Shown: one piece after another, positions 1-64,000 of the stretch
Layout: every line of letters begins with the position of its first letter
How positions within the stretch are numbered: the first letter of the stretch is position 1
Origin: an uncultured Acidobacteriaceae bacterium
Lineage (GTDB): Bacteria; Acidobacteriota; Terriglobia; Terriglobales; Acidobacteriaceae
Reading direction: 5' to 3'
DNA length: 64,000 nt
Assembly: GCA_963798925.1 (NCBI GenBank)
Contig: CAWCVD010000007.1
Coordinates: 318,805-382,804 of the forward strand
The notes under the pieces: generated by a model
What the model saw: only the letters and a program-made list of their open reading frames with translations
The model's database searches: none
What the model was told of the DNA's origin: nothing
Translations under genes and position numbers: made by a program

Positions 1-612
1 ATTCGCTGCTCTTTCCTCAGTCCTCTATGCCCTGGGCCACAACCGAGTGCACACTTCACTTCCAACAGCTCCGGCGCCGCTCGTTCCGCCGACGCCACAT
101 CCGGAGCCACCCCCGACGACGACAAAGACGATCCCAACCAGATCGACACCATCGTCCTCGGTGATCCCGCCGACGCTCCCGTCCCCGCCCGCAAGGGCAA
201 CCACGTCAGCCCCGTTCATCCCACCTTCCTTGTTCGCCTGCCCCGCTACGGCGACCAGGTCGGCCTCATCCCCGACACCCCCGCCGGCCACCTTCTCTAC
301 GACTGGCTCGCCGCCTTCAACCAGGCAAGCTACCCCGCGCTTGGTAACGCTCTGCCGAATATCGCGTTGGCCTCCGCGGCCGCGTCACAGATGGAGCTCC
401 GGCAGGAGACCGGCGGCTTCAGTCTGCTCTCGGCCAAAGAGGTCCAGCCCGGTGTCCTCGTCTTCCGGCTCCGCGACCAGACACCCTCCGCAACTGAAGT
501 CCTCGGCACTCTACAGGTTCTTCCGAATTCCACCCCGGCCAAAATCGCGAGCTTCAGCCTCCGCGCTGTCCCCATACCCCGGCAGGACACCACCACGGAA
601 CCACCGCGATGA
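1..612 (+). CDS. 3' part of a CDS entering from the left edge (unknown product)
   Basis: Frame 1 is open from nt 1 to TGA at 610-612, with the C-ending codon bias of neighbouring + strand genes. The ORF track shows only its last 81 codons (367..612). The overlapping Pro-rich ORF 47..673 looks like a GC shadow frame. No family recognised. Confidence 0.5.
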   Translation: MRCSFLSPLCPGPQPSAHFTSNSSGAARSADATSGATPDDDKDDPNQIDTIVLGDPADAPVPARKGNHVSPVHPTFLVRLPRYGDQVGLIPDTPAGHLLYDWLAAFNQASYPALGNALPNIALASAAASQMELRQETGGFSLLSAKEVQPGVLVFRLRDQTPSATEVLGTLQVLPNSTPAKIASFSLRAVPIPRQDTTTEPPR

Positions 613-633
613 GTTTTTTCGACCACGATCCTT

Positions 634-1392
634 CTACATAGTCACGAGCTGCTGCCCGCCGTCGATATCGTAGGTTCCACCCGTGAGAGCCGTATTGGTC
701 ATGATGTGTATCGCAAGCGCGGCTACATCAGCAGGCTCAACCACACGCCGGATGGGAAGCATAGTCCGTAGCTGATTGCGACGCTCTTCGATCTTCTCTC
801 CAAGCAACCGCGCAGACAAAGGTGTATCCACAAAACCGGCAGCAATGACATTAACCCGAACAGGCGCCAGCTCGAGCGCAAGGTTCCTGGCCATCGCCGG
901 CAGAGCAGCCGTTACCGCCGAGATGAGGACCATTCCCGTCGCCACGCTACGGCCGCCTGTGCCACCGATGAAAAGAAGCGTTCCGCCCGGTCGTACTTTA
1001 TTTCGAGCGTTCCGCGCAATTTGAATAGGGAGCAACAGATGAGACTCGATATCCTGGCGAGCCCTCTCGAAATCGAAGTCTGCCAGCGGCGCATAATAAG
1101 GTCCCGGGCCAGTCACCAACACATGGTTCACCGGGGAGGGCAGGTCATCGAAAAACCTGTCGAGGAGCTTGAAGTCGGTAGCATCGAACGCGGCGGTACT
1201 GGTTGCGTCGACCTCTCTCGCAGTACGCTCGAGCGGTTCAGCATTTCGCCCTGTGAGAATCACCTTCGCGCCCTCAGCACGTGCTAGTCGGGCAGTTTCA
1301 AGACCAATGCCGGCGCTACCGCCGATCACGACAACGGTTTGGCCACGTAGCGCCGATCCGTACTGACCCTGAGAGGTAGTTTCGTTAATCAT
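634..1392 (-). CDS. short-chain dehydrogenase/reductase (SDR) family oxidoreductase
   Basis: ORF 634..1425. Rossmann motif VIGGSAGIGLETA and SDR-like body (NVIAAGFVDTP). Start moved to the ATG at 1392 (MINETT) because GGAGG lies 4 nt upstream. Confidence 0.85.
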   Translation of the reverse strand: MINETTSQGQYGSALRGQTVVVIGGSAGIGLETARLARAEGAKVILTGRNAEPLERTAREVDATSTAAFDATDFKLLDRFFDDLPSPVNHVLVTGPGPYYAPLADFDFERARQDIESHLLLPIQIARNARNKVRPGGTLLFIGGTGGRSVATGMVLISAVTAALPAMARNLALELAPVRVNVIAAGFVDTPLSARLLGEKIEERRNQLRTMLPIRRVVEPADVAALAIHIMTNTALTGGTYDIDGGQQLVTM

Positions 1393-1509
1393 GGGTCCTC
1401 CGTAGCTTTGGCTGGCAAACGTCAACAGTCACGCCCAGCGACCGAATGAAGATGGCTTTGAGTAGGCTACTAGGGACTCCATCTCAGATGGGCCACCACA
1501 ACAGCGCCA

Positions 1510-2421
1510 TCATCCCCGCGCGTATTTGTTGAACCAGTCAATCGTGCGCTGCCACGCCAAATCGGCTGCAGCTTTGTTGTAGCGTTCCGGGGTCGCATCG
1601 CAATTGAAACCATGAACGGCGCCCGCGTAGATATAGCCTTCGTGCGGAACATTCGCCGCCGTCAGAGCCTTGTCGTACGCCGGCCAGGTCGCCGCCAGCC
1701 GCGTGTCGAGCTCCCCGTGATGAACCAGAATCGCCGCCTTTGATCTTCGGAATGTCATCCGTCGCTGGAGGACCCGCCATAGAACGGTGCCGCCGCCGCA
1801 AATCGGCTCCCAGCCGGACCGCCAGCATATTGGCGAGCCGCCCCCATAACAAAACCCAGTCGCAACGATCTTTCCCGTGCAGTCGGGCCGCGACTTCAGC
1901 CACACAGCCGCCGCCACCATATCTTCAGCTCATCTTGTTCCGTCGACCTTGGTGAACATCTGGCCGCCTTTGTAATCGTCGCCGGGAAAGCCCCCCAGCG
2001 AAGTCAGCCCATCCGGCGCAAACGCCATAAAGTTCGCAAGCGCGAACCGCCGTGCGATGTCTTCGATATGCGGGTTAAATCCCCGATTCTCGTGCACGAC
2101 AATAACGCCCGGCAACTTCGTCACCGTCTCAGACCGCGAGTCGGCGCTGACGGGTCGCACCAGATAACCTTTAATGCTTCCGTTGCCCTTCGGTGAAGGA
2201 ACGGTCTCGTACGTAGTCTTAATCCGGTCATCGGTCCGCGATACCTGCTGCCCCAGCGCGTAGTTGGGCATCAACGCCTCAATCATCGTCGACGCCGCCA
2301 GACCGCCCACTGCCAGTCGCTGGATACCGTTCATAAAAGCACGGCGGCTCATACCGCCATGAATGAACTTGTTGTAGAGTTCTACAGCTTCGGTTGGAAG
2401 TTTGGGTCTTGTCGATTCCAT
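1510..2421 (-). pseudogene. dienelactone hydrolase family gene with an in-frame stop and multiple frameshifts
   Basis: ORF 1930..2421 (signal-like N-terminus, VIVVHENRGFNPHIEDIARR) and ORF 1510..1920 (GFCYGGG nucleophile elbow, LVHHGELDTRL, AVHGF) are separated by an in-frame TGA at 1930-1932. Between GFCYGGG and KAAILVHHG, the family-like pieces ANMLAVRLGAD, AAAAPFYGG and PPATDDIPKIK lie in the other two frames (about 1740-1850). That implies about four compensating 1-nt indels. Confidence 0.65.
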
Positions 2422-2533
2422 GGGTTCACTCTCGACGGGATATTACCATCTCCCCTCGTTCTGGCAGTCCTGAGCTGTCATTTGGGGACTGGCTAGGCCA
2501 TTTCCAAAATTGGGTGCTCGATATAATTCCTGC

Positions 2534-3418
2534 ATGTACACGCCTCAGGCTGGAATCTTCGCTCTTGGAACGTCCTCTCATGCGTACCTCGAGTTCGACA
2601 TTCTGGACGCGAAGAAATCCAAGGAGTTTGCCTCGACCATCTCCGCTATCCGCGAACCACGGACCACCACCGGAGGAGTGAACTTCGTGATCGGCTTTCG
2701 GCCTGAACTCTGGCGCGATATTGTTCCAGACGACGCCCCTCCGGACGTCGAGGGCTTCAACAAAGAGATCCAGGGTACAGAGGGATTCGCTATGCCGGCC
2801 ACGCAACATGATGCGTTGGTATGGCTCTCCGGCAGTGCGTACGACGTGATCTTCGATATGGCCCGCTCGGTCATCCATGACCTCACAAGGCAGGCCTCGC
2901 TAGGCGAAGAAACCTCGAGTTGGCCCTACCGGCACGATCGCGATCTTACCGGCTTCGTCGACGGCTCGGAGAATCCCACGCTGCTCGACGCTCCCATGGC
3001 GGCCCTCCTGCCCGATGGAGTTCCCGGTGCCGCCGGCTCAGTCCTATTGCTTCAAAAGTGGAAGCACAAGACGGCTGAGTGGGAAGCTCTGCCGGTCGCT
3101 CAACAGGAGCGCATCATGGGACGCACCAAGCTCGACAGCATCGAACTCGAGAACAAACCAGCGGACTCGCATGTCGCTCGCACGGATCAGGACGAATTTG
3201 GCCACATCTTTCGTCGCAACATGCCCTACGGAAACATCGACGACCATGGCACCGTGTTTGTTGGATTCAGCGCCGACCAGAAATGCCTCTCCAGAATGCT
3301 CGATAGCATGGCGGGCCTGATCACCGGCACACGCGATGCGCTCACACGCTACACCGAGCCGTTGACCGGCTCCTATTATTTCGTGCCCTCCGTCGAGAGT
3401 CTGCGGCGCTTACGGTAA
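2534..3418 (+). CDS. DyP-type (dye-decolorizing) haem peroxidase, YfeX-like
   Basis: Within ORF 2510..3418. N-terminus MYTPQAGIF, GXXDG-type motif TGFVDGSENP, FRRNMPYG. Start chosen at ATG 2534. Confidence 0.85.
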   Translation: MYTPQAGIFALGTSSHAYLEFDILDAKKSKEFASTISAIREPRTTTGGVNFVIGFRPELWRDIVPDDAPPDVEGFNKEIQGTEGFAMPATQHDALVWLSGSAYDVIFDMARSVIHDLTRQASLGEETSSWPYRHDRDLTGFVDGSENPTLLDAPMAALLPDGVPGAAGSVLLLQKWKHKTAEWEALPVAQQERIMGRTKLDSIELENKPADSHVARTDQDEFGHIFRRNMPYGNIDDHGTVFVGFSADQKCLSRMLDSMAGLITGTRDALTRYTEPLTGSYYFVPSVESLRRLR

Positions 3419-3500
3419 GACGACCGCGCAAACGTTGCCGTTCTGGCCCTTAGAGCGAAGTCCGAAGAGCGAAGCGACGATATTATGTCTCTCTTGACAC

Positions 3501-3524
3501 AACCATAACCGAACGGTTATGGTT
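3501..3524. promoter_or_regulatory. perfect 11-bp inverted repeat (candidate ArsR-family operator) overlapping the arsR-like start codon
   Basis: AACCATAACCG-aa-CGGTTATGGTT at 3501-3524. A TTGACA hexamer sits just upstream at 3494-3499. The repeat covers the ATG at 3519. Confidence 0.55.
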
Positions 3525-3851
3525 TCGTATGTGAAGCCGACCATTGCCAATCACGTCTTCCGTGCTCTCGCCGACCCAACCCGCAGGGCCATCTTCGAGG
3601 AGCTGACCCGGCAGGGCGAACAGACTGTCCACGCATTGACTCGCTATGCGGGCGTGTCCCAGCCTGCTGTCTCAAAGCACCTCACCGTGCTGAAGCGGGC
3701 AAAGCTTGTACGGCATCGCCGCGAAGGCCGCGAAACTCACTATCGCGTGCAGCCCGATGCGCTGGCGCCGATGGTGGACTGGCTCAATCTCTACGGCGCC
3801 TTCTGGCACGACCGGTTTGACCGTCTTGAAGCCCTTTTGGAAAGGATGTAA
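3519..3851 (+). CDS. ArsR/SmtB family transcriptional regulator
   Basis: Winged-HTH signature FRALADPTRRAIFEEL...VSQPAVSKHLTVLKRAKLV. First gene of a tightly packed three-gene operon. Confidence 0.9.
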   Translation: MVSYVKPTIANHVFRALADPTRRAIFEELTRQGEQTVHALTRYAGVSQPAVSKHLTVLKRAKLVRHRREGRETHYRVQPDALAPMVDWLNLYGAFWHDRFDRLEALLERM

Positions 3852-3853
3852 CC

Positions 3854-4303
3854 ATGAGCACCGTGAGCAATCCAGCAGAAAGTGCCCGCACCCTTGTGGT
3901 CGAGAGAGTATTCCCACACCCGCCAGAGAAGCTGTGGCGAGCGCTCACAGAGAGCCCGCTCCTCGCGCAATGGATGATGAACAACGACTTCGAGCCGGTC
4001 GTCGGGCGGAGGTTCCAGTTCCGGGCCGACCCCGCGCCGAACTGGAACGGTGTCGTCGACTGCGAGGTGCTGATCGTCGACCCACTGCAACGCCTGTCCT
4101 ATAACTGGGGTGTTGGGGGAAGCGAAACCGGGCTTCAATGGGTGGTGCTCTGGACGCTGACTCCAGCCGACGGTGGTACCCACGTTCGAATGGAACAATC
4201 CGGCTTTGGTCCCGATCAGAAGGCAGCTTATCAGGGCGCAAAGTACGGCTGGCAGAAATTCTTCGGCGGTCTGGAGCAAGTTCTTGGCGGAGGCGCAATA
4301 TGA
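3854..4303 (+). CDS. SRPBCC / AHSA1 (Aha1-like) domain protein
   Basis: RVFPHPPEKLWRALTESPLLAQWM..., typical of the Aha1/SRPBCC proteins that often follow ArsR regulators. Starts 2 nt after the arsR-like stop. Confidence 0.8.
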   Translation: MSTVSNPAESARTLVVERVFPHPPEKLWRALTESPLLAQWMMNNDFEPVVGRRFQFRADPAPNWNGVVDCEVLIVDPLQRLSYNWGVGGSETGLQWVVLWTLTPADGGTHVRMEQSGFGPDQKAAYQGAKYGWQKFFGGLEQVLGGGAI

Positions 4304-4698
4304 AGGCCTCCAAGGGACTGGTCGTGGGTTTCTGGATCTTCACTACGCTCTTCTGCCTAGAGATGATTTTCACCGCCTACTACGAGCTATTACGCCTGCC
4401 CGAGGCGGCGCAGGCGTTCAATCGTCTCGGCTTCTCCGCCAACTCCTTCCGGGTGGAGCTTTCATGGGCCAAGGTAGCGGGTGTGGTCGCACTGCTCGTC
4501 CCCATGGTGCCGGCGCGGCTAAAAGAGTGGGCCCACGCCGGCTTCGCCATCAACCTCGTATCGGCGCTCATCGCCCACCTCTCGATTGGCGATCGCCCGG
4601 CGGCATTGGTCCCGTCGGCAACCACAAGCGTGCTCTGGGGATTCTCGTACTTCTTCTGGCGACGGTTGCAGGCCGTCGGTTCGGCTGCGGTTACGTAG
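4300..4698 (+). CDS. DoxX-like small integral membrane protein
   Basis: In ORF 4138..4698, taking the ATG at 4300 (MKASKGLVVGFWIF). ATGA overlap with the upstream stop. Four hydrophobic segments. Confidence 0.7.
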   Translation: MKASKGLVVGFWIFTTLFCLEMIFTAYYELLRLPEAAQAFNRLGFSANSFRVELSWAKVAGVVALLVPMVPARLKEWAHAGFAINLVSALIAHLSIGDRPAALVPSATTSVLWGFSYFFWRRLQAVGSAAVT

Positions 4699-4803
4699 AC
4701 GCTCTCAAACGTCACCTCGACTGCATGGGTCATCACTAACGAAAAAGGAAGCCAAGGAAAAGACGACGCGGCTCCAACCGCCAACGTGACAAAGGAGAAA
4801 CGA

Positions 4804-5196
4804 ATGAAAATCAAATTGACCAGCGCATATGTGGACGATCAGGAGAAGGCCCTACGTTTCTATACCGAAGTACTGGGCTTCGTGAAGAAGACCGATTTCA
4901 GCCAGGGCCCGTATCGATGGCTCACCGTGGCATCGCCGGAGGACCCGGACGGCACGGAGCTGCAACTGGCGCTCAATAACAACCCGGCGGCCAAAGCCTA
5001 CCAGCAGGCCTTGTTTCAGCAAGGCCAGCCCGCGGCCATGTTCTTCACCGACGACGTGCAGGCCGATTACGAACGTATGAAAGCGCGTGGCGCGGAGTTC
5101 ACCATGCCACCAACAGATGTGACGGCCTCCAAGATCGCCATGCTGAACGACACCTGCGGTAATCTCATTCAGGTCACGCAACTGATGCACTGGTAG
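4804..5196 (+). CDS. VOC (glyoxalase/bleomycin-resistance/dioxygenase) family protein
   Basis: MKIKLTSAYVDDQEKALRFYTEVLGF... is typical of the VOC fold. AGGAG lies 6 nt upstream of ATG 4804 (ORF track start 4786). Confidence 0.8.
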   Translation: MKIKLTSAYVDDQEKALRFYTEVLGFVKKTDFSQGPYRWLTVASPEDPDGTELQLALNNNPAAKAYQQALFQQGQPAAMFFTDDVQADYERMKARGAEFTMPPTDVTASKIAMLNDTCGNLIQVTQLMHW

Positions 5197-5418
5197 GCGC
5201 TGAGCTGATCTCGATTGTCCCTAAGCCGGTTATGCTTCAACTTTCCCGACATTCCGAGGCAGTGGGCTTCATCCTGACAGGGGTACACCCGATTCGATGA
5301 TCAACGAACTACCGTGCTTCGGAGTCACGGGAATGACCGTCCAGCCCAGCAGGATTATGGCAGAAGTTGCAGCCTGCGCCGAGCGCAACTAAATTAGGTG
5401 GGAGAGTTGGAGCTATAC

Positions 5419-5871
5419 ATGAAAAGGACCGTCTCGGTGGAATCTGCCTCCGCGTTCATCGACGCGAGGATCAACGAACTTGGGGACTGGCGCGGGAAGA
5501 TGCTCGCGAAAGTGCGCGCAATCATCCACAAGGCAGACCCTGAGATCGTCGAAGAGTGGAAATTTATGGGGACTCCCGTCTTCTCCCGCGGCGGCATCGT
5601 CTGCACGGGAGAGACGTACAAGAACGCCGTCAAGATGACATTTGCCAAGGGAGCTGCGTTGAAAGACCCTTCAGGTCTATTCAACTCCAGCCTCGACGGA
5701 AATCTCAGGCGCGCCATCGACATCCACGAAGGAGACAAGGTCGATGAGGCGGCCTTGAAGGATCTCATCCGCGCTGCAGTCGCGCTCAATCTCAACCTCA
5801 ACGCCAAAAGCAAGAGCAACTCGAAGCTCAAGCCGAAGCCCCGGCCAGCAAGTAGCAAGCGGGCCAACTAG
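5419..5871 (+). CDS. DUF1801 (YdhG-like) domain protein with Lys-rich tail
   Basis: IDARINELGDWRGKMLAKVRAIIHKADPEIVEEWKFMGTPVF resembles DUF1801 proteins. ATG at 5419 inside ORF 5398..5871. Confidence 0.7.
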   Translation: MKRTVSVESASAFIDARINELGDWRGKMLAKVRAIIHKADPEIVEEWKFMGTPVFSRGGIVCTGETYKNAVKMTFAKGAALKDPSGLFNSSLDGNLRRAIDIHEGDKVDEAALKDLIRAAVALNLNLNAKSKSNSKLKPKPRPASSKRAN

Positions 5872-6106
5872 CTTCATCGCAGGTCGCGGCCCTATTTCCT
5901 CCCGAAGGGAAGAGCTTTGCTGTCCTTCTGGGAGTCCGAAAGATTCCCGGAGCGATCGCGATTCTTCTCGCGCGCATTGTTAAAGGAGCGGGGCCTACGC
6001 CGGGATTTTCCTTGATCTGGCGGGAGCGGCTGCCAGAATCGACTGATTATTGCCGTAGCTTTTCATACCGTCTCGCGACTCAACGCGCCTAGTGTAGCCT
6101 TAGCAT

Positions 6107-6310
6107 GTGAGCCAGGAGAACCTTAAGCAACGACTAGCCTACTTCGAGGAGAGACTCGAAGAAGCGAAGCGCAGGAACGCCGCGAAAGAACCTCATCCGC
6201 GTTCGTTCGATGCCGGCTATACCACCGAAACCTTCAAAACCTGGGTCGAATCGATCGCCGTGATCAACGAACGCATCGCCGGCATCAAAGCTCAACTCAA
6301 AGCAGACTGA
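6107..6310 (+). CDS. hypothetical small protein (coiled-coil-like)
   Basis: 67-codon ORF with a GTG start. Codon bias is compatible with neighbours. No family recognised. Confidence 0.3.
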   Translation: MSQENLKQRLAYFEERLEEAKRRNAAKEPHPRSFDAGYTTETFKTWVESIAVINERIAGIKAQLKAD

Positions 6311-6667
6311 TCCTCATCGGCCATCACCGCCAGCGGCTTCGAGAGAACGGCGAAGTCATGTGTCTCTCAGCTCGCCGACATTTGGTTCAGCGCATCACGA
6401 ACTGCGGTGGGAGGGATCTTCAATACCCCACTGAACGGCGAGTACATCGACATGATGATGAAGATTCGCAGCGGATACCAGGGAGCTCACCACCAAAGCA
6501 TGTATACGCTCCTAGGCTACTGAAATTGCTGCCGTCTTTGTAACTCCTAAAAATTAATAGTCAGTCAGGAAAAAATCCTTCGCACTGTCGACTACCCAAA
6601 AATCCATTACACAACTATTACCAAACACCCTCGCATATCTCGATCAGTGGGAGTCCAATCGAGATAT

Positions 6668-7537
6668 ATGAATTCACCGAGACTGTTTGGACACGATCGC
6701 ACCTTTACCCAGCCCATCGTCTGGGTAACGCTTCTCATCATGATCGCGTTCCATCTCGGCGCCATCGCCGCGCTCTTCATGTTTAGTTGGAAACCCTTCC
6801 TCGTCGCCATTCTTCTGTGGTGGATCGCTGGAGGCTTTGGAATAGGTATGGGCTACCATCGCCTCCTCACCCATCGCGGCTACAAGACATCCAAATGGAT
6901 GGAGTATCTCCTCACCATCTGCGCGACCCTCACCCTCGAAGGCGGACCCATCTTCTGGGTCGCGACCCACCGCCAGCATCATCAAAACACCGACAAGGAA
7001 GGAGACCCGCACTCTCCCAACGAAGGCGGTCTGTGGGCTCACGTGGGCTGGCTCGTGACCGGCACGACGATGCACAACGATGCCGACAATCTCCTCCCCT
7101 ACGTCCCCGAACTCCGCAAAGACAAATTTCACGTCTGGATCAGTAAGTGGCACTGGATCCCAATCACCACACTGGGCCTGCTTCTTCTGGCCTTCGGAGG
7201 GTGGCCCTATCTCTTCTGGGGCATCTTCTTCCGCACCGTCCTCGGCCTTCACTCCACCTGGTTGGTCAACTCCGCCACCCACATGTGGGGCTCGCGTAGG
7301 TTCGCCACTTCAGACACCTCTCGCAACAGTTTTTGGGTAGCTCTCCTCACCTTCGGCGAGGGCTGGCACAACAACCACCACGCCCATCCCCAATCATCTC
7401 GCCACGGCCTGGCCTGGTACGAGTTCGACCCCAACTGGTACGGGATCTCCGTTCTCCGCCTCCTCGGCCTTGCTTGGGACGTCAAAGCCCGCTCCCTCCA
7501 TCCAAAATCCGAACCTATGGTCACCGCCGGCCTTTGA
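6668..7537 (+). CDS. membrane acyl-CoA/acyl-lipid delta-9-type fatty acid desaturase
   Basis: Three histidine boxes (HRLLTH, HRQHH, HNNHH) and hydrophobic N-terminal helices. ATG 6668 within ORF 6647..7537. Confidence 0.9.
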   Translation: MNSPRLFGHDRTFTQPIVWVTLLIMIAFHLGAIAALFMFSWKPFLVAILLWWIAGGFGIGMGYHRLLTHRGYKTSKWMEYLLTICATLTLEGGPIFWVATHRQHHQNTDKEGDPHSPNEGGLWAHVGWLVTGTTMHNDADNLLPYVPELRKDKFHVWISKWHWIPITTLGLLLLAFGGWPYLFWGIFFRTVLGLHSTWLVNSATHMWGSRRFATSDTSRNSFWVALLTFGEGWHNNHHAHPQSSRHGLAWYEFDPNWYGISVLRLLGLAWDVKARSLHPKSEPMVTAGL

Positions 7538-7626
7538 CATAAAAATCAGAGGTTGCTCATACCACTGTCTCTCGAAATCAGCGCTAAGCCGAGGTCCGCT
7601 GAATTCCGTGTGATAAAGGGTGGCGT

Positions 7627-7866
7627 ATGAGAGCGAACACAATAATCGCTGCTTGTGTGTTGGCCCTCAGCTCGACATTCAGCTCGGGCACAGTCGGCTA
7701 TGAAAATTGGTCGAACGGGGTCTTGTATATAGGGCAGGTCCCACTCTTCACCGTGCCCGAGCTCAACTCCTCCTCCCATGGGTGCAAGATGTTTGTCGAT
7801 GACAAGTACGTCCTCATGACCGCCGGAAATATCAGCGCGCCCTACTACCACAAATCTAGACCGTAG
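7627..7866 (+). CDS. hypothetical small secreted protein
   Basis: 79-codon ORF with a signal-like N-terminus MRANTIIAACVLALSSTFSSG. Lower GC than neighbours. No family recognised. Confidence 0.25.
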   Translation: MRANTIIAACVLALSSTFSSGTVGYENWSNGVLYIGQVPLFTVPELNSSSHGCKMFVDDKYVLMTAGNISAPYYHKSRP

Positions 7867-7982
7867 CTCCGCCCTTCACGATCTTCCGGCTCAGTCCAAG
7901 TGGAGGAAGTTCCTGGGCCGGAGACGCCGCCATCTGCGCGGACCAATCCCATCTCACACCGAACTATTAGCGCGGCGTAATC

Positions 7983-7999
7983 TTAAGATTTCGTTAAGC
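7983..7999 (+). promoter_or_regulatory. direct hexamer repeat with 11-bp phasing (candidate OmpR-family box) upstream of the response regulator
   Basis: TTAAGA (7983-7988) and TTAAGC (7994-7999), embedded in the palindrome AATCTTAAGATT (7979-7990), about 80 nt upstream of ATG 8079. Confidence 0.2.
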
Positions 8000-8078
8000 A
8001 GATCACTGCACCTTCGATCTGTGCGAGACTTAGGGCCGATGGCATGAATGATGCCCGTCTGGTTCTGAGGCAGCGCCG

Positions 8079-8780
8079 ATGGAAAGTGCGGAGAAGCAAG
8101 CGCAATTATCGCTGTTGCTCGTCGATGACGACAAAGAGCTTTGCGCGATGATGAAGGAGTTTTTTGCCGAGGCAGGCCATCGACTGGATTGCGAGTACGA
8201 TGGCAGGCGAGGCCTCGCCTGTGCAGCCAGCGGAACCTATGATCTGGTGATTCTCGACGTCATGCTCCCTGCCATAGATGGCTTCGCCGTGCTGCAACAT
8301 TTGCGTCGCCGGAACGACCTCCCCGTGATCATTTTGACCGCGCGCGTTCAACACCAGGACAGGATTCTCGGGTTGAATGCGGGGGCGGACGACTATCTCT
8401 CAAAGCCATTCGATCCGGATGAGCTTTTGGCGCGCATCCGCGCCGTATTGCGTCGCACCGAAACCGCAAGCTGGAAAAGCCGCAACGAAGTAACCATCGG
8501 TGACATTCGAATCAACGCCGCCACGCGCGAACTTTGGATCGCAGGTTCGCCCGCGGAACTCACACAAATGGAATTCGATCTGCTCCAATTACTGATGCGC
8601 TCTGCAGGACGCGTCGTCTCCCGAGACGAAATCACCTTGGCCCTCTTTGAGCGCCAGGCAGCGCCATACGATCGTATCCTCGACGTTCACATAAGCCATC
8701 TGCGCAGAAAGCTAAAAGCCGGTCGAAATCTCATTCGAACGATTCGGGGAGTCGGTTATGTCTTTGCCGGAGCGGCTTAA
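8079..8780 (+). CDS. OmpR/PhoB-family response regulator (CpxR-like)
   Basis: Receiver domain (LLLVDDD, DLVILDVMLP, KPF) plus a winged-helix output (RGVGYVF). Confidence 0.9.
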   Translation: MESAEKQAQLSLLLVDDDKELCAMMKEFFAEAGHRLDCEYDGRRGLACAASGTYDLVILDVMLPAIDGFAVLQHLRRRNDLPVIILTARVQHQDRILGLNAGADDYLSKPFDPDELLARIRAVLRRTETASWKSRNEVTIGDIRINAATRELWIAGSPAELTQMEFDLLQLLMRSAGRVVSRDEITLALFERQAAPYDRILDVHISHLRRKLKAGRNLIRTIRGVGYVFAGAA

Positions 8781-10093
8781 GTTCAGGTCCCTTTATTTCG
8801 CCGTCTTTCTCGCGATGGTGGGCACACTGTCACTCTCCTTCCTCGTATTTCGAGAGATCTCAGTTCGCCTCGAGCGCAAGCACATCGATCCCATCTATGA
8901 CCGCCTGGACCAATTTCAACTGGAGTCTGCACGCGAGAAATTTGACACCGGCGGCACACACGCCCTGGCGAACTATCTGGCAAGCCTGGACCATATCTCC
9001 GGCGCTCATCATTATTTACTCGACGCACACGGCATAGATCTCGTAACCGGTGGAAGCAGGGCAGCGCTTCCTCCCTCCTTCTCCATCCACCAAATGGCGA
9101 ATCCGGACCGGCGATCATTCAATCGCCGCGCAACGCTCCGATGACGGCCAGTATTGGTTTGCAGCAGAGGGCCAGCCTGCCCGGCCGCGCATTTGGCCAT
9201 TTCTGCCGTACTATTTTCTGGTCATCGGCGCTACTGGCATTCTCTGCTGGCTCGCCTCGGTCGCAGTTGTGGCTCCCATCCGCAGAATAGCCGCCTCGAT
9301 CGCGCGCTTTGGACACGGCGATCTGTCTGTCCGCGTCCGCACGAACCGTCAGGACGAGATCGGGCAACTAAGCAGTTCATTCAACCAAATGGCCGAACGT
9401 CTTCAACGGATGATAGCGAACGAGCGAAGGCTGCTCGCGGACATATCGCACGAACTCAGGTCCCCTTTGGCGCGCTTGAAGTTTGCGGTCAAGCTGGCCA
9501 GAACCTCTGCAGACACTGATGCGGCTCTTGATCGCATCAACCGCGATGTAGACCGAATCGCCTCGCTTGTTGCCGGAGTCCTCGAGATCACCGTCGCTGA
9601 AGGCGAACCCCTTGCTCAAGGCACGGAGATCATGCGCATCGGCGACATCCTGGATGAAGTCATTCGTGATTGCACATTCGAAGCCGAGGTTCGGGGTTGT
9701 CGAATCGCCCTGTGGGGTTCGTCCTCGACTCAGATTCTTGGCAATCGCGAACTGCTGCGGCGCGCAGTTGAGAACGTCATGCGCAATGCAATTCGTTATT
9801 CTCCAGATCAATCAACGATCGATATTTGCCTCACTGAAGACTCCGACACCGCGAACATTGCAGTTCGTGACTATGGACCAGGCGTTCCCGAAGATATGCT
9901 CACAAGAATCTTCGATCCGTTCTTCCGCGTAGAAGACGCTCGCAATGCGCTCGGTGGAGGATCGGGGCTCGGCTTATCCATCGCGAAACGCGCCGTTGAG
10001 GTTCATCACGGCACAATCGCCGCACAGCACGCATCACCGGGCCTGCGTGTGCAAATCAAAATTCCGCTATTCAAACCAATCATTTCCGCTTAA
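8758..10093 (+). pseudogene. sensor histidine kinase (TM-periplasmic-TM-HAMP-HisKA-HATPase) split by a frameshift
   Basis: ORF 8758..9144 encodes the N-terminal TM and periplasmic part. ORF 9050..10093 (other frame) encodes the second TM, HAMP, H-box ISHELRSPLA, N-box and G-boxes (RDYGPGV, GGSGLGLSI). The frames must be joined around 9060-9110. This could be a real frameshift or a sequence error. Confidence 0.7.
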
Positions 10094-10223
10094 CGGTGAT
10101 TGCCGCTACTAATTTCCCTTCAACAGCGCTTAAACCTTAAGGTTCAGCTCCAACAAATCATGGTGTACTTTTCTCGACGCCTAGCCCGACAGGGAAATAT
10201 CCCGGGCGTTGGAGGGTACATCT

Positions 10224-10568
10224 ATGAAGCGATTCTTCGCCTTCGCACTAACGTTCACACTCGCTGCTCCCATCTTTGCGGCGCAGAATTCCCAAACTGT
10301 GAACGTTCCCGAGACGATAAAAGCTGGATCCACCCAGCTCGCCCCGGGCGATTACAACGTGTCATGGACGGGTACCGCACCCGACGTTCAAGTCACCTTT
10401 ACCCTGAAACGGAAGGTCCTCGCCACCGTTCCCGCCAAGTTGGTCGAACAGAACAACAAGAACGAGGGACTGGAAACTGACGCCGCCAGCGGAGTCGAAG
10501 TTCTGGAAGCAATTCACTTGAGAAATATGACCTTGGTATTTAGCGGTTCACCCTCAACCGCAAAGTAA
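10224..10568 (+). CDS. hypothetical secreted protein downstream of the two-component system
   Basis: Signal peptide MKRFFAFALTFTLAAPIFAAQ. GGAGGG lies upstream of ATG 10224 (ORF track start 10209). Followed by a strong terminator. Confidence 0.5.
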   Translation: MKRFFAFALTFTLAAPIFAAQNSQTVNVPETIKAGSTQLAPGDYNVSWTGTAPDVQVTFTLKRKVLATVPAKLVEQNNKNEGLETDAASGVEVLEAIHLRNMTLVFSGSPSTAK

Positions 10569-10646
10569 GACGAAACACATTCACTTTCGAGCCCATTTAG
10601 ATTCATACCCATTTACGGACAGCAAAATAGAACATGACCTCCAGTT

Positions 10647-10670
10647 GCCCTCTTCGGAGGGCTTTTTTTT
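10647..10670 (+). terminator. rho-independent terminator
   Basis: GCCCTC-ttcg-GAGGGC stem-loop followed by T8 (10663-10670). Confidence 0.75.
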
Positions 10671-10766
10671 CGCTCTTGTTTCCCAAGCGACCCAAAAACC
10701 TCCTGACCAGTGCTCAAGTCTTAGCGACGGCCCAACCCCCACGAAGGTGCTCACAGCTAACGTAAC

Positions 10767-11216
10767 TCACTTACCCGCCGAATCCGCGACTGCAAACACC
10801 GCAACCACCTTCCCCCCGCCATCCATCAACTCAAGCTGCCGTCCCGCAATCTTCCACCTTTTCACCTGCCCCATCGCCTTCAGAAAACCCTGTTCCGTTT
10901 CCATCCCACTCGGACAAGCCATCATGGTCGAAGCCATCTGACCGAACGTCAGATTCTCCCCCTTCAACTCATACCCACCCGTAATCCTGTTGCACCCTCC
11001 CGACCCGCTCACCCGATGCGCCTCCGGATCGAGAACAATCTCTGGCTTCTGTCGCAGATCATCCTCCTTCACCACCGCATCTCCCAACCGAACCAGCCTC
11101 CATTCCGTCTTCTCCAGCGGAACCGCGCCGTTCACCGTTCCCGACTGAGTCCAACCAGCCACCGCAAAACCAGCCACCAGCAAACCGAAGCTCCATCCCA
11201 CCACAAAGCGCTTCAT
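10767..11216 (-). CDS. META domain protein (HslJ-like), secreted/lipoprotein-like
   Basis: Signal-like N-terminus. TEWRLVRL and GSGGCNRITGGYELKGENLTFGQMASTMMAC are typical of META domains. Confidence 0.8.
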   Translation of the reverse strand: MKRFVVGWSFGLLVAGFAVAGWTQSGTVNGAVPLEKTEWRLVRLGDAVVKEDDLRQKPEIVLDPEAHRVSGSGGCNRITGGYELKGENLTFGQMASTMMACPSGMETEQGFLKAMGQVKRWKIAGRQLELMDGGGKVVAVFAVADSAGK

Positions 11217-11350
11217 AGACCCTCCTCCAAACCCACCTCAACTCTATTCCCATTGAGGCCCTCAAAGAAATCCGTGGCGTCCCCGCAAACCCGTGTTAAG
11301 GCTCTCCAACAAAACTCACAACTCAGATCTCCTTGGTATCCTGACTGAGC

Positions 11351-12958
11351 ATGTCAAAACCGATCGTTCTTACCATCCTCGACGGCTGGGGCTACCGCAC
11401 CGAAACCCACGGCAACGCCATCGCTCAAGCACGCAAACCTACCTACGACGCGCTCTTACGCGACTACCCCAACACCCTCCTCCGCGCCTCCGAGCACTTC
11501 GTCGGCCTCCCCGACGGCCAGATGGGTAATAGCGAAGTCGGCCACTTAAATCTAGGCGCAGGAAGAATCGTCCGCATGGACATGACCCGCATCGACACGG
11601 CCATCCTCGACGGCAGCCTCTATACCGACCCCACATTAGTCCGCGCTTACGAACTCGCCGCGCAAAAGGGAAGAGCCCTCCATCTCATAGGCCTCCTCTC
11701 CGACGGCGGAGTCCATTCCCACCAGCGCCATCTCGACGCCCTCATTCGCATGGCCGCCCAGCGTCACCTCACCCACGTCTTCATCCACGCCTTCATGGAC
11801 GGCCGCGACACTCTGCCCACCAGCGGCCTCGGCTATCTCGAACAACTCCAGCACACCCTCCGCAAGGCAGGCGTCGGGCAAATCGCAAGCGTCAGCGGCC
11901 GCTACTACGCCATGGACCGCGACCTCCGCTGGGAAAAAGAGCGACAAGCCTTCGACGCCCTGGTCACCGGCCACCCCGAAGGCGGACGCTACGCCGACCC
12001 CATCGCCCGAATCAAAGAACTCTATAACAACAACATCACCGACGAGTTCGTCCCTCCCTTCACCTGCATCAACCCCGAAGGCGAACCCATTGGCCTCATC
12101 CGCGACCACGACGTCGTCATTAACTTCAACTACCGCGCCGACCGCGTCCGCCAGATCACCCGCGTCCTCACCCGCCGCTCCGGCCTCACCAACGACCCCG
12201 AAGGCGCCCAGGGCCTCACCTTACCAAAAGCCGCAGAACTCGACGCCGAGATCCCGCTCTCCGAAGTCCCCGTTAGCCTTCATTACGTCTGCATGACCCA
12301 ATACGACAAAAACTTCAAGCTCCCCATCGTCATCCCGCCGGAGTCGATGGACAACCTCCTCGCCAATCTCCTGGCGCAAGCCAATCTCCGCAACCTCCGC
12401 GTAGCCGAGACCGAAAAGTACGCGCACGTCACCTACTTCTTCAATGGCGGCATCGAGAAACCCTTCCCCGGCGAAGACCGCGCCCTCGTCCCATCTCAGA
12501 AGGTCGCCACCTACGACCTCGCCCCCGAGATGTCTGCCTCCGGCATCGCCGACGCAGTTATCAAAGCCATTAGCGACACCGCCTTCGACGTCATCATCGT
12601 CAACTTCGCCAACGCCGACATGGTCGGTCACTCCGGCAAAATGGAACCCACCATCCGCGCCGTAGAAACCGTCGACACCCAACTAGGCCGCATCTATCAA
12701 GCCATTCGCCAGCGCGGCGGCTCACTCCTCGTCACCGCCGACCACGGTAACGCCGAGATGCTCATCGACCCCGCCACCGGTGGCCCTCACACCGCCCACA
12801 CTACTAACCCCGTCCCCTTCCTCTACATCACCGAAGAGGGCAACAAACTCACGCTAAGAGAAGGCGGCAGCCTGCGCGACATCTCCCCCACCATCCTCAA
12901 CCTGCTAAACCTGGACCAGCCAAACCAAATGACCGGAGGCAACCTCCGCAACCCATAG
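11351..12958 (+). CDS. gpmI: 2,3-bisphosphoglycerate-independent phosphoglycerate mutase
   Basis: [37 protein letters not shown]; length 535 aa. Confidence 0.95.
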
Positions 12959-13002
12959 CGCCTCCTCTGCAACCGTCGCCACCCTCGTAGCCGATAGCCC
13001 AC

Positions 13003-13039
13003 CCTTGTCATTCCGCAGCGCAGCGGAGGAATCTGCTTT
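13003..13039 (+). repeat. REP-like hairpin element, copy 1
   Basis: CCTTGTCATTCCGCAGCGCAGCGGAGGAATCTGCTTT (ATTCC/GGAAT stem). 36/37 identical to the reverse complement of 52558-52594. Confidence 0.7.
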
Positions 13040-13204
13040 TCGCGTTTGTTTTTATCGTCATTGTTGGCAGAACGCCCCAGGATCAACAGGGCAGCCAAGC
13101 CCTAGTGAGATAAACATCGCCGCCGATAAACCTACAAGCAATGTCGCCTGCGCGGGCAAAAACTCCGCGGGCTGGACTACAAAAACGGCGAAAGGACAAG
13201 ATCG

Positions 13205-13537
13205 ATGTCTCTGATCCAGACCTGTAAATGCGAAGAGTGCGATATGCAGAAGTCATTCGCAAACCACTGGGTGATGTTGTACGAAAGGAACGGCAATCTC
13301 GTGGTCCTGCCGAAATGGGATCCAAAGATGTTGCGGCGTACGCGTCACTTTTGCGGACGTGCCCACGCAAGCAGATATGTAGAACGCTGGATTGCTGGCC
13401 TCGCTCTCAATCTGACACCTGAACCGCTCCCTGAGTCAGGTCTAAAGAATTCCGCCCCTTCCCAATTCGCATCGCGGGTCATCTCCGACGAAGAGGACGA
13501 AGCGACCGCCCTGCAGCTGGTAGCAAGATATCGATAA
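13205..13537 (+). CDS. hypothetical Cys-rich protein
   Basis: 110-codon ORF with CKCEEC ... FCGRAH spacing suggestive of a metal-binding knuckle. Sits in a lower-GC gap. No family recognised. Confidence 0.4.
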   Translation: MSLIQTCKCEECDMQKSFANHWVMLYERNGNLVVLPKWDPKMLRRTRHFCGRAHASRYVERWIAGLALNLTPEPLPESGLKNSAPSQFASRVISDEEDEATALQLVARYR

Positions 13538-13624
13538 GGCGCGGCCCTTCGGTCTCAACGTCTTCGAATTTTGTGAGATCCCCCCTCATCTTCAGCACAT
13601 CACAGCCGATATGGTTCAGTACAA

Positions 13625-13924
13625 ATGCCTCCAATCCGAGGAGTGCGGCAGGAGCGAACGGAGGGCGCTTTGACTCGTTATCGGATCTACAGAAACTCAG
13701 CAGATGAGACAACCTACATCTCGACCCACGATTGCAAGACGCGACACGATCCACAGCAGTACCCAAATCTGAATATCGCCCTTGCTGTGCTTCGCGACTG
13801 CGGAATACCTGAGTACGAGATTCGTCGAGTCACAAAGGAGATGGCCGTGATCAACGGCGCAATCGTGCAGGTCCCGGAGACGCTCATCTTCGACCACACC
13901 GCAGGCGAAATAAGCTACAGGTAA
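13625..13924 (+). CDS. hypothetical protein
   Basis: 99-codon ORF in the same lower-GC gap. No family recognised. Confidence 0.3.
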   Translation: MPPIRGVRQERTEGALTRYRIYRNSADETTYISTHDCKTRHDPQQYPNLNIALAVLRDCGIPEYEIRRVTKEMAVINGAIVQVPETLIFDHTAGEISYR

Positions 13925-13937
13925 AGTTTGCGGACAG

Positions 13938-14561
13938 CTAAAACTCCCGCCGCCCTTCCATCGCCCGCGTCATAGTCACCTCGTCGGCATACTCAATATC
14001 GCTTCCCGCCGGAACCCCCGTAGCAATTCGCGTCACCTTCAAATCGTTCTTGGTCTTGCGCAGTTCCAGCACCAGATAAGCCGCCGTCGCCTCACCCTCC
14101 GTCGTCGGCGAAGTCGCCAGAATCACCTCATCGACCTCGCCTACCCGCGTCAGCAAATTCCCAATCCGCAACTGCTCCGGCCCAACCCCGCCAATCGGCG
14201 ACAACGTTCCATGCAGCACGTGATAAACCCCGTTGTAACTCCGCGTCTTCTCGATCGCCGCGATGTTCGTCGGTTCCTCAACCACACAAACCACCCTCTG
14301 ATTCCGCACGGCACTCGTGCAATACACACACGGATCTACATCCGTAATGTTGTTACACACTGAGCAAAGCCGCAGCTGACGCTTCAACTCCCGAATCGCC
14401 GCCGACAGCGCCTCCGCATCTTCATTCGAAGACCGCAGCACATGAAAAGCCATCCTCTGTGCGCTCTTCGTTCCGATCCCGGGCAGCTTCCGCAACTCCT
14501 CGATCAGCCGCGCCATCGGCTCCGCAAAACGGCTCGAGCCCGAATTGAACGAACCGGCCAC
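13938..14561 (-). CDS. recR: recombination protein RecR
   Basis: HhH N-terminus ([11 protein letters not shown]), C4 zinc finger [16 protein letters not shown], Toprim region. Confidence 0.95.
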
Positions 14562-14894
14562 CTACCGCAACCCCGGAAGATCAGGTAGTCCAAGCCCACT
14601 CATCATTCCCGCGACGCTCGACTTCATCGCCTCATCCGCCCTGCGGCCTGCCTCATTCACCGCCGCCGCGATCAAATCTTCGAGCAGTTCAAGATCACTG
14701 GTTGAACTCCCCATCGCAGTCGGCTCAATCTTGATCCGAAGCACTTCCTTCTTCCCATTCATCTTCACCGTGACCACCCCGCCGCCGCTCGAAGCCTCCA
14801 CCACGGTTGCAGCGAGCTTCTTCTCCATCTGCTCCTGCATCTGCTTCGCCTGCCCCATCATCTCTTTCATCTTGCCCAGGTCGGAAAAGTCCAT
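14562..14894 (-). CDS. ybaB: YbaB/EbfC nucleoid-associated DNA-binding protein
   Basis: MDFSDLGKMKEMMGQAKQMQEQMEK...VTVKMNGKKEVLRIKI. Abuts recR in the conserved dnaX-ybaB-recR order. Start taken at the ATG at 14894 within ORF 14562..14945. Confidence 0.9.
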   Translation of the reverse strand: MDFSDLGKMKEMMGQAKQMQEQMEKKLAATVVEASSGGGVVTVKMNGKKEVLRIKIEPTAMGSSTSDLELLEDLIAAAVNEAGRRADEAMKSSVAGMMSGLGLPDLPGLR

Positions 14895-14922
14895 CGCGTC
14901 CTCGTGATCTCGCTGTCGCGCC

Positions 14923-16860
14923 TCAATCGTTGTCCCGCAGATCAATCACACTCTGAATCTCGGCATTGAACAGCGTCTGCGCCCGCTGCACAATCGGATG
15001 TTCCATTGCCATCGCCTGAGCGCTTCCCGTCTTCACGGCCTTCGGCTTTTTAGCTGCCGCAACCGCCTTTACCCCCGGGACCAACACCAGCTTCAACGCG
15101 CCCGCACCTGCATCACGGATCGCAGCCTTGATCAGCCTCTCAGCCTCAGCATTGATCACCATCGGCAGCATCGTCTTCGAGATCTCCGTCTGCACGCGAA
15201 CGTCGCCCTCCGCCACCGACCACTCCGCATCGGCCATCGCATCCGCCGCCGTCTCCTGGCTCTTCGCCGAGATCAGCACCTTCACCGCCGCTTTCTGCAA
15301 AACCTCAGCACTCGCAGACGAACTCTGTGGCAAATCCGCACCGCCAGCCTCCACGAGAGTCGCCTCTATTGGCGACACGACAGCAACAGGGGTAGCACCC
15401 GTCGCGATCGCCTCAACCGGCTTCGTCACCTGAACCGGCACAGCCGGCGCCGAAGGCACTACAGCCGGCGCGACCTCAACAGCTCTCCCATCAAACCGCC
15501 TCCGATCCTTATCCTGCTCAAACGGCGAAAAAGTCGGTTTTGCAGCCACCGAACCAGAATTCAGAACCCGCGCCGCCGCACTCGCCGCACCGCTGCTGGC
15601 GGACGCCGTCACCGAAGCATCCGCTCTCTTAGCCGACGCATTCGTTTGCCCCTGTCCTGTTCCACCCCGAGCAGGGAACTGGCTCAACACCTCTTCAATC
15701 GGCAGCAACCGCCGCAGATGCACCAGCTTCAATAACCCCAACTCAAAATGAAACCGCTGCTCCTGCCTGTACCCAAGCTCATCAAACGTCCGCAGCATCA
15801 CCTGCAAAAACCGCGTCAGCTCCTCTTCGCTGAACAGCGCAGCCGATCGCCCCGCACGCCGCTGCTCATCTGCCGAAATCTGCAACAACTCCGCCGCAGC
15901 CCCATCCAACCCCGTCCCATCGCCGCCGACCCCGGCAATCTTCGCAATTACGCAGTTCCGCAGATACCTTACGAGCTGCCGCGCCAACTGCGCCGGAGAA
16001 TTCCCCGCATCCAGCAGCTCATTCGCAACCGTAATCACCTCGGCGCTTCGACCCCCATCCACCGCCTCAAGAATCCGTTCAAACACCGCATTCGGAACCG
16101 TCCCCATCAGTTCGCGAATCTGCCCCACATCCAGCCGCGGCCGCCCATCCTCCACCGGCGCACTCGCAATCGCCTGGTCCATGATCGACAGCGCATCCCG
16201 CATCGATCCGTCGCCGGCCTCCGCAAGCAAGCCCAGCGCAGCATCATCCGCGTCCACATCCTCGCGCTCAGCAATCCCACGCAGCTCATCCAGAATGTCC
16301 ACCAACTTCACCGCATGAAAACTGAAGTGCTGGCACCGCGACCGCACCGTCTGCGGAATATCCTCCGGCTGCGTAGTCGCCATCATGAAAACAATATGAT
16401 CCGGCGGCTCCTCCAGCGTCTTCAGCAGCGCATTGAACGCCGCATCCGTAATCTGGTGCGCCTCATCCAGGATGTAGATCTTGTACTTATCCCTGGCCGG
16501 CCTGTACCGGGCCGCATCCCGCAGCTCACGAATCTCATCGATCCCGCGATTGGTCGCCGCATCAATCTCAATCACATCGACTGAATTCCCCGCGCGAATC
16601 TCCGTACAGCTCTCGCAAACCTCGCAAGGCTCCGCCGTAGGTCGCACCGCCGACCCAATCGTGTTCCGGCAGTTCAGCGCCATCGCCAGAATGCGCGCAA
16701 TCGTTGTCTTCCCAATCCCGCGATGCCCGCTGAAGATGTACCCATGCGCAATCCGGTTCTGCGTCAGCGCATTCATCAGCGTCACGGTCACATGGTCCTG
16801 TCCCGCGACATCCGCAAACCGTTGCGGCCGGTATTTCCTTGCAAGAACCTGATAAGCCAT
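14923..16860 (-). CDS. dnaX: DNA polymerase III subunit gamma/tau
   Basis: YRPQRFADVAGQDHV, Walker A GHRGIGKTT, ILDEAH, zinc module CEVCESC; Ala/Pro-rich linker and C-terminal tau region. Confidence 0.95.
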   Translation of the reverse strand: MAYQVLARKYRPQRFADVAGQDHVTVTLMNALTQNRIAHGYIFSGHRGIGKTTIARILAMALNCRNTIGSAVRPTAEPCEVCESCTEIRAGNSVDVIEIDAATNRGIDEIRELRDAARYRPARDKYKIYILDEAHQITDAAFNALLKTLEEPPDHIVFMMATTQPEDIPQTVRSRCQHFSFHAVKLVDILDELRGIAEREDVDADDAALGLLAEAGDGSMRDALSIMDQAIASAPVEDGRPRLDVGQIRELMGTVPNAVFERILEAVDGGRSAEVITVANELLDAGNSPAQLARQLVRYLRNCVIAKIAGVGGDGTGLDGAAAELLQISADEQRRAGRSAALFSEEELTRFLQVMLRTFDELGYRQEQRFHFELGLLKLVHLRRLLPIEEVLSQFPARGGTGQGQTNASAKRADASVTASASSGAASAAARVLNSGSVAAKPTFSPFEQDKDRRRFDGRAVEVAPAVVPSAPAVPVQVTKPVEAIATGATPVAVVSPIEATLVEAGGADLPQSSSASAEVLQKAAVKVLISAKSQETAADAMADAEWSVAEGDVRVQTEISKTMLPMVINAEAERLIKAAIRDAGAGALKLVLVPGVKAVAAAKKPKAVKTGSAQAMAMEHPIVQRAQTLFNAEIQSVIDLRDND

Positions 16861-16951
16861 AAATTACTTATTGAACGGATACGTAGCCAAGCCGCGACCG
16901 CCCTCGCAACCTCTATTGTATCGCCCGCAACATGCAGAAAATCCGCAGGGC

Positions 16952-17416
16952 TTATCCCTTCGCACTCTTCGCCGCAACCCGCTTCGCCCGTCGAGCCCGC
17001 CGCTTCACCTCATCCTCGCTGAACATCGTGCCCCGGCATTTTTCCGCGCCACAATAACAATCCGCTTCTTCGTCATCGCTGTCGAAGAGGTTGTACTCAT
17101 ACGTCAACTCCTCACCCGCCGCGATATCGCGAATTGCCCGGATAAACACTCGCCCATCCTCCGAGGCGGACTCGCAGTTCGGATTGCACGAGTGATTGAT
17201 AAACATCGCAATCCCAAATCCATCGATCACCGTCCCATCCTCCCCAGGGCTAAAGAGATACGTGATGTCTCGATCCCTATATCGCTCATCAGCCACGCTC
17301 TTGCTGAAGCGCGGTCCATCGTACTCGCACACCCACTTGCCCTTTTTGATCGCCCGCGTCGTATAACACCCTGCCGCATGAATCGACGAAGAACGAATAA
17401 TCAGCCCATCAACCAT
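16952..17416 (-). CDS. SET-domain protein (putative lysine N-methyltransferase)
   Basis: NHSCNPN, ELTYEY and a post-SET-like CYCGAEKCRG, followed by a basic tail. Confidence 0.85.
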   Translation of the reverse strand: MVDGLIIRSSSIHAAGCYTTRAIKKGKWVCEYDGPRFSKSVADERYRDRDITYLFSPGEDGTVIDGFGIAMFINHSCNPNCESASEDGRVFIRAIRDIAAGEELTYEYNLFDSDDEEADCYCGAEKCRGTMFSEDEVKRRARRAKRVAAKSAKG

Positions 17417-17519
17417 AAGTCAGATCAATCCATCCAATAAAATAGCCCTAAGAAAGCACCTCGGGTCTGCTGACTATAACAAACCCCGGCGCAACACCGT
17501 CAAAGAGTTAGGCGACCAG

Positions 17520-18287
17520 ATGCCGATTCACCTCACAGCTCGAGCGATCACCGCAACATTGCTGCTCTCCGTGGCAAGCATCGCGCAGACGCCGGCACAG
17601 AACCCGCCCGCCGCGCCGCCGTGCCCAAATCAAAGCCAGGCTCAAAACCCCACCCAGCCCGCAGCTCCTGACCAGACAGCCAAGCCCTGCACCTCAACTC
17701 CGCCCGCAAAAAAATCCGCAGCCCAGCAATTCCCGTTCCCAGGACAACAATCCGCGCCACCCGCTAAGCCGGACACCGCTCCGGCCGCTCCCACTCCAAA
17801 TACCACTCCGGGCACCACCCCATCTGATGCCGCTGCCCAACATCCATTTCCCACCCAACCACCCCCCAAACTCCCCGGCGACGACTCCAGCAGCAGCTCA
17901 AGCTCCGCCGATGATCCCGATAATCCGCCAGCCGCCCCTCCAGACGCCAACGGCAACCCGCCCGAGGGCACCTCCGTCCATCGCAAACTCCCCAAGCCGC
18001 AACACATTCAGAGCGATGACGAACGTGTCGACGAGGACCTGAACGTCGCCAGATTCTATCTCCGCGACGAAAACTATCAGGGAGCCTACCTCCGCACCAA
18101 GGACGCGGTCAAAATCCAGCCCGAATACTCCGCCGCACACTTCGCCCTCGCCGAGGTAGCGCAGAAGATGAAGAAAAACGACGAGGCCGTCGCCGAATAC
18201 CAGCTCTATCTCAAGCTCGATCCCGACGGCGAAAAGGCCAAAGCCGCCAAAAAAGCCCTCGCCGAGCTCAACGGACTCAATAAGTAA
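17520..18287 (+). CDS. secreted Pro/Ala-rich protein with C-terminal TPR-like repeats
   Basis: Signal peptide, about 150 aa of P/A/Q low complexity, then NYQGAYLRTKDAVKIQPEYSAAHFALAEV...EYQLYLKLDPDGEKA. Confidence 0.7.
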   Translation: MPIHLTARAITATLLLSVASIAQTPAQNPPAAPPCPNQSQAQNPTQPAAPDQTAKPCTSTPPAKKSAAQQFPFPGQQSAPPAKPDTAPAAPTPNTTPGTTPSDAAAQHPFPTQPPPKLPGDDSSSSSSSADDPDNPPAAPPDANGNPPEGTSVHRKLPKPQHIQSDDERVDEDLNVARFYLRDENYQGAYLRTKDAVKIQPEYSAAHFALAEVAQKMKKNDEAVAEYQLYLKLDPDGEKAKAAKKALAELNGLNK

Positions 18288-18346
18288 AAGCTGAAATCAG
18301 AAGCTAGCCGCCGCGCAGGCAAGGCGTGTAACGTGATCTCGCCGCC

Positions 18347-18874
18347 ATGAACGCCACTTTCCATCAGCTCGAGCGCGAGATCGCTTCCACCCTCCGCGGG
18401 CTCAACGCCACTCAGACTCAGCTCCGCCCTCCATCCCAACCCGCGAAGTGGAGCATCCAGCAGATCATGGAGCACCTGCTCCTCACCTATTCTTTGACTC
18501 AACTCGCCCTCAACACACGCATCACCAAACGCTCCCCCACCAAGGCTAAACCCACCACGAAGCAAAAGATCCAGCAGTACGCTGTATTCAGACTTGGATA
18601 CTATCCGCCCGGTCGACAGGCGCCTCCCGCGGTCATACCCAACGCAACAAGCCAATCACTATCCGGCAGCGAACTCACCCAAGCCGTCAGCGAACACCTG
18701 ATACGTCTCGATGCCCTCTGCACCGAAGCCGGGAGGCTCTTCGGCGACGCACGTTGTGCCAATCACACAATCCTGGGCCCACTCAGCGTCAACAACTGGC
18801 GCATGTTCCAGCTTCTTCACGGCAGACACCACCTCAAACAAATCGCCGCGATACGCAAAGCACACAACCTCTAG
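18347..18874 (+). CDS. DinB-family (DinB_2-like) protein
   Basis: WSIQQIMEHLL ... LLHGRHHLKQIAAIRK fits the DinB four-helix metal-binding pattern. Confidence 0.7.
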   Translation: MNATFHQLEREIASTLRGLNATQTQLRPPSQPAKWSIQQIMEHLLLTYSLTQLALNTRITKRSPTKAKPTTKQKIQQYAVFRLGYYPPGRQAPPAVIPNATSQSLSGSELTQAVSEHLIRLDALCTEAGRLFGDARCANHTILGPLSVNNWRMFQLLHGRHHLKQIAAIRKAHNL

Positions 18875-18912
18875 CCTGCAATTGCCACGTTTCAGGCAAT
18901 GTCTGCAGCAAG

Positions 18913-19401
18913 CTAATCCAGGCCGTCCTCAATCCCCCCGTCGTCCTCCACCAGTTCATCCTCCACCCGCAGAAACCGCCGCATATAACGCAGTGGCTCC
19001 TCAGCCGCCGCAAGCTCCTTCAGGTGATAGAGCCACGCATCCTCCCGCGCACTGCGCCGCGTATATCCTTTGCGCCTCACCGTGCCGATCGTCCCGTCTT
19101 TCATCCTTCGGGTAAATGTCTGCGTCGGCACCTGGAAGGTCATCACCTCACCCGGCTTCCAGAAGTGCGAAGCAAAATCATGCGAGAACAGAAGAGCGTA
19201 GTACCGCCTCTGCGCAGCCAGTGTCTCCACCGCCTGGCGCGCGTTCTCCCACGGCAAACCCAGCTTGCCGACGTACCATCTCCGAAACTCAAATCCGTTT
19301 GTGCGTGCCTGACCAACCAACAATTGAAGCAACTCGACCCGTGTCATACCGTTCCGTTCGACCAGATGAAAATGCGCCGCTATCGGCCATCTCCGGTACA
19401 A
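18913..19401 (-). CDS. hypothetical protein
   Basis: 162-codon ORF (alternative start MTRVELL at 19347) with an acidic C-terminal tail. No family recognised. Confidence 0.45.
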   Translation of the reverse strand: MYRRWPIAAHFHLVERNGMTRVELLQLLVGQARTNGFEFRRWYVGKLGLPWENARQAVETLAAQRRYYALLFSHDFASHFWKPGEVMTFQVPTQTFTRRMKDGTIGTVRRKGYTRRSAREDAWLYHLKELAAAEEPLRYMRRFLRVEDELVEDDGGIEDGLD

Positions 19402-19536
19402 AGGTTATAGCTTATTCCGTGGTGCGTCCAATAAACGATTAACATCGTCTTCCCTTATCATCGGGTCAGCAGGCGAACGCGAGCAAAGAAGCCTTGGAGA
19501 ACCACGATAAAACGCTGTCGAACAATCTTTAGCTTC

Positions 19537-20724
19537 TTGCTCGCATTTCTTCTCGTGAGCTCGTCCCCCGCAGATACCTACAACCCCGCCGCCCACACCG
19601 ACCCAATCAACCTCACCCCCCAGGTCCACGAGGCCCACGAGCACTTTTACAACCTCGACTACGACGGAGCCCTCACCCGCTTCGAGGCCATCCAGAAAGC
19701 CAACCCCCAGTCCGCCATTGCCAGTGGCTACGTCCTCATGACGCTCATCTTCCGCGAGCTCTATCGTCAGGACCTCCTCGACACGACTTATTACGCCCAC
19801 GACAGCTTCCTCACCTCCAAACGAGCCGTCACCGTCCCCCAGGCCACCCGCGACCGAATCGAATCCGTCACCAACGCCGCCATCGCTCTCGCCGACCAGC
19901 AGATCAAAGCCAATCCCAACGACGCCAACGCCTGGTTCGCTCGCGGGTATGCCCGTGGAATGCACGCCGCCTTCATCACCCTCGTCGATCACAGCTACGT
20001 CGCCGCCGCCCGCCAAGGCTACGCCTCCCGAGGAGACAGCGAGCAGGTCCTCAAAATCGACCCCGGCTACGACGACGCCAAGATGGCCATCGGCATCCAG
20101 CAATTCGCCGTCGCCAGCCTCCCGCGCTTCATTCGCATCATGGTCGGCGTCGCCGGCGTCAGCGGCAACAAGGAGAAAGGCCTCGAACTCCTCCGCGAAT
20201 CGGCCGCACACGGCATCGTCACACCCATCGAGTCCCGCACTGCACTCTCGCTCTTCCTCCGTCACGACGCTCGTTACGCCGAGGCCATCGTCGTCCAGAA
20301 AGGTCTCGCCGAAGAGTTCCCACACGATTATCTCTTCCGCCTCGAGGTCGCCAACCTCACCAAAGACTCCGGCAACGGCCCCGGAGCCATCGTCCTCTAC
20401 CAGCAGGTCATCGCCGACGCCAAAAAGCCCGACTACTTCGTCGAGCCCCGTCTCCACATGGCCTACTGGGGCCTCGCCGACACTCAGCGCGGCCAGAACC
20501 AGATCGCCGAAGCCGCACAGAACTATCTGCTCACCGCAGCCCAGCCCACCTGCACCGACTGGCTCCGCCGCCGCGCCCAGCTCAACGCCGGCGAAATGTT
20601 CGACCTACTCCACAATCGCGACGAAGCCATCAAGCAGTACCAGCTAGCCTCAGCCGGCGGCGGCGACCAGTCCCAGGCCGACGCCGCCCGCCGCTACCTC
20701 AAGACTCCCTACATCGGCAAATAG
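19537..20724 (+). CDS. TPR-like repeat protein, probably secreted (start codon uncertain)
   Basis: ORF track start is TTG 19537. The frame is open from 19435 and encodes a signal-like IKRCRTIFSFLLAFLLVSSSPA upstream. TPR-like helices run throughout. Confidence 0.6.
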   Translation: MLAFLLVSSSPADTYNPAAHTDPINLTPQVHEAHEHFYNLDYDGALTRFEAIQKANPQSAIASGYVLMTLIFRELYRQDLLDTTYYAHDSFLTSKRAVTVPQATRDRIESVTNAAIALADQQIKANPNDANAWFARGYARGMHAAFITLVDHSYVAAARQGYASRGDSEQVLKIDPGYDDAKMAIGIQQFAVASLPRFIRIMVGVAGVSGNKEKGLELLRESAAHGIVTPIESRTALSLFLRHDARYAEAIVVQKGLAEEFPHDYLFRLEVANLTKDSGNGPGAIVLYQQVIADAKKPDYFVEPRLHMAYWGLADTQRGQNQIAEAAQNYLLTAAQPTCTDWLRRRAQLNAGEMFDLLHNRDEAIKQYQLASAGGGDQSQADAARRYLKTPYIGK

Positions 20725-20776
20725 GCCCTCGGGACTGCGGGCAGAGCAGGGAACTCAGCCCGCAACCGCCGTCCGT

Positions 20777-22138
20777 TCAATCTGCCAGGGTGTAATTCAC
20801 CGTCACCGTCGTCTTCACCTGAATCGGTTCGCCATTCAGCAGAAACGGCTTCCATCGCCACTCCCGCACAGCATCCATCGCGCTCTGGTCGTAATCCGCA
20901 CGCAGGCTCTTCTTCACAAACACCTTCACCGGGACGCCATCCATCCCAAGCACCACACCCAGAACCACCGAACCGTCCAGCGTGTCCTTGTTCGCCTTCG
21001 CATCAACCGGATACACCGGACTCTTCCTGTAAATGATCATGTTCTGCATCTTGCTCGCGTCCACCGACAAGGTCGTGGGAGTCTTGTCCTGTCCCGCCGG
21101 TGCCGACACCTCAACCCGCAGTGCCACCGCCGAGACGCAAGTTGCCACTCCCATCGCAACACACGCAACAGCAATCGCCGCTCGCCGCATCCCTCGCACT
21201 TCCACTCGCCTCTCCGTCAGATTCATAACTCTCCTCTCAAAAATGTTGGCATCGAATATCCCGATGGCGTGAAGAACTCTGGCCGGCGGCCGATCCGACA
21301 ATATCGACGCCAGCCGCAATAACGACCGTGCATACCTCGCCCGTCCCGCAACCGCATCCGCAGCCATCGCATCGCAGACCATCTCCCGACTCTCAGCCAG
21401 CCGCCGCCGCGTCAACCGCAGCAGCGGATGATAAGCCCCCGCCAGCGACAACACCTCATACAACAAATTCTTCGCAAAGTCTCGCCTGCGCATATGCACG
21501 ATCTCATGCGCCAACAACGCATCCAGATCTCCCTGCTCAACCCGCTCCATGAATCGCGGCGGCACCAGCAGCACCTGCCGTCTGACCCCAACCGTCACCG
21601 GCCCCCGAATCATCCGCGACGTCCGTATCTCCGGTCCATCGCCACGCCCCGAGAGGCCAAACAAAGCAAGACACCGCTCCCACGTCCGCCTCGCCTCGCC
21701 TGCCAGTGTCAGTGGCGTCGCCTGCCGCCGCATCAACATCGTCTTCCACAAACCCCACCCAAGCCGCCCAACAAAATACACCACCACTCCCACATACAAC
21801 ACCAAAACCCCAGTCACCACCGCCGTCGGAAACCTCACCAAACCAGAGCCCCCGGCAACTCCGCCCCCAATCGAGGCATGCACCCTCCCAACCCCGCCAC
21901 CCGCAAGGCCAAACATCACAAGACTCTTCAACCTCCCCCAAACCCCACCCAAATCCATCAAGGGGCACGCCGGCAAAACCGCCTCAACCACCAGCGCACT
22001 CACCCAAACCCGATGCACCGCTCTTGGACCCGCGCTCCGCCCCAACCGCGCCGCAACCCAAGCCGCACCAAACACCAGCGGAATCTGCCATAACGAGTTC
22101 AACAAATATCCCAGCACCCACAGCTCAAACGATCTCAT
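20777..22138 (-). CDS. BlaR1/MecR1-type M56 peptidase sensor fused to a TonB C-terminal domain
   Basis: Multi-TM N-terminus, HEXXH (LAHEIVHMRRRD), C-terminal YPVDAKANKDTLDGSVVLGVVLGMDGVPVKV...WRWKPFLLNGEPI resembling TonB_C. ATGA overlap with the blaI-like gene. Confidence 0.85.
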   Translation of the reverse strand: MRSFELWVLGYLLNSLWQIPLVFGAAWVAARLGRSAGPRAVHRVWVSALVVEAVLPACPLMDLGGVWGRLKSLVMFGLAGGGVGRVHASIGGGVAGGSGLVRFPTAVVTGVLVLYVGVVVYFVGRLGWGLWKTMLMRRQATPLTLAGEARRTWERCLALFGLSGRGDGPEIRTSRMIRGPVTVGVRRQVLLVPPRFMERVEQGDLDALLAHEIVHMRRRDFAKNLLYEVLSLAGAYHPLLRLTRRRLAESREMVCDAMAADAVAGRARYARSLLRLASILSDRPPARVLHAIGIFDANIFERRVMNLTERRVEVRGMRRAAIAVACVAMGVATCVSAVALRVEVSAPAGQDKTPTTLSVDASKMQNMIIYRKSPVYPVDAKANKDTLDGSVVLGVVLGMDGVPVKVFVKKSLRADYDQSAMDAVREWRWKPFLLNGEPIQVKTTVTVNYTLAD

Positions 22139-22515
22139 TCGCCGCCGCCTTCCTCTTCCAGTCGCCTGCTCAACTCCGCAATCTTCTTCGCATCGATCTG
22201 CCTGTTCTTGATCAGGCTCATCACGAGCTCCTCGCTCGAGCCCCCAAACATCCGGTCGATCAAGTCACGAACCGCATGCCCCGAAGCCCTCGCCTCTGTC
22301 ACGACAGCGCTGTACTCATAAGCTCGCCCGCGGAGCTTCCTCCGCAGCTTTCCCTTCTTCTGCAGAATATTCAGCATCGTCTGCACCGTCGTGTACGCCA
22401 ACCGCTGCTCCAACCCCTCCTGCACCGCACCCACGCTGCTCGGTCCCAGCCGCCATATCACCTGCATAATCTGCAGCTCCAGCTTGGTCAATCTCTCCCG
22501 CTCCGTCTTCTTCAT
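22135..22515 (-). CDS. BlaI/MecI/CopY family transcriptional repressor
   Basis: LTKLELQIMQVIWRLGPSSVGAVQEGL...AYTTVQTMLNILQKKG winged-helix signature. Confidence 0.9.
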   Translation of the reverse strand: MKKTERERLTKLELQIMQVIWRLGPSSVGAVQEGLEQRLAYTTVQTMLNILQKKGKLRRKLRGRAYEYSAVVTEARASGHAVRDLIDRMFGGSSEELVMSLIKNRQIDAKKIAELSRRLEEEGGGE

Positions 22516-22642
22516 CCGCGCATCTCCTAAATCGTTAGGACAAACCCTACGCCCAACTCTGCAATCTTGTCAACTAAAACCTTAGGACTTCCGCGCCCCA
22601 GACCACTACGTCCCAGAGACCGCCCATCTGGACCGCAAAAAT

Positions 22643-22700
22643 TTCTCCTTGACGAACTAGGAGAGCGCACGCAACAATTCTCCTAGACCGTCAAGGAGAA
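22643..22700 (+). promoter_or_regulatory. two tandem TTCTCCT-N9-AGGAGA(A) inverted repeats upstream of padR; the second contains the Shine-Dalgarno
   Basis: TTCTCCT 22643-49 pairs with AGGAGA 22659-64. TTCTCCT 22678-84 pairs with AGGAGAA 22694-700. The padR ATG is at 22710. Either PadR operators or anti-SD hairpins. Confidence 0.3.
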
Positions 22701-22709
22701 CCGCCCCGA

Positions 22710-23066
22710 ATGCCAAAACAGATCGATCTCATGCAGGGAACCCTGGACATGCTGATTCTCAAAGCCGTCTCGCTCAACAAACTCCACGGCTACGGCATCC
22801 TACTCCGCATCCAGCAGATCAGCGGCGAGCAGCTCGTCATTCAGCAGGGCTCTCTCTATCCCGCGCTCTACCGCCTCGAGCGCGACGGCGCCATCAAAAG
22901 CGAGTGGGGTGAGAGCGACAACAATCGCCGCGCCAAGTACTACACCCTCACCCCTGCCGGCCGCCGTCAGCTTCTCGCCGAAACCGAAAAATGGAACCGC
23001 ATGGCCGGCATCATCGGCACCATCCTCCGCCTAACTGCCGCGGACGTCCCCGAGGTGCTGTCGTGA
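22710..23066 (+). CDS. PadR family transcriptional regulator
   Basis: GTLDMLILKAVSLNKLHGYGILLRIQ...GSLYPALYRLERDGAIKSEWGESDNNRRAKYYTLT. Confidence 0.9.
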   Translation: MPKQIDLMQGTLDMLILKAVSLNKLHGYGILLRIQQISGEQLVIQQGSLYPALYRLERDGAIKSEWGESDNNRRAKYYTLTPAGRRQLLAETEKWNRMAGIIGTILRLTAADVPEVLS

Positions 23067-25831
23067 GCGCGCAATGGTCGCGTCTCAAATCGTGGCTCCG
23101 CTCTGTCTTCCTCCGTCGCAGCCTCGAGCAGGAAATGGACGCCGAACTCCGCTTCCATCTCGAAGCCCACGCCGCCGACCTCGAGCGCACCGGCATGCCT
23201 TCCGCCGAAGCCGCGCGCCAGGCCCGCCTGGAATTCGGGACCGTAGCCTCCCACAAAGACGAGATGCGCCACTCCCTCAACCTCCGCTGGTGGGACGATC
23301 TCTGGTGCGATCTCCGCTACGCCGCCCGCATCCTCCGCAAAAGCCCAGGCTTCACCGCCATCGCGGTAGGCTCGCTCGCTCTCGCCATCGGAGCCAACAC
23401 CACCATCTTCTCCATCGCCAACGAGATGCTCTACGAACGCCTCGGCGTGCCTCACCCAGAGCAGCTACGCCTCTTCACGCTCACCGGCGACAACCACGTC
23501 GCCATTCACTCCTCGTGGGGTGACTTTAACAGCATTTCGGGTGGTAGAAGGCGCTTCAACTCGTTTTCCTACCCCGTCTACGAGCAGCTGCGAAAAGAGA
23601 ATCACGTCCTCGAAGATATCTTCGCGTTCAAAGACCTAGGGCGCAGCAACGTAACTGTCAACGGATCAGCCCAGGCAGTCCAGCTGGAGCTTGTCTCAGG
23701 CAACTTTTACGAACAGATGCGGGTCACCCCCGCAATCGGCCGGGCCATTCTCTCCTCGGACGATGGCGCCCCCTCCACCGGGGCAGTTGCCGTAATAAGC
23801 GATGGCTTCTGGCAGCGCAACTTTGCCCGTTCCCCTGACGTCCTCGGCAAGGTCATCACCGTCAACACGATCCCCATCACCATCATCGGAGTTAACCCTC
23901 GCGGCTTCACCGGAGCCAAGAGCGTCCAAAGCTCGCCTGAGCTCTTCATGCCTCTATCAATGATCCCGTTGCTCAGAGCGTCTTTTCTTGGCGGCCCGTT
24001 TCAGTCGAACACAAGACTCTTCTGGCTCCAGCTCATGGCCCGTACCAAACCCGGCGTCTCCGATGAGCAGGCCCGCGCCTCACTCGACGTCGCCGTCTCC
24101 GCAGCCATTCGTGGCACCGAGAAAATCAACAAAGACGACACCATGCCCACTCTCGTCCTCGAGGACGGCAGCAGGGGACTGAACTACGCCGGACGCGAAT
24201 TCTCCAAGCCTCTCTACGTCCTCCTCGCGCTAGTCGGATTCGTTCTCCTCCTGGCCTGCGCCAACATCGCCAATCTCATGCTCGCCCGAGCCTCTGCCCG
24301 CCAACGTGAGATGGGCGTCCGCCTCGCTCTCGGTGCCGGCCGTCTGCGAATCCTCCGCCAGGTTCTCACCGAAAGCCTCATGATCTCCGCCCTGGGCGGA
24401 TTCTTCGGACTTCTCCTCGGCTACATGGGCCGAACCAGCCTCCCCAAACTCCTCGCAAACGCCTGGGAACAGACCGACCTCAACGTCCCCTTCGACTGGC
24501 GCGTCTTCGCCTTCACCGCTTCGGTCACCCTCCTCACCGGAATTCTCTTCGGCATAGCTCCCGCCTGGGCCTCCACACACGCTGAAATCGGCACCGCCCT
24601 CAAAGAAGGCACTAAGACCGCAACCCGTCATCGCAAAGCCTGGAGCGGCAAGGCAATCGTCACCTTCCAGGTAGCTCTCTCAACCATGCTCGTCGTCTGC
24701 GCTGCGCTTTTCCTCCGCACCCTCATCAATCTCAACTCCATCGACCCCGGCTTCCGTACCGACCATCTCCTCCTCTTCGACCTCAATCCGCCAAGCGAGC
24801 AATATCCAGCTCCCAAAGACGTCGCCCTCCACGCCCGCATCGAGGAAGCTCTCCGAGCCGTCCCCGGAGTCCAGTCCGTCTCCCTCACCGACAACCCGCT
24901 TGTCGCGAACAACACCTCAACCGACAACTTCGACATCGAAGGCGCTCCTAAAGTAAAGCGTGAACGCGGAGACAACTCCGGCATCGCCTACACGGGACAT
25001 GTAGGACACGACTTCCTCTCCGTCATGGGCATCCCCGTCCTGCTCGGCCGCGGATTCACCCAGCAGGACGTCACCCCAGCTCAGCAGGTCGCCGTCGTCA
25101 ATCAGACTCTCGTCCGTCAGTTCTTCAACGGCCAGAATCCCGTCGGCAAGCGGTTCGCTACAGACGACGACAGTAAGCCCAATCGCAAATGGATTCAGAT
25201 CGTCGGCGTCGTCGGAGATACCCGCTACTCCAATCTCAAAGACGAGCCCCCACCCATCCACTTCGATCTCTACAACCAGATCCCCGAGATCGATGGCGCC
25301 ACCTACATCGTCCGCACCCAAATGCCGCCAGAAGCCATCACGCCATCCCTCCGCGCCGCTGTCCAGAAAATCGATTCCAACCTTCCACTCATGGACATCC
25401 GCACCCAGCAACAACAGATCGACGCCACTACCCAACAAGAACGCGTCTTCGCCAGCCTCACCGCAGGCTTCGGCCTCCTCGCCCTCGCTCTCGCCTGCGT
25501 CGGCATCTACGGAATCATGGCCTACACCGTCTCCCAACGCACCAATGAGATCGGCATCCGTCTCGCCCTCGGCGCCGAGCGCCGGCAAGTCCGCGGCATG
25601 GTCCTGCGCGAAGCAGGCTGGCTAGCGGCACTCGGCGTAGTCGCCGGTCTCGCGGTCGCCCTCGGCCTAGTTCAGCTGGTCAAGTCCATGCTCTACGGCC
25701 TCAAACCCGCCGATCCCATCTCCTTTGCCGGAGCAGGCTGTCTCTTGCTCAGCGTAGCCCTCACCGCCGCCTGGCTTCCCGCCCTCCGAGCCTCCAGAGT
25801 CGAACCCATGGAAGCCCTTCGCCACGAATAA
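23063..25831 (+). CDS. ADOP-family duplicated FtsX/MacB-like permease
   Basis: GTG at 23063 overlaps the padR stop (GTGA). N-terminus WSRLKSWLRSVFLRRSLEQEMDAELRFHLE. Two MacB-like periplasmic + FtsX 4-TM modules. No adjacent ATPase gene. Confidence 0.9.
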   Translation: MSAQWSRLKSWLRSVFLRRSLEQEMDAELRFHLEAHAADLERTGMPSAEAARQARLEFGTVASHKDEMRHSLNLRWWDDLWCDLRYAARILRKSPGFTAIAVGSLALAIGANTTIFSIANEMLYERLGVPHPEQLRLFTLTGDNHVAIHSSWGDFNSISGGRRRFNSFSYPVYEQLRKENHVLEDIFAFKDLGRSNVTVNGSAQAVQLELVSGNFYEQMRVTPAIGRAILSSDDGAPSTGAVAVISDGFWQRNFARSPDVLGKVITVNTIPITIIGVNPRGFTGAKSVQSSPELFMPLSMIPLLRASFLGGPFQSNTRLFWLQLMARTKPGVSDEQARASLDVAVSAAIRGTEKINKDDTMPTLVLEDGSRGLNYAGREFSKPLYVLLALVGFVLLLACANIANLMLARASARQREMGVRLALGAGRLRILRQVLTESLMISALGGFFGLLLGYMGRTSLPKLLANAWEQTDLNVPFDWRVFAFTASVTLLTGILFGIAPAWASTHAEIGTALKEGTKTATRHRKAWSGKAIVTFQVALSTMLVVCAALFLRTLINLNSIDPGFRTDHLLLFDLNPPSEQYPAPKDVALHARIEEALRAVPGVQSVSLTDNPLVANNTSTDNFDIEGAPKVKRERGDNSGIAYTGHVGHDFLSVMGIPVLLGRGFTQQDVTPAQQVAVVNQTLVRQFFNGQNPVGKRFATDDDSKPNRKWIQIVGVVGDTRYSNLKDEPPPIHFDLYNQIPEIDGATYIVRTQMPPEAITPSLRAAVQKIDSNLPLMDIRTQQQQIDATTQQERVFASLTAGFGLLALALACVGIYGIMAYTVSQRTNEIGIRLALGAERRQVRGMVLREAGWLAALGVVAGLAVALGLVQLVKSMLYGLKPADPISFAGAGCLLLSVALTAAWLPALRASRVEPMEALRHE

Positions 25832-25953
25832 CTGGAACCTGCCTCATCCAAAGAAGAAACCGCTACACCAAAGCGAATGACATGTCCGTATGGAAGCCGT
25901 CGTCTGTCCCTCCAACCCTGATGTCGTCGTCCGGCCCCATCATCTCTGAAGTC

Positions 25954-25997
25954 GTCATCCTGAGCGTAGCGAAGGATCCCCGCATTTTGCTTTTGCC
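25954..25997 (+). repeat. REP-like hairpin element, related variant
   Basis: GTCATCCTGAGCGTAGCGAAGGATCCCCGCATTTTGCTTTTGCC (ATCCT/AGGAT stem). Same architecture as 13003-13039. Confidence 0.55.
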
Positions 25998-26142
25998 CTT
26001 CTTGCTTTTGTAGTCACCCTTGTGTCGCGCCTGCCAATTCCCAAACTCATTCCTGAAGTCACAAGGGCGCTCTCGACCGCTACCGTTTTCTCTGCTACAT
26101 CGCACGATCTCTGTGGCAAAATAGAACTCTCCGGAGACTCCT

Positions 26143-26460
26143 ATGTTCTGTTCCCGCTGCGGTAACACCGTCGACCCCTCCTCCCGTTTCTGTTCGAACT
26201 GCGGAACCACCATCGCAGCACCACCTCCGCCCCCTCCAGGTTCCTTCCCCGTCCCTGGCCAACTCACCCGTTCGCGCGCCAACCGAGTCATCGCCGGAGT
26301 CTGCGCAGGCTTCGCCATCCACTACGGTTGGGACATGACTCTCGTCCGCGTCCTCACTGCGCTCTTCGTTCTCTTCACCGGTGTCGGCGCCATCGCCTAT
26401 CTCGTCGCCTGGGTCGTCATCCCCGAAGCCCCCTATCCGCTTCCAGCTAAAACCACCTAG
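26143..26460 (+). CDS. PspC-domain membrane protein with N-terminal zinc-ribbon
   Basis: CSRCGN...CSNCG zinc ribbon, poly-Pro linker, then RVIAGVCAGFAIHYGWDMTLVRVLTALFVL. Confidence 0.8.
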   Translation: MFCSRCGNTVDPSSRFCSNCGTTIAAPPPPPPGSFPVPGQLTRSRANRVIAGVCAGFAIHYGWDMTLVRVLTALFVLFTGVGAIAYLVAWVVIPEAPYPLPAKTT

Positions 26461-26501
26461 AGGATTCGTCGACAGACTTACCCAACCTCGATCCAGAGCA
26501 T

Positions 26502-27827
26502 TTGAGCTTGCCCAAAAAAACCGAAACATCGCCAACTCTTCCTCAGGCAGCCGCGCGACCCTTCGGCTACCGCAATCGCACCCTGCACTGCGACCAGGCG
26601 AATCTCGCCGCTCTCGCGAGCAAATTCGGAACGCCACTCTACGTCTACTCCGCCGCGCAAATCACCCAGCGCTTCCAGCTCTTCGAGCACGCCTTCGCCA
26701 GCCGCCCTCACACCATCTGTTACGCCGTCAAAGCAAACTCCTCCCTCGCCATCCTCCGTCTCCTCGCCGAGCAGAGAGCAGGCTTCGACATCGTCTCCGG
26801 TGGCGAACTCGAGCGCGTTCGCAAAGCCCACAGACCCGCCCTCAAAAAGGTCGTCTTCTCCGGAGTAGGCAAACAACAAGGTGAGATCGACGCCGCCCTC
26901 CGCGCCAACATCCTGCTCTTCAACGTCGAATCCGAGGCCGAACTCGACCTCCTCGCCGACCGCGCCCAGGCCCTCAACAAAGTCGCCCGCTTCGCCCTCC
27001 GCGTCAACCCCGACGTCTTCGCCGAAACCCACCCCTACATCTCCACCGGCCTCAGCGAACATAAGTTCGGCATCGATATCAAAGCCGCCCGCGCCATCTA
27101 CCGCGCCGCAAAAAAATCAAAGTGGCTCGACCCCGCCGGCGTCTCCGTCCACATCGGCTCTCAGATCCGCAAAGTCGATCCCTTCGCCGCCGCGCTCACT
27201 CGAGTGACTGCCCTCATCGCCGACCTTCGCCGCGATGGCCACAATATCCGCTTCGTCGACGCCGGTGGCGGCCTCGGCATCGACTACGGCGCCTCCGCCT
27301 TCGATCCCGCCCGCCAGGTTGAAAAATATGCCGCTGCCCTCAACCAGGGACTAGGCGCCGACCCCGCCCACCTCCTCCTCGAACCAGGTCGCTTCATCGT
27401 GGCGCAGGCCGGGGCTCTCCTTACCCGAGTCCTCTACGTCAAGAAAAACGGCGCAAAGACCTTCGTCATCACCGACGCCGCAATGAACGATCTCATCCGT
27501 CCCGCCCTGTACCACGCCCATCACGAGATCATTCCAGTAAAGAAACCGGCAGGGAAGTCCTCTGTGGTCGTCGACGTAGTCGGCCCCGTCTGCGAATCCG
27601 GCGACTTCTTCGCTCGCGACCGCGTCCTCCCCCCGATCAAACCTGGAGACCTCGTCGTTCTCCTCGACGCCGGAGCCTACGGCATGGCTCAGGCCTCCAA
27701 CTACAACACCCGTCTCCGTCCCGCCGAGGTCCTCGTCGAAGGCGGCTCCGCAAAACTCATTCGCCGCCGCGAATCCGTCACCGACCTCTTCAGCCACGAA
27801 CTCCTCCCCCAAAAACTGAAGAACTGA
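26502..27827 (+). CDS. lysA: diaminopimelate decarboxylase
   Basis: GTPLYVYS, PLP-lysine context CYAVKANS, GGGLGIDY, CESGD. TTG start as in the ORF track (uncertain). Confidence 0.9.
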   Translation: MSLPKKTETSPTLPQAAARPFGYRNRTLHCDQANLAALASKFGTPLYVYSAAQITQRFQLFEHAFASRPHTICYAVKANSSLAILRLLAEQRAGFDIVSGGELERVRKAHRPALKKVVFSGVGKQQGEIDAALRANILLFNVESEAELDLLADRAQALNKVARFALRVNPDVFAETHPYISTGLSEHKFGIDIKAARAIYRAAKKSKWLDPAGVSVHIGSQIRKVDPFAAALTRVTALIADLRRDGHNIRFVDAGGGLGIDYGASAFDPARQVEKYAAALNQGLGADPAHLLLEPGRFIVAQAGALLTRVLYVKKNGAKTFVITDAAMNDLIRPALYHAHHEIIPVKKPAGKSSVVVDVVGPVCESGDFFARDRVLPPIKPGDLVVLLDAGAYGMAQASNYNTRLRPAEVLVEGGSAKLIRRRESVTDLFSHELLPQKLKN

Positions 27828-27973
27828 AAAACTGATTAAACCGAAAACCGATCGCAAATTGTCTTTGCCTTTCCTTTTACTCCGCTTCAGGCGAAGAACG
27901 ACTTCATCCCACTTGACGAACCCTCCTCCAGGGAAAGTAGCAAAACCGGACACCATCCAGCCTAATGACACAG

Positions 27974-28034
27974 GAAGTCCAGACCTAAAGTCTCTCCTTC
28001 GAAGACTTTGCGCACTTTTGGATAGGGTGGGGGG
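27974..28034 (+). repeat. ~60-nt dispersed module (third copy of the inner part of the flagellar-flank repeat)
   Basis: GAAGTCCAGACCTAAAGTCTCTCCTTCGAAGACTTTGCGCACTTTTGGATAGGGTGGGGGG aligns with 43639-43696 and with rc 52146-52205. Contains the AAAGTCT/AGACTTT inverted repeat. Confidence 0.6.
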
Positions 28035-28129
28035 AGCATCTCCGGAACATGCATCCGCAGACCCAAACGTGCTAAACTCACAGGGTTGCGCAGATATCCG
28101 CACCGCAAAAACCACCACCGAGGAAACTC

Positions 28130-28876
28130 ATGTCCGGCCACTCAAAATGGGCGACAATTAAGCACAAAAAAGGCGCACTCGACGCCAAGCGTGGCAAGAT
28201 CTTCACCCGCCTGATCAAAGAAATCACCATAGCCGCCAAGACCGGCGGTGGTGGCGATCCCGACGGTAACCCCCGCCTCCGCACAGCAATCGCGGCCGCC
28301 AAAGCGGAGAACATGCCCGCCGAAAACATCAAGCGCGCCATCCAGCGCGGCACCGGCGAACTCGAAGGCGTCTCCTACGAGGAGATCACCTACGAGGGCT
28401 ACGGCCCCGGCGGTGTAGCCATCATCGTCGAAGTCCTCACCGACAACAAAAATCGCGCCGTCAGCGAAATCCGCCACGCCTTCAGCAAAAACGGCGGCAA
28501 TCTCGGCGCGGAAGGCGCGGTTTCATGGATGTTCACCAAAAAGGGAGTCATCACCGTAGCCAAATCAGCCGCCAGCGAAGACAAGCTCACTGAGATCGTC
28601 CTCGACGCGGGTGCCGAAGACCTCTCCGACGAAGGTGAAAACTGGGAGATCCTCACCGAGCCCAAGGACTTCGAAGCCGTCTCCGAAGCCGTCAAGAAGG
28701 CCGGCATCACGCCCGAGACCGCGGAGATCACCAAAATCGCCTCGACTTACACGAGACTCGAGGGAACTCAGGCCAACGCCATGATCCGCCTCCTCGAAGC
28801 CATCGAAGATCTCGACGATACGCAAAACGTCTACTCCAACTTTGACTTCGACGAAGCCGCCGTCGCCAGCGCCTGA
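28130..28876 (+). CDS. yebC: YebC/PmpR family DNA-binding transcriptional regulator
   Basis: Canonical N-terminus [28 protein letters not shown]. Confidence 0.92.
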
Positions 28877-28904
28877 CACGGACCACCGGTCGCCAACCTC
28901 AAAA

Positions 28905-28931
28905 GGCCGCCGTTCACCGGCGGTCTTCTTC
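28905..28931 (+). terminator. rho-independent terminator after yebC
   Basis: GGCCGCCG-ttca-CGGCGGTC hairpin followed by TTCTTCT. Confidence 0.55.
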
Positions 28932-28957
28932 TGCCAGCCAACATCCGGAGACCTAGC

Positions 28958-29704
28958 TTGATCAACAGCCCCCAACGCCACACCAGAATGGCCATCTGGG
29001 TCTTCGCCCTTCTGCTCTTTGCCCGCTTCGCCTCAGCGCAAACAACGGCCAACACCGAGGTCACGCCCTTCCACGACACCTCCGGTCACAAACCGATGGA
29101 GATCGGAGTCCTGATTCAAGGCGGCAACGGCGTCACCGATGACCGCAACGGCTTCAAGTTCTTCATGGCCGGAGCGCAGATCGGCAAAGTCCTCATCTCC
29201 ACTCACGGCGACAGCCCATGGCGCAGCAGCTTCGAGCTCGGCGGCCAGTTCTTCCCCTTCTGGCAGTCCTACACTCCCAAGTACCAGCGCCCCTTCTGCA
29301 CCAACCCGATCGGTTTGCCCCCCCAGTGCACCGCTTTCTACACCGTAGGCGGCACCTTCACCGGCATGTCCATCACGCCAGTCATCTTTCGCTGGAACCT
29401 GGCCGGCACCAAACATTTCTCCTACTGGGGACAGGCCGCAGGTGGTGTCCTTTGGACAAATCACAAATACCCAGCCTTCGGTGGCCCACCTTACAACGAG
29501 CAAAACGATGGGCCCAACGCCGACGCCAGCGTCTGGAACTTCACTCCACAGGGCGGAGTAGGCGTCCATTACTTCATCCATCCACGCCGTTCCATCGACT
29601 TCAGCGCGAACGGTATCCACATCTCCAGCGCCTCACTCGGAGACCGCAACCCCGGCGTCAACGCGAGCGTACAATTCTCCCTCGGATACACATGGTGGAA
29701 GTAA
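28958..29704 (+). CDS. outer-membrane beta-barrel, acyloxyacyl hydrolase / lipid A deacylase (PagL)-like
   Basis: Signal peptide ending FASAQ, alternating beta-strand pattern, HISSAS near the C-terminus and a terminal aromatic (YTWWK). GGAGA lies 6 nt before TTG 28958. Confidence 0.5.
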   Translation: MINSPQRHTRMAIWVFALLLFARFASAQTTANTEVTPFHDTSGHKPMEIGVLIQGGNGVTDDRNGFKFFMAGAQIGKVLISTHGDSPWRSSFELGGQFFPFWQSYTPKYQRPFCTNPIGLPPQCTAFYTVGGTFTGMSITPVIFRWNLAGTKHFSYWGQAAGGVLWTNHKYPAFGGPPYNEQNDGPNADASVWNFTPQGGVGVHYFIHPRRSIDFSANGIHISSASLGDRNPGVNASVQFSLGYTWWK

Positions 29705-29783
29705 ACAAATCTCTTCCGGCTGGCAAACCCGCTCATCGGCAAACCGCTAACTCGCTGACTAGCAAACTCACTAATTGCTGATT

Positions 29784-30704
29784 ATGAACTCCGAAGCCAT
29801 CATCGAATGCGTGCCCAACTTCTCTGAAGGGACGGACGCAGGAAAAGTAAGACAGATCGTCGCATCCATGCAGGTCGAAGGCGTCCGTCTCCTCGATTGG
29901 TCGCTCGACACCGCACACAACCGTTCCGTCGTAACCATCGCCGGCACGCCCAGCGGCGTCGTCGAAGCCGCGGCGCGCGCCGCAGGCAAGGCTGCCGAAC
30001 TCATCGACCTCACCAAGCAAAACGGCGTCCATCCCCGCATCGGCGCCGCCGACGTCATCCCCTTCATACCCGTCAGCGGAGCGTCCCTCGCCGAGTGCGC
30101 CATTCTCGCGCGCCAGGCCGGCCTCCTGATCTGGCGGCGCTACGGCGTCCCCGTCTACTTCTACGGAGCCGCGGCTGCCCGCCCCGACCGGGTCCAACTC
30201 GAAGACGTCCGCAAAGGCCAGTTCGAAGGTCTACGCGACGCTGTTCGCCGCGACGCTGCCCGCCGTCCCGACATCGGCGGCCCCGAACTCCACGAAACGG
30301 CCGGCGCCAGCGCTGTCGGTGCCCGAAGCTTCCTCATCGCCTACAACGTTCACCTCAAAGGGTCCGATATCGCTGCTGCACGAGCGATCGCCCGCGACAT
30401 CCGAGCCGCCAACGGCGGTCTTCACGGCGTTAAGGCCATAGGTGTCTTCGCCAACGGCCGAGCCCAGGTCAGCATGAACGTCACCGACTTCAATCTCACT
30501 CCTATGCGCCACATCCATGCCACGCTCCACCATCTCGCCCAACGCCACGGAGTCCTCATTGACGACGCCGAACTCATAGGGCTGATACCCCAGGCCGCCT
30601 ATGAGCCCGATTCCGATTGGGTACGTCAAATAACTGGCTTCGATCCAGACGGCAAGGTTCTCGAACGCAGACTCCACGCCCCTATCGCCTGGCCTGAGCA
30701 ATAG
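29784..30704 (+). CDS. glutamate formimidoyltransferase
   Basis: IIECVPNFSEG...DTAHNRSVVTIAG...HPRIGAADVIPFIP. ATG 29784 within ORF 29775..30704. Confidence 0.85.
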   Translation: MNSEAIIECVPNFSEGTDAGKVRQIVASMQVEGVRLLDWSLDTAHNRSVVTIAGTPSGVVEAAARAAGKAAELIDLTKQNGVHPRIGAADVIPFIPVSGASLAECAILARQAGLLIWRRYGVPVYFYGAAAARPDRVQLEDVRKGQFEGLRDAVRRDAARRPDIGGPELHETAGASAVGARSFLIAYNVHLKGSDIAAARAIARDIRAANGGLHGVKAIGVFANGRAQVSMNVTDFNLTPMRHIHATLHHLAQRHGVLIDDAELIGLIPQAAYEPDSDWVRQITGFDPDGKVLERRLHAPIAWPEQ

Positions 30705-30857
30705 AGTCAGCAGAGTCAGCCGTCCGATCGAGGTACCACAAAAGTAGCATTCTGATAACGAACACCTCCCCATCCGCGCTTGCAAACAGTCTTACATTCA
30801 CGGAACAATGGTGTAGCTGACGCTACACTTGCAGTAGCTCAAGGAGTCAAAGTAACA

Positions 30858-31817
30858 ATGAAAATCACGAAGCAAAGCCTCCTCCCTGCCGCCGTCGCCA
30901 TCGCGACCATCCTGGCCCCCACATTTGCATCTGCGGCACAGCTCTCCAGCGACGCCAAGGCATCCATTCCAAAAGACATCCAGCAGCTCATCGTCGTCGA
31001 CTACCACGCCATGCAAAACTCGCCTGCTGCCATGGAGCTTAAGGATCGCGTTCTCCCGCCCGAGCTCAAGCGTCTCGAGACGGCTCTTAAGAGCTCTGGC
31101 CTCAAGGTCGATCAGGACGCCGACGTCCTCGCCTTCGCCGCCTTCCGTGACGCCGATGGCAAGGGCACTCGCATCGTCGGCATCGCCCAGGGTCAGTTCC
31201 ACACCCGCGAGATCATGGCCAATTTCACCAAGAACAAGACCAAGCCTAAGATGCTCCGCAACTCCAGCATCTACCCCATGGGCTCCAACGGCATGAGTGT
31301 TGTCTTCCTCAACCAAACCACCATGGTCTTCGGTGATCTCAGCGCAGTCGAGGCAGCGATGGACGCTCGTGACGGCATGGTCCCCGACTTCCTCTCCAAC
31401 GGCGATATGGTCAACGAGATGGGCGTGGTCGACACCAAGGCAGTCTGGAGTCTGCTCGACGCTAAAGGCACTCAGACCATGATGAAGAGCGTCCTCGGCG
31501 ACGCTGCTCAACTCGCCGACTATGACACCGTCAAGAACCGCATGAAGAGCAGCCGCTACACCATGGACTTCCAGAACGGCGTTAAGTTCGATATGGCCGT
31601 AGTCATGTCCGACACCATCACCGCCGCTACAGCTGCGACTCTGATGAAGGGCGTATCGATCATGCGCAAGACCGCCGGCTCGCCCCTCGAAAAGTCAGCT
31701 CTCGATCAGACCACCATCGACTCCAACGCTGGCACTCTGACCGTCTCTTACTCCTCTTCCGACAGCCAGTTCGCCAGTCTCCTCACCTCGCCCCTCTTCC
31801 AGTCCGTCGTCAAATAA
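30858..31817 (+). CDS. hypothetical secreted protein
   Basis: AAGGAG upstream of ATG 30858. Signal peptide MKITKQSLLPAAVAIATILAPTFASA. No family recognised. Confidence 0.6.
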   Translation: MKITKQSLLPAAVAIATILAPTFASAAQLSSDAKASIPKDIQQLIVVDYHAMQNSPAAMELKDRVLPPELKRLETALKSSGLKVDQDADVLAFAAFRDADGKGTRIVGIAQGQFHTREIMANFTKNKTKPKMLRNSSIYPMGSNGMSVVFLNQTTMVFGDLSAVEAAMDARDGMVPDFLSNGDMVNEMGVVDTKAVWSLLDAKGTQTMMKSVLGDAAQLADYDTVKNRMKSSRYTMDFQNGVKFDMAVVMSDTITAATAATLMKGVSIMRKTAGSPLEKSALDQTTIDSNAGTLTVSYSSSDSQFASLLTSPLFQSVVK

Positions 31818-31851
31818 CGCCCTAGTCAAAATAAGCGACAACCCGAATAGG

Positions 31852-31897
31852 AAAACCCCATCTTCGCGCGCCAGCTGAAGATGGGGTTTTCTTTGTG
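31852..31897 (+). terminator. strong rho-independent terminator
   Basis: Perfect 14-bp stem AAAACCCCATCTTC / GAAGATGGGGTTTT with an 11-nt loop, then a T-rich tail. Confidence 0.85.
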
Positions 31898-32177
31898 CTC
31901 GCTTCGATGATCTGTTCCACGCCACGATCATTGTTGTCCGATAGACGACATAACAAAAAATCCATTTCGTTGATGTCCTGATAATTCGGCGCCTCCGACC
32001 AAGTCCAAAATCATCAACATTTTCATGTCGTTGTGCACTTACCAAAAGAATTGTTTGCCGAACAAAATCAGAAGTGGGCCTTCAGGGCCAACCAGCCTTA
32101 CGGAATCGCACATCTTCATGCGATAGTTGCGAGGAAGTTTCTCGATTTTCGCTATCTAGTAATTTAGGGGGTTGCCT

Positions 32178-32819
32178 ATGATCAAACGCCTACTTGTACT
32201 CACTGCCTTAGCTGTTAGCAGTTCTCTCGTCGCCCACGCCGATTCCATTAGCGGTTTCTTTTCCGCTACCGGAACCGATTCCTTTACCGACCCGTCTCCC
32301 ATCGGAATCATCACGTTTGCACCTGGCACTTCGGTAGTCGCAGGAGCAATTGGGCCACCGGGGAGTGCCTTCGCCACCTACCTGACGGACGGCAACCCAA
32401 TCACATTTGTCTCCCTCCCTATTCCCTATCTGAACGGAAATAATACTCCACCTTCAATCCAACTCTTCTCGACCACAGAGAACGGTGAAACCTTCGGTTT
32501 CACTGTAAGCTCCTTTGACGCAGATTTTATTACTGGAACTCCTTCGACCGAGGGGTGCCTTACCGGCGATACCTGTCTCACAGTCACGGGATTTGGAACC
32601 TGGACGGGAACGGGAGTGGTGGACTACACGCCAACTCCTGGTCAGTTCGAATTTACTAGTCAGTATACGGTCGGCCAGGATGTGGGCAGTCTCACATCGT
32701 TCTCTGCGTCGGCATCGGCGACACCTACCCCGAATGTTCCGGAGCCAGCTTCGCTTGCTCTCTTCGGGACAGGTTTGGTCGGGTTCGTGGGGTTCGCTCG
32801 TCGTAAACTCAGCGCTTAA
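32178..32819 (+). CDS. PEP-CTERM sorting-domain protein
   Basis: Signal peptide; C-terminal VPEPASLALFGTGLVGFVGFARRKL (PEP motif + TM + basic tail). Confidence 0.85.
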   Translation: MIKRLLVLTALAVSSSLVAHADSISGFFSATGTDSFTDPSPIGIITFAPGTSVVAGAIGPPGSAFATYLTDGNPITFVSLPIPYLNGNNTPPSIQLFSTTENGETFGFTVSSFDADFITGTPSTEGCLTGDTCLTVTGFGTWTGTGVVDYTPTPGQFEFTSQYTVGQDVGSLTSFSASASATPTPNVPEPASLALFGTGLVGFVGFARRKLSA

Positions 32820-32885
32820 TTAGTTCTTTCACTCATTCCATACGGGAGCCGCAACTGGCTCCCATATGTCTTTAACATCAGTCAT

Positions 32886-33962
32886 CTACCACTGAAGCAG
32901 AAGCAATTCGGTACAGAACGCCGGACCCATGGACCCCATCATGCTGTAGCAACCTGGGCTTCCCGGGCGATTGAGCAGATAGTCCTGCATCACTGTAAGA
33001 ACCGAAACGGACGAGAGATTTCCGCGCTGGCGTAGAGTCTTCCACGATGCGGCCAGAGCATGGGGAGGCAAGTCGAGACTATTTTCCATAGCTCGAAGAA
33101 CCTTGGGACCGCCGCCATGAAAGATAAAGCTGCAAATGTTTCCCATGCTCAGGTCATTGTCAGCAAGAAAGCTCTCGACGGTGTCGCGAAGCTCTGCTTT
33201 AACCAACTCAGGAACTTCAGGCGAGAGGACAATGCTAAAGCCTTTGTGATTGATGGTCCATCCAGTCAGATGCTCCGTGTCGGGATAAAGCGTGGAGCGT
33301 GTGGCAACGACGCGCGGACAAGGATTCCGAACGCTGGTGGGCCTTTGGGCATGCGGCGTCTCCTCTCCAGCCAGGACCACGGCTGCGGCGCCGTCACCGA
33401 ACAGTCCGCTGGCGACCATATGAGCCATGGAATAGTCGTTCTCCTGCCAGGTGAGGGAGCATAGTTCGACAGAGAGAAGGAGGGCATATTGTTTGGGGTA
33501 GGCACGAACATAATCAATGGCGCGCGAAACTCCGGCGGCTCCGCCAACGCAGCCGAGACCGAAGATCGGGGTGCGTTTAACATCCCTGGGGAAGCCCATC
33601 CGGTTGACGAGACGGGCGTCGATGCTTGGACAGGCGATACCGGTGTGGGAAGTAAAGAAGATGGCGGAGATATCCGATGGAGCGAGGCCAGCGTGATCGA
33701 GGGCCATCTCGATAGATTGTTGACCAAGTTCGACAGCTCCCTTGATCCAAAGATCGTTGTTTGGGCCAAAGCCGGAGCGAGTTCCTAAGCTCTCCAGGGG
33801 AAACATAATGTTGCGGAAATCAACGCCACAGCTCGAGTGGAGGCGATCCATGACGCCAGGAACCGACGGGTTGTCTTGGATCCGTTCTTTCAGAGCCTCA
33901 GTGATGACAGCCTGCGGATAACGATGCACAGGAAACGCTGTGCCTACTGATGCAATACGCAT
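32886..33962 (-). CDS. type III polyketide synthase (chalcone/stilbene synthase superfamily)
   Basis: Catalytic-triad contexts GLGCVGGAAG (Cys), FIFHGGGPKV (His), RGNLSSVSVL (Asn); 358 aa. Confidence 0.9.
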   Translation of the reverse strand: MRIASVGTAFPVHRYPQAVITEALKERIQDNPSVPGVMDRLHSSCGVDFRNIMFPLESLGTRSGFGPNNDLWIKGAVELGQQSIEMALDHAGLAPSDISAIFFTSHTGIACPSIDARLVNRMGFPRDVKRTPIFGLGCVGGAAGVSRAIDYVRAYPKQYALLLSVELCSLTWQENDYSMAHMVASGLFGDGAAAVVLAGEETPHAQRPTSVRNPCPRVVATRSTLYPDTEHLTGWTINHKGFSIVLSPEVPELVKAELRDTVESFLADNDLSMGNICSFIFHGGGPKVLRAMENSLDLPPHALAASWKTLRQRGNLSSVSVLTVMQDYLLNRPGSPGCYSMMGSMGPAFCTELLLLQW

Positions 33963-34516
33963 GATGAAAACAACCTCTGGTTAGGGGTGGCGAGTTAAAT
34001 TGCCGGCACCTTACCGTCAGCAATCGATATTCAGATTTGGCAGGAGGTCGTACAAAGCCATCAAGCTGGAATTCATCCAGGGCACAGGAGACCCGCTTGG
34101 GCAATAAGACTGAGTATAAATTAAGGTTGCCCGACGGAAAGATTTTCTTTGCGTGAAATCAAAAAATTATGGCCGGGCCGCGATAGAAGCCCGAGCCACA
34201 CCTGTTTCAGAATGAAATGAAAAAGCGTCCGCGATATCTTCCTCTGTTCCCGCTAGCGGTGGTCGGTAATTCGCTCAGCCGACACACTTCCCATTCCAAC
34301 CGGTTCAATCAACGCCAAGGGCAACACATACAGCTTCGATTTCACAAACGATTCCGTCACTCCATACACTTTGCTGCTCGAGGAATATCGCCAGGAACCC
34401 GCGGCAACATGTATCCCTCAAACTCCAGCTTCGGATGTCGCTTCGCGTGGTGGTGCTGACTCGACTCCAGTTGCTTGAAAGGCGGGAAAAGTTAGCTGTA
34501 AGCAAAAAGTCCCACC

Positions 34517-34544
34517 TTGCTTCGTGTGAAAATTGCGGTACACT
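34517..34544 (+). promoter_or_regulatory. promoter-like element (-35 TTGCTT, 16-nt spacer, -10 TACACT) for the S9 peptidase gene
   Basis: TTGCTT 34517-22 and TACACT 34539-44. The surrounding ~60 nt is about 80 percent identical to 35666-35725. Confidence 0.45.
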
Positions 34545-34574
34545 GCGACTCACACCCACATCAAGGAGCCCATC

Positions 34575-35651
34575 TTGAGCTTTGTCTCTCGGCGTACTGC
34601 TCTGTTGACGGTCCTGTTTCTCGCAGCCCTGCTTCAATTCTCCAGTCACGCGCTCGCCCAAGAGCCCGCTGCCAGACCCGCCCCGGGTGCGGCTGCGACC
34701 CCGGCAGCGCCCACTTTCTCACCGCCCAACGACAACTCCGATGTCGTCCTCAAGCGTATGGACGATCTTCTGTGGTATCAAAAGGTCGGCGATATCGCTG
34801 ACATCGACAAGTCCGAGTACACGGGTCCACCGAATGAGCACCTCAAGAACAAAAAAGCACCAGGCGCAACCAACCCAATCCTGCTCCACGCCTACACGTT
34901 CATCCCGAAGAGACTGGATCGCAGCCACAAGCAGCCGCTCATCGTCTTCGTCCATCAAGGTGTCCACGCGTCCCTCGACACTACAATCGATGCGCACTTG
35001 ATTCGTGAACTGCTCGAACAAGGCTATCCGATCGTAGCTACGGACTACCGCGGCAGCACAGGCTACGGCCGCCCATTTTACGAAGAGATCGACTATGGCG
35101 GTCACGAGATCGACGATGTCTACCTCGGTATGAAGTGGATGCTGGAGCGCTACAGCTTCCTCGACCCCAAACGGGTCGGAATCGTAGGCTGGAGTCATGG
35201 CGGTCTCATCACTCTGATGAACATCTTCGCCCACCCTCACGACTACGCTGCCGCCTATGCAGGCGTTCCCGTAAGCGATCTGGTCGCGCGAATGGGTTAT
35301 GAGAGTGAGGGCTACCGTCAGCTCTACTCCGCGCCGTATCATCTCGGCGAATCCGTTCACGATGACATTGCGGAGTACCGCAAACGTTCACCAGTCAACC
35401 ACGCGAAGGAACTGGATACCCCGCTTCTGATTCACACAAACACGAACGACGAGGACGTCAACTACCTCGAGGTCGAGCATCTCATTCAGGCTCTCAAGTT
35501 CGAAGGCAAACAGTTCGAGTACAAGGTCTACGACAACGCCCCAGGTGGCCACTACTTCAACCGCATGGACACACCCCTGGCGATCGAGTCCCGCAAAGAG
35601 GTCTATACCTTCCTCGCAAAGTATCTGCATCCCGATAGTACGACGCACTGA
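34575..35651 (+). CDS. secreted S9-family serine peptidase / alpha-beta hydrolase
   Basis: TTG 34575 preceded by AAGGAG (6 nt). Signal peptide ...SSHALAQ. DYRGSTGYG and nucleophile GWSHGG. ORF track start 34533 is a TTG inside the promoter motif. Confidence 0.85.
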   Translation: MSFVSRRTALLTVLFLAALLQFSSHALAQEPAARPAPGAAATPAAPTFSPPNDNSDVVLKRMDDLLWYQKVGDIADIDKSEYTGPPNEHLKNKKAPGATNPILLHAYTFIPKRLDRSHKQPLIVFVHQGVHASLDTTIDAHLIRELLEQGYPIVATDYRGSTGYGRPFYEEIDYGGHEIDDVYLGMKWMLERYSFLDPKRVGIVGWSHGGLITLMNIFAHPHDYAAAYAGVPVSDLVARMGYESEGYRQLYSAPYHLGESVHDDIAEYRKRSPVNHAKELDTPLLIHTNTNDEDVNYLEVEHLIQALKFEGKQFEYKVYDNAPGGHYFNRMDTPLAIESRKEVYTFLAKYLHPDSTTH

Positions 35652-35667
35652 ACCCGCTCTTTCTCGC

Positions 35668-35695
35668 TTGCTTCATAGCAAGATTGCGGTACACT
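35668..35695 (+). promoter_or_regulatory. promoter-like element (-35 TTGCTT, 16-nt spacer, -10 TACACT) for the M20 gene
   Basis: TTGCTT 35668-73 and TACACT 35690-95. Paralogous to 34517-34544. Confidence 0.45.
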
Positions 35696-35791
35696 TCGAC
35701 TCACATCCACAAAAAGCACCATCCTGAACCTGGCTTCTCGCCGTTCTCTGCCTTCTCGCGAAGGAGACACAGAAAGACCAAGGAGTTCCGT

Positions 35792-37447
35792 ATGCGTAAT
35801 GGAAAGTTTTGCCTCATCTTCGGACTGCTGGCGACACTTGCGGCGCCGGCTCTTAGCCAGACCCCATCGATCACCCCGGAACAGAACGCCGAACTGAAAC
35901 AGCAGATATTGAAACAGGTCGACGGCAACGCCAAACTGGTCCAGGTCATGATCGACACGCTGTACAGTTTTGGCGAACTGGGTTTTCAGGAGTTCGAGAC
36001 GTCGAAGTACCTGACGGACCTGCTGGAGAAGAACGGTTTCAAGGTCGAGCATGGAATCGCCGGAATCCCGACTGCTTGGATGGCGACATGGGGAAGCGGT
36101 GAACCGGTCATCGCTCTCGGCTCAGACCTCGATTGCATTCCACAAGCCTCGCAGAAGCCCGGCGTCGCCTATCACGATCCGATTATTCCCGGCGCTCCCG
36201 GTCACGGCGAAGGGCACAACTCCGGTCAGGCCGTGAACATCGTCGCCGCCTTAGCCGTGAAGGACGTGATGATCAAAAATCATCTCCCCGGCACCATTAA
36301 GATCTGGCCCGGGGTAGCGGAGGAACTGCTTGGGAGCAAGGCTTATTATGTTCGCGACGGCTACTTCAAGGGAATTGATGCTGTTCTGTTCTCGCACGTC
36401 GGAGACAACCTCGGCGCGTCGTATGGCGGATACTCGACCAACGGGCTCGTCTCCGTTCAATACAACTTCCACGGCGAGAGCGCCCATTCCGCAGCCGCTC
36501 CGTGGCGGGGGCGCAGCGCACTCGATGCTGTAGAGCTAATGGACGTAGGCTGGAACTTCCGTCGCGAACACCTTCGCCTGCAGCAGCGCTCACACTACGT
36601 GATCCCCAACGGCGGCGACCAGCCGAACGTTGTGCCGCAAAACGCAGCAGTCTGGTATTACTTCCGCGAGGCCGACTATCAGCACATCAAAGAGCTGTGG
36701 GAGATCGGCGACAACATGGCTAACGGCGCTGCGCTGATGACGAATACCAAATGGGATTCGACCCTGATTGGCACAGCGTGGCCCGGTTTCTTCAACAAAC
36801 CAATTGCGGAAGAGGTCACAGAGAACGCAAAGCTCATCGGCCTCCCGAAATGGTCCGACGACGATCAAACGCTCGCCAAAGCGCTGCAGCACGAACTGAA
36901 AGTCCCCGAAAAAGGACTTGCGACGAAGCTCGACGAGTTGAAGACACCGAACGATCCCGAGAAGTATTACGGCGGCGGATCGGATGACATCGGCGACGTC
37001 TCGTGGGTCGCGCCGACGATCGTTCTTCGTTATCCGTCGAACATTCCCAACCTCCCCGGCCACAACTGGGCCAACGGGATCGCGATGGCAACTCCAATCG
37101 CCCATAAAGGCGCCATCGCAGGCGCAAAGGTTCAGGCCCTCACTCTCTTTGATCTAATGACCAAGCCGGAGCTGTTAACCAACGCGAAAGCGTACTTCAA
37201 TGACGTTCAAACCAAGGACGTAAAGTACCAGCCCTTCCTTCGCCCAACGGACAAACCATCCATCTGGCTGAACAAGGCGACGATGGACAAATACCGCCCC
37301 GAGATGAAGAAGTACTACTACGACGCAACCAAGTACCCAACATATCTCGATCAACTTGGCATAAAGTATCCAACCGTTCGCACAGCCTCAACGCCCCCTG
37401 CCGCTACACCAACAGGCGAGGCCGAGGACGACGGCTCCTTACGTTAA
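35792..37447 (+). CDS. secreted M20-family amidohydrolase/peptidase (AbgB-like)
   Basis: ATG 35792 with AAGGAG 6 nt upstream. Signal peptide ...APALSQ. PGHGEGHNSGQ metal site region and M20 dimerisation-like middle. Confidence 0.8.
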   Translation: MRNGKFCLIFGLLATLAAPALSQTPSITPEQNAELKQQILKQVDGNAKLVQVMIDTLYSFGELGFQEFETSKYLTDLLEKNGFKVEHGIAGIPTAWMATWGSGEPVIALGSDLDCIPQASQKPGVAYHDPIIPGAPGHGEGHNSGQAVNIVAALAVKDVMIKNHLPGTIKIWPGVAEELLGSKAYYVRDGYFKGIDAVLFSHVGDNLGASYGGYSTNGLVSVQYNFHGESAHSAAAPWRGRSALDAVELMDVGWNFRREHLRLQQRSHYVIPNGGDQPNVVPQNAAVWYYFREADYQHIKELWEIGDNMANGAALMTNTKWDSTLIGTAWPGFFNKPIAEEVTENAKLIGLPKWSDDDQTLAKALQHELKVPEKGLATKLDELKTPNDPEKYYGGGSDDIGDVSWVAPTIVLRYPSNIPNLPGHNWANGIAMATPIAHKGAIAGAKVQALTLFDLMTKPELLTNAKAYFNDVQTKDVKYQPFLRPTDKPSIWLNKATMDKYRPEMKKYYYDATKYPTYLDQLGIKYPTVRTASTPPAATPTGEAEDDGSLR

Positions 37448-37518
37448 CTCCGTTCTGCACCATAGCCGCATTGTTCTGAATTAACGAAGCTCTCACCCAC
37501 CCGGAGGCTCTTTCGTCC

Positions 37519-40140
37519 ATGCGTTCTATTCGTTCGGCTCTTTTGTTCCCCGCTCTCCTTGTAGCCTCGGCCCTCACCTCCACCCTCCTCGCCCAGTCCG
37601 CCGTCACCTCGCCCGAAAAATTCTTTGGCTTCCAACTCGGAGCCGATCGCAAGATGGCTCGCTGGGACAAGATCGTCGAATACTACAACCTCATCGAGAA
37701 GCAGAGCGGCGGCAAGATGAAGGTCATCAACATGGGCCCCACCATGAACGGCAATCCCTTCCTCATGGTCATCATCACGTCACCAAAAAACCTGGCGAAC
37801 ATCGACACCATCAAGAAAAACAATCTCACCATCGTCAACCCGCACAGCACGCCTGAAGCCGAGATCAAAAAGCTCATCGCCACCGGCAAAGTCATCGAAG
37901 TCCAGTCCATGAGCATGCACGCCACTGAGATCGGCGGCACGCAGATGGCTCCCGAGCTCGCCTACGATCTCATCACTCGCACGGACGAGGACACCCAGCG
38001 CATCCTTGACAACACCGTCCTGATCGAAGTCCCCTGCTTCAATCCCGACGGCGAGATCATGGTAACCGACTACTACAACTCCACCCTCGGCACGCCATAC
38101 GAGGGATCCAACTATCCCTCCCTCTACGCCAAATACATCGGCCACGACGACAACCGCGACGCTCTCCTCACCTCTATGAACGAGAGTCAGTACATGGCCA
38201 GTCTGCTCTTCACCGGCTGGCGCCCCGAGGTCTACGTCGACCATCACCACCAGGGCAGCTACGGCGCGCGCATCTCCCTCCCGCCCTACGCCGAACCCAC
38301 TCGTCCGTACGCCGACCCGCTCATCTGGCGCGAGGTCGCCTGGTACGGCGCTCAGATGGCCTACAAAGAGACCGAGAACAACTACACCGGAGCCATCAAC
38401 AACGCCATCTACTCCGGCTGGGGACACTTCGGCTTCCACTGGATCACGCCCTTCCACAACATCGACGGCATGCTCACCGAATCCGCCAGTGCGAAGCTAG
38501 CCTCCCCGATGTACATCCTTCCCGAGCAGCTAACCGGCGGTGCCCGCAATCTGCCAAAGTACGAAGAAGAGACCATCTTCCCCGATCCATGGCCCGGCGG
38601 CTGGTGGCACCTTCGCGACATCGTCAACATGCAGAAGACCGCAGCCTGGGCCGCCCTTGATCTCGCCGCCCGCAATCGCGAGACCGTCCTCTGGAACGCC
38701 TACCAGAAGGCAAAAAACCAAACTGCTCGCGGCGCAGCGGCCGACACTCCCAACTACGTCATCCCCAGCATTCAGGAAGATCCCATCACCGCGAACTTCC
38801 TCGTCCAGAAGCTCCTCGTCCAGGGCATCGACATCCAAAAGGCCACCAAGCCCTTCACTTCACCCGACGGACACGCCTATGACGCCGGTTCTTACATCAT
38901 CTCTCTCGCCCAACCGAAGATGGGTCTCATCCGCAATCTCCTCGATCGCAACTTCTTCCCAGACAACGACTGGACCCGAGACAAGAATGGCGATCCCATC
39001 CGTCCCTACGACCTGTCGACCGACAATGTAGCCGAGTTCATGGGCGTCCGCGTCGATCACGTTGCAGGCCCGCTCAACGTCGAAGCGAAACTCATCACCG
39101 AAGCTCCGCTCGCACCCGGAAAGGTCGCTGCAGGTTCGTCCGGCTATCTCCTCAGCGCCAAACTCGACGCCTCCTACAAGGCAGTCAATCTCCTCCAGGC
39201 CAAGGGCGTTGCAGTCAGCCGCATCGTCAAACCAGTCGACGGAGCCACCGTCGGCGACTTCGTCGTAGCTAAAGGCTCCGAAGCCGATATCCGCGAGATC
39301 GCCAAATCCACCGGTGTCGATCTCGCACCTGCCCCCACCATCCCTGCCGACAGCACCATCGCACTCAAGCAGAAGCGCATAGGCCTCTATCAGCGCTACT
39401 ACGGCGGCAACGTCGACGAAGGCTGGACCCGCTGGCTACTCGAGCAGTGGGGCTACAACCCAACCAGTCTCCTCGATCCCGAACTTAAGAAGGGAGACCT
39501 CAATGCAAAGTTCGACGTCATCGTTATCCCCGATGACTCAACCGCCACCCTCACCGGCGAAACCGGAACAGCCGGCGGACAACGAGGCGGCGGGGGAGGT
39601 GGCGAAGGCTTCGGTCGCACCCCCACTGACTACGCCCCCGAGTACCGCAGCGGCTTCGGCGAGGAAGGTATAACTGCGCTCAAGTCTTTCGTCCAGAAAG
39701 GTGGCACTATCGTCACCCTCGGGACCGCCAGCGACTTCGCCATCGAAAAACTCGGAGTCCACGCGCGCAACATCGTAGGCAACCTGCCCACCAAGCAGTT
39801 CTGGTGCCCCGGCTCCACCCTCAAAGTCTCCGTCGATCCAACCAACCCACTAGGTTACGGTATGCCCAAACAGAGCCTCGCGCTCTACCTTCAGGGCGAC
39901 CCCGTATTCCAGATCACCCCAACCAACTCCAACGAACGCTACTCTGTCATTGTCAGCTACGAAAAAAGAGACATTCTGCAGAGCGGCTGGCTCGTAGGCG
40001 AAGGCAACATTACAGGAAAAGCTGCCATGATCTCCGCCGAAATGGGTAAGGGCAAAGTCATCCTCATTGGCTTCCGCGCCCAGCACCGCGCCCAGACCTA
40101 CGGAACCTTCAAACTCTTCTTCAACAGCTTGACCAACTAG
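37519..40140 (+). CDS. large secreted M14-family zinc carboxypeptidase-like protein
   Basis: Signal peptide; HxxE zinc motif in SMHATEIGG; 873 aa with a long C-terminal extension. Confidence 0.75.
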   Translation: MRSIRSALLFPALLVASALTSTLLAQSAVTSPEKFFGFQLGADRKMARWDKIVEYYNLIEKQSGGKMKVINMGPTMNGNPFLMVIITSPKNLANIDTIKKNNLTIVNPHSTPEAEIKKLIATGKVIEVQSMSMHATEIGGTQMAPELAYDLITRTDEDTQRILDNTVLIEVPCFNPDGEIMVTDYYNSTLGTPYEGSNYPSLYAKYIGHDDNRDALLTSMNESQYMASLLFTGWRPEVYVDHHHQGSYGARISLPPYAEPTRPYADPLIWREVAWYGAQMAYKETENNYTGAINNAIYSGWGHFGFHWITPFHNIDGMLTESASAKLASPMYILPEQLTGGARNLPKYEEETIFPDPWPGGWWHLRDIVNMQKTAAWAALDLAARNRETVLWNAYQKAKNQTARGAAADTPNYVIPSIQEDPITANFLVQKLLVQGIDIQKATKPFTSPDGHAYDAGSYIISLAQPKMGLIRNLLDRNFFPDNDWTRDKNGDPIRPYDLSTDNVAEFMGVRVDHVAGPLNVEAKLITEAPLAPGKVAAGSSGYLLSAKLDASYKAVNLLQAKGVAVSRIVKPVDGATVGDFVVAKGSEADIREIAKSTGVDLAPAPTIPADSTIALKQKRIGLYQRYYGGNVDEGWTRWLLEQWGYNPTSLLDPELKKGDLNAKFDVIVIPDDSTATLTGETGTAGGQRGGGGGGEGFGRTPTDYAPEYRSGFGEEGITALKSFVQKGGTIVTLGTASDFAIEKLGVHARNIVGNLPTKQFWCPGSTLKVSVDPTNPLGYGMPKQSLALYLQGDPVFQITPTNSNERYSVIVSYEKRDILQSGWLVGEGNITGKAAMISAEMGKGKVILIGFRAQHRAQTYGTFKLFFNSLTN

Positions 40141-40172
40141 AAAACGGGCAAAAGATACCCACAACACCGAAA

Positions 40173-40212
40173 AGCCTGATCTTCGCATTCCTCGCGAAGA
40201 TCGGGCTTTTTT
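40173..40212 (+). terminator. rho-independent terminator
   Basis: AGCCTGATCTTCGC / GCGAAGATCGGGCT stem followed by T6. Confidence 0.75.
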
Positions 40213-40277
40213 CAGTCGATCATCCCCTCGTCGGCAATCAGAAGCTTAGGCTTTCTTGCAAAAAATATCCCTTTGGG

Positions 40278-40317
40278 TTGACATCCGACCCAAACGAGGT
40301 CAATACTTGGGTCGGAT
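40278..40317 (+). promoter_or_regulatory. candidate promoter (-35 TTGACA, -10 AATACT) embraced by a 10-bp inverted repeat operator; probably a leaderless padR
   Basis: TTGACA 40278-83 and AATACT 40302-07 (18-nt spacer). ATCCGACCCA 40283-92 pairs with TGGGTCGGAT 40308-17. The last repeat bases overlap the ATG at 40316. Confidence 0.4.
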
Positions 40318-40687
40318 GGCTACCCAGGACAATAACGACGAACGCATCGCCTTATTGCAGGGCACTCTCGACCTGCTGATCCTCAAGACACTTGTGCTCG
40401 GGCCGTGCCATGGGCAGGGGGTCGCGCGCCTGATTCAACGCCAGTCCGAAGAGGTATTTCTTGTCGACCATGGTTCGCTCTATCTCGCGCTGCAGCGTTT
40501 AGAAGATAAGAAGTGGATCAGCGCGAAGTGGGGAGTTAGCGAGAACAACCGCAAAGCCAGGTTCTACTCCCTGACGCCGAAAGGCCGCGAACAACTCGTC
40601 GCAAAGACGAGCGAGTGGCAGCGTCTGACTCGCGCCATGGGTTTAATTCTGGATTCAAGCAAGGGGCCACTCAACGAGGAGGCTTAG
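40316..40687 (+). CDS. PadR family transcriptional regulator (second copy)
   Basis: [26 protein letters not shown]...[38 protein letters not shown] 40316 within ORF 40256..40687. Confidence 0.9.
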
Positions 40688-40689
40688 CT

Positions 40690-43325
40690 ATGTTCTGGCG
40701 CAAGCGGAGTGCAGAGGATTTCGCCGAAGAGATCAAGGCACATCTTGAACTCGAAGCAGAGGACCTGAAGCGCGAAGGTTTGAGCGAGGAAGAGGCGCGG
40801 TGGAAGGCCCGGCGTGAGTTCGGCAATGTGCGGCGCGCGCAGGAACAGTTCTATGTGAAGGGACGCTTCGTCTGGCTGGACAGCCTATCGCACGACCTGC
40901 GATTTGCTCTTCGCCAGATGCGCCGTTCTCCCGCCTTTGCCGTTACCGCGGTCCTTACCCTGGCGCTGGGGATTGCCGCAAACGTGATCGTCTTCGGTGT
41001 GCTGCAGGCTCTGGTCCTGCGGACACTCGATGTGCCACATGCCGATCAGGTAATGACGCTCGCCCGTACCGATCAGACCTATCCGATCTTTTCTTTTCCG
41101 GAAGTCCGCGATGTCCGCGATGGAAATACGGTATTTTCTGCCGTCGCCGCCTGGAATGTCGACAATTTTGGCCTGGAGGCCAATGGCGTTACTCGGCCCG
41201 TATGGGGAGACACGGTAAGCGGGCAATACTTCGAGGTCGTTGGCATCAAGCCGTTCCTCGGGCGTCTGCTGCAGCGCGCCGATGACGACCATCCCGGAGC
41301 TTCAGAGACTGCGGTGCTCTCATGGGCAGCCTGGAAGAGTGATTTCGGCGCGGACCCCGACATCGTCGGGAAAGATAATCCGCCTCAACAAGCATCCATA
41401 CACGATCGTCGGTGTCACCCCGGAAGGCTTCAACGGGACTGAAAAATTTCTGCAGCCTGATCATCTTTGTTCCGATGGCGAACGAAGCATCGCTGGACGG
41501 GGGCAACTGGCTTGAGTCGCGCAACAATCATCAAGTCTTTTCTATCGTGCGCATCAAGGACGGGGTCACGATGCCCCAGGTGCAGGCTGAACTGAATACG
41601 ATTGCTGCCCGCATCCGACGGCAATATCCAAAAGAAGAAGAGAAGCTGGGATTCAAGCTCACTCGTCCAGGCCTGATGGGCGACTTTTTTGGTGGCCCGG
41701 TGCGCGGTTTTCTGGCTGGGGTACTGGGGCTGGCAGGTATTGTCCTGCTCGCCGCCTGCGCCAACCTCGGCAGCCTGTTCGCAGCGCGCACCGCGGACCG
41801 CGCTCGCGAGATTGCCATCCGCATGGCTATTGGATCGAGCCGCTGGAGGGTTGTCCGTCAGATTTTTGCCGAGGCCCTTGTGATCTCGGTGCTCGGAGGT
41901 GCCTGCGCCTGTGGTTTGGCGTGGATCGCCCTCACCGGTTTGGCTAATTGGCACCCACCCACTGAATACCCTTTCAGCTTCCATGTTCAACCGCAGCCGT
42001 CTTTGATCTTAATGGCGTTGCTGATCTCGCTCCTCGCCGCTCTACTCTTCGGGGTAATGCCTCTGCGGCAGATCTTCAAAACCGATCCAAATGACGCGAT
42101 AAAAAACGGTGGAACTCAATCTTCGGGCGGACGCCGCTGGGCGCTTCGCGATGTCCTGCTGGCGGCACAGATCGCTCTCTGCTGCGTCACCGTCACGGCT
42201 GCCTTTGTCTCTCTGCGCGGCCTCGCCAGGGCGCTGACGATGAATATGGGTATCAATCCGAAGCAGGCCGTCGTGACGAAATTCGAGCTCAGCCAGGCTG
42301 GCTACTCGAGCGTCGCGGCCGATCAGTTCCAGCGTCAGTTGGAGGAAAGGGTGGCGCAGCTCCCGGGAGTGGAAGCAGTAGCCTACGCTGACGCCACGCC
42401 GCTTTCCCAGGATGCGTCTTCTACTCCGAATATCTTCTCGCAACAGACCGCAGATCTCAGACCCTCAAACCGGGCGTTCAACGCCTACGGATTCAACGTG
42501 TCCCCTGGATACTTTATTGCCGCGGAAACATCTCTGCTCGCTGGACGCGACGTAAGTTTCGCCGACACTCCGAAGACTCCGCCCGTGGTTGTTGTGAACC
42601 AGGAGTTCGCTCGCCGCCTCTTCCACTCCGACCAGGCCGTCGGCCAATATTTTAAAAGCTCAACCGGCGAGTCCATCCAGATCGTAGGCATCGTAGCCGA
42701 TGGAAGATACTTCACCCTCAGTGAAGATCAGGAACCCGCAGTGTTCTTCCCGATCTCGCAACGCCCAGGTACCAAGACATCCCTCATCGTCAGGACCCAT
42801 GCGGATTCCTCCGAAGCGACCACGAACGATATCGCAGCCACTATTCGCAAGGTGATCCGCGATCTCGATCCCACCATTCCGGTCCGGGAATCGAGTGCCT
42901 GGAAAAACCAACTCGGACTGACCTTCTTTCCATCCCAGGTGGCTACCGTCGCCCTCGGCCTCTTCGGCGCCTTTGGGTTGCTGCTCTCGATCACGGGCAC
43001 CTTCGGCCTCGCGTCCTACACCGTCAGCAAGCGGCTGCGCGAACTGAGCATCCGCGTCGCCCTCGGGGCGCAGGCGAAACAGATTCTCTCGGCCGCGCTC
43101 GGTCGCATGCTCATCCTGCTAGCCAGCGGTTCTGTTGTCGGAATGCTGCTCGGTGTGGCCGCAAGCCGACTGCTCTCGGCTATCGTCTACCAGGCCACAG
43201 CGCAGGACCCATTCGTCCTCGCTGCTGTCGCATTAACTCTTCTGCTCACAGGATCACTTTCGGTCGCTGGTCCCGTCAGACGCGCTCTGCACGTCGACCC
43301 GGCAAACGTGCTCCGCGAACAGTAA
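40690..43325 (+). pseudogene. ADOP-family duplicated permease interrupted by two frameshifts
   Basis: ORF 40615..41442 (from ATG 40690, MFWRKRSAEDFAEEIKAHLELE) ends at ...DPDIVGK. The family continuation IIRLNKHPYTIVGVTPEGFNGTEKFLQPD is in ORF 41240..41515, and IIFVPMANEASLDGGNWLESRNNH... is in ORF 41412..43325. Confidence 0.75.
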
Positions 43326-43440
43326 TCAACTTCAGCCCCGGAACGGCGCACCTCATGTGAGAAATCCCACATCAACATCGTCGTGGCAAACGCCGTCACG
43401 AAGCATTGAGGCTGCCTGTAATATTTTTTTCGCGTTTTTA

Positions 43441-43696
43441 GCCCAAAAAATGCATGTCAAGTCCCAAAACCAACTAAACCATTACACTGCAACAATATCC
43501 ACGTGGCATTTTAGTTTCACGCAACCCGTTAGAATAGATATATAGATCAAATAAGAGGCCCCGGACATCGGTCCGGGGCTAACCTTTTGGAATCAAGACT
43601 TTAGTCGAAGTATCCTTTGTTTTGAGGAGTTTGCAGTAGAAGTCCAAAGCTAAGTCTCAATTTTGCAAGACTTTACACGATTTCGAGGAGGGAGGG
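43441..43696 (+). repeat. left arm of the inverted repeat flanking the motility module
   Basis: 43441-43551 matches rc 52325-52435 at 89/111 positions (hand count). Patchy similarity continues to 43696. Confidence 0.8.
43557..43590. terminator. GC-rich hairpin (probable bidirectional terminator) inside the left repeat
   Basis: GCCCCGGAC-atcg-GTCCGGGGC with T-rich runs on both sides. Lies between convergent genes. Confidence 0.5.
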
Positions 43697-43706
43697 AAAT
43701 GCAGTC

Positions 43707-44159
43707 TCAGAACGCCAATACGACCCCAAATACATTCCCTTGGAAGGAGTAGTTCCGACTGAATTTGGTTCCAAACTGAGTCCGATATCCCTCAAGCCCC
43801 TCCCGGGTCACCGCAGGAGTCGAGATCGAGCAGTTCGAATCAGGCGAAGCCAGTTTGCTCTTCCAGCCGCCGGCAATCATGTTGCACAGTTCGCCGATAG
43901 CATCGTCGACCATCGGGTCGTGCGGCTCGGACGGGGTGCCCAGCAGAGCCTCCGCAGTCACCGACGCCGTCGCCTGACTCGCATAGAGCAGACACTCCCC
44001 GGCGACAGCGCCCGTAAATTGAATTCTGGCCACAATCCTTCCCTCGACGGTGTCAACCTCGCCCTCCAACGGATCGCAGCTTCGCTCCAGCATCGTCTCA
44101 AACACCTCCGAGACAGCGGAATCCAACTGGGTCATCGCCTCATCCTTCACTCTCGTCAC
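43707..44159 (-). CDS. cheX: CheX-like chemotaxis phosphatase (CheC/CheX/FliY superfamily)
   Basis: VSEVFETML ... DAIGELCNMIAGGWKS motif; about 150 aa. Sits directly downstream of a CheY-like gene. Confidence 0.75.
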   Translation of the reverse strand: MTRVKDEAMTQLDSAVSEVFETMLERSCDPLEGEVDTVEGRIVARIQFTGAVAGECLLYASQATASVTAEALLGTPSEPHDPMVDDAIGELCNMIAGGWKSKLASPDSNCSISTPAVTREGLEGYRTQFGTKFSRNYSFQGNVFGVVLAF

Positions 44160-44208
44160 GCTCGTCCTCTTCTCGCTTCAAATTTGAATCCAATATCCAA
44201 CAAAACAT

Positions 44209-44685
44209 CTAAGCCGCCCGAAGTAGGGGAAGCACCCGCATCTTCACCTGCTCCGCAGTAAACGGCTTGCAAATATAACCCTGAGCGCCCGCAGCTATCG
44301 CGCGCAGAACAAACGTCTCGTTATTTTCGGTCGTAATCATCACCACCGGAACCCCCTCGGCAAGGTTCTCCTGCCGCCGCGTCTCGAGAAACTGCAGTCC
44401 ATCCATCACCGGCATATTGATGTCACTCAGAATCAATGCCAGTGAAGAAGCACCCTGATTCTCCCGAAGGACCTGCAATCCCTCCTCGCCGTTTGAGGCC
44501 TGCAATACTTCAGTAAGCTCAAGCCCGGCCTGTCGCAGAGCCCGCTCAACTACCTTCCTCATCACCGCCGAATCATCCACAATCAGAGCTCGCAACCGAC
44601 CCTCCCCAAATCTGCACCCAGTCTGTATCTGGTCTGAGATCACTATCGGCATTCCATCCGCAGACTTGAGCTCGACCCTTAGCAT
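44209..44685 (-). CDS. cheY: CheY-like single-domain response regulator with ~30-aa N-terminal extension
   Basis: ALIVDDSAVMRK, LILSDINMPVMDG, ICKPF receiver signature. Confidence 0.85.
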   Translation of the reverse strand: MLRVELKSADGMPIVISDQIQTGCRFGEGRLRALIVDDSAVMRKVVERALRQAGLELTEVLQASNGEEGLQVLRENQGASSLALILSDINMPVMDGLQFLETRRQENLAEGVPVVMITTENNETFVLRAIAAGAQGYICKPFTAEQVKMRVLPLLRAA

Positions 44686-44711
44686 CCTCTAACCTACGCT
44701 CCCCAGACTTC

Positions 44712-44726
44712 GGCCAACCAACTGCA
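44712..44726 (+). promoter_or_regulatory. possible sigma-54 (-24/-12) promoter for flgF
   Basis: cGGCCaaccaacTGCAt has GG (44712-13) and TGC (44723-25) spaced as in TGGCAC-N5-TTGCA. It lies in a 53-nt divergent gap. The predicted +1 is about 2 nt before the flgF ATG, which lacks an SD. Confidence 0.3.
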
Positions 44727-44738
44727 TATCCCAGTAGC

Positions 44739-45494
44739 ATGGACAGCGGACTCTACGCAGCTTATACAGGTCTACTCGCGAGAACCCAGGCGCTCGACAC
44801 CGCAGCCAATAATCTCGCCAATGCTGGAACAGTGGGCTTCCGGGCTCAGCGTGACTACTTCAGTGGAGTATTGGCAGGAGGTCTCGATCAGGATCCCGCG
44901 ACCGCCTCTCAGGTAGGCCAATCCGTCAACGGATTTGGTGTCCTCGGGGGCAATCGGCTCGATCTCGGACAGGGAGAGATCGAGGCCACAGGCAATCCGC
45001 TCGACCTTGCCCTCCAGGGTCAGGGCTTCTTCGCCATCCAGACTGCCAACGGTATCCGTTACACACGTGATGGTGCCTTCTCCCGTTCCTCCACGGGTGT
45101 CCTCCAGACCGCACAGGGCGAACCGGTCCTCGACACCACCCAGAAGCCCATCACCATCCCCACCGGTAGCGTCTACGTGGCGCCAGATGGCACTATCTCG
45201 GTCTCTACACCCGACGGCAGCGCCATTGTAGGGAGGGTGGGTGCCTACGACTTCGCAGAAAAATCTGTTCTAACCGCGGAAGGTGCGAATCGCTTCTCTG
45301 CCAACGGAGCAAAGCCGATTCCAGCAGCCGCAGCCGTTGAGCAGGGCTCTGTTGAAGGAGCCAACGAAGACGCCATTCACGGGACGATGCAGCTGGTCTT
45401 GGTTCAACGGCAGGCAGAGATGATGCAAAAGGCGCTCAGCGTCTTCAACAACGACTTTGACAAGACCGCATCCGAGGACATTCCCAGAGTCTGA
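44739..45494 (+). CDS. flgF: flagellar basal-body rod protein FlgF
   Basis: N-terminal ALDTAANNLANAGTVGFR and C-terminal GSVEGANEDAIHGTMQLVLVQRQAEM rod-protein signatures. Confidence 0.85.
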   Translation: MDSGLYAAYTGLLARTQALDTAANNLANAGTVGFRAQRDYFSGVLAGGLDQDPATASQVGQSVNGFGVLGGNRLDLGQGEIEATGNPLDLALQGQGFFAIQTANGIRYTRDGAFSRSSTGVLQTAQGEPVLDTTQKPITIPTGSVYVAPDGTISVSTPDGSAIVGRVGAYDFAEKSVLTAEGANRFSANGAKPIPAAAAVEQGSVEGANEDAIHGTMQLVLVQRQAEMMQKALSVFNNDFDKTASEDIPRV

Positions 45495-45544
45495 TGCGCA
45501 TGACAGCTGGAGACCTCAGCTTTCCCGACATAAAGGAGCCAGTA

Positions 45545-46333
45545 ATGATTCGAGCGTTATACACCGCAGCAAGTGGAATGAGTGCCCAGCAGACCAATCT
45601 GGACACAATAGCTAACAACCTCGCCAACTCGGCCACTGCAGGATTTCGGCAGCGGCAGGTGCAGTTTGAGGACATGATCTACCAAAACCTAATCACGCCA
45701 GGCTCGGCGCAGACTCAACAAACCCTCTCCGCGGGGCTGCAAGTTGGCCTTGGAACTAAGTCGGCCGCAAGTGAAGTAATCATGACTCAAGGCGACTTCA
45801 ACCAGACCGGAAATACATTGGATCTTGCCATCCAGGGTGCAGGCTTCTTCCAGGTATCCCGGCCTGACGGCACCATCGCCTACACACGAGCAGGAAACTT
45901 CCACATGAGCAATCAGGGCACGATTGTGACTGCTGATGGTGATACCATCCTGCCCGCGATCACGATCCCATCGAACGCAACCTCGCCAAGCATCTCTAAA
46001 TACGGGGTGGTGTCAGCCGTACTTGCTGGCCAAACAAATCCCACCCAACTAGGCACGATCCAATTGGCAACGTTTGCCAACCCCGGAGGTCTGAGTTCCG
46101 TGGGCAGCAACCTCCTTGAGCAAACCGCGTCCTCAGGAAACCCGATTACCGACACCCCGGGTGGCACCAGCGGAATGGGCACCTTGCAATCGGGCTCATT
46201 GGAAACCTCAAATGTCGACGTTGTTGCAGCGTTTGTGCAAATGATTCTGGCGCAACGCGCTTACGAAAGTAATTCAAAGGTCATCCACGTGGCTGACGAT
46301 ATGTATTCACAAATTAACAGTCTGATCCGGTAG
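45545..46333 (+). CDS. flgG: flagellar basal-body rod protein FlgG
   Basis: MIRALYTAASGMSAQQTNLDTIANNLANSATAGF ... LETSNVDVVAAFVQMILAQRAYESNSKV. AAGGAG upstream of ATG 45545. Confidence 0.9.
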   Translation: MIRALYTAASGMSAQQTNLDTIANNLANSATAGFRQRQVQFEDMIYQNLITPGSAQTQQTLSAGLQVGLGTKSAASEVIMTQGDFNQTGNTLDLAIQGAGFFQVSRPDGTIAYTRAGNFHMSNQGTIVTADGDTILPAITIPSNATSPSISKYGVVSAVLAGQTNPTQLGTIQLATFANPGGLSSVGSNLLEQTASSGNPITDTPGGTSGMGTLQSGSLETSNVDVVAAFVQMILAQRAYESNSKVIHVADDMYSQINSLIR

Positions 46334-46339
46334 GAATCG

Positions 46340-46888
46340 ATGATCCGTAAACTTTGCGTACAAAGCAGACATATAGGCTTGACCTCCTTACTCATGTGCC
46401 GCATTGCCTGTGTCGGCAGTTTTGCGAAAGCAAATTGCTCTAACCCGCCCATTTCGACAACCGACACAGTTCATATTAGTTCGGTTTTGCCGTCGACCCT
46501 CGCGAATATCGGTTACAGAGTAACCAATATTCGGTCGGATTCAGTGCTGGGAGAGGCATGGGCAACCATCTCTAACTGTTCTCACCCGGATTGGCCGGAA
46601 TTTGCCCTTCCAGTTAATGGAAAAGGTTGGACTAGCAAATCTCAAGAAGCATCTTCCCCTTCGATCCATGACGCTAAAGGCCATGTCATTCACGCCGGCG
46701 AAATCGTTCAGCTATGGAAACAGGAGACCAGCTTACGCATTGAGACTCTGGGAGTTTCAGAGGAAAATGGCGGCTTGGGCGAGACGATTCGAGTACGGTT
46801 ATTGCGCAGAAGCACTGGCGGTCAATCTGGGCCAGAGGATCTCTCGGGAGTGGTCCGGGGTCCGTCGAATGTGGAGATACAGCAGTGA
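46340..46888 (+). CDS. flgA: flagellar P-ring formation chaperone FlgA
   Basis: Position between flgG and flgH. C-terminal SAF-like VIHAGEIVQLWKQETSLRIETLGVSEENGGLGETIRVRL. Confidence 0.7.
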   Translation: MIRKLCVQSRHIGLTSLLMCRIACVGSFAKANCSNPPISTTDTVHISSVLPSTLANIGYRVTNIRSDSVLGEAWATISNCSHPDWPEFALPVNGKGWTSKSQEASSPSIHDAKGHVIHAGEIVQLWKQETSLRIETLGVSEENGGLGETIRVRLLRRSTGGQSGPEDLSGVVRGPSNVEIQQ

Positions 46889-47661
46889 TCGAGCTAACCC
46901 GAATGAAATCGTCGCCCAATATTGATTCGCTGAGGTCCGAAGGGTTGCTGACGCTGATTCTCGCTATCTATTTATCACTATCAGCAGTTTCGCTGCTTTC
47001 GGCACAAACTAGTGGAGTTCACAAATCGAGTGAATCCAAACCCAATGTTGCAGCCGCATCTCTGAGTTCTTACTTGGAGAGAGTGCGAACGGAAAACTCG
47101 AATATTCAAGCCGCGCCTGGTTCTATCTGGATCGATAATGGACGATTCACTCGAATGGTGACGGATGTGCGCGCAATGCGGCCTCATGACCTGATCTCGG
47201 TTGTGGTCTCAGAAAGCCTTGCAGCCTCTACAGATGGAACCGTTAAAAACTCGCGAGCTTCCAATGCGAGTTCTGCAATCTCAGGCTTAATTGGAACTTT
47301 GCATGCGGGAAATGCGCTTCAAAATCTCATCAACCAGACATCATCCTCGGGACTAAACGCGCAAGGAACTAGCGCGACAAATTCCAGTCTAAGCACGACT
47401 TTCGGTGGCCAGGTCATCGAAGTACTCCCAAACGGAATGCTTGTGATCGAGGCCGCTCGGCAGGTCGAGTTCAGCCAACAGACACAGACGATTGTCCTGC
47501 GTGGATTGGTCCGGCCTGAGGATATCTCCCAACAGAATCAAGTTCTGTCGACTGCCATATCGAGCCTTGAGTTAGAAGTTCGGGGCAAGGGGATCATAGA
47601 TGACTACACACATCGCCAGAATGTACTTGTGCGGCTTCTGCAAAAGGTATTGATCTTCTAA
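46885..47661 (+). CDS. flgH: flagellar L-ring protein FlgH
   Basis: GTGA overlap with flgA (alternative ATG 46903). GSIW..., LVIEAARQVEFSQQTQTIVLRGLVRPEDISQQNQVLSTAI. Confidence 0.85.
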   Translation: MIELTRMKSSPNIDSLRSEGLLTLILAIYLSLSAVSLLSAQTSGVHKSSESKPNVAAASLSSYLERVRTENSNIQAAPGSIWIDNGRFTRMVTDVRAMRPHDLISVVVSESLAASTDGTVKNSRASNASSAISGLIGTLHAGNALQNLINQTSSSGLNAQGTSATNSSLSTTFGGQVIEVLPNGMLVIEAARQVEFSQQTQTIVLRGLVRPEDISQQNQVLSTAISSLELEVRGKGIIDDYTHRQNVLVRLLQKVLIF

Positions 47662-47671
47662 GTGGGGAACC

Positions 47672-48841
47672 ATGCGTTCTGAATTGGCTAGACCGGGAGT
47701 GTCACAAATTTCACGATGGTGGAAGAGCAACGTCTATTGTTGGACTACGGTTGCGCTCCTGATCTCTGCTTCCACCTGGACCTCGGCCTTGGATCCGGGT
47801 GCGCCCAGGCAGGCGCGCGTCAAGGACATCTCGTCAATCGAAGGTATTCGGGACAATCAACTGGTTGGCTACGGCATTGTCGTAGGTCTTCAGGGAACTG
47901 GCGATACACAGCAAACTGCCTTTCCGATCCAAACGCTAGCAGCGACACTGCTCCGAATGGGGGTGAGTGTTCCAGCGTCTTCGATCCGCGTACAGAATCT
48001 GGCCGCGGTCTTCATCTCGGCAACGCTGCCTCCTTTCGCACGATCAGGTACAAAACTGGATATCACGGTATCTTCGGCGGGTGATGCGAGGAGTCTCGAA
48101 GGTGGCTTGCTTCTGATGACACCTCTATATGGAGCGGATGGAAAGATCTATGCCCAGGCTCAGGGATCACTAGTAGTCGGAGGGTATTCGGTTGCCGCGA
48201 ATGGAAATGTAAAGCAGTTCAACCATCCCAATACAGCCAGGGTTCCTTTCGGGGCTATTGTGGAACGCGGAGTTTCGTTGGACTTGGACGGGAAGAATCG
48301 GTTTTCTTTGTTGCTGAATGATGCTGATTTCCGTAGCGCGGAGGCGATGGCTAGCGCTATCAACCAATCGCTCAAGCGGCCAGCGGCTCGAGTGTTGGAT
48401 AGTCGGAGAATTGAGTTGTCGGTTGATCAAGGGCAAGAGGTCCCTGCGCTGCTGGCGGAGGTCGAATCGATTGAAGTTCCTGTTTTCCCTCGGTCCAAGG
48501 TAGTTGTCAACGAGCGCACGGGAACGGTGGTTATCGGAGGGACGGTTGTCTTGCAGCCAGTATCGATTTTGCATGGCGGTTTGGCGGTGAATGTAGTCAG
48601 TGAGTTTCACGTATCGCAGCCAAGTGCCTTCTCCTCGGGCGGGACGACTCAGGTTGTGCAGCAGACAAGAATCGATACACAGGACAAGCCGGTCAGTCGG
48701 ATCGAGTTGAAGCAAGGAGCGACAGTGGATGATCTTGTTCGCAGCTTGCAGACAATCGGAGCCTCGGCGCGTGACGTCATCTCGATTCTTCAGGCGATGA
48801 AATCCGCCGGTGCGCTAGAGGCGGAGATTGAGGTGTTATGA
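47672..48841 (+). CDS. flgI: flagellar P-ring protein FlgI
   Basis: RVKDISSIEGIRDNQLVGYGIVVGLQGTGD ... LQAMKSAGALEAEIEV. Confidence 0.92.
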   Translation: MRSELARPGVSQISRWWKSNVYCWTTVALLISASTWTSALDPGAPRQARVKDISSIEGIRDNQLVGYGIVVGLQGTGDTQQTAFPIQTLAATLLRMGVSVPASSIRVQNLAAVFISATLPPFARSGTKLDITVSSAGDARSLEGGLLLMTPLYGADGKIYAQAQGSLVVGGYSVAANGNVKQFNHPNTARVPFGAIVERGVSLDLDGKNRFSLLLNDADFRSAEAMASAINQSLKRPAARVLDSRRIELSVDQGQEVPALLAEVESIEVPVFPRSKVVVNERTGTVVIGGTVVLQPVSILHGGLAVNVVSEFHVSQPSAFSSGGTTQVVQQTRIDTQDKPVSRIELKQGATVDDLVRSLQTIGASARDVISILQAMKSAGALEAEIEVL

Positions 48842-49155
48842 AGATTAGCTCTGATGTTTCGAGTCAGTCGGCGACATTTCAGGAACAGAGGCGAGCCAAA
48901 TTGGTCGATGCTTCGCAACAGTTTGAGGCGGCTATGCTTCAAGAGCTGCTGAAGCCCATGCAGCATGGCCAGGGTGATTGGGATGGCGATGGTAAGAACG
49001 ACGACTCGGCCTCAGACACGATGAGCAGTTTTGGCACCGAAGCGGTTGCGAAGGCTATCTCGGAAAGAGGCGGATTTGGGCTAGCGAAGATGATTGTCGC
49101 GAAGGTAACACTGAAGCACGAGAAAAATTCCGAAAAGAACACGGCTCAGTACTAA
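48838..49155 (+). CDS. flgJ: rod-binding protein (FlgJ N-terminal domain only, no muramidase domain)
   Basis: ATGA overlap with flgI. AKLVDASQQFEAAMLQELLKPM motif; only 105 aa. Confidence 0.7.
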   Translation: MKISSDVSSQSATFQEQRRAKLVDASQQFEAAMLQELLKPMQHGQGDWDGDGKNDDSASDTMSSFGTEAVAKAISERGGFGLAKMIVAKVTLKHEKNSEKNTAQY

Positions 49156-49179
49156 AGTTTGTCAGTTTGCCGCCGATAT
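49153..49179 (+). promoter_or_regulatory. sigma-28 (FliA)-type promoter upstream of flgM
   Basis: TAAA (49153-56), N15, then GCCGATAT (49172-79), against the consensus TAAA-N15-GCCGATAA. 24 nt upstream of the flgM ATG, which has a GGAGG SD. Confidence 0.6.
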
Positions 49180-49202
49180 ATTCAAGTAGACGGAGGATTA
49201 CG

Positions 49203-49502
49203 ATGAGTTTTATCAGTGGTTTAGGTAGTTTGCAGGCTGGGGGCGGCAGGGTGGCACCCTCAGAGACAAAGCCGGTCAAGGCGATCCCACCCGAAGGGCA
49301 GGTCGAAGGAACGGTCGCTGATGTGCAGCATGGGGATCAGACAGAGCTGAGTTCGACCGGCGGCTTGGTGGCTCAGGCGCTGGAGAGTTCCGATGTACGG
49401 ACTGCCAAGGTTGCGGCTCTGCAGCAGGCGATAGTCACCGGAACCTACAACGTGCCATCGTCCGGCGTGGCAGACAAGATTATCCAGTCCTTGTTGGAAT
49501 AG
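49203..49502 (+). CDS. flgM: anti-sigma-28 factor FlgM
   Basis: ~100 aa. C-terminal DVRTAKVAALQQAIVTGTYNVPSSGVADKII matches the FlgM sigma-binding region. ATG 49203 within ORF 49167..49502. Confidence 0.75.
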   Translation: MSFISGLGSLQAGGGRVAPSETKPVKAIPPEGQVEGTVADVQHGDQTELSSTGGLVAQALESSDVRTAKVAALQQAIVTGTYNVPSSGVADKIIQSLLE

Positions 49503-49504
49503 CT

Positions 49505-49765
49505 ATGGCCTGCGAGCAAAGTCTAGCCGCCATTCTTGATGAGACCGCCGAAGCTCTCAGCCATCTTGATCTGATCAAGCTTCAGGGTTTGGAGCAACGG
49601 ATCCTTCTGTTGGCACAGAGTAGCGCGAGGTTGGAAACGAACGGAATCGATATTTTGCTCCCGAAGAGAAGTCGATTGGAGATCATTCTTCAGAATTGCA
49701 AAGTCAACCTGGATGCGCTGAGGCGTCTCCATGCCAGGAATGCGAGGAAGCAATGGGCACAATAA
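49505..49765 (+). CDS. flgN: possible FlgN-like export chaperone
   Basis: Small helical protein in the flgM-flgN-flgK position. Sequence signature is weak. Confidence 0.4.
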   Translation: MACEQSLAAILDETAEALSHLDLIKLQGLEQRILLLAQSSARLETNGIDILLPKRSRLEIILQNCKVNLDALRRLHARNARKQWAQ

Positions 49766-51157
49766 GCTCTTTAGTCGATATCGCGCAGCAGGCGCTTCTA
49801 GCCGACCAGGAGGCCCTTAACGTTACTTCAAACAATGTCGCGAATCAGAACACCGCCGGGTACACGCGGGAGGTTGTAAGCTTTCAGTCGGTTGACGCCG
49901 TTACGTTGAGTGGGAGCGCGGTCGGCACCGGTGTTACGGCGACGGCTACCTCGCAGCGGGACCGGGTTCTGGAGCAGCAAGTGCAGCAACAGACTCAGGT
50001 TCAGGCGCAGTCAGGGGCACTCGAATCCGCGTTGGAGCAGATTCAAAATACCTTCGGCCTTAGCTCAACGTCCAGCTCTGCCAGTTCGACGGCGCTTGGT
50101 ACCGCGACCGACTCCTTTTTCAGTGCGCTCTCATCATTGGCGGCCAATCCTTCGGATACGGCGACCCGGCAGAGTGTGTTAAGTGCGGCCAATGCTCTGG
50201 CTGGGGCTCTTAACTCCGCAGCCAATCAGCTGGCGCAGACTTCTTCGAGCCTGAATCAACAGGTTGCGGGCGATGTCGGCCAGGTGAACTCGCTCACAAC
50301 GACGATTGCATCGCTCAATGCTGAGATATCCTCCCTCAGTCCCAACGCGGATGCCGGTAGTCTGGAAGATCAGCGGCAGCTTGCGATCACGCAATTGTCT
50401 CAACTGGTCGGCCTGGATCAGATTTCGACCGAACAGAACGGCATTACTTTGACGACGAGCGGCGGCGCGGTTCTGGTTAGCGGCAGCAAGGCATTTGCGA
50501 TGGGCACGACGCAGGTTGGGGGGACCACCCACATCTTAGCCGGAGTTGGCGGACAGGATGTAACTTCGAGCCTGACTGGGAGGCGATCTTGGCGGCGTTC
50601 TCGCGGCGAGAGACAAGCAGTTGCCGAGTTACCAGAGCGCTCTCGACACATTGGCTTTCAGCATCGGCACAAAAGTCAATCAGCAGAACGAGCTTGGAGT
50701 TGATGCCAGCGGCAATCCCGGGGCGGCACTCTTTACTCTTCCGACATCGGCGAGCGGAGCTGCAGTGCAGATCCAGGTCGCCACAACCAATCCCAGTGCG
50801 ATGGCTGCGGCTGCCTCTGGCGAAGGGTCAGCCGGGAACACGAACGCTTCGGCGCTGGCTGCTCTTTCGACCGCCGCGATCGCAGGTGGTCAGACGGCTT
50901 CGGGATTTCTTACCTCCTTTCTTGGCCAGGTCGGCAGCGATACTGCCGCGGCGAAGACCAATAACAGTGCGCAGCAGGCGACGCTGACGCAGTTGACGAC
51001 ACAGAGAGATTCGCTCTCCGGCGTGTCACTGGACGAAGAGGCGTCAAATCTAACGCAGTATCAAAGGGCTTATCAGGCGGCGTCGCAGGTGTTCAACATT
51101 GCCAATTCGATCATGGCCAGTGCTCTGAACCTTGGGGTCGAGACGACTGTGACCTAA
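49753..51157 (+). pseudogene. flgK: flagellar hook-associated protein 1 FlgK, interrupted by one frameshift
   Basis: N-terminal part in ORF 49696..50703 from ATG 49753 (LNVTSNNVANQNTAGYTRE). After ...SSLTG the family continuation GDLGGVLAARDKQLPSYQSALDTLAF... runs to the C-terminal GVSLDEEASNLTQYQRAYQAASQV in the frame of ORF 50621..51157. The shift is at about 50578-50583. Confidence 0.75.
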
Positions 51158-51208
51158 TGGCCGATTAGCCATTGCCGAATTCCAAGACTAAAGCTGAGGA
51201 GCATGATC

Positions 51209-52108
51209 ATGAGAGTAGATCCGAACTATATAACCAATTTGTCGGTGTCGCTGGACCAGTCGACCAAGGAGGAGGATACGTTGACCTCCGAGTTGTCGAG
51301 CGGATTGCGCGTCGCCTCACTCTCGGATGATCCGGTTGCGGCGGAACAGAGCATGCTGCTTGGGAGTTCGATTGCGCAGGACGATACCTTCGTGCAGACC
51401 GCTTCCGATGAAGCGTCGCGGATGCAGGTTGCTGATTCGACGTTGGGCGAAGTCGTCAGCGAGGTGACCAGTGCGATTTCGACGGCCGTCTCGGGTAACA
51501 ATGGGACGGACAATGCGAGCGATGTTGCCAGCGTTGCTCAAACGTTGAGCGGAGTTCGCGATCAGGTGCTTTCCCTGGCGAATACGAGCTACCAGGGGCA
51601 GTATTTGTTTGGCGGTAGCGACGGTTCAGTTGCTCCTTTCTCTCTTGATACGACGACCGATCCGGCGACGGCGAATTATGCCGGAGACAATAAAATTCAA
51701 TATGCTGAGACTCCCAGCGGACAGAAGATTCAGGTCAATCTTCCGGGATCCGCCGTGTTCGGTAATGGGAGCTCCGGCGTGCTGGGAGCGTTGAATAAGT
51801 TGATCTCAGATTTCTCTGGTGGTGCGGCGTCGGCTACGATTGCGACGGACACCTCCGCGCTGACTGCGGCGCTAGGTCAGTTGTCCTCGCAGCGTTCGAC
51901 GCTCGACAGTGCGCTGAGCCGGCTACAGTCGAATAGCATGTATGTGCAGACTGAAGAGACCCAGTTGACCGTCGCGCAGGGCAACCTGGTGTCTGCGGAT
52001 CCAGCGACGGTCGCGACCCAACTGTCTCAGGCTGAGACCCAGCATCAGGCTTTGCTGAGCGTGATTAATGCTCTAGGGAGTTCGGACCTGTTTGGCCTGA
52101 TGAAGTAA
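51209..52108 (+). CDS. flgL: flagellar hook-associated protein 3 FlgL
   Basis: MRVDPNYI...SSGLRVASLSDDPVAA ... flagellin-like C-terminal helix. GAGGAG lies 9 nt before ATG 51209. Confidence 0.8.
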   Translation: MRVDPNYITNLSVSLDQSTKEEDTLTSELSSGLRVASLSDDPVAAEQSMLLGSSIAQDDTFVQTASDEASRMQVADSTLGEVVSEVTSAISTAVSGNNGTDNASDVASVAQTLSGVRDQVLSLANTSYQGQYLFGGSDGSVAPFSLDTTTDPATANYAGDNKIQYAETPSGQKIQVNLPGSAVFGNGSSGVLGALNKLISDFSGGAASATIATDTSALTAALGQLSSQRSTLDSALSRLQSNSMYVQTEETQLTVAQGNLVSADPATVATQLSQAETQHQALLSVINALGSSDLFGLMK

Positions 52109-52145
52109 CGCTCTTTCCTGCGGCGTCATGAATTCAACCTGGGGA

Positions 52146-52435
52146 CCCCCTCCTACCCTGTTTTTGCGCAAAGTCTTCATAAGACGTAACTTACCTTTGG
52201 ACTAAGTCTATTAGTCTGCCTAATTCAAGGGCTTGAGATTCAAAGTCTTCTTTCTAAATAAGTTAGCCCCGGAGGGTCTATTTTCCCAGGGGCTTGCTTG
52301 TTTTCCCCACGGGGCTTGCTTGTTTTTGATCTATATATCTAGTGTAGCGGGTTGACCATAACTAAAATGCCACGCGGATGTTGTTATTGGGTAACAGGTT
52401 AGGTGGTTTTGGGACTTGACACGCCATTATTGGGC
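52146..52435 (-). repeat. right arm of the inverted repeat flanking the motility module
   Basis: rc 52325-52435 matches 43441-43551 (89/111). rc 52146-52205 matches 43639-43696 and 27974-28034. The middle part carries extra GC hairpins (AGCCCCGG..., CCCCACGGGG). Confidence 0.8.
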
Positions 52436-52557
52436 TGTTCTTGGAATAAAACGCTCTAAGTGACTGATGGAACAATGGTTAACTAGGATACGTTGGGCGG
52501 GCTCCAAAGGGGGTGGGGCAGCATGGAAAACGTGGAGAGCGAACGGTTGTCCGATAG

Positions 52558-52594
52558 AAAGCAGATTCCTCCGCTGTGCTGCGGAATGACAAGG
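52558..52594 (-). repeat. REP-like hairpin element, copy 2
   Basis: Its reverse complement CCTTGTCATTCCGCAGCACAGCGGAGGAATCTGCTTT is 36/37 identical to 13003-13039. Confidence 0.7.
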
Positions 52595-52717
52595 CATAGG
52601 GTGCGGAATTATAAGGATGCGTGGATCCACAAGGATGCTGTGGACCGACGAGGAGGCTAGGGACTGACAAGGAGGCTGGGGACTGACAAGGAGGCTGTGG
52701 AATGACGTGCGAGACAG
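52583..52717. repeat. tandem array of about seven 18-22 nt units seeded from the REP arm
   Basis: Units start at 52583, 52605, 52623, 52642, 52661, 52680 and 52699. Best copies are GGACTGACAAGGAGGCTGG, GGACTGACAAGGAGGCTGT and GGACCGACGAGGAGGCTAG. Confidence 0.75.
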
Positions 52718-52929
52718 CGGAACGGTCCGCGCGAAGGACCGGCAAAGTCAAAGACTATGGCGATCAGTTTGTTCAGTTTTTCAGTCAGGGACGGCAATAG
52801 CAAAGACGAGGTGACGGTAAGGCAAGAGCGGAGAAATTGGGCTACAGGTCCGGAGCATTAACGAGAGTCATACGAGAAGACGGGAACGGTGCGATGAAAT
52901 TTTGTGGCTTGATCCCTTTTCGATGGAAC

Positions 52930-54418
52930 TCATCTTGGGATGAGGGTGAAGCTTTCGATGGAAACTTTGGCTCCGGCACGGGCGCGCTCGGGGGCGGGCA
53001 CGAAGAAGATTGTGATCTCGTCAAATCGATGGATTGTGGCCGAACTCGAGATGGGGAATCGAAGTACCTCTTCTACAGGCGGGCGGTTTAGTGGAATCTG
53101 AGCAGGTTTGCTGGATGCGATTGTTCGCAGCCCAAGGTCGTGGGATGGCTCTCCTATGGAGCTTGAGTCTGCGAGACGTAGACCGAGTGCGATTATTCCG
53201 GGGCGGACGTCATTATTGGTAATGGCAACTTCGATTTCACTGCAACAGGTCAGGTCGATCGAGGTGCCTAGATTCTGGTAGGCCGCCATCAACAGAGGCG
53301 CCGAATTGGTGGAGTGCACATTGGCGTAGGTAGACCTTCCGTGAGCTATATGAGCGCGTGGTCCTGGCCGCTTGCTAGGTGCTTTGAAGTACCAGTATTG
53401 CCCGTCAAAGGGAATTACTACAGGTTTGGCTGCCCTTCCATTTGCGAGCGAATCGGCGGTGCGGCCTGGGTGGCACGATCTCTGTCTTTTTTATCGGCGG
53501 CGGCCATAGGATGATGCCGACGTATTCAGAGCCGGGTACGTCTGCTTCGGTTGATTCGTGGGTAAACAGGGCCGGCTTATGAGATGGCCTATTTGAGGCA
53601 TACGATTTACCTCCGAGCCAAGGAATGAGTGAAAGCATTGTGAAGACGATGGCGAGTGCGCAGAGCAAGATCGACTGTCTGCTGCCGGTAAATCTCTCCT
53701 TCGCTCTCGGATCGCTCCAACGCCAGACGAACGTGACGAGACAGGTCGAGAGCAGGATGCCGGCGACGATGAGATACCCCGCGGCAGCGAAGATGAGGGC
53801 TGTTTGACCGCAGATTGCCATGAAGAAGGCGCGCATGGGACGGAAGCCGGCTATGGGTAGGCCATAGAGACTTGGCAGGTCGCTGGTGTACCAGGCCTGA
53901 GGTTTTTCCTGCCCTGATTCGGCGGTTGCTGGGAACAGGCGTCTGACACTCAGGACCAAAGTGATGGCAGCGAAGGCTAGAGCCAGGAACATGGAGGGCG
54001 ATTGCTGGCGATAGAGCAGGGTGATGCAGGGGAAAAATATCCAGCCGACTCCCGCTTTCTTCGATAAGGAGATCAGGCTGAAGGAAGGTTTGATTTTGAG
54101 AAAGAGCCAGGGAATTGAAGTTCCTACGGCACCCACGACAGCGGTGACGGCAATGTATTTGATGGAGAGAGAGAAGATCGTGGTCCATGAGAGGGTGTGC
54201 GCCTTCGGCAACTGGCAAGCGAGAGATGCGATCATGGCTGCCGAAAGGCAACCTGTAACGATCAGTAACCCTGTTTCATTGGGATCTGAGTCGCCAGGTG
54301 GGAGTGCAGCTAAACGGTTCGTTCTGCGAGAAGCATCTTTGGGGGCAGAGTCTGCGGACTCATCTCTCAACGCGGAAGGTAGTTGCAGTGGACTCATGTC
54401 GCGATATACAGCCCTCAC
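52930..54418 (-). pseudogene. multi-pass membrane protein with C-terminal soluble domain, split by a frameshift
   Basis: ORF 53405..54418 (several TM helices) ends ...YVGIILWPPPIKKTEIVPP... A second frame is open from about 53490 and reads ...AAKPVVIPFDGQYWYFKAPSKRPGPRAHIAHG... into ORF 52930..53319. No family recognised. Confidence 0.55.
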
Positions 54419-54542
54419 TCCTTCCGTTGGAGGTTGGTTCTCGGGTAGCTATGCAACCTGCGACGTTCGACTCAATCAAATAGTATTCTACATAGCCCCT
54501 GATGAGGTGGGCATCGACGCTTATACTTAAGGGGAGACGACT

Positions 54543-54776
54543 GTGATGGGTGAGGAGTTGAGGTTTCTGTGGAATGCGACGCGTGGCAACCGGTTGCGGC
54601 CCTGGCGTAGCCCCTATCTTCGGTGGCGGCTGGAGACCTACTCGGGCCAGAAGGCAGAGACGGTTGAGGCGCGCGACTTCTGGAAATTGTTTTGGAAGGA
54701 GAAGAGACAGTTGCTGAGGTTTCTGCGTTGGACGCGGGAGATGCGAGGACTGACCGAGCCGGAGCAGAAAACGTAG
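54543..54776 (+). CDS. hypothetical small Trp/Arg-rich protein
   Basis: 77 codons, GTG start, G-ending codon bias matching local + strand genes. No family recognised. Confidence 0.4.
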   Translation: MMGEELRFLWNATRGNRLRPWRSPYLRWRLETYSGQKAETVEARDFWKLFWKEKRQLLRFLRWTREMRGLTEPEQKT

Positions 54777-54906
54777 GTTGAAGTGGCGCGAGTTTTTTGA
54801 TTCCGTCGATATCCGGTTTGACTGAGGCTTTTTTTTGCGATCGTTTACATTGATTTGACATGCTGGTTGCGCGCAAAGGCGGTCCGCGCTGGTTATGATG
54901 GAGATC

Positions 54907-55596
54907 ATGAGCGATTGGATTAAGTTGACGGCAAGCGACGGTCATGAGCTGAAAGCGTATGTTGCCCGGCCTGAGGGTAAGGCGATTGGTGCGCTGGTTC
55001 TGGTGCAGGAGATCTTTGGCATCAACGCGCATATTCGCAGCGTTGCGGATGGATATGCGAAGGATGGATTTCTGGTGGTAGCGCCGGCGATCTTCGACAG
55101 ACTTGAGCGCGATCTGGAACTGGGGTACGGACCTGAGGATATGAAGAAGGCGTTTGCGCTCTATCCGGGTCTGAAGCCGGATGTGACGCTGCTGGATGTT
55201 GCGGCTGCCTATGAGGCGGCGAAGGAGGCCGGGAAGGGGATCGGCGTGCTGGGTTTTTGCTACGGCGGGCTGGTGAGCTGGCTGGCGGCGACGCGTGGGG
55301 AGAATTACAAGATGCGGCCTGCGTGTTGCGTTGGGTACTACGCGGGTGGGATTGGCGCAGCGGCCAAAGAGGAGCCGAGCTGTCCGGTGCAGTTGCATTT
55401 TGGGGCTGAGGACTCGCATATCGGCAAGGATCAGATTGAGGCTGTGCGCGCGGCGCATCCTGAAGTGGAGATTTATGTGTACGAAGGGGCGGGGCATGCG
55501 TTCAACCGCGATGTGCACCCGGAGAGTTTTCATGGGCCCTCGGCGAAACTGGCTCGGGAGCGGACGTTGAAGTTTCTGAAGACGCACATTGCGTGA
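54907..55596 (+). CDS. dienelactone hydrolase family protein (cytoplasmic type)
   Basis: LVQEIFGINAHIRSVADGYAKDGFLVVAPAIF, nucleophile elbow GFCYGG, GAGHAF. ATG 54907 within ORF 54895..55596. Confidence 0.85.
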   Translation: MSDWIKLTASDGHELKAYVARPEGKAIGALVLVQEIFGINAHIRSVADGYAKDGFLVVAPAIFDRLERDLELGYGPEDMKKAFALYPGLKPDVTLLDVAAAYEAAKEAGKGIGVLGFCYGGLVSWLAATRGENYKMRPACCVGYYAGGIGAAAKEEPSCPVQLHFGAEDSHIGKDQIEAVRAAHPEVEIYVYEGAGHAFNRDVHPESFHGPSAKLARERTLKFLKTHIA

Positions 55597-55713
55597 GCTG
55601 AGCGTAAATGTTTGAGGGTTTAGGTGTCCGCTTGATTGCCGGGTTTGGCTGGCGGTGATATCCTTAGGAAGACACTAAGAGTGGACTAGAAGAATCAGGA
55701 GCAGAAAAAAGCT

Positions 55714-55980
55714 GTGTTGGCATCCGCTAAAAAGACAGACATTATTGCAAAGTTTCGCACCCACGACTCCGATACCGGGAGCCCTGAGGTTCAGATCGCG
55801 ACTTTAAGCGAGCGCATTGGCGAATTGACGGAGCACTTCAAGGAACACAAGAAGGACCATGGCTCGCGTCGTGGACTTCTGATGCTTGTCAGCAAACGTC
55901 GCCGTTTGCTGGATTACCTGAAGAAGTGCGATGCCGACCGCTACCGCGAGGTCATCGGCAAACTCGGAATCCGCAAGTAA
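55714..55980 (+). CDS. rpsO: 30S ribosomal protein S15
   Basis: [51 protein letters not shown]; GTG start; upstream of pnp as in most bacteria. Confidence 0.95.
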
Positions 55981-56166
55981 CCGCATCGTTCCCGGAGAAA
56001 CCGTTCAAACTATGGAAGTACACACGACCCGTTCCAGGTCGGCTGCAAACTTCGTGCAGGGTCAGGTAAGACCATGCCGCTGGAGTTGCTGACGATGAGA
56101 ACGGATGGCGTGGTCTCCGCGAGGGTACGGTCTCGGCGAGTACCCGACCCCACACGATTTTTATCA

Positions 56167-56216
56167 GCGCAGTTCCGTGGCGGCGCAATAACTGCCCGCG
56201 CGGAACTGCGCTTTTT
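56167..56216 (+). terminator. long hairpin + T-run in the rpsO-pnp spacer (terminator/attenuator, possible RNase III target)
   Basis: GCGCAGTTCCG...CGGAACTGCGC arms (56167-56177 and 56201-56211) followed by TTTTT. Confidence 0.55.
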
Positions 56217-56280
56217 CGCGCCCGCACTACGGATGACGCGATCAAAGCTTAATTAGAGGAAAAGAGAGAAGAGAGGCAAC

Positions 56281-58692
56281 ATGAAACAGGATGTGACAGT
56301 TGAGCTTGCCGGCGGCAAGCAAATTAAATTTGAGACCGGACGCATGGCGAAACAAGCCTCCGGCGCAGCGCTCACGACAAGTGGCGACAATGTAATTCTA
56401 GCGACGGCTGTGGCTTCGCCGGATCCGAAAGAGGGTATAGATTTCTTCCCGTTGACGGTGGAGTATCGCGAGTTCACGTACGCTGGAGGGCGCATTCCCG
56501 GCGGATTTATCAAGCGTGAAGGAAGGCCGAGCGAGAAAGAGATTCTGACGAGCCGCCAGATTGACCGGCCGATCCGCCCGCTGTTTCCAGAGGCGTTCCG
56601 GAATGAGACACAGGTGGTTGCGTTTGTGTACTCGGCGGATAAGGAAAATGACCCGGATGTGCTGGGAATCAACGGAGCAAGCTGCGCGCTGGCGCTGAGC
56701 GATATTCCGTTCCACGGGCCGGTGGGTGCGGTGCGAATCGGTATTGTGGATGATCAGTTTGTTGTGAATCCTACGTATGCGGAGCGCGCGAAGAGCCTGT
56801 TGAACATCATGGTCGTCGGAACGAAAGACGGTATTGTGATGATCGAGTCGGGTGCGCAGGAGATCGCCGAGGAGCGCGTCGTCGATGCGATTGAGTTTGG
56901 CCATGAGCAGATTAAGAAGATCTGCGCGGCGATTGAGGATTTGGTCAGTCGGGCTGGGAAGACGAAGCGGCTGGTGGGTGCGGTTGAGACCGACCATGAG
57001 TATCTGAATGGGTTGACCGCGAAGGTTGGCGCGAAGCTGAAGGATGCGCTGGATACGCAGAAGCATCCGAAGTTTGAGAGCTATGCGCTGGTCAAAGAGA
57101 TCAAGGATGAGCTGAAGAAGGATCTGCCGGAAGGTGACGCGGACGCTGCGAAGAAGCTGAGCAAGTATTACGAGCTGCTGCGCGAGAAGATCTTCCGCGA
57201 TCAGGTGCTGGTTGACCGGATTCGGCCGGATCATCGGGCGTTCGATAAGATTCGCGACCTGACGATCGAGGTTGGGGTGTTGCCGCGGGTGCATGGTTCG
57301 GCGCTGTTTACGCGCGGTGAGACGCAGGCGCTGGTGAGCGCAACGCTGGGAACGACCGACGATGCGCAGCGGCTTGAGAGCTATGAGGGCGAGCAGAAGC
57401 GACGCTTCATGCTGCACTATAACTTTCCGCCGTTTTCCGTTGGTGAAGTTGGACGTATGAGTGGCGTGGGTCGGCGCGAGATCGGACACGGAGCGCTGGC
57501 TTCGCGGGCGATTGAGGCGGTTTTGCCGGCTGAGGACGAGTCGCCGTATACGCTGCGGGTGGTTTCGGACATCCTGGAGTCGAACGGGTCGTCTTCGATG
57601 GCGACGGTTTGCGGCGCGTCGCTTGCGTTGATGCAGGCGGGTATTCCGATCAAGGGGTCGGTTGCGGGCGTCGCGATGGGCCTGGTGAAGGAGGGCGAGA
57701 ACTACGCCATTCTGACGGACATTGCCGGTGCGGAAGATCATTACGGCGACATGGACTTCAAGGTTGCGGGTACTCGGAAGGGAATCACCGCGCTGCAGAT
57801 GGATATCAAGATCATGGGGATCACTCCGCAGATTATGCGCGAGGCGCTCGAACAGGCGCGGCGTGGGCGGTTGTTCCTGCTGGATACGATGGACGGCGTG
57901 ATTGCGAGCGCTAGCCAGGAGAAGTCGCAGTTTGCTCCGCGGATTCATACGCTCCAGATTCCGACGGACAAGATTCGCGACCTGATCGGGCCGGGAGGCA
58001 AGGTGATTCGCGGAATCATCGATGCGACCGGCGTGAAGATCGACGTGGACGATTCGGGACGTGTGAATGTTGCTTCGAGCGATGCCGATGGGCTGGCTCG
58101 GGCGATTCAGATGATCAGCGATCTGACGGCTGTGCCCGAGGTTGGCAAGACTTATCTGGGCAAGGTCGTGAGGCTGGCTGAGTTCGGCGCGTTTGTCGAG
58201 ATTTTCCCAGGAACCGATGGCTTGCTGCACGTCTCCGAGATTGCAGAGCATCGCGTGAAGGAGGTCAAGGATGAGCTTCGCGAGGGCGATCAGATTCTTG
58301 TGAAGGTGTTGGCGATCGAAGGGAACCGGATTAAGCTTTCGAGGAAGGCGGTTTTGCGAGAGCAGCGCGCGAAGCTTGGCCTGCCGGAACCGGGACAGAT
58401 TGGAACGGATACCGGACGCGTTGAAGCCGGTGGCGCGCCAGCTCCGAGCCAGGATTTGGATGATGGCGATGAGGCTGGAGACGATTTCGATGACGATGGC
58501 GACGAGCCGGCGGACGAGCCAAACTTCAACCGGGCTGATGGCACTCCTCAGGTTCCTGTGGCTGCCGGTGGCCAGAGGCCGAATGGACCTGGTGGACAAC
58601 AGAGACGACCGGGTGGACGACGTCGCCGCGGCGGACGCAGGCCGGGTTCTGGTCCCGGCGGCGGGCAGCATAGTGGTGGTGGCAATCGCTAG
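56281..58692 (+). CDS. pnp: polyribonucleotide nucleotidyltransferase (PNPase) with ~100-aa acidic + Arg/Gly-rich C-terminal tail
   Basis: Two RNase PH-like domains, KH (GPGGKVIRGI) and S1 (GKVVRLAEFGAFVEI). The tail reads DDGDEAGDDFDDDGDE...RRPGGRRRRGGRRPGSGPGGG. Confidence 0.95.
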   Translation: MKQDVTVELAGGKQIKFETGRMAKQASGAALTTSGDNVILATAVASPDPKEGIDFFPLTVEYREFTYAGGRIPGGFIKREGRPSEKEILTSRQIDRPIRPLFPEAFRNETQVVAFVYSADKENDPDVLGINGASCALALSDIPFHGPVGAVRIGIVDDQFVVNPTYAERAKSLLNIMVVGTKDGIVMIESGAQEIAEERVVDAIEFGHEQIKKICAAIEDLVSRAGKTKRLVGAVETDHEYLNGLTAKVGAKLKDALDTQKHPKFESYALVKEIKDELKKDLPEGDADAAKKLSKYYELLREKIFRDQVLVDRIRPDHRAFDKIRDLTIEVGVLPRVHGSALFTRGETQALVSATLGTTDDAQRLESYEGEQKRRFMLHYNFPPFSVGEVGRMSGVGRREIGHGALASRAIEAVLPAEDESPYTLRVVSDILESNGSSSMATVCGASLALMQAGIPIKGSVAGVAMGLVKEGENYAILTDIAGAEDHYGDMDFKVAGTRKGITALQMDIKIMGITPQIMREALEQARRGRLFLLDTMDGVIASASQEKSQFAPRIHTLQIPTDKIRDLIGPGGKVIRGIIDATGVKIDVDDSGRVNVASSDADGLARAIQMISDLTAVPEVGKTYLGKVVRLAEFGAFVEIFPGTDGLLHVSEIAEHRVKEVKDELREGDQILVKVLAIEGNRIKLSRKAVLREQRAKLGLPEPGQIGTDTGRVEAGGAPAPSQDLDDGDEAGDDFDDDGDEPADEPNFNRADGTPQVPVAAGGQRPNGPGGQQRRPGGRRRRGGRRPGSGPGGGQHSGGGNR

Positions 58693-58713
58693 AGTTTTAT
58701 CATCGTTTACGAC

Positions 58714-58748
58714 AAGAGCCGCGCAGATGCGCGGCTCTTTCGGCTTTT
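58714..58748 (+). terminator. rho-independent terminator after pnp
   Basis: Perfect 11-bp stem AAGAGCCGCGC-agat-GCGCGGCTCTT followed by a T-rich tract. Confidence 0.8.
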
Positions 58749-58795
58749 GCACTGGAGAACTTGTTAGTGCCGGTGTTTTTGGCGGGTGGCATGGT

Positions 58796-59713
58796 TTGTT
58801 CCTTGTCGCGTTGATGATTTGTTTCGGCTGGAGTGGATTCGCGCAGGAGATGGCTTCCCAGAAGATCACCAATGGAGTGTGGTTTCTGCTGGGCGACGCG
58901 GGGAAGGGATATAGCAATACCACTGTGATTGAGATGAAGGATTATCTAATTGTGGTGGATGCGAACTATCCTGGGAGAGCGAAGGAGCTGCTGACATTGG
59001 TGAAAGGTTTGTCGAAGAAGCCGGTTCGTTATGTCTTCGACACGCATGCTCATGGAGATCATTCGTACGGAAATTCGGTGTGGACTGCGGCGGGAGCTAC
59101 GACGATGGCCTTCAGCGGCGTGGTGGACGAGATGAATCGGTGGGAGCCGGTGAGGTGGCAGGCGGCGATGGTGAAACGCGATGATGTTCGCGAGACGGGA
59201 GAGAGCGATGTTCAGCGGCCGCTGAAGGTGATCGACGGAGATTCGTTTGTGCTGCGGGACGGGGAACGTGAGGTTCGGTTTCTGTTTCTTGGTTGGGGGC
59301 ATACTCCTGGTGATGGATATGTGTGGTTGCCGAAGGAACGGGTGCTTTGTACTGGAGATGCGGCGGTGAATGGGCCCAGAAATAAGTTGCTTGATGCCAA
59401 TATCGCAAACTGGCCCGATGTTCTCGGCAAGGCTCTAGCACTGAAGCCGCTTTATGTTCTGCCTGGTCATGGCGCGGCGGGTGGTCCGGAGATTCTGTCG
59501 GGTCAGGCGAGGTTTCTCCGTGACCTTTACTCGGAGGTAAAAAAGCAGACCGACGCGGGAAAGACGCCTGCGGAGATGCGGATCAAGCTGCCGGATAGCG
59601 ATAGCAACTGGGTACCGAACCGTCCTGATGGATTGCAACAGGATATCGAGACGGTATATCTGGAACTGACTTCGCATGCGCCGGCGGGTTCGGTGCCTCA
59701 TGTGTGGAAGTGA
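58796..59713 (+). CDS. MBL-fold metallo-hydrolase, secreted (start uncertain)
   Basis: THAHGDHSYGN zinc motif and GHTPGD, with a signal-like LFLVALMICFGWSGFAQE. The long ORF 58376..59713 overlaps the pnp tail and terminator, so an internal TTG (58796) or ATG (58814) start is more likely. Confidence 0.75.
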   Translation: MFLVALMICFGWSGFAQEMASQKITNGVWFLLGDAGKGYSNTTVIEMKDYLIVVDANYPGRAKELLTLVKGLSKKPVRYVFDTHAHGDHSYGNSVWTAAGATTMAFSGVVDEMNRWEPVRWQAAMVKRDDVRETGESDVQRPLKVIDGDSFVLRDGEREVRFLFLGWGHTPGDGYVWLPKERVLCTGDAAVNGPRNKLLDANIANWPDVLGKALALKPLYVLPGHGAAGGPEILSGQARFLRDLYSEVKKQTDAGKTPAEMRIKLPDSDSNWVPNRPDGLQQDIETVYLELTSHAPAGSVPHVWK

Positions 59714-59728
59714 TTTCTAACTAGCGCG

Positions 59729-60643
59729 ATGAGACGACTCTATGTCATGCGATGGATGGTAGGAGTTGCTTTCATCGTGCTTTGCGTTTTGTCCGCTACT
59801 TCGTGGGTGATTCCGGAGGCGATGCAGGTTGGATTGCCTCCGTTGGAGCGCCAGGGAGTCGTCTTTGGTGCGATTGGTTTGATCGCGGTATTGATTGGTC
59901 ATCGCGGGGCGAGATTGCGCATTGGAGGGAAAGTGTATACGTGGTTGGCACTGGCGTCTTTGGGACTGTTTGGAGTTCCGGACGCCGTTGCCGAGTATGC
60001 GGGGAGCAGTGTGCCGGCTTTGAGTCGTGCTGCGTTGTACGCCATGGTTCCTGTGGTGGTAGGGATGGTGGTGGCGGCGGGCAGCGCGAGCGAAGCTGAG
60101 GCGCGAGGTGCGAGGATGTCACTGATTCCGGCGCTGATTGGGCTTGGAGGGTTGCTGCTGGTTCTGCCCTTGGAGTTTTCAGGTTCGGTGCGCGGATGGA
60201 TCATGTTGACGATAGTGTGTGCGGCAGTGGTTCTGATGGGAATGGGGAGTGTGTGGTTGCATCGGCTGCTTGGCGCAACGCGATTTGGGGCGGCGGTGGC
60301 AGTGGTGGGGTTGGCCAATGCGGCATTTCTTCTGCTATGGAGCGCTGTTCATGAGGAGATGGTCTGGCCCTGGAGGGGATTGGTTTCGGCGGGGTCGCTT
60401 GCGTCGCTCGTCGACGCGGTTGAGATACTGTTGATTCTCTGGCTTGTTGGGAAGATGACTCCTGTGCGCTTTGCTGCGCGCTATTTCGCGATTCCGTTGT
60501 TGATTTTGGCTGAAGGCTACGTGCTGGAGAGGCCGGAGTTGACCGTCAGGTTGGTGTCGGGGATGGTGTTGCTGGGGGCGGGAGCAGGGATGCTTCTGTT
60601 CTTCAAGGCCGACAAGGAAGAGACGGTGTTGTCGCTTCGTTGA
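59729..60643 (+). CDS. polytopic membrane protein (DMT/EamA-like topology)
   Basis: About 10 hydrophobic segments, 304 aa. Family assignment is tentative. Confidence 0.5.
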   Translation: MRRLYVMRWMVGVAFIVLCVLSATSWVIPEAMQVGLPPLERQGVVFGAIGLIAVLIGHRGARLRIGGKVYTWLALASLGLFGVPDAVAEYAGSSVPALSRAALYAMVPVVVGMVVAAGSASEAEARGARMSLIPALIGLGGLLLVLPLEFSGSVRGWIMLTIVCAAVVLMGMGSVWLHRLLGATRFGAAVAVVGLANAAFLLLWSAVHEEMVWPWRGLVSAGSLASLVDAVEILLILWLVGKMTPVRFAARYFAIPLLILAEGYVLERPELTVRLVSGMVLLGAGAGMLLFFKADKEETVLSLR

Positions 60644-60660
60644 TACTTTTCTGCGAGCGC

Positions 60661-60675
60661 ATTGCGGGGTACACT
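60661..60675 (+). promoter_or_regulatory. third copy of the ATTGCGG(G)GTACACT motif (-10-like TACACT)
   Basis: ATTGCGGGGTACACT. TACACT at 60670-75 lies 7 nt before ATG 60683, which would give a leaderless transcript. Confidence 0.25.
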
Positions 60676-60682
60676 GCGGAGA

Positions 60683-61093
60683 ATGGCTGCTTCCATGTAC
60701 ATTGTGGTCGAAGGCGAGGATCCCGGATTCGACATCTTCGTGAATGGGCGCTCGCTGGCGCGGCATGAAGATGCGTTGGAGCGGCTTGCGCTTCGACTGG
60801 GAGTGCGTCCGCTGATTGAATTTTTCTCCGCGGATGAGAATTCGATGTCGCTCTTGATTGAAGAGGGTGCAGGAAATCAGGAGTTGATGCGACGTCTGCC
60901 GCCTCCGCAGTGGTATTCGCCGGAGGATGGGTTGAGGACGGTGCGGGCGCTCCTGTTGGCGTTGGAAGGCGATCCACGACAGCTTGGAACGGAGGGGGAA
61001 GAAGTGCTCTCCGAGCTGCTGGAGTATGCGCATGTGTTGGAAAAGACGATGGACAGAAAGATGCGGTGGCATCTGGCGGTGAGCTGGCGTTAA
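60683..61093 (+). CDS. hypothetical protein
   Basis: ORF track start TTG 60662 lies inside the promoter-like motif. ATG 60683 (MAASMYIVVEGEDPGF) is preferred. No family recognised. Confidence 0.45.
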   Translation: MAASMYIVVEGEDPGFDIFVNGRSLARHEDALERLALRLGVRPLIEFFSADENSMSLLIEEGAGNQELMRRLPPPQWYSPEDGLRTVRALLLALEGDPRQLGTEGEEVLSELLEYAHVLEKTMDRKMRWHLAVSWR

Positions 61094-61140
61094 AGGCCTG
61101 GTTCGCTTTTGCGTTCGAGAGGTTCAGAGTTCATGGAAAA

Positions 61141-61180
61141 GCCCAGCCTTCGCATTTTCGCGAAGGCTGGGCTCTGTTTT
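61141..61180. terminator. bidirectional terminator between convergent genes
   Basis: GCCCAGCCTTCG / CGAAGGCTGGGC stem, with A-run upstream and T-rich tract downstream. Confidence 0.7.
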
Positions 61181-61194
61181 GGTTACAGTGCTGC

Positions 61195-63000
61195 TTATTC
61201 GACGTCGCTGACCTTGCCACCCTTGAAGGTAATCTTCATGTCTTTGTAGACGTAGACCTTCTTGGTGCCGAGATCGATGATGCGGGTCGGTTGGCCCATG
61301 CTCGCCGTTACCTGATCGACCGTCTGCCCAAGGGCAATGGTGGTGGGAGCGGCTGCTGGGGCGGCGGCGGGTGCTGCCGGTGGCGGGATGGGAGCTGAGA
61401 CGGCGGTATCCGATGGGCCGGAGACTGGAGTTGCGCTTGCAACTTCCTGCTCGGCCTGATCGGCAGCCTGAGTCTGGGCGGCGATCTCGGTGGAGGCGGT
61501 CTGGTCGGGCGGTGGAGCGCCTACAGTGAACGCTGCCTGAACAGGAGCTGCCGTTGCTGACGGCGGCGCGGCGGGAAGGCCACCCTTACCCTGCTTAGAT
61601 TGCAGATCGCCCATGCCCGCATCGATGGTCTCGCGCATGTGATTCTGCATGTCCTGGAGATCGTTGAATGCGATGGTGACGTGATCGGACTTCGCGCATT
61701 CTTTTCCGCCTTTGCTGGCGAGAACGATTGCGGTAGCTCCATCAGCGTCTGCTGGAGGCGCTGAGGCGACTTCGACGATGTCACCCTGGCTGATGGGACA
61801 TTCGGTTCCGGCGGTATTGACGAGATCGAGATCGGAACCAGCGATGAAGACGTGGGGCTGGTTGTCGCTTAACATACGGGCGATGCTGCTGGAGGCGGGA
61901 TCAGGTTGCTGGTTCTGGGCGTTGACGGCGGCCTCGGAGTTTTCGAGTGCGATCTGACGCTTGACCTCGTCGGCGACCATCTGCTTGATATCCGGGGTGA
62001 GCACCGGCTGTGCATTGGCTGCAGCGACGGCGTTCGCCTGTGCCTGAGCATTGGCAGCGACCTGTGCGGTATAGGCGGCCTGAAGGCTGGTGGCGATCAG
62101 GTAATCGGTGAGCCAGAATGCGGCGCTGGGATAGACGGGGTAGGGCGCGAAGTAGGCTCCGTAGTAGCCGTACCAGGGCGATGCACCCCATCCCCAGGAG
62201 TAGGCGATGGGAACGGCCCACGGGTTATAGGCCCAGCCGTAGAAGCCTACGGGATAGTAGCGGGCGGGCGCGTAAACGTCCATGTAAACGCCGCGATAGG
62301 CATAGCGGTTGTAGTAGCGGTCGTAGTAACGGCCGTGATCGTAGTAGGTGCGATGGCCGTATTCCCGGCCGTGGTACATGTAAGGGTGCTGGACGTAGCC
62401 GCGGCCACCGCGTTCGGCGTAGACGCGGGAGTGGTCGGCGCGCTCGACGGAGACGTGGCGATTGCCGTTGAGGCCGTGATGGATGTCCATTCCACGGCGG
62501 GAGTCGTGGATGTCGGCGCGAGAACCATTGGCCCGTGTGCGGACGACGCTGCCGTTGGCTGTATGAACCTCGTGGCTGCCGGTGGGGGTGCGGCCCACTG
62601 GTCCACCGGCGTGCGAAACGGTGGTGGTTGATCTAGTAGTCGAGGAGGTTACAGTGTGGCCACCAGGGGTTGTTGTCGTGTGAGTTGTGGTGGTCGTGGT
62701 ATGGCTCGCGGTTGTCGTGTGGCCAGCGGTCGTCGTCGTGGTGTGGCCCGCGGAGGCAGTGGTGGTATGAGCGCCTGTGGTTGTGGTGGTGTGGCCAGCG
62801 GTCGACGCACCCCCGGTCGAATGGGCGGCCGGTGCCGCAGGCTTAGCGGCGGGGGCGGCCTTTGGAGCAGGGGCGGCCTTCGGAGCGGGTTTTGATTGAG
62901 CCGTTGCGGCTATGGTGAGGCCCAAGCACAGCGAGAGTGGCAAGGCAGTGACTAACCGAGACGGGATTGATTTCGAGGTTCGAACGAATGAGAGGAACAC
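61195..63000 (-). CDS. secreted low-complexity protein (GHTTTT repeats, Tyr/Arg/His/Trp-rich block, C-terminal ~50-aa shared domain)
   Basis: GTG start with AAGGAGA 5 nt upstream; signal peptide ...TIAATAQS. Composition described under findings. No family recognised. Confidence 0.7.
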   Translation of the reverse strand: MFLSFVRTSKSIPSRLVTALPLSLCLGLTIAATAQSKPAPKAAPAPKAAPAAKPAAPAAHSTGGASTAGHTTTTTGAHTTTASAGHTTTTTAGHTTTASHTTTTTTHTTTTPGGHTVTSSTTRSTTTVSHAGGPVGRTPTGSHEVHTANGSVVRTRANGSRADIHDSRRGMDIHHGLNGNRHVSVERADHSRVYAERGGRGYVQHPYMYHGREYGHRTYYDHGRYYDRYYNRYAYRGVYMDVYAPARYYPVGFYGWAYNPWAVPIAYSWGWGASPWYGYYGAYFAPYPVYPSAAFWLTDYLIATSLQAAYTAQVAANAQAQANAVAAANAQPVLTPDIKQMVADEVKRQIALENSEAAVNAQNQQPDPASSSIARMLSDNQPHVFIAGSDLDLVNTAGTECPISQGDIVEVASAPPADADGATAIVLASKGGKECAKSDHVTIAFNDLQDMQNHMRETIDAGMGDLQSKQGKGGLPAAPPSATAAPVQAAFTVGAPPPDQTASTEIAAQTQAADQAEQEVASATPVSGPSDTAVSAPIPPPAAPAAAPAAAPTTIALGQTVDQVTASMGQPTRIIDLGTKKVYVYKDMKITFKGGKVSDVE

Positions 63001-63061
63001 GACGATCTCCTTGAATTATGTTTTGTCTAATGTGCTGCCTCCCGCGGCCAGCATGCGAGTG

Positions 63062-63907
63062 TCACTGGATGTCGGTGACCTTGTTATTGACAAAGGTCAC
63101 TTTCATGTCGGGATAGTAGTCGATCTCTTTGGTGCCGAGCTTGACGACCTTTGTGGGCTGGCCAAAGTTGGCAATGACCTCGTCTTTTGTCTGCTTGAGG
63201 GCGATGGTCTTGGGGGCTGCCGGCGGAGTATCAGCAGGAGGCGGTGGAGGCGCGATCGGGGCCATAGGCGCTGGGGCCGGCTCGGCCGGAGCAGCAGCAG
63301 CTGTTGCCGGAGCATCTTGTTTGGGGCCACCTTTTCCTCCCTTATCATCGGCTGCCGCATCGCCTGGGTCGACTTTGAGAACTTCACCGACAGTGGTGTC
63401 GACCTCATCCGGTGTGGGAAGCGCACCTTTGAATGGGAATCTCAGGGTTGCGTAGTAACGGACGTCAGAGATGGGGTCGCTGAGGAGTTCGAGGGTGACG
63501 CCATCAGTATTAACAGTGATCTTTGTGACCCAGAACTTCTCGCCGGCAACGAATGTGCGCGTCTGAACGGTTGCGTTTGGGTTCGCGTGGGAGACCAGGC
63601 CACCGAAGCCGGGCATCTTGGCGATCTTCCAGATGCCTTGTGAGATCTTGCCGTCACGGTACGTGTTGGCCGCGGCACTTCCGGTCGAGGTGGCGCTCAT
63701 GAGGAGGCCATCTTTTTTCAGGACAAGTACAGCTCCTGCGGTGACGATATCGCTTTTGTCCGCTGCCGCCTTGCTGACGGTGTAGTCCGACTCCAGCTTT
63801 TGCTGAATGCTTGCTGGAGTAGTTGCCGTCTGGGCGATGAGAGGAAGGCAGGAGAGCAGAAGAGCGTAGGCAGCGACGCGTGAGGGTAAGAATCGGAGCG
63901 GGATCAT
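63062..63907 (-). CDS. secreted protein sharing the C-terminal domain of the downstream paralogue
   Basis: ATG 63907 (MIPLRFLPSRVAAYALLLSCLPLIAQ) with AAGGA upstream. Pro/Ala linker, then KTIALKQTKDEVIANFGQPTKVVKLGTKEIDYYPDMKVTFVNNKVTDIQ. Confidence 0.7.
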   Translation of the reverse strand: MIPLRFLPSRVAAYALLLSCLPLIAQTATTPASIQQKLESDYTVSKAAADKSDIVTAGAVLVLKKDGLLMSATSTGSAAANTYRDGKISQGIWKIAKMPGFGGLVSHANPNATVQTRTFVAGEKFWVTKITVNTDGVTLELLSDPISDVRYYATLRFPFKGALPTPDEVDTTVGEVLKVDPGDAAADDKGGKGGPKQDAPATAAAAPAEPAPAPMAPIAPPPPPADTPPAAPKTIALKQTKDEVIANFGQPTKVVKLGTKEIDYYPDMKVTFVNNKVTDIQ

Positions 63908-64000
63908 GGCATCCTTCTCTGCGATGAATCTTTGCAACGCAGGGGCCCAATTGCGGGAGGAATGCGGAGAAGGATAGCACCGTTAGCAGTGCGCCGCAAT

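Follow-up and report, generated by a model that had tools for sequence, protein, structure and literature searches.

The window, i.e., the entire stretch of 64,000 nt that was analysed, belongs to a soil Edaphobacter-like bacterium of the Acidobacteriaceae and carries a variable island and a flagellar operon between two core domains of opposite strand composition. Its features are listed below; GC3 skew is the top-strand skew at third codon positions.

1 to 10700, accessory stretch with weak negative skew: SDR, truncated DLH, Dyp peroxidase, AHSA1, DUF1801, desaturase and a two-component pair; GC3 skew -0.04 to -0.44
10700 to 31817, left core domain, top strand C+A-rich at full amplitude: META, gpmI, recR, ybaB, dnaX, SET, TPR, DinB, BlaR1/BlaI, PadR-ADOP1, PspC, lysA, yebC, PagL, FTCD and U; GC3 skew -0.30 to -0.75 in 9 plus-strand and 7 minus-strand genes
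30,858 to 31,817, U: conserved hypothetical protein of 319 aa
31818 to 43436, variable island 3' of U: PEP-CTERM protein, type III PKS (minus strand), peptidases S9, M20 and M14, PadR-ADOP2; mixed skew
43437 to 43582, plus strand, left copy of the E element, a repeated element of about 140 nt (arm 43,440 to 43,551): conserved core and a GC hairpin terminating the CheX-RR2 operon
43707 to 44685, minus strand, CheX-like phosphatase and single-domain response regulator RR2 (Pfam): GC3 skew -0.23 and -0.58, still in the negative domain
44739 to 52108, plus strand, flagellar rod, ring and hook-associated operon: flgF-flgG-flgA-flgH-flgI-flgJ-flgM-(flgN)-flgK-flgL
52109 to 52930, non-coding stretch from flgL to a minus-strand membrane-protein gene
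52305 to 52437, minus strand, right, inverted copy of the E element (arm 52,325 to 52,436)
52,578 to 52,706, 19-bp tandem array: 6.7 copies, consensus GCTGTGGAATGACAAGGAG
52930 to 54418, minus strand, membrane protein in the positive domain: split in the window into ORFs of 129 aa and 337 aa
54543 to 64000, right core domain, top strand G+T-rich, running on to 74 kb: orf77, dienelactone hydrolase, rpsO, pnp, MBL-fold hydrolase, unk304 and unk143 (plus strand), unk601 and unk291 (minus strand); GC3 skew +0.3 to +0.6 for genes of both strands

Several genes are interrupted in the window: PadR-ADOP2 carries a frameshift, flgK is split by another at about 50.6 to 50.7 kb, and the divided membrane-protein gene is a single gene of 434 to 495 aa in relatives. 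The arms of the two E elements are 80% complementary over 112 nt. Within the non-coding stretch, an AT-rich part of 360 bp (52,120 to 52,480, GC 0.44 to 0.46) lies beside the 19-bp array, which consists of direct repeats with TGTGGA cores.

The strand asymmetry is strong on either side of this central zone. Top-strand GC skew is about -0.27 at 10 to 31.8 kb and +0.23 at 52.9 to 64 kb, with windowed values of -0.2 to -0.36 across 10 to 31 kb and +0.16 to +0.30 across 52 to 64 kb; the underlying G/C counts are 4753/8261 at positions 10,001 to 31,800 (binomial p = 4e-210) and 3965/2482 at positions 52,901 to 64,000 (binomial p = 1e-76). The initial annotation had proposed a change from a C-rich left to a G-rich right side on the basis of six 60-nt lines counted by hand; the windowed computation contains this sign change, and recounting gave the identical six values (G/C of 10/22, 13/23, 10/29, 23/11, 25/12 and 28/18). 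Its further claim that the asymmetry is tied to the DNA strand and not to the coding strand is borne out by the third codon positions, where, for genes of either orientation, the bias reaches -0.55 to -0.75 in the left part and +0.3 to +0.6 in the right part. On the left, the plus-strand genes gpmI (-0.73) and lysA (-0.70) agree with the minus-strand genes dnaX (-0.61), recR (-0.62) and BlaR1 (-0.69), and on the right the MBL-fold gene (+0.55) and unk304 (+0.56) on the plus strand agree with unk601 (+0.46) and unk291 (+0.33) on the minus strand. The third-position AT skew flips together with the GC skew, from A>T in the left part to T>A in the right part, which makes one strand rich in G+T and its partner rich in C+A. 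Bacteria lacking PolC likewise have T>A on their G-rich strand. This signature, which is strongest at third positions, also fits the replication-like skew that had been suspected. The size of the bias is unusual, with a G:C ratio of about 4:1 at third positions.

Both domains extend beyond the window. Skew is weak at 1 to 10 kb, where the accessory stretch runs on to about -7 kb outside the window, and strong negative values return at -10 to -7 kb (-0.22 to -0.32); at 64 to 74 kb the skew is +0.2 to +0.36. These flanks were read from a 99.7%-identical contig of the same species. The negative domain thus measures at least 56 kb and the positive domain at least 27 kb.

The sign changes in coding DNA. 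The best change-point fit of G and C at third positions is 46,711 (support interval 46,447 to 46,783), inside flgA, and the cumulative G-C minimum within the window lies at 46,696; both fall in the transition interval of 31,800 to 53,400 that had been proposed. No conserved nucleotide motif was found at the change-point. The bias drops to about half its amplitude within about 5 kb of the boundary, the flagellar module (43.7 to 52.1 kb) as a whole shows half amplitude, and skew inside the operon climbs from -0.34 (flgF) to +0.34 (flgJ). Synonymous divergence peaks near the boundary, and four-fold divergence is highest at flgG-flgI. Weak or opposite skew was found at 32 to 37.4 kb (type III PKS, +0.28) and at 40.6 to 43.3 kb, so that the signal between the two domains is indeed mixed, as described before. 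The mixed zone at 31.8 to 44 kb consists of a variable island whose accessory genes have weak skew. The island is missing in the related locus L093, where the spacer between U and RR2 is 72 bp, gives way to 3.7 kb of other genes in L095 and has different genes in its place in L083 and L085; the stretches lacking from L093 comprise 31.8 to 44.2 kb and 52.1 to 54.5 kb, both with weak or opposite skew. The zone at 32 to 44 kb is a mosaic of foreign or variable DNA, with presence/absence polymorphism between relatives and atypical composition.

Across the flip, the gene order dnaX...lysA-yebC-PagL-FTCD-U-RR2-flgF..flgL-DLH-rpsO-pnp is collinear in several species, from dnaX to pnp in L093, from PagL to pnp in L095 and in the same order in many metagenome contigs. 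The position of the boundary relative to these genes varies and falls into four types. In type A it lies in flgA, as in the window and in L095 (homologous change-point at 8,780, interval 8,750 to 8,795), and the sign change is also at flgA in L097; four-fold-site identity to the window is 0.53 for L095 and 0.47 for L097, and flgH-flgL are positive in three species. In L097 the CheX-RR2-flgF..flgL module is inverted relative to DLH-rpsO-pnp, and each gene retains its own strand bias. In type B the boundary lies at FTCD/U (L153/154, L147 and L149, all collinear). In types C and D it is absent, the collinear block being all-positive in L093, L160, L165, L167 and L175 and all-negative in L133, L156 and L158/159. 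Every boundary within the collinear block runs from negative to positive, and the left core genes are negative also in L083, L085 and L095 as well as in the type A and B metagenome loci. L083 and L085 flip from negative to positive just right of U, with full amplitude on either side, and synteny breaks at the same place; in both loci genes point toward the boundary from either side (14 of 15 in L083). In two other genera (L014 and L020), rpsO-pnp adjoins negative-to-positive flips, and the flagellar-pnp block of L007, which is from another genus with weak skew, spans a change in the other direction, from positive to negative. The boundary sits in a hypervariable, island-rich and invertible zone.

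In bacteria, oriC is reportedly located at the minimum of the cumulative G-C skew, with a G-rich leading strand. The window contains a local minimum of this kind, where the top strand turns from C-rich to G-rich whatever the strand of the genes, as had been recognised earlier, along with the lack of dnaA and of a DnaA-box cluster. This lack was confirmed: dnaA was not found in the window, its 10-kb extensions or about 180 related loci (tblastn with an E. coli DnaA query against 1.64 Mb of loci), Pfam analysis of about 55 ORFs revealed none of the origin-side genes dnaN, gidA/B, parAB or rpmH-rnpA, and the window has six TTATCCACA-like DnaA boxes at up to one mismatch versus 6.0 expected, none of them clustered. 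Near the flips of the window, L001, L014, L020, L083, L085 and L153, no 600-bp window is enriched in such boxes, and parS had no match at up to three mismatches in the window or the loci of the clade. The AT-rich 360 bp beside the 19-bp array are 5.5 kb away from the change-point and are not conserved in L095 or L093; the array was not found in L095, and the whole non-coding stretch is missing in L093.

The hallmarks of a terminus are also incomplete. The polarity is opposite to the G-rich to C-rich switch (cumulative maximum) of a terminus, no Tus- or RTP-like gene was recognised, and no dif-like site was found in 2.48 Mb including all flips and the region from -10 to +74 kb, the best match (19/28) being at chance level. 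The queries were the dif sites of E. coli, B. subtilis, Caulobacter, Haemophilus, Catenulispora (actinobacterial), Koribacter, Solibacter and A. capsulatum, those predicted for Koribacter and Solibacter being taken from the supplement of PMC3025954. Variable, island-rich surroundings and a boundary that shifts among relatives, both typical of a terminus, were observed.

The flip is a genuine, long-maintained boundary of mutational strand bias, most probably replication-associated, and would be the place where fork direction changes. Replication is what we infer to be the cause; what was observed is the bias itself, with its strand logic, extent and conservation, and the unbroken synteny. The accumulation of G+T on one strand and of C+A on its complement is the mark left by an excess of C-to-T changes on one of them. 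The skew of cultured Acidobacteria is weak (GCSI 0.03 to 0.08; PMC3025954 supplement), far below the amplitude found here (about 0.3 in total, GC3 about 0.6 to 0.75).

The polarity of the flip is that of an origin, yet the testable origin hallmarks are missing and its behaviour is more terminus-like. Judged by polarity, the pole may well be the origin region, at a chance that we put a little short of even; if so, it is not a recognisable DnaA-box oriC beside dnaA. Under the canonical rule, forks would diverge within the flagellar rod/ring operon at about 46.4 to 47.7 kb (flgA/flgH), moving leftward through the dnaX-to-U block and rightward through the flgI-to-pnp block, and the window would span the origin region. 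The stretches at 31.8 to 43.4 kb and 1 to 10 kb are read as later insertions that have still to acquire the local bias. With an origin here, about 75% of the coding bases at 10 to 46 kb would be head-on to replication, in line with the earlier remark that most left-hand genes oppose an origin placed here; gene orientation provides no usable bias across the related loci. Conventional skew polarity in the phylum receives weak backing: of the 25 loci that could be decided, 17 have rpsO-pnp on the G3-rich strand, and each of the two tRNA genes that turned up is on the strand rich in G. A boundary that shifts or is absent in collinear relatives should not be expected of a sequence-defined origin.

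Such mobility would be accounted for by a terminus, where forks converge, in a clade with inverted skew polarity, i.e., a C+A-rich leading and a G+T-rich lagging strand, a reading that we entertain tentatively. The meeting point would drift by kilobases to tens of kilobases with changing replichore lengths, and such drift would lead to a floating boundary, islands, a small symmetric inversion, lower amplitude and more synonymous change. This is consistent with the four boundary types, the change-point in coding DNA without a conserved motif, the hypervariable island spot that differs among the window, L095, L083, L085 and L093, the module inverted across the boundary in L097, the half-amplitude bias and the divergence maximum at flgG-flgI. 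Also in its favour are the failure to find dnaA, DnaA boxes and parS, the gene convergence in L083 and L085, the opposite change spanned by the same block in the weakly skewed L007 and the weak skew of cultured Acidobacteria, which points to a clade-specific mutational process here. Against a terminus, a literature search yielded no bacterium with a C-rich leading strand and only mitochondrial cases, and the G+T- and C+A-rich strands are expected from amplified cytosine deamination on the lagging-strand template with conventional polarity. Neither the region from -10 to +74 kb nor the flip of any relative has a dif-like site, rpsO-pnp and the tRNA genes favour the G-rich strand, and 22 of 25 genes in L093 would be head-on. 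To our knowledge, a G-rich leading strand is otherwise universal in bacteria.

The initial annotation had considered a rearrangement or mosaic at least as likely as an origin, which did not stand up to the collinear gene order that the window shares across the flip with L095, L093 and many metagenome contigs, nor to the sign change in the same gene in sister species that differ at about 50% of four-fold sites. Because gene order is collinear in these loci, there is no junction at the flip. An inversion or translocation that joined opposite replichores, with the skew on one side as a relic, is hence highly improbable, even though synteny breaks just right of U in L083 and L085 and most left-hand genes point toward the flip: the amplitude is full on both sides in species about one substitution per four-fold site apart, whereas a relic would decay unevenly, and flips occur only from negative to positive. 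A rearrangement junction is thus largely refuted. It is improbable, too, that homologous exchange fused an all-negative to an all-positive block, leaving a historical flip unrelated to local replication. Relatives do carry all-negative and all-positive versions of the block, lower GC3 and halved amplitude give the flagellar module the look of an import, and the island at 31.8 to 43.4 kb was clearly acquired, but the domains are long, the pattern is stable across several species with one polarity at all boundaries inside the collinear block, and imported bias would decay toward the local equilibrium. We similarly regard as unlikely a non-canonical or secondary initiation site with the DnaA-dependent oriC elsewhere, e.g., a captured plasmid-type iteron origin at 52.1 to 52.7 kb or a transcription-primed start. 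The AT-rich stretch with its 6.7 direct repeats (52,120 to 52,706) and the origin-type polarity despite the missing canonical hallmarks would suit it, but L095 has the same flip without the array, L093 lacks the whole stretch, flgH-flgL to the left of the array are already positive in three species, and no initiator-like gene adjoins it. We know of no established natural second origin in bacteria.

Compared with known systems, the flip resembles the skew switch at a bacterial oriC in polarity, independence of gene strand, coupled AT skew, third-position strength and long homogeneous domains. Unlike oriC, it has no dnaA/dnaN, DnaA-box cluster or parS and no evident intergenic unwinding region at the switch itself, lies inside flgA and varies in position among collinear relatives. 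It resembles termini (dif/XerCD and fork-trap regions) in lacking a conserved gene neighbour, in the islands and small symmetric inversion around it, in the reduced bias and raised synonymous change nearby and in its presence, displacement or absence among close relatives whose gene order is unchanged, whereas the reversed polarity and the lack of a dif-like 28-mer and a recognisable Tus/RTP-like gene set it apart from described termini. Symmetric inversions around a replication pole are said to produce X-shaped genome alignments. The module between the 112-nt inverted repeats, inverted in L097 with gene strand bias kept, is similar and matches the outcome of an inversion centred on such a pole, but its scale is about 9 kb instead of hundreds of kilobases and the repeats represent a small dispersed element. 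The only documented sign reversal of GC skew over a whole replicon in our literature search concerns animal mitochondria with an inverted control region, whose four-fold-site amplitudes are comparable; there, however, the origin moved while the choice of the biased strand stayed as it was, the genome is tiny and replication proceeds by strand displacement, and the analogy applies only to the inverted-polarity reading. Should the locus be a terminus, the skew polarity of this clade would be opposite to that of every bacterium described so far.

The top-strand GC skew of the window flips from negative (C-rich) on the left to positive (G-rich) on the right. The initial annotation had noticed this flip in six 60-nt G/C hand counts, all of which were reproduced exactly, and the sign change is also present in 2-kb windows, with skews of -0.2 to -0.36 at 10-31 kb and +0.16 to +0.30 at 52-64 kb. 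The cumulative G-C curve within the window has its minimum at 46,696, and the G/C counts are 4753/8261 for 10-31.8 kb (p = 4e-210) and 3965/2482 for 52.9-64 kb (p = 1e-76). About 55 ORFs of the window were annotated with Pfam and the skew was then taken per codon position; third positions carry most of the bias. As had been proposed, the asymmetry tracks the DNA strand and not the gene strand, with the same sign in plus- and minus-strand genes on each side.

Third-position skew of genes on either side of the flip
Left, plus strand: gpmI -0.73, lysA -0.70, FTCD -0.63
Left, minus strand: dnaX -0.61, recR -0.62, BlaR1 -0.69
Right, plus strand: MBL +0.55, unk304 +0.56, unk143 +0.60
Right, minus strand: unk601 +0.46, unk291 +0.33

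The AT skew at third positions changes sign together with the GC skew; one strand is therefore G+T-rich and the other C+A-rich, which is the signature of a C-to-T excess on one strand. A contig of the same species (ENA ERZ26871208, contig_39181_np1212, 803,737 bp, 99.7% identical), on which the boundary lies near 382 kb, allowed us to examine 10 kb beyond each window edge. Strong negative skew returns at -10 to -7 kb, and a skew of +0.2 to +0.36 persists to 74 kb on the right, so that the domains measure at least 56 kb (negative) and at least 27 kb (positive). The bias is extreme for a bacterium, with a total GC skew of about 0.3 and third-position values of 0.6-0.8 in the window and in the homologous loci L083, L085, L095, L097, and L153 of related genomes and metagenomes; a DNA glycosylase gene in L097 has a third-position skew of +0.83. 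At silent sites, G:C is about 4:1. The amplitude far exceeds the skew indices tabulated for cultured Acidobacteria (GCSI of 0.03-0.08; PMC3025954 supplement).

A fit on G/C third positions placed the change-point at 46,711 (support, 46,447-46,783), inside flgA of a flagellar module that lies between the core flanks, i.e., the full-amplitude domains up to the conserved hypothetical gene U on the left and from orf77 onward on the right.

Features between and beside the core flanks
31.8-43.4 kb: variable island with a PEP-CTERM protein, a type III PKS, three peptidases, and a PadR-ADOP pair
43,437-43,582, plus strand: E-element copy
Within 43.7-52.1 kb, minus strand: flagellar module, CheX and the single-domain response regulator RR2
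Within 43.7-52.1 kb, plus strand: flagellar module, flgF-G-A-H-I-J-M-(N)-K-L
52.1-52.9 kb (52,109-52,930): non-coding stretch with an AT-rich part (360 bp) and a tandem array
52,305-52,437, minus strand: E-element copy
52,578-52,706: tandem array, 6.7 direct copies of a 19-bp unit (GCTGTGGAATGACAAGGAG) with TGTGGA cores
Right of the non-coding stretch: membrane-protein gene (minus strand), then orf77, dienelactone hydrolase (DLH), rpsO, pnp

A sharp step and a gradual curve describe the module equally well; its plateaus lie at about -0.30 and +0.22, and those of the core flanks at about -0.6 and +0.5. The gradual transition over 7-9 kb of a first logistic fit was discarded, because the step within the module fits equally and the gradient is largely this difference in amplitude. 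Skew caused by transcription from the divergent promoter between RR2 and flgF was likewise rejected, since flgF and flgG carry the wrong sign. Synonymous divergence is highest at flgG-flgI, with a four-fold identity of 0.33-0.44 versus 0.5-0.68 in the flanks.

The flip recurs in related species. In the sister species (L001/L095), which has a 94% identical PNPase and 53% identity to the window at four-fold sites, gene order and skew pattern are those of the window: the top-strand skew of L095 runs from FTCD (-0.68), U (-0.42), RR2 (-0.54), flgF (-0.42), and flgG (-0.16) through flgA (0) and flgH (+0.04) to flgJ and DLH (both +0.32), with the change-point at 8,780, in flgA. In a third species, the module is inverted relative to DLH-rpsO-pnp; its loci L097 and L098 come from contigs JBBCBH010004020.1 (GCA_037975565.1, 3,874,178 bp) and JBBCHL010000001.1 (GCA_037200825.1, 3,953,860 bp), with the boundary near 1.242 and 3.219 Mb, respectively. 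The inversion spans roughly 9 kb, is centred on the skew boundary, and in L097 (1-7,433) comprises the whole CheX-RR2-flgF..flgL module between two E-element copies. Each module gene retains its own coding-strand bias (flgJ +0.42, flgI +0.24, flgA -0.06, flgG -0.25, flgF -0.48, RR2 +0.57), and the top strand is therefore again negative and then positive, with the change at flgA. The loci L083 and L085 retain the left flank (lysA to U, -0.55 to -0.7), and their flip lies 1-9 kb from U, into unrelated right-hand genes with skews of +0.56 to +0.77; 14/15 genes of L083 converge on the boundary. A metagenome scan with U as the query found the collinear block in four states.

States of the collinear block among relatives
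Type A, window-like, flip between flgG and flgH: L101, L118, L139/140, L142
Type B, flip at FTCD/U: L153/154, with L147, L149, L170, and L172 similar; in L153/154, lysA -0.62, yebC -0.48, PagL -0.38, and FTCD -0.25 on the left, U +0.13, RR2 +0.34, flgF +0.39, flgG +0.54, flgH +0.66, and flgI +0.75 on the right
Type C, all negative: L133, L156, L158/159
Type D, all positive: L160, L165, L167, L175

Every sign change inside the collinear block runs from negative to positive, and no 28-mer is common to the type A and type B boundaries. The sole positive-to-negative change seen near the block (L128, around 6,600) falls at a break in synteny to the left of yebC, where an E-element copy is also located. 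In another Acidobacteriaceae genus with weak skew (L007, around 3,500-10,000), the flagellar-rpsO-pnp block straddles a change of opposite polarity (flgM +0.23, flgK -0.09, pnp -0.30).

Part of the zone around the flip is mosaic. Edaphobacter sp. SMAG_U2513 (L002/L093) is devoid of the 31.8-43.4 kb island, U (30,858-31,817) being followed by 72 bp and then RR2, and L095, L083, and L085 carry other genes in its place; the weak or opposite bias of the island fits a recent arrival. The mosaic explanation of the initial annotation holds for this island and for the stretch at 1-10 kb but does not extend to the flip. The PEP-CTERM and type III PKS pair (32,172-33,962) has a counterpart only in L085 (11,296-13,073) among the relatives examined, and the bias of the PKS gene, opposite to its surroundings, suggests a recent insertion or inversion. 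The product of U (319 aa, no Pfam domain, 4,559 homologues) shows about 90% identity across very many soil Acidobacteriaceae and forms the conserved border of a hypervariable site of insertion.

The E-element is a dispersed sequence of about 140 nt with a conserved core (…GCATGTCAAGYCCCAAAACCANCTAACC…TTGGCRTWTTAGTT…ATCAAA) and a subsequent GC hairpin, the intrinsic terminator of the neighbouring gene; comparison with Rfam gave no match. The module sits between inverted copies in the window (arms 43,440-43,551 and 52,325-52,436, 80% complementary) and likewise in L095 (5,689-5,833 and 14,620-14,756), and another copy is located about 2 kb left of the window (L086, 12,695-12,875). Recombination between inverted copies accounts for the module inversion in L097/L098. 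A sequence-only covariance model detected 28 occurrences in 88 sources, and in 28/28 copies the orientation corresponds to the skew sign of the 3 kb around it; the element therefore has a strict polarity relative to the factor behind the bias. Type A boundaries are flanked by two inverted copies and type B boundaries have one copy at the boundary. Paired origins or a Ter-like fork trap formed by E-elements would predict uniform, near-zero, or positive-then-negative module bias, and repeated module inversion beside an external origin would predict uniform bias; both were rejected in view of the observed negative-to-positive step. The E-element is regarded as a feature associated with the boundary.

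According to the canonical rule, a cumulative-skew minimum marks the origin, and a G+T-rich strand is expected from amplified cytosine deamination on the lagging-strand template. The switch has this origin-type polarity, as the initial annotation had stated. Polarity, mechanism, and the lack of any bacterial exception in a literature search for inverted skew lead us to tentatively favor an origin region of an unrecognised type. Literature on origin and skew in Acidobacteriaceae offered nothing usable except predicted dif sequences and the GCSI values. Normal polarity in the phylum receives weak support from independent features, namely the location of rpsO-pnp on the G3-rich strand in 17/25 decidable loci, the G-rich-strand location of both tRNA genes identified, and the absence of a dif-like site from the 2.48 Mb of sequence searched (queries including the predicted Koribacter and Solibacter dif; PMC3025954 supplement). 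The gene-orientation statistic (103 versus 111 genes) was uninformative, the left/right test on 56 pnp loci was confounded by the low GC3 skew of pnp itself, the search for plasmids of related hosts yielded only an Acidisarcina plasmid, and nothing relevant emerged when the window and the loci were scanned for tRNA genes, rRNA genes, and Rfam families. The positive origin hallmarks that were searched for are lacking: neither dnaA nor a DnaA-box cluster, which the initial annotation had already described as not visible, was found, nor were parS or a conserved nucleotide motif at the change-point. The most origin-like sequence of the window is the non-coding stretch at 52,109-52,930, but its 19-bp array is missing in L095 and the whole stretch in L093, and the skew of flgH-flgL, located left of it, is already positive in three species. 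The array is iteron-like and specific to the species of the window, with no initiator-like gene alongside.

Comparative anatomy points to a terminus instead, a lesser yet serious possibility according to which polarity would be inverted in this Edaphobacter-related clade, with a C+A-rich leading and a G+T-rich lagging strand. The boundary floats within collinear DNA, lies inside coding sequence, has islands and a small symmetric inversion next to it, and coincides with half-amplitude bias and the highest synonymous divergence, all as expected of a wandering fork-meeting point and difficult to square with an origin defined by sequence; the origin polarity of the switch speaks against a terminus. 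The small remaining probability falls to three other readings: capture of a secondary origin, a mosaic produced by recombination, and a rearrangement junction. The junction, which the initial annotation had considered, together with a mosaic, at least as likely as an origin, was not borne out: L093, the locus edge of which is the 3' end of dnaX, carries SET-TPR-DinB-...-lysA-yebC-PagL-FTCD-U-RR2-flgF..flgL-orf77-DLH-rpsO-pnp collinear with the window across the flip position, with all genes positive (+0.1 to +0.65), and identical gene order thus occurs both in loci that have the flip and in a locus that lacks it. The bias reaches its full amplitude on both sides in species that differ by about one substitution per four-fold site, which speaks for an equilibrium with the current replication regime and against a relic.

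Origins are commonly called at skew minima, and such calls underlie assembly orientation and coverage-based growth rates of uncultured bacteria. Here, rule and anatomy conflict, since a switch with origin polarity has no origin hallmark and shifts in collinear DNA like a fork-meeting point. An origin here would mean that the Acidobacteriaceae in this clade initiate replication at an unrecognised type of site without a fixed sequence. A terminus would break, for the first time in a bacterium, the most general compositional rule of bacterial genomes, the G-rich leading strand, with an inverted-polarity amplitude otherwise seen only in mitochondria. This would imply a different dominant source of replication-linked mutations, e.g., errors or damage on the leading-strand template or during lagging-strand synthesis, and in these abundant soil bacteria, origins called from skew and growth rates estimated from it would refer to the wrong pole. 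Given the silent-site G:C ratio, these genomes are a natural system in which insertions and inversions can be sensitively dated by their drift toward the local bias.

Several genes of the window are split or truncated, namely ADOP2 (40,615-43,325), flgK (49,696-51,157), the membrane-protein gene (52,930-54,418), and a dienelactone hydrolase gene (1,930-2,421). Intact counterparts on the 99.7%-identical contig or in relatives encode an 877-aa ADOP, a 466-aa FlgK, a membrane protein of 434-495 aa, and a 303-aa DLH, and the splits are probably long-read homopolymer errors rather than pseudogenes. Outside the window, at about 66-68 kb in its coordinates, a 521-aa reverse transcriptase (RVT_1; L091, 6,592-8,157) is located directly downstream of uvrB; it is single-copy, and a multi-copy intron was therefore dismissed. 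Near the corresponding position, L097 harbors a ParE toxin pair.

Follow-up and report, generated by a model that had tools for sequence, protein, structure and literature searches.

Two divergently transcribed motility operons of an uncultured Acidobacteriaceae bacterium, a cheY-cheX pair on the minus strand and a run of flagellar genes from flgF to flgL on the plus strand, are bracketed in the 64,000-nucleotide stretch of DNA analysed here (hereafter the window) by two inverted copies of a non-coding element. The calls of the motility genes listed below were confirmed. As the preliminary description of this DNA had stated, both copies lie in convergent gaps, one between a MacB/FtsX permease gene (+) and cheX (-), the other between flgL (+) and a gene on the minus strand. 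The features of the locus are as follows:

41412-43325, plus strand: MacB/FtsX permease, left gap partner of cheX (gene call)
43431-43691, plus strand: left element copy, whole, pointing inward to cheX (family HMMs and two alignments)
43455-43471, plus strand: block A, TGTCAAGTCCCAAAACC, left copy (exact match, two in the window)
43504-43516, plus strand: block B, TGGCATTTTAGTT, left copy (exact match; invariant in the 7-sequence alignment)
43530-43535, plus strand: -10-like hexamer TAGAAT, left copy, 13 nt past block B
43558-43579, minus strand: GC hairpin GCCCCGGAC-CGAU-GUCCGGGGC, then CUCUUAUUUG, left copy (terminator scan match)
43584-43696, plus strand: inner A/U-rich half, left copy, with AAGACUUU-type repeats and a terminal G-run GAGGAGGGAGGG at 43685-43696 (family HMM)
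43707-44159, minus strand: CheX
44209-44685, minus strand: CheY
44739-45494, plus strand: FlgF, first of the run to FlgL
51203-52108, plus strand: FlgL
52141-52158, minus strand: G-run or near-palindrome GGGUAGGAGGGGGUCCCC, end of the right copy (read from the sequence)
52141-52443, minus strand: right element copy, whole, pointing inward to flgL (family HMMs)
52266-52315, plus strand: GC hairpin region, right copy, with a 20-22-nt tandem duplication (AACAAGCAAGCCCC..GGG)
52341-52346, minus strand: -10-like hexamer TACACT, right copy (read from the sequence, same offset rule)
52360-52372, minus strand: block B, right copy (exact match search)
52405-52421, minus strand: block A, right copy (exact match search)
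ending near 52930, minus strand: right gap partner of flgL (gene call)

A repeat search of the window recovered the arms as an inverted pair (43440-43551 and 52325-52436; 112 nt, 80% complementary, 8773 nt between them), and a recount of 43441-43551 against the reverse complement of 52325-52435 gave the 89 matches in 111 positions first reported. The two arms match each other by blastn with E = 7e-25, and no third copy was found by blastn in the 64 kb. The shared blocks are exact, as described: TGTCAAGTCCCAAAACC and CGTGGCATTTTAGTT each occur twice in the window, with 0.14 and 0.09 occurrences expected. The weaker similarity that had been noticed farther inward is also borne out by profile HMMs built from other members of the family, with the window and its orthologues left out: the left copy is matched at 43431-43551 (E 1.5e-29) and 43556-43691 (E 1.6e-11), and the right copy at 52443-52323 (E 9.5e-30) and 52298-52141 (E 5.9e-14). 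Homology spans about 260-300 bp, reaching 43691 and 52141; the inner end of the right copy lies 33 nt from the flgL stop. The copies are 79% identical to each other, as against 80-87% to copies at unrelated loci, and neither is the other's nearest relative in the family.

Both arms are copies of a non-coding element of about 290 bp, not described before, that is widespread in soil Edaphobacter/Acidobacteriaceae. At least 120 loci were found in soil metagenomes by pattern search, with which blastn and nhmmer agree, and five more in Acidobacteriaceae/Edaphobacter metagenome-assembled genomes (MAGs); several copies may share a contig (three in a contig of 201 kb, two each in contigs of 310 and 88 kb), and the density is roughly one copy per 60-130 kb on contigs bearing the element. 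A genome-wide repeat family, one of the readings originally offered, is thereby supported. The specificity to the motility module that the preliminary description implied is lost, as copies stand beside unrelated genes (cupin, GNAT and lactonase/IS481 at the MAG loci; YjbR, HisA/F, AKR, PurD, FabF and others elsewhere), the very observation that the description had named as counting against it. With genes called heuristically at family loci (longest open reading frame plus GC3), the element is found in either orientation: the downstream gene runs the same way in 43 cases and converges on the element in 47, with a median of 23-29 nt from the element's 3' end to the next gene; 17 of 53 gaps are convergent and 5 divergent. 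A search of the window against Rfam 15, including Acido-1 and Acido-Lenti-1, gave no match at the gathering threshold; at E-value thresholds the left copy had chance-level matches of 15-17 bits against cut-offs of 42-114, and no match overlapped the element at three further loci (L003, L004 and L008).

The outer half of the element consists of near-invariant blocks followed by a -10-like hexamer, TAnnnT. Because both blocks lie within the search patterns, their invariance is partly by construction: block B belonged to both patterns, and varies in two copies found by HMM. The TGTCAAG of block A is also invariant in the 7-sequence alignment, five of whose members are MAG loci found by a pattern without TGTCAAG. 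The hexamer site lies outside every search pattern, and of 110 distinct copies 106 have TAnnnT exactly 13 nt past block B (as TATACT in 72, TATAAT in 16, and others), with column frequencies of T 0.99, A 1.0 and T 0.99. Fixed T, A and T with free middle positions are what a -10 element predicts, and what simple common descent does not. There is no TTGACA-like -35 sequence 16-18 bp upstream, where the CATTTT of block B is found; a consensus promoter scan of both window copies called no promoter, and the sigma-54 GG-N10-GC and sigma-28 patterns do not fit the element as read from the alignment.

Inward of the hexamer lies the GC-rich hairpin, which folds more stably on the reverse strand, that of the converging gene, in 58 copies as against 17 (p = 2e-7; 75 of 76 copies untied), and whose family consensus on that strand is the hairpin plus CUUGCUUGUUUUUGAUC. 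Its pairing is kept with compensatory changes: 71% of cells in the hairpin columns are paired versus 65.5% in shuffles (0/500), and double changes occur in six of seven pairs (4/500); about a fifth of the copies have no hairpin at the aligned columns. The left window copy has a GC stem-loop and U-tract on the cheX strand, an intrinsic-terminator-like site serving cheY-cheX; on the plus strand the conserved CUAAC follows instead, and the hairpin has fold z values of -4.1 (plus) and -3.4 (minus). The right copy carries two hairpins on the flgL strand, each followed by CUUGCUUGUUUU(U), with folding energies of -30.5 kcal/mol on the plus strand versus -24.0 on the minus strand; a simple terminator scan did not call them, and the tandem duplication is missing from L001, another assembly of the organism. 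The suggestion of a shared 3' UTR, terminator or sRNA element is thus partly supported, by a terminator-like hairpin on the strand of the motility operons and an inward-facing -10-like hexamer; its transcript is one that we infer. An integron attC site does not fit the element, as read from the alignment: GGCTAAC resembles an inverse core with one mismatch, and GTTRRRY is absent at the element's 3' end.

The inner half ends in a G-run or a GGGGGTACCCCC palindrome (family consensus GGGGG(G)TACCCCC). In both window copies it folds no better than shuffled sequence (z 0.06 and -0.37 on the two strands of the left copy), and RNAalifold found almost no consensus structure in the element beyond the hairpin; a trans-acting sRNA of this size would usually be better structured. 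No U-tract follows the terminal palindrome, which leaves the 3' end of a putative forward RNA undefined. No open reading frame conserved between copies was found in several frame tests, in keeping with the first account of the element as non-coding. We give very little weight to the idea that the inner half encodes a small reverse-strand protein, perhaps a type I toxin with an antisense RNA from the forward promoter. In many copies the reverse frame (..CKIFITKGLRPKY.KQTS*) stays open as far as an invariant TAG within GTTAGC, just before the hairpin and its terminator, and the convergent layout of promoter and terminator resembles that generally known from 3'-overlapping type I toxin-antitoxin loci; yet neither a start codon nor a ribosome-binding site is conserved, the frame has internal stops in 12 of 30 copies and is not retained in the window copies, its peptide is not hydrophobic, its entropy is nearly flat over codon positions (0.72/0.78/0.85), and its pN/pS of 0.78-0.90 does not differ from the 0.75-1.06 of the other five frames.

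Two homologous arms of about 290 bp, inverted around a functional gene block, invite the proposal, made at the outset, that recombination between them inverts the 8.4-kb motility block in the manner of phase variation. The outer markers of the block are PagL-FTCD-319aa on one side and DLH on the other, and the order 319aa(+)-cheX(-)...flgL(+)-DLH(+) is identical in the window and in the related locus L131; of the two sides, L130 retains 319aa-FTCD-PagL and L132 retains DLH. The cheX-flgL block is neither moved nor turned round in relatives, whether they have no, one or two copies of the element (in five lineages it keeps its order and its orientation to the outer markers), and three assemblies of the organism (the window, L001 and L002) have one orientation only. 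The arms are just 80% identical over 112 bp and their longest identical run is 18 bp; in E. coli the minimal efficient processing segment is about 23-27 bp. No recombinase, integrase, invertase or transposase was found among the called genes and Pfam matches of the 20-kb locus L001, and most family members are single or in direct or divergent pairs. Inversion is therefore hardly credible. The resemblance to Hin/hix flagellar phase variation in Salmonella and its relatives likewise ends with inverted repeats flanking flagella-related DNA: hix-type sites are about 26 bp, near identical and depend on a serine recombinase next to them, whereas here the arms measure 290 bp, are at best 80% identical, and have neither a recombinase nor a second orientation that we could find.

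Nor is it at all likely that the repeats terminate a composite mobile unit or, as had also been raised, mark the scar of a horizontal acquisition of the flagellar module. The copies do lie right at the junctions between the conserved block and lineage-specific DNA (an insertion of about 9.6 kb with peptidase, PadR and MacB genes on the cheX side; a gene of 434/487 aa, common to L130, on the flgL side). But the block stands between the same outer genes in L131 and L132, both without copies there; L130 has a copy on the flgL side only, and L029, L065 and L123 have a cheX-side copy with differing outer DNA. As the chromosomal neighbourhood of the block is unchanged in repeat-free relatives, acquisition is unsupported; the block is unremarkable in GC content, and no transposase was called in the 20-kb locus.

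A possible but rather unlikely reading is that of a passive, non-autonomous dispersed repeat, of the BOX, ERIC or MITE kind, which spread in the past and now carries a hairpin and an AT-rich hexamer by chance, with no transcript of its own. Its build is modular with partial copies (the inner half only in L074, L104 and L131; the hairpin deleted or replaced elsewhere), its presence at the same gene borders varies among related genomes, other Acidobacterial repeats co-occur upstream, about ten fetched contigs end within it, and its RNA structure is weak. Set against this, the 5' end (a T-run and GCCCAAAAA) and the 3' end (G-run or GGGGGTACCCCC) are by eye not complementary, so terminal inverted repeats were not found, and the sequence diverges immediately outside the element with no flanking direct repeat, hence no target duplication. 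No copies at least 95% identical were found at different loci, so that recent transposition is unsupported: eight of nine pairs at this threshold share comparable flanks, and are the same locus in another sample, while the flanks of the ninth (L021/L105) are too short. The position of the element is kept across species at the cheX, YjbR, HisA/F, AKR and PurD loci, and the 5' half and hairpin of orthologous copies are 73-81% identical, versus 56-64% at cheX third codon positions, which indicates purifying selection; a passive repeat would also leave the free middle positions of the hexamer unaccounted for. Like BOX of Streptococcus pneumoniae and ERIC/IRU of enterobacteria, which are dispersed and transcribed repeats, the element is 100-300 bp long, strictly intergenic, multicopy, modular, found in either orientation and as partial copies, and equipped with hairpins, and like ERIC it is conserved between species and not just inside one genome; it differs in that its 5' half, long and asymmetric, contains a -10-like hexamer, where theirs are palindromic overall, in the lack of any recent spread found, in being limited, as sampled, to Acidobacteriaceae, and in resembling no Rfam entry in sequence.

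Alternatively, the element may be a purely cis-acting 3'-UTR or terminator cassette for the converging gene, its outer half being no promoter but, for example, a protein-binding insulator. We consider this doubtful. The strand bias of the hairpin and its U-tract favour the converging strand, convergent gaps are over-represented, and both window copies would serve operon ends; however, in 43 of 90 cases the neighbouring gene points the same way as the element and starts about 29 nt past it, with nothing converging there, and conservation is highest beyond the terminator, past the end of a 3' UTR. The hairpin shares with intrinsic (Rho-independent) terminators its GC-rich stem, A-rich 5' flank and U-rich 3' flank between converging genes, and departs from them in lying within a far larger conserved element, 150-250 nt past the stop codon, with an invariant UAAC and no U-tract after it on the other strand.

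We lean, with modest confidence and from sequence comparison, towards the element of about 260-300 bp being a self-contained punctuation module, combining a promoter and sRNA with a terminator, whose two copies here would be old and independently placed, and no device for flipping or importing the block. The outer 105 bp or so would form a conserved promoter-like region (GCCCAAAAA, TGTCAAGyCCCAAAAC and TGGCATTTTAGTT, then the sigma-70-type TAnnnT 13 nt on), from which the -10 hexamer would fire inward. The hairpin would lie about 20 nt past the presumed start and act on the opposite strand as a hairpin-plus-U-tract terminator for the converging gene, and the A/U-rich inner 110 bp or so, with its short conserved blocks, would bring the G-run or palindrome up against the next gene. 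Sibling sRNA families such as Qrr1-5 of Vibrio and the cia-dependent csRNAs of Streptococcus offer a parallel in their several paralogous non-coding loci per genome, their promoter regions conserved above the transcribed part, and their free-standing intergenic placement in any orientation with position kept between species; the transcript of the element, by comparison, is predicted, its canonical 3' terminator, convincing structure and seed are absent, and its copy number is higher than typical. Each copy probably launches a non-coding transcript of about 150-190 nt toward the 3' end of its operon, partly antisense to it. As the inner ends of the window copies lie at cheX and flgL in convergent gaps, the two divergent motility operons would share the same 3' flank and terminator, and the inverted arrangement would follow from this placement rather than from recombination.

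The divergent cheY-cheX and flgF-flgL operons of the window are flanked by two inverted arms, as the preliminary description had claimed, and a recount of their matching positions again gave 89 of 111. A repeat search of the 42.5-53.5 kb region returned a single long inverted pair (43440-43551 and 52325-52436; 112 nt, 80% complementary, E = 7e-25 by blastn within the window) separated by 8773 nt; the shared blocks quoted earlier are exact and confined to these two arms, and blastn found no third copy in the 64-kb window. The weaker similarity that had been noticed further inward proves to be true homology, running in pairwise alignment through a GC hairpin, CTAAC, and repeated AAGACTTT-type words to a G-run. 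Profile HMMs trained solely on other family members match the outer halves of both copies (E ~1e-29 each) as well as 43556-43691 (E 1.6e-11) and 52298-52141 (E 5.9e-14), so each arm is an element of about 260-300 bp. The outer (5') half lies away from the motility block and the inner (3') half faces cheX or flgL.

Features of the locus in the window
41412-43325, + strand: MacB/FtsX permease gene, left outer neighbour
43431-43691, + strand: left copy of the element
43530-43535: -10-like hexamer TAGAAT of the left copy
43707-44159, - strand: CheX (Pfam)
44209-44685, - strand: CheY-type receiver (Pfam)
44739-45494, + strand: FlgF (Pfam)
51203-52108, + strand: FlgL (Pfam)
52443-52141, - strand: right copy of the element
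52346-52341: -10-like hexamer TACACT of the right copy
end near 52930, - strand: right outer neighbour gene

The outer neighbours converge on the motility block, which places both copies in 3'-3' gaps, in line with the preliminary description; each copy is co-oriented with its outer gene and aimed at the end of a motility operon. The inverted-repeat geometry follows from two copies having their inner ends against both ends of a divergent operon pair. A public assembly of the locus has the gene order FlgF, FlgG, FlgA, FlgH, FlgI, a 105-aa protein, FlgM, an 86-aa protein, FlgK, FlgL. Relatives of the CheX protein carry the name Edaphobacter from their sources, and this assigns the organism to the Acidobacteriaceae.

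Two genes near the right copy are interrupted in the window. FlgK is split into overlapping ORFs of 335 aa (49696-50703) and 178 aa (50621-51157), and is a single 467-aa gene in L001, another assembly of the same organism, and intact in relatives; the split is either a frameshift error of long-read assembly or a pseudogene. The right neighbour, which has no Pfam match, is broken into 337 aa (53405-54418) and 129 aa (52930-53319), where L001 has one gene of at least 434 aa and the relative L130 one of 487 aa. This second apparent frameshift (52930-54418), taken with the first, suggests that the window contains indel errors from assembly. It also carries two instances of a REP-like palindrome, CATTCCGCAGC(A/G)CAGCGGAGGAATC, one at 13009-13033 (+) and one at 52564-52588 (-), the latter about 150 nt outside the right arm, and related GTCATCCC..GGGATCTGC units lie upstream of many family copies elsewhere. 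Past the G-run (GGAGGG-like) of each window copy an ATG opens an ORF of 17-19 codons (43700-43753 on the + strand and about 52128-52069 on the - strand) that runs antisense over the end of cheX or flgL; these ORFs are probably due to chance, since the ATG is lost in the orthologous copies L029, L065 and L123.

Among the possible readings offered earlier were that the arms serve as a substrate for inversion of the block, or mark its acquisition as a module. Both were examined by comparing the block in four relatives (CheX 75-87% identical), including Edaphobacter paludis CP121195.

Element copies around the motility block in four relatives (element scan)
L130: flgL-side copy present; cheX-side copy absent
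L129: both absent; weak copy 4 kb off
L131: both absent; inner-half fragment 1.2 kb off
L132: both absent; none within 20 kb

The window's order and orientation, PagL-FTCD-319aa ... cheX(-) ... flgL(+) ... DLH, is repeated in L131; the 319aa-FTCD-PagL side is retained in L130 and L129, the DLH side in L132, and 319aa and FTCD lie beyond the cheX-side copy in L029. This conserved order relative to the outer markers means that the block has neither moved nor flipped in lineages with zero, one or two copies, and its fixed place in relatives without copies speaks against a footprint of acquisition. The arms share no perfect run longer than 18 bp, and no recombinase or transposase was found among the genes within 20 kb of the locus in the public assembly, which makes inversion, whether homologous or site-specific, unlikely. 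What varies is the DNA inserted between the block and the outer markers, and the window elements sit where it joins the block. On the cheX side, about 9.6-11.5 kb (31815-43325) carrying S9, M20 and M14 peptidases, PadR and the MacB permease separates the 319-aa gene from cheX; the two genes are adjacent in L129 and L131, and this interval is, judging by the gene-order comparison, a lineage-specific insertion with the left copy as its inner border. On the flgL side the extra DNA is the 434/487-aa gene, common to the window's organism and L130.

The ordinary explanation is that the flagged repeats are two copies of a genome-wide element, one of the readings first offered, and it is upheld by dispersed copies in unrelated gene contexts, with several on one contig; the same copies, of a kind that the preliminary description had named as refuting evidence, undo the proposed tie to the motility module. 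A two-block pattern that fits only 3% of family members, run on a collection of one genome per species, found the element at five Acidobacteriaceae/Edaphobacter MAG loci, where its neighbours are cupin, GNAT/TonB-receptor, lactonase/IS481 and TPR-like genes, none of them flagellar. A sixth match, in a Saccharibacteria locus (L007), was missed by blastn and absent from the new HMM matches, and is attributed to chance. At least 120 loci in JGI metagenomes carry blocks A and B; the matches listed include slightly more than 100 distinct copies of full length (101-104, according to the span demanded). HMM searches added further copies that the exact patterns miss, and others made up of the inner half alone. 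Contigs of 201, 310 and 88 kb carry three (-,+,+), two and two copies, respectively; the -,+,+ and +,+ layouts, with copies 19-130 kb apart, contradict the idea that copies form convergent pairs around a cargo. Tight clusters also occur: in L053 two convergent copies (976-1261, +, and 1733-1473, -) are separated by about 200 nt, and in L010 two copies in direct orientation (622-881, +, and 3279-3579, +) lie 2.7 kb from each other. In each pair, block B of one member is a variant. The plasmid and phage collections gave no blastn match, Rfam holds no family for the element at gathering or permissive thresholds, and the element was not found in the searchable literature on Acidobacteria sRNAs, repeats or Edaphobacter flagella; the family appears to be undescribed.

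About ten short-read metagenome contigs (including L018, L036, L045, L052, L062, L072 and L075) stop within the element, 5-55 nt past block B. Such ends are expected if a multi-copy conserved outer half breaks assemblies, and the element appears to do so in short-read data.

In the outer half a T-rich run is followed by GCCCAAAAAtCGCA, then by TGTCAAGyCCCAAAAC and, past a variable spacer rich in A and C, by TGGCATTTTAGTT. Retrieval used blocks A, B and C as patterns, so their invariance is partly built in; the hexamer site was part of none of the search patterns. Exactly 13 nt past block B, 106 of 110 distinct copies among the matches listed have TAnnnT, with column frequencies of 0.99 (T), 1.0 (A) and 0.99 (T) and free middle positions, the variants among the copies listed being TATACT (72), TATAAT (16), TATTCT (6), TACAAT (4) and others. 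To judge from the alignment, such a pattern marks a -10 element of the sigma-70 family. No acceptable -35 hexamer was found and a consensus promoter scan of the window copies called no promoter, so the promoter is a putative one, in which block B presumably stands in for the -35. Other promoter readings were rejected: TAnnnT follows at 15-19 bp from the invariant TTGACA (the reverse complement of TGTCAA) in 0 of 119 copies listed, which removes an outward promoter, and in the alignment the -12 GC and the CGA core needed for sigma-54 (GG-N10-GC) and sigma-28 readings of block B are unconserved. Among the metagenome loci listed, about 15-25 of 109 copies have a further motif, (G)GGCGAAGCGACTGATTCTATTGCCGTTGC..TTGCC.TTATTTTTCTTTT, 55-75 nt ahead of block A; the element may be longer in a subfamily, or may frequently adjoin another repeat.

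After the hexamer comes a GC hairpin, GCCCCGG...CCGGGGC, followed by a near-invariant UAAC. The hairpin is real: its fold in the left copy has z-scores of -4.1 (+ strand) and -3.4 (- strand), pairing across 32 copies holds in 71% of cells against 65.5% in shuffles (0/500), and six of the seven pairs show double changes (4/500 shuffles). It is stabler on the strand opposite the hexamer (58 versus 17 of 76 copies; Wilcoxon p = 2e-7), where it is followed by CUUGCUUGUUUUUGAUC and so has the form of a canonical intrinsic terminator acting on transcripts that enter from the inner side. A terminator was called by the scan on the cheX strand at 43579-43558. On the flgL strand of the right copy there are two hairpins with U-tracts (-30.5 versus -24.0 kcal/mol), the product of a 20-22-nt tandem duplication, and the simple terminator scan made no call. 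The window shares this duplication (AACAAGCAAGCCCC.TGGG.AAA, 52281-52325) with L002, a second assembly of the organism, and the otherwise near-identical L001 lacks it; it is a length polymorphism within a terminator-like hairpin.

The inner half (about 110 nt) is A/U-rich, with short conserved blocks (..AUUUUgGcCGUAACCCCUUUGUUAUGA.UAUUUUGCAG..CGUAAA..AUUGA..UUUAC..), and ends in a G-run or a GGGGG(G)TACCCCC palindrome, beyond which similarity ceases abruptly. Word repeats within it co-vary within a copy, AAGACUUU occurring three times in the window copies, L010, L026 and L047 and AAUAUUUU three times in most other copies; in L010 differing variants share one contig. RNAalifold predicted essentially no consensus structure in three alignments on both strands, a brute-force search for compatible columns gave many competing pairings with few double-sided changes, and the window inner halves fold no better than shuffles. 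Two frames, a forward one from a conserved ATGA and a reverse one ending at an invariant TAG, appeared open in many copies. The forward frame lacks codon periodicity and has in-frame stops in about a dozen of some 60 copies listed; the reverse frame is interrupted by stops in 12 of 30 copies and has no conserved start, no codon periodicity, and a pN/pS (0.78-0.90) like that of the other five frames (0.75-1.06). By these sequence criteria the element is non-coding.

Among the loci listed, with heuristic gene calls, the downstream gene has the direction of the element in 43 cases and converges on it in 47, and the upstream gene shares its direction in 46 and diverges from it in 33; the 53 gaps for which both neighbours were scored divide into 31 tandem, 17 convergent and 5 divergent ones. 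The inner end lies a median of 23-29 nt from the next gene in either gene direction; the outer side has some 220 nt of free space. Co-oriented downstream genes at these loci (YjbR six times, HisA/F three times, AKR, PurD, FabF, fumarase, tRNA synthetase) are unrelated housekeeping genes for which no shared function was found, and the recurring families represent the same loci in different species, so element positions are inherited. Between the two window copies, identity is 79% for the 5' half and 44% for the 3' half, and copies at unrelated loci are nearer (80-87%) to each of them than the window copies are to each other. Among the copies listed, pairs at least 95% identical share flanks wherever these are comparable (one pair has no long enough flank), and hence neither recent transposition nor a recent duplication behind the window pair is in evidence. 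The cheX-side copy is also found in three other metagenome contigs (CheX 91-95% identical), where the orthologous copies are 73-76% identical in the 5' half, 81% in the hairpin region and 55% in the inner half. Third codon positions of cheX in these contigs are 56-64% identical, a comparison indicating that the outer half and the hairpin are under purifying selection.

Among known systems, the nearest in behaviour are modular repeats dispersed between genes, such as BOX and ERIC, and families of sibling sRNA genes that share a promoter. The element does not qualify as an invertible segment, a MITE, an attC site, a member of an Rfam family or a small protein gene, and the defining motifs of attC and Tn7 ends are missing from it. 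The main rival to a functional reading is a passive BOX/ERIC-like repeat, which accords with modular partial copies, patchy presence in relatives and weak RNA structure, but leaves both the TAnnnT pattern and the selective conservation of the outer half unexplained. With some hesitation, we consider it possible, short of probable, that the family comprises new multi-copy sRNA genes of soil Acidobacteriaceae, with an unusual, highly conserved promoter (TGTCAAGyCCCAAAAC plus TGGCATTTTAGTT instead of a -35), forming a co-regulated "sibling sRNA" regulon, doubling as terminators of converging operons, and here antisense to the 3' ends of both motility operons. More broadly, the most likely mechanism makes each copy a compact intergenic module with three roles. 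Its conserved promoter region, which we infer from the fixed -10 hexamer and the selection on the outer half, would fire inward; its hairpin, with a terminator's shape, U-tract and strand bias, would end transcription from the inner side; and its A/U-rich inner segment would serve the forward transcript as its body and the converging gene as its 3' UTR. Both motility operons of the window, cheY-cheX and flgF-flgL, would have the reverse complement of the inner half plus hairpin at their ends, and each window copy would emit a non-coding RNA that heads for cheX or flgL and is in part antisense to it.

The locus is very probably neither a flagellar switch nor an imported motility island, its repeats being a common intergenic element. 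Acidobacteriaceae are among the most abundant soil bacteria, and to our knowledge almost nothing is known of their promoters, terminators and small RNAs. With more than 100 aligned examples that combine a fixed -10 hexamer, an unusual conserved upstream architecture and a strand-biased terminator hairpin, the family offers a handle on the transcription signals of the phylum, a route to the putative regulator binding blocks A and B, and a means of annotating otherwise blank intergenic regions.
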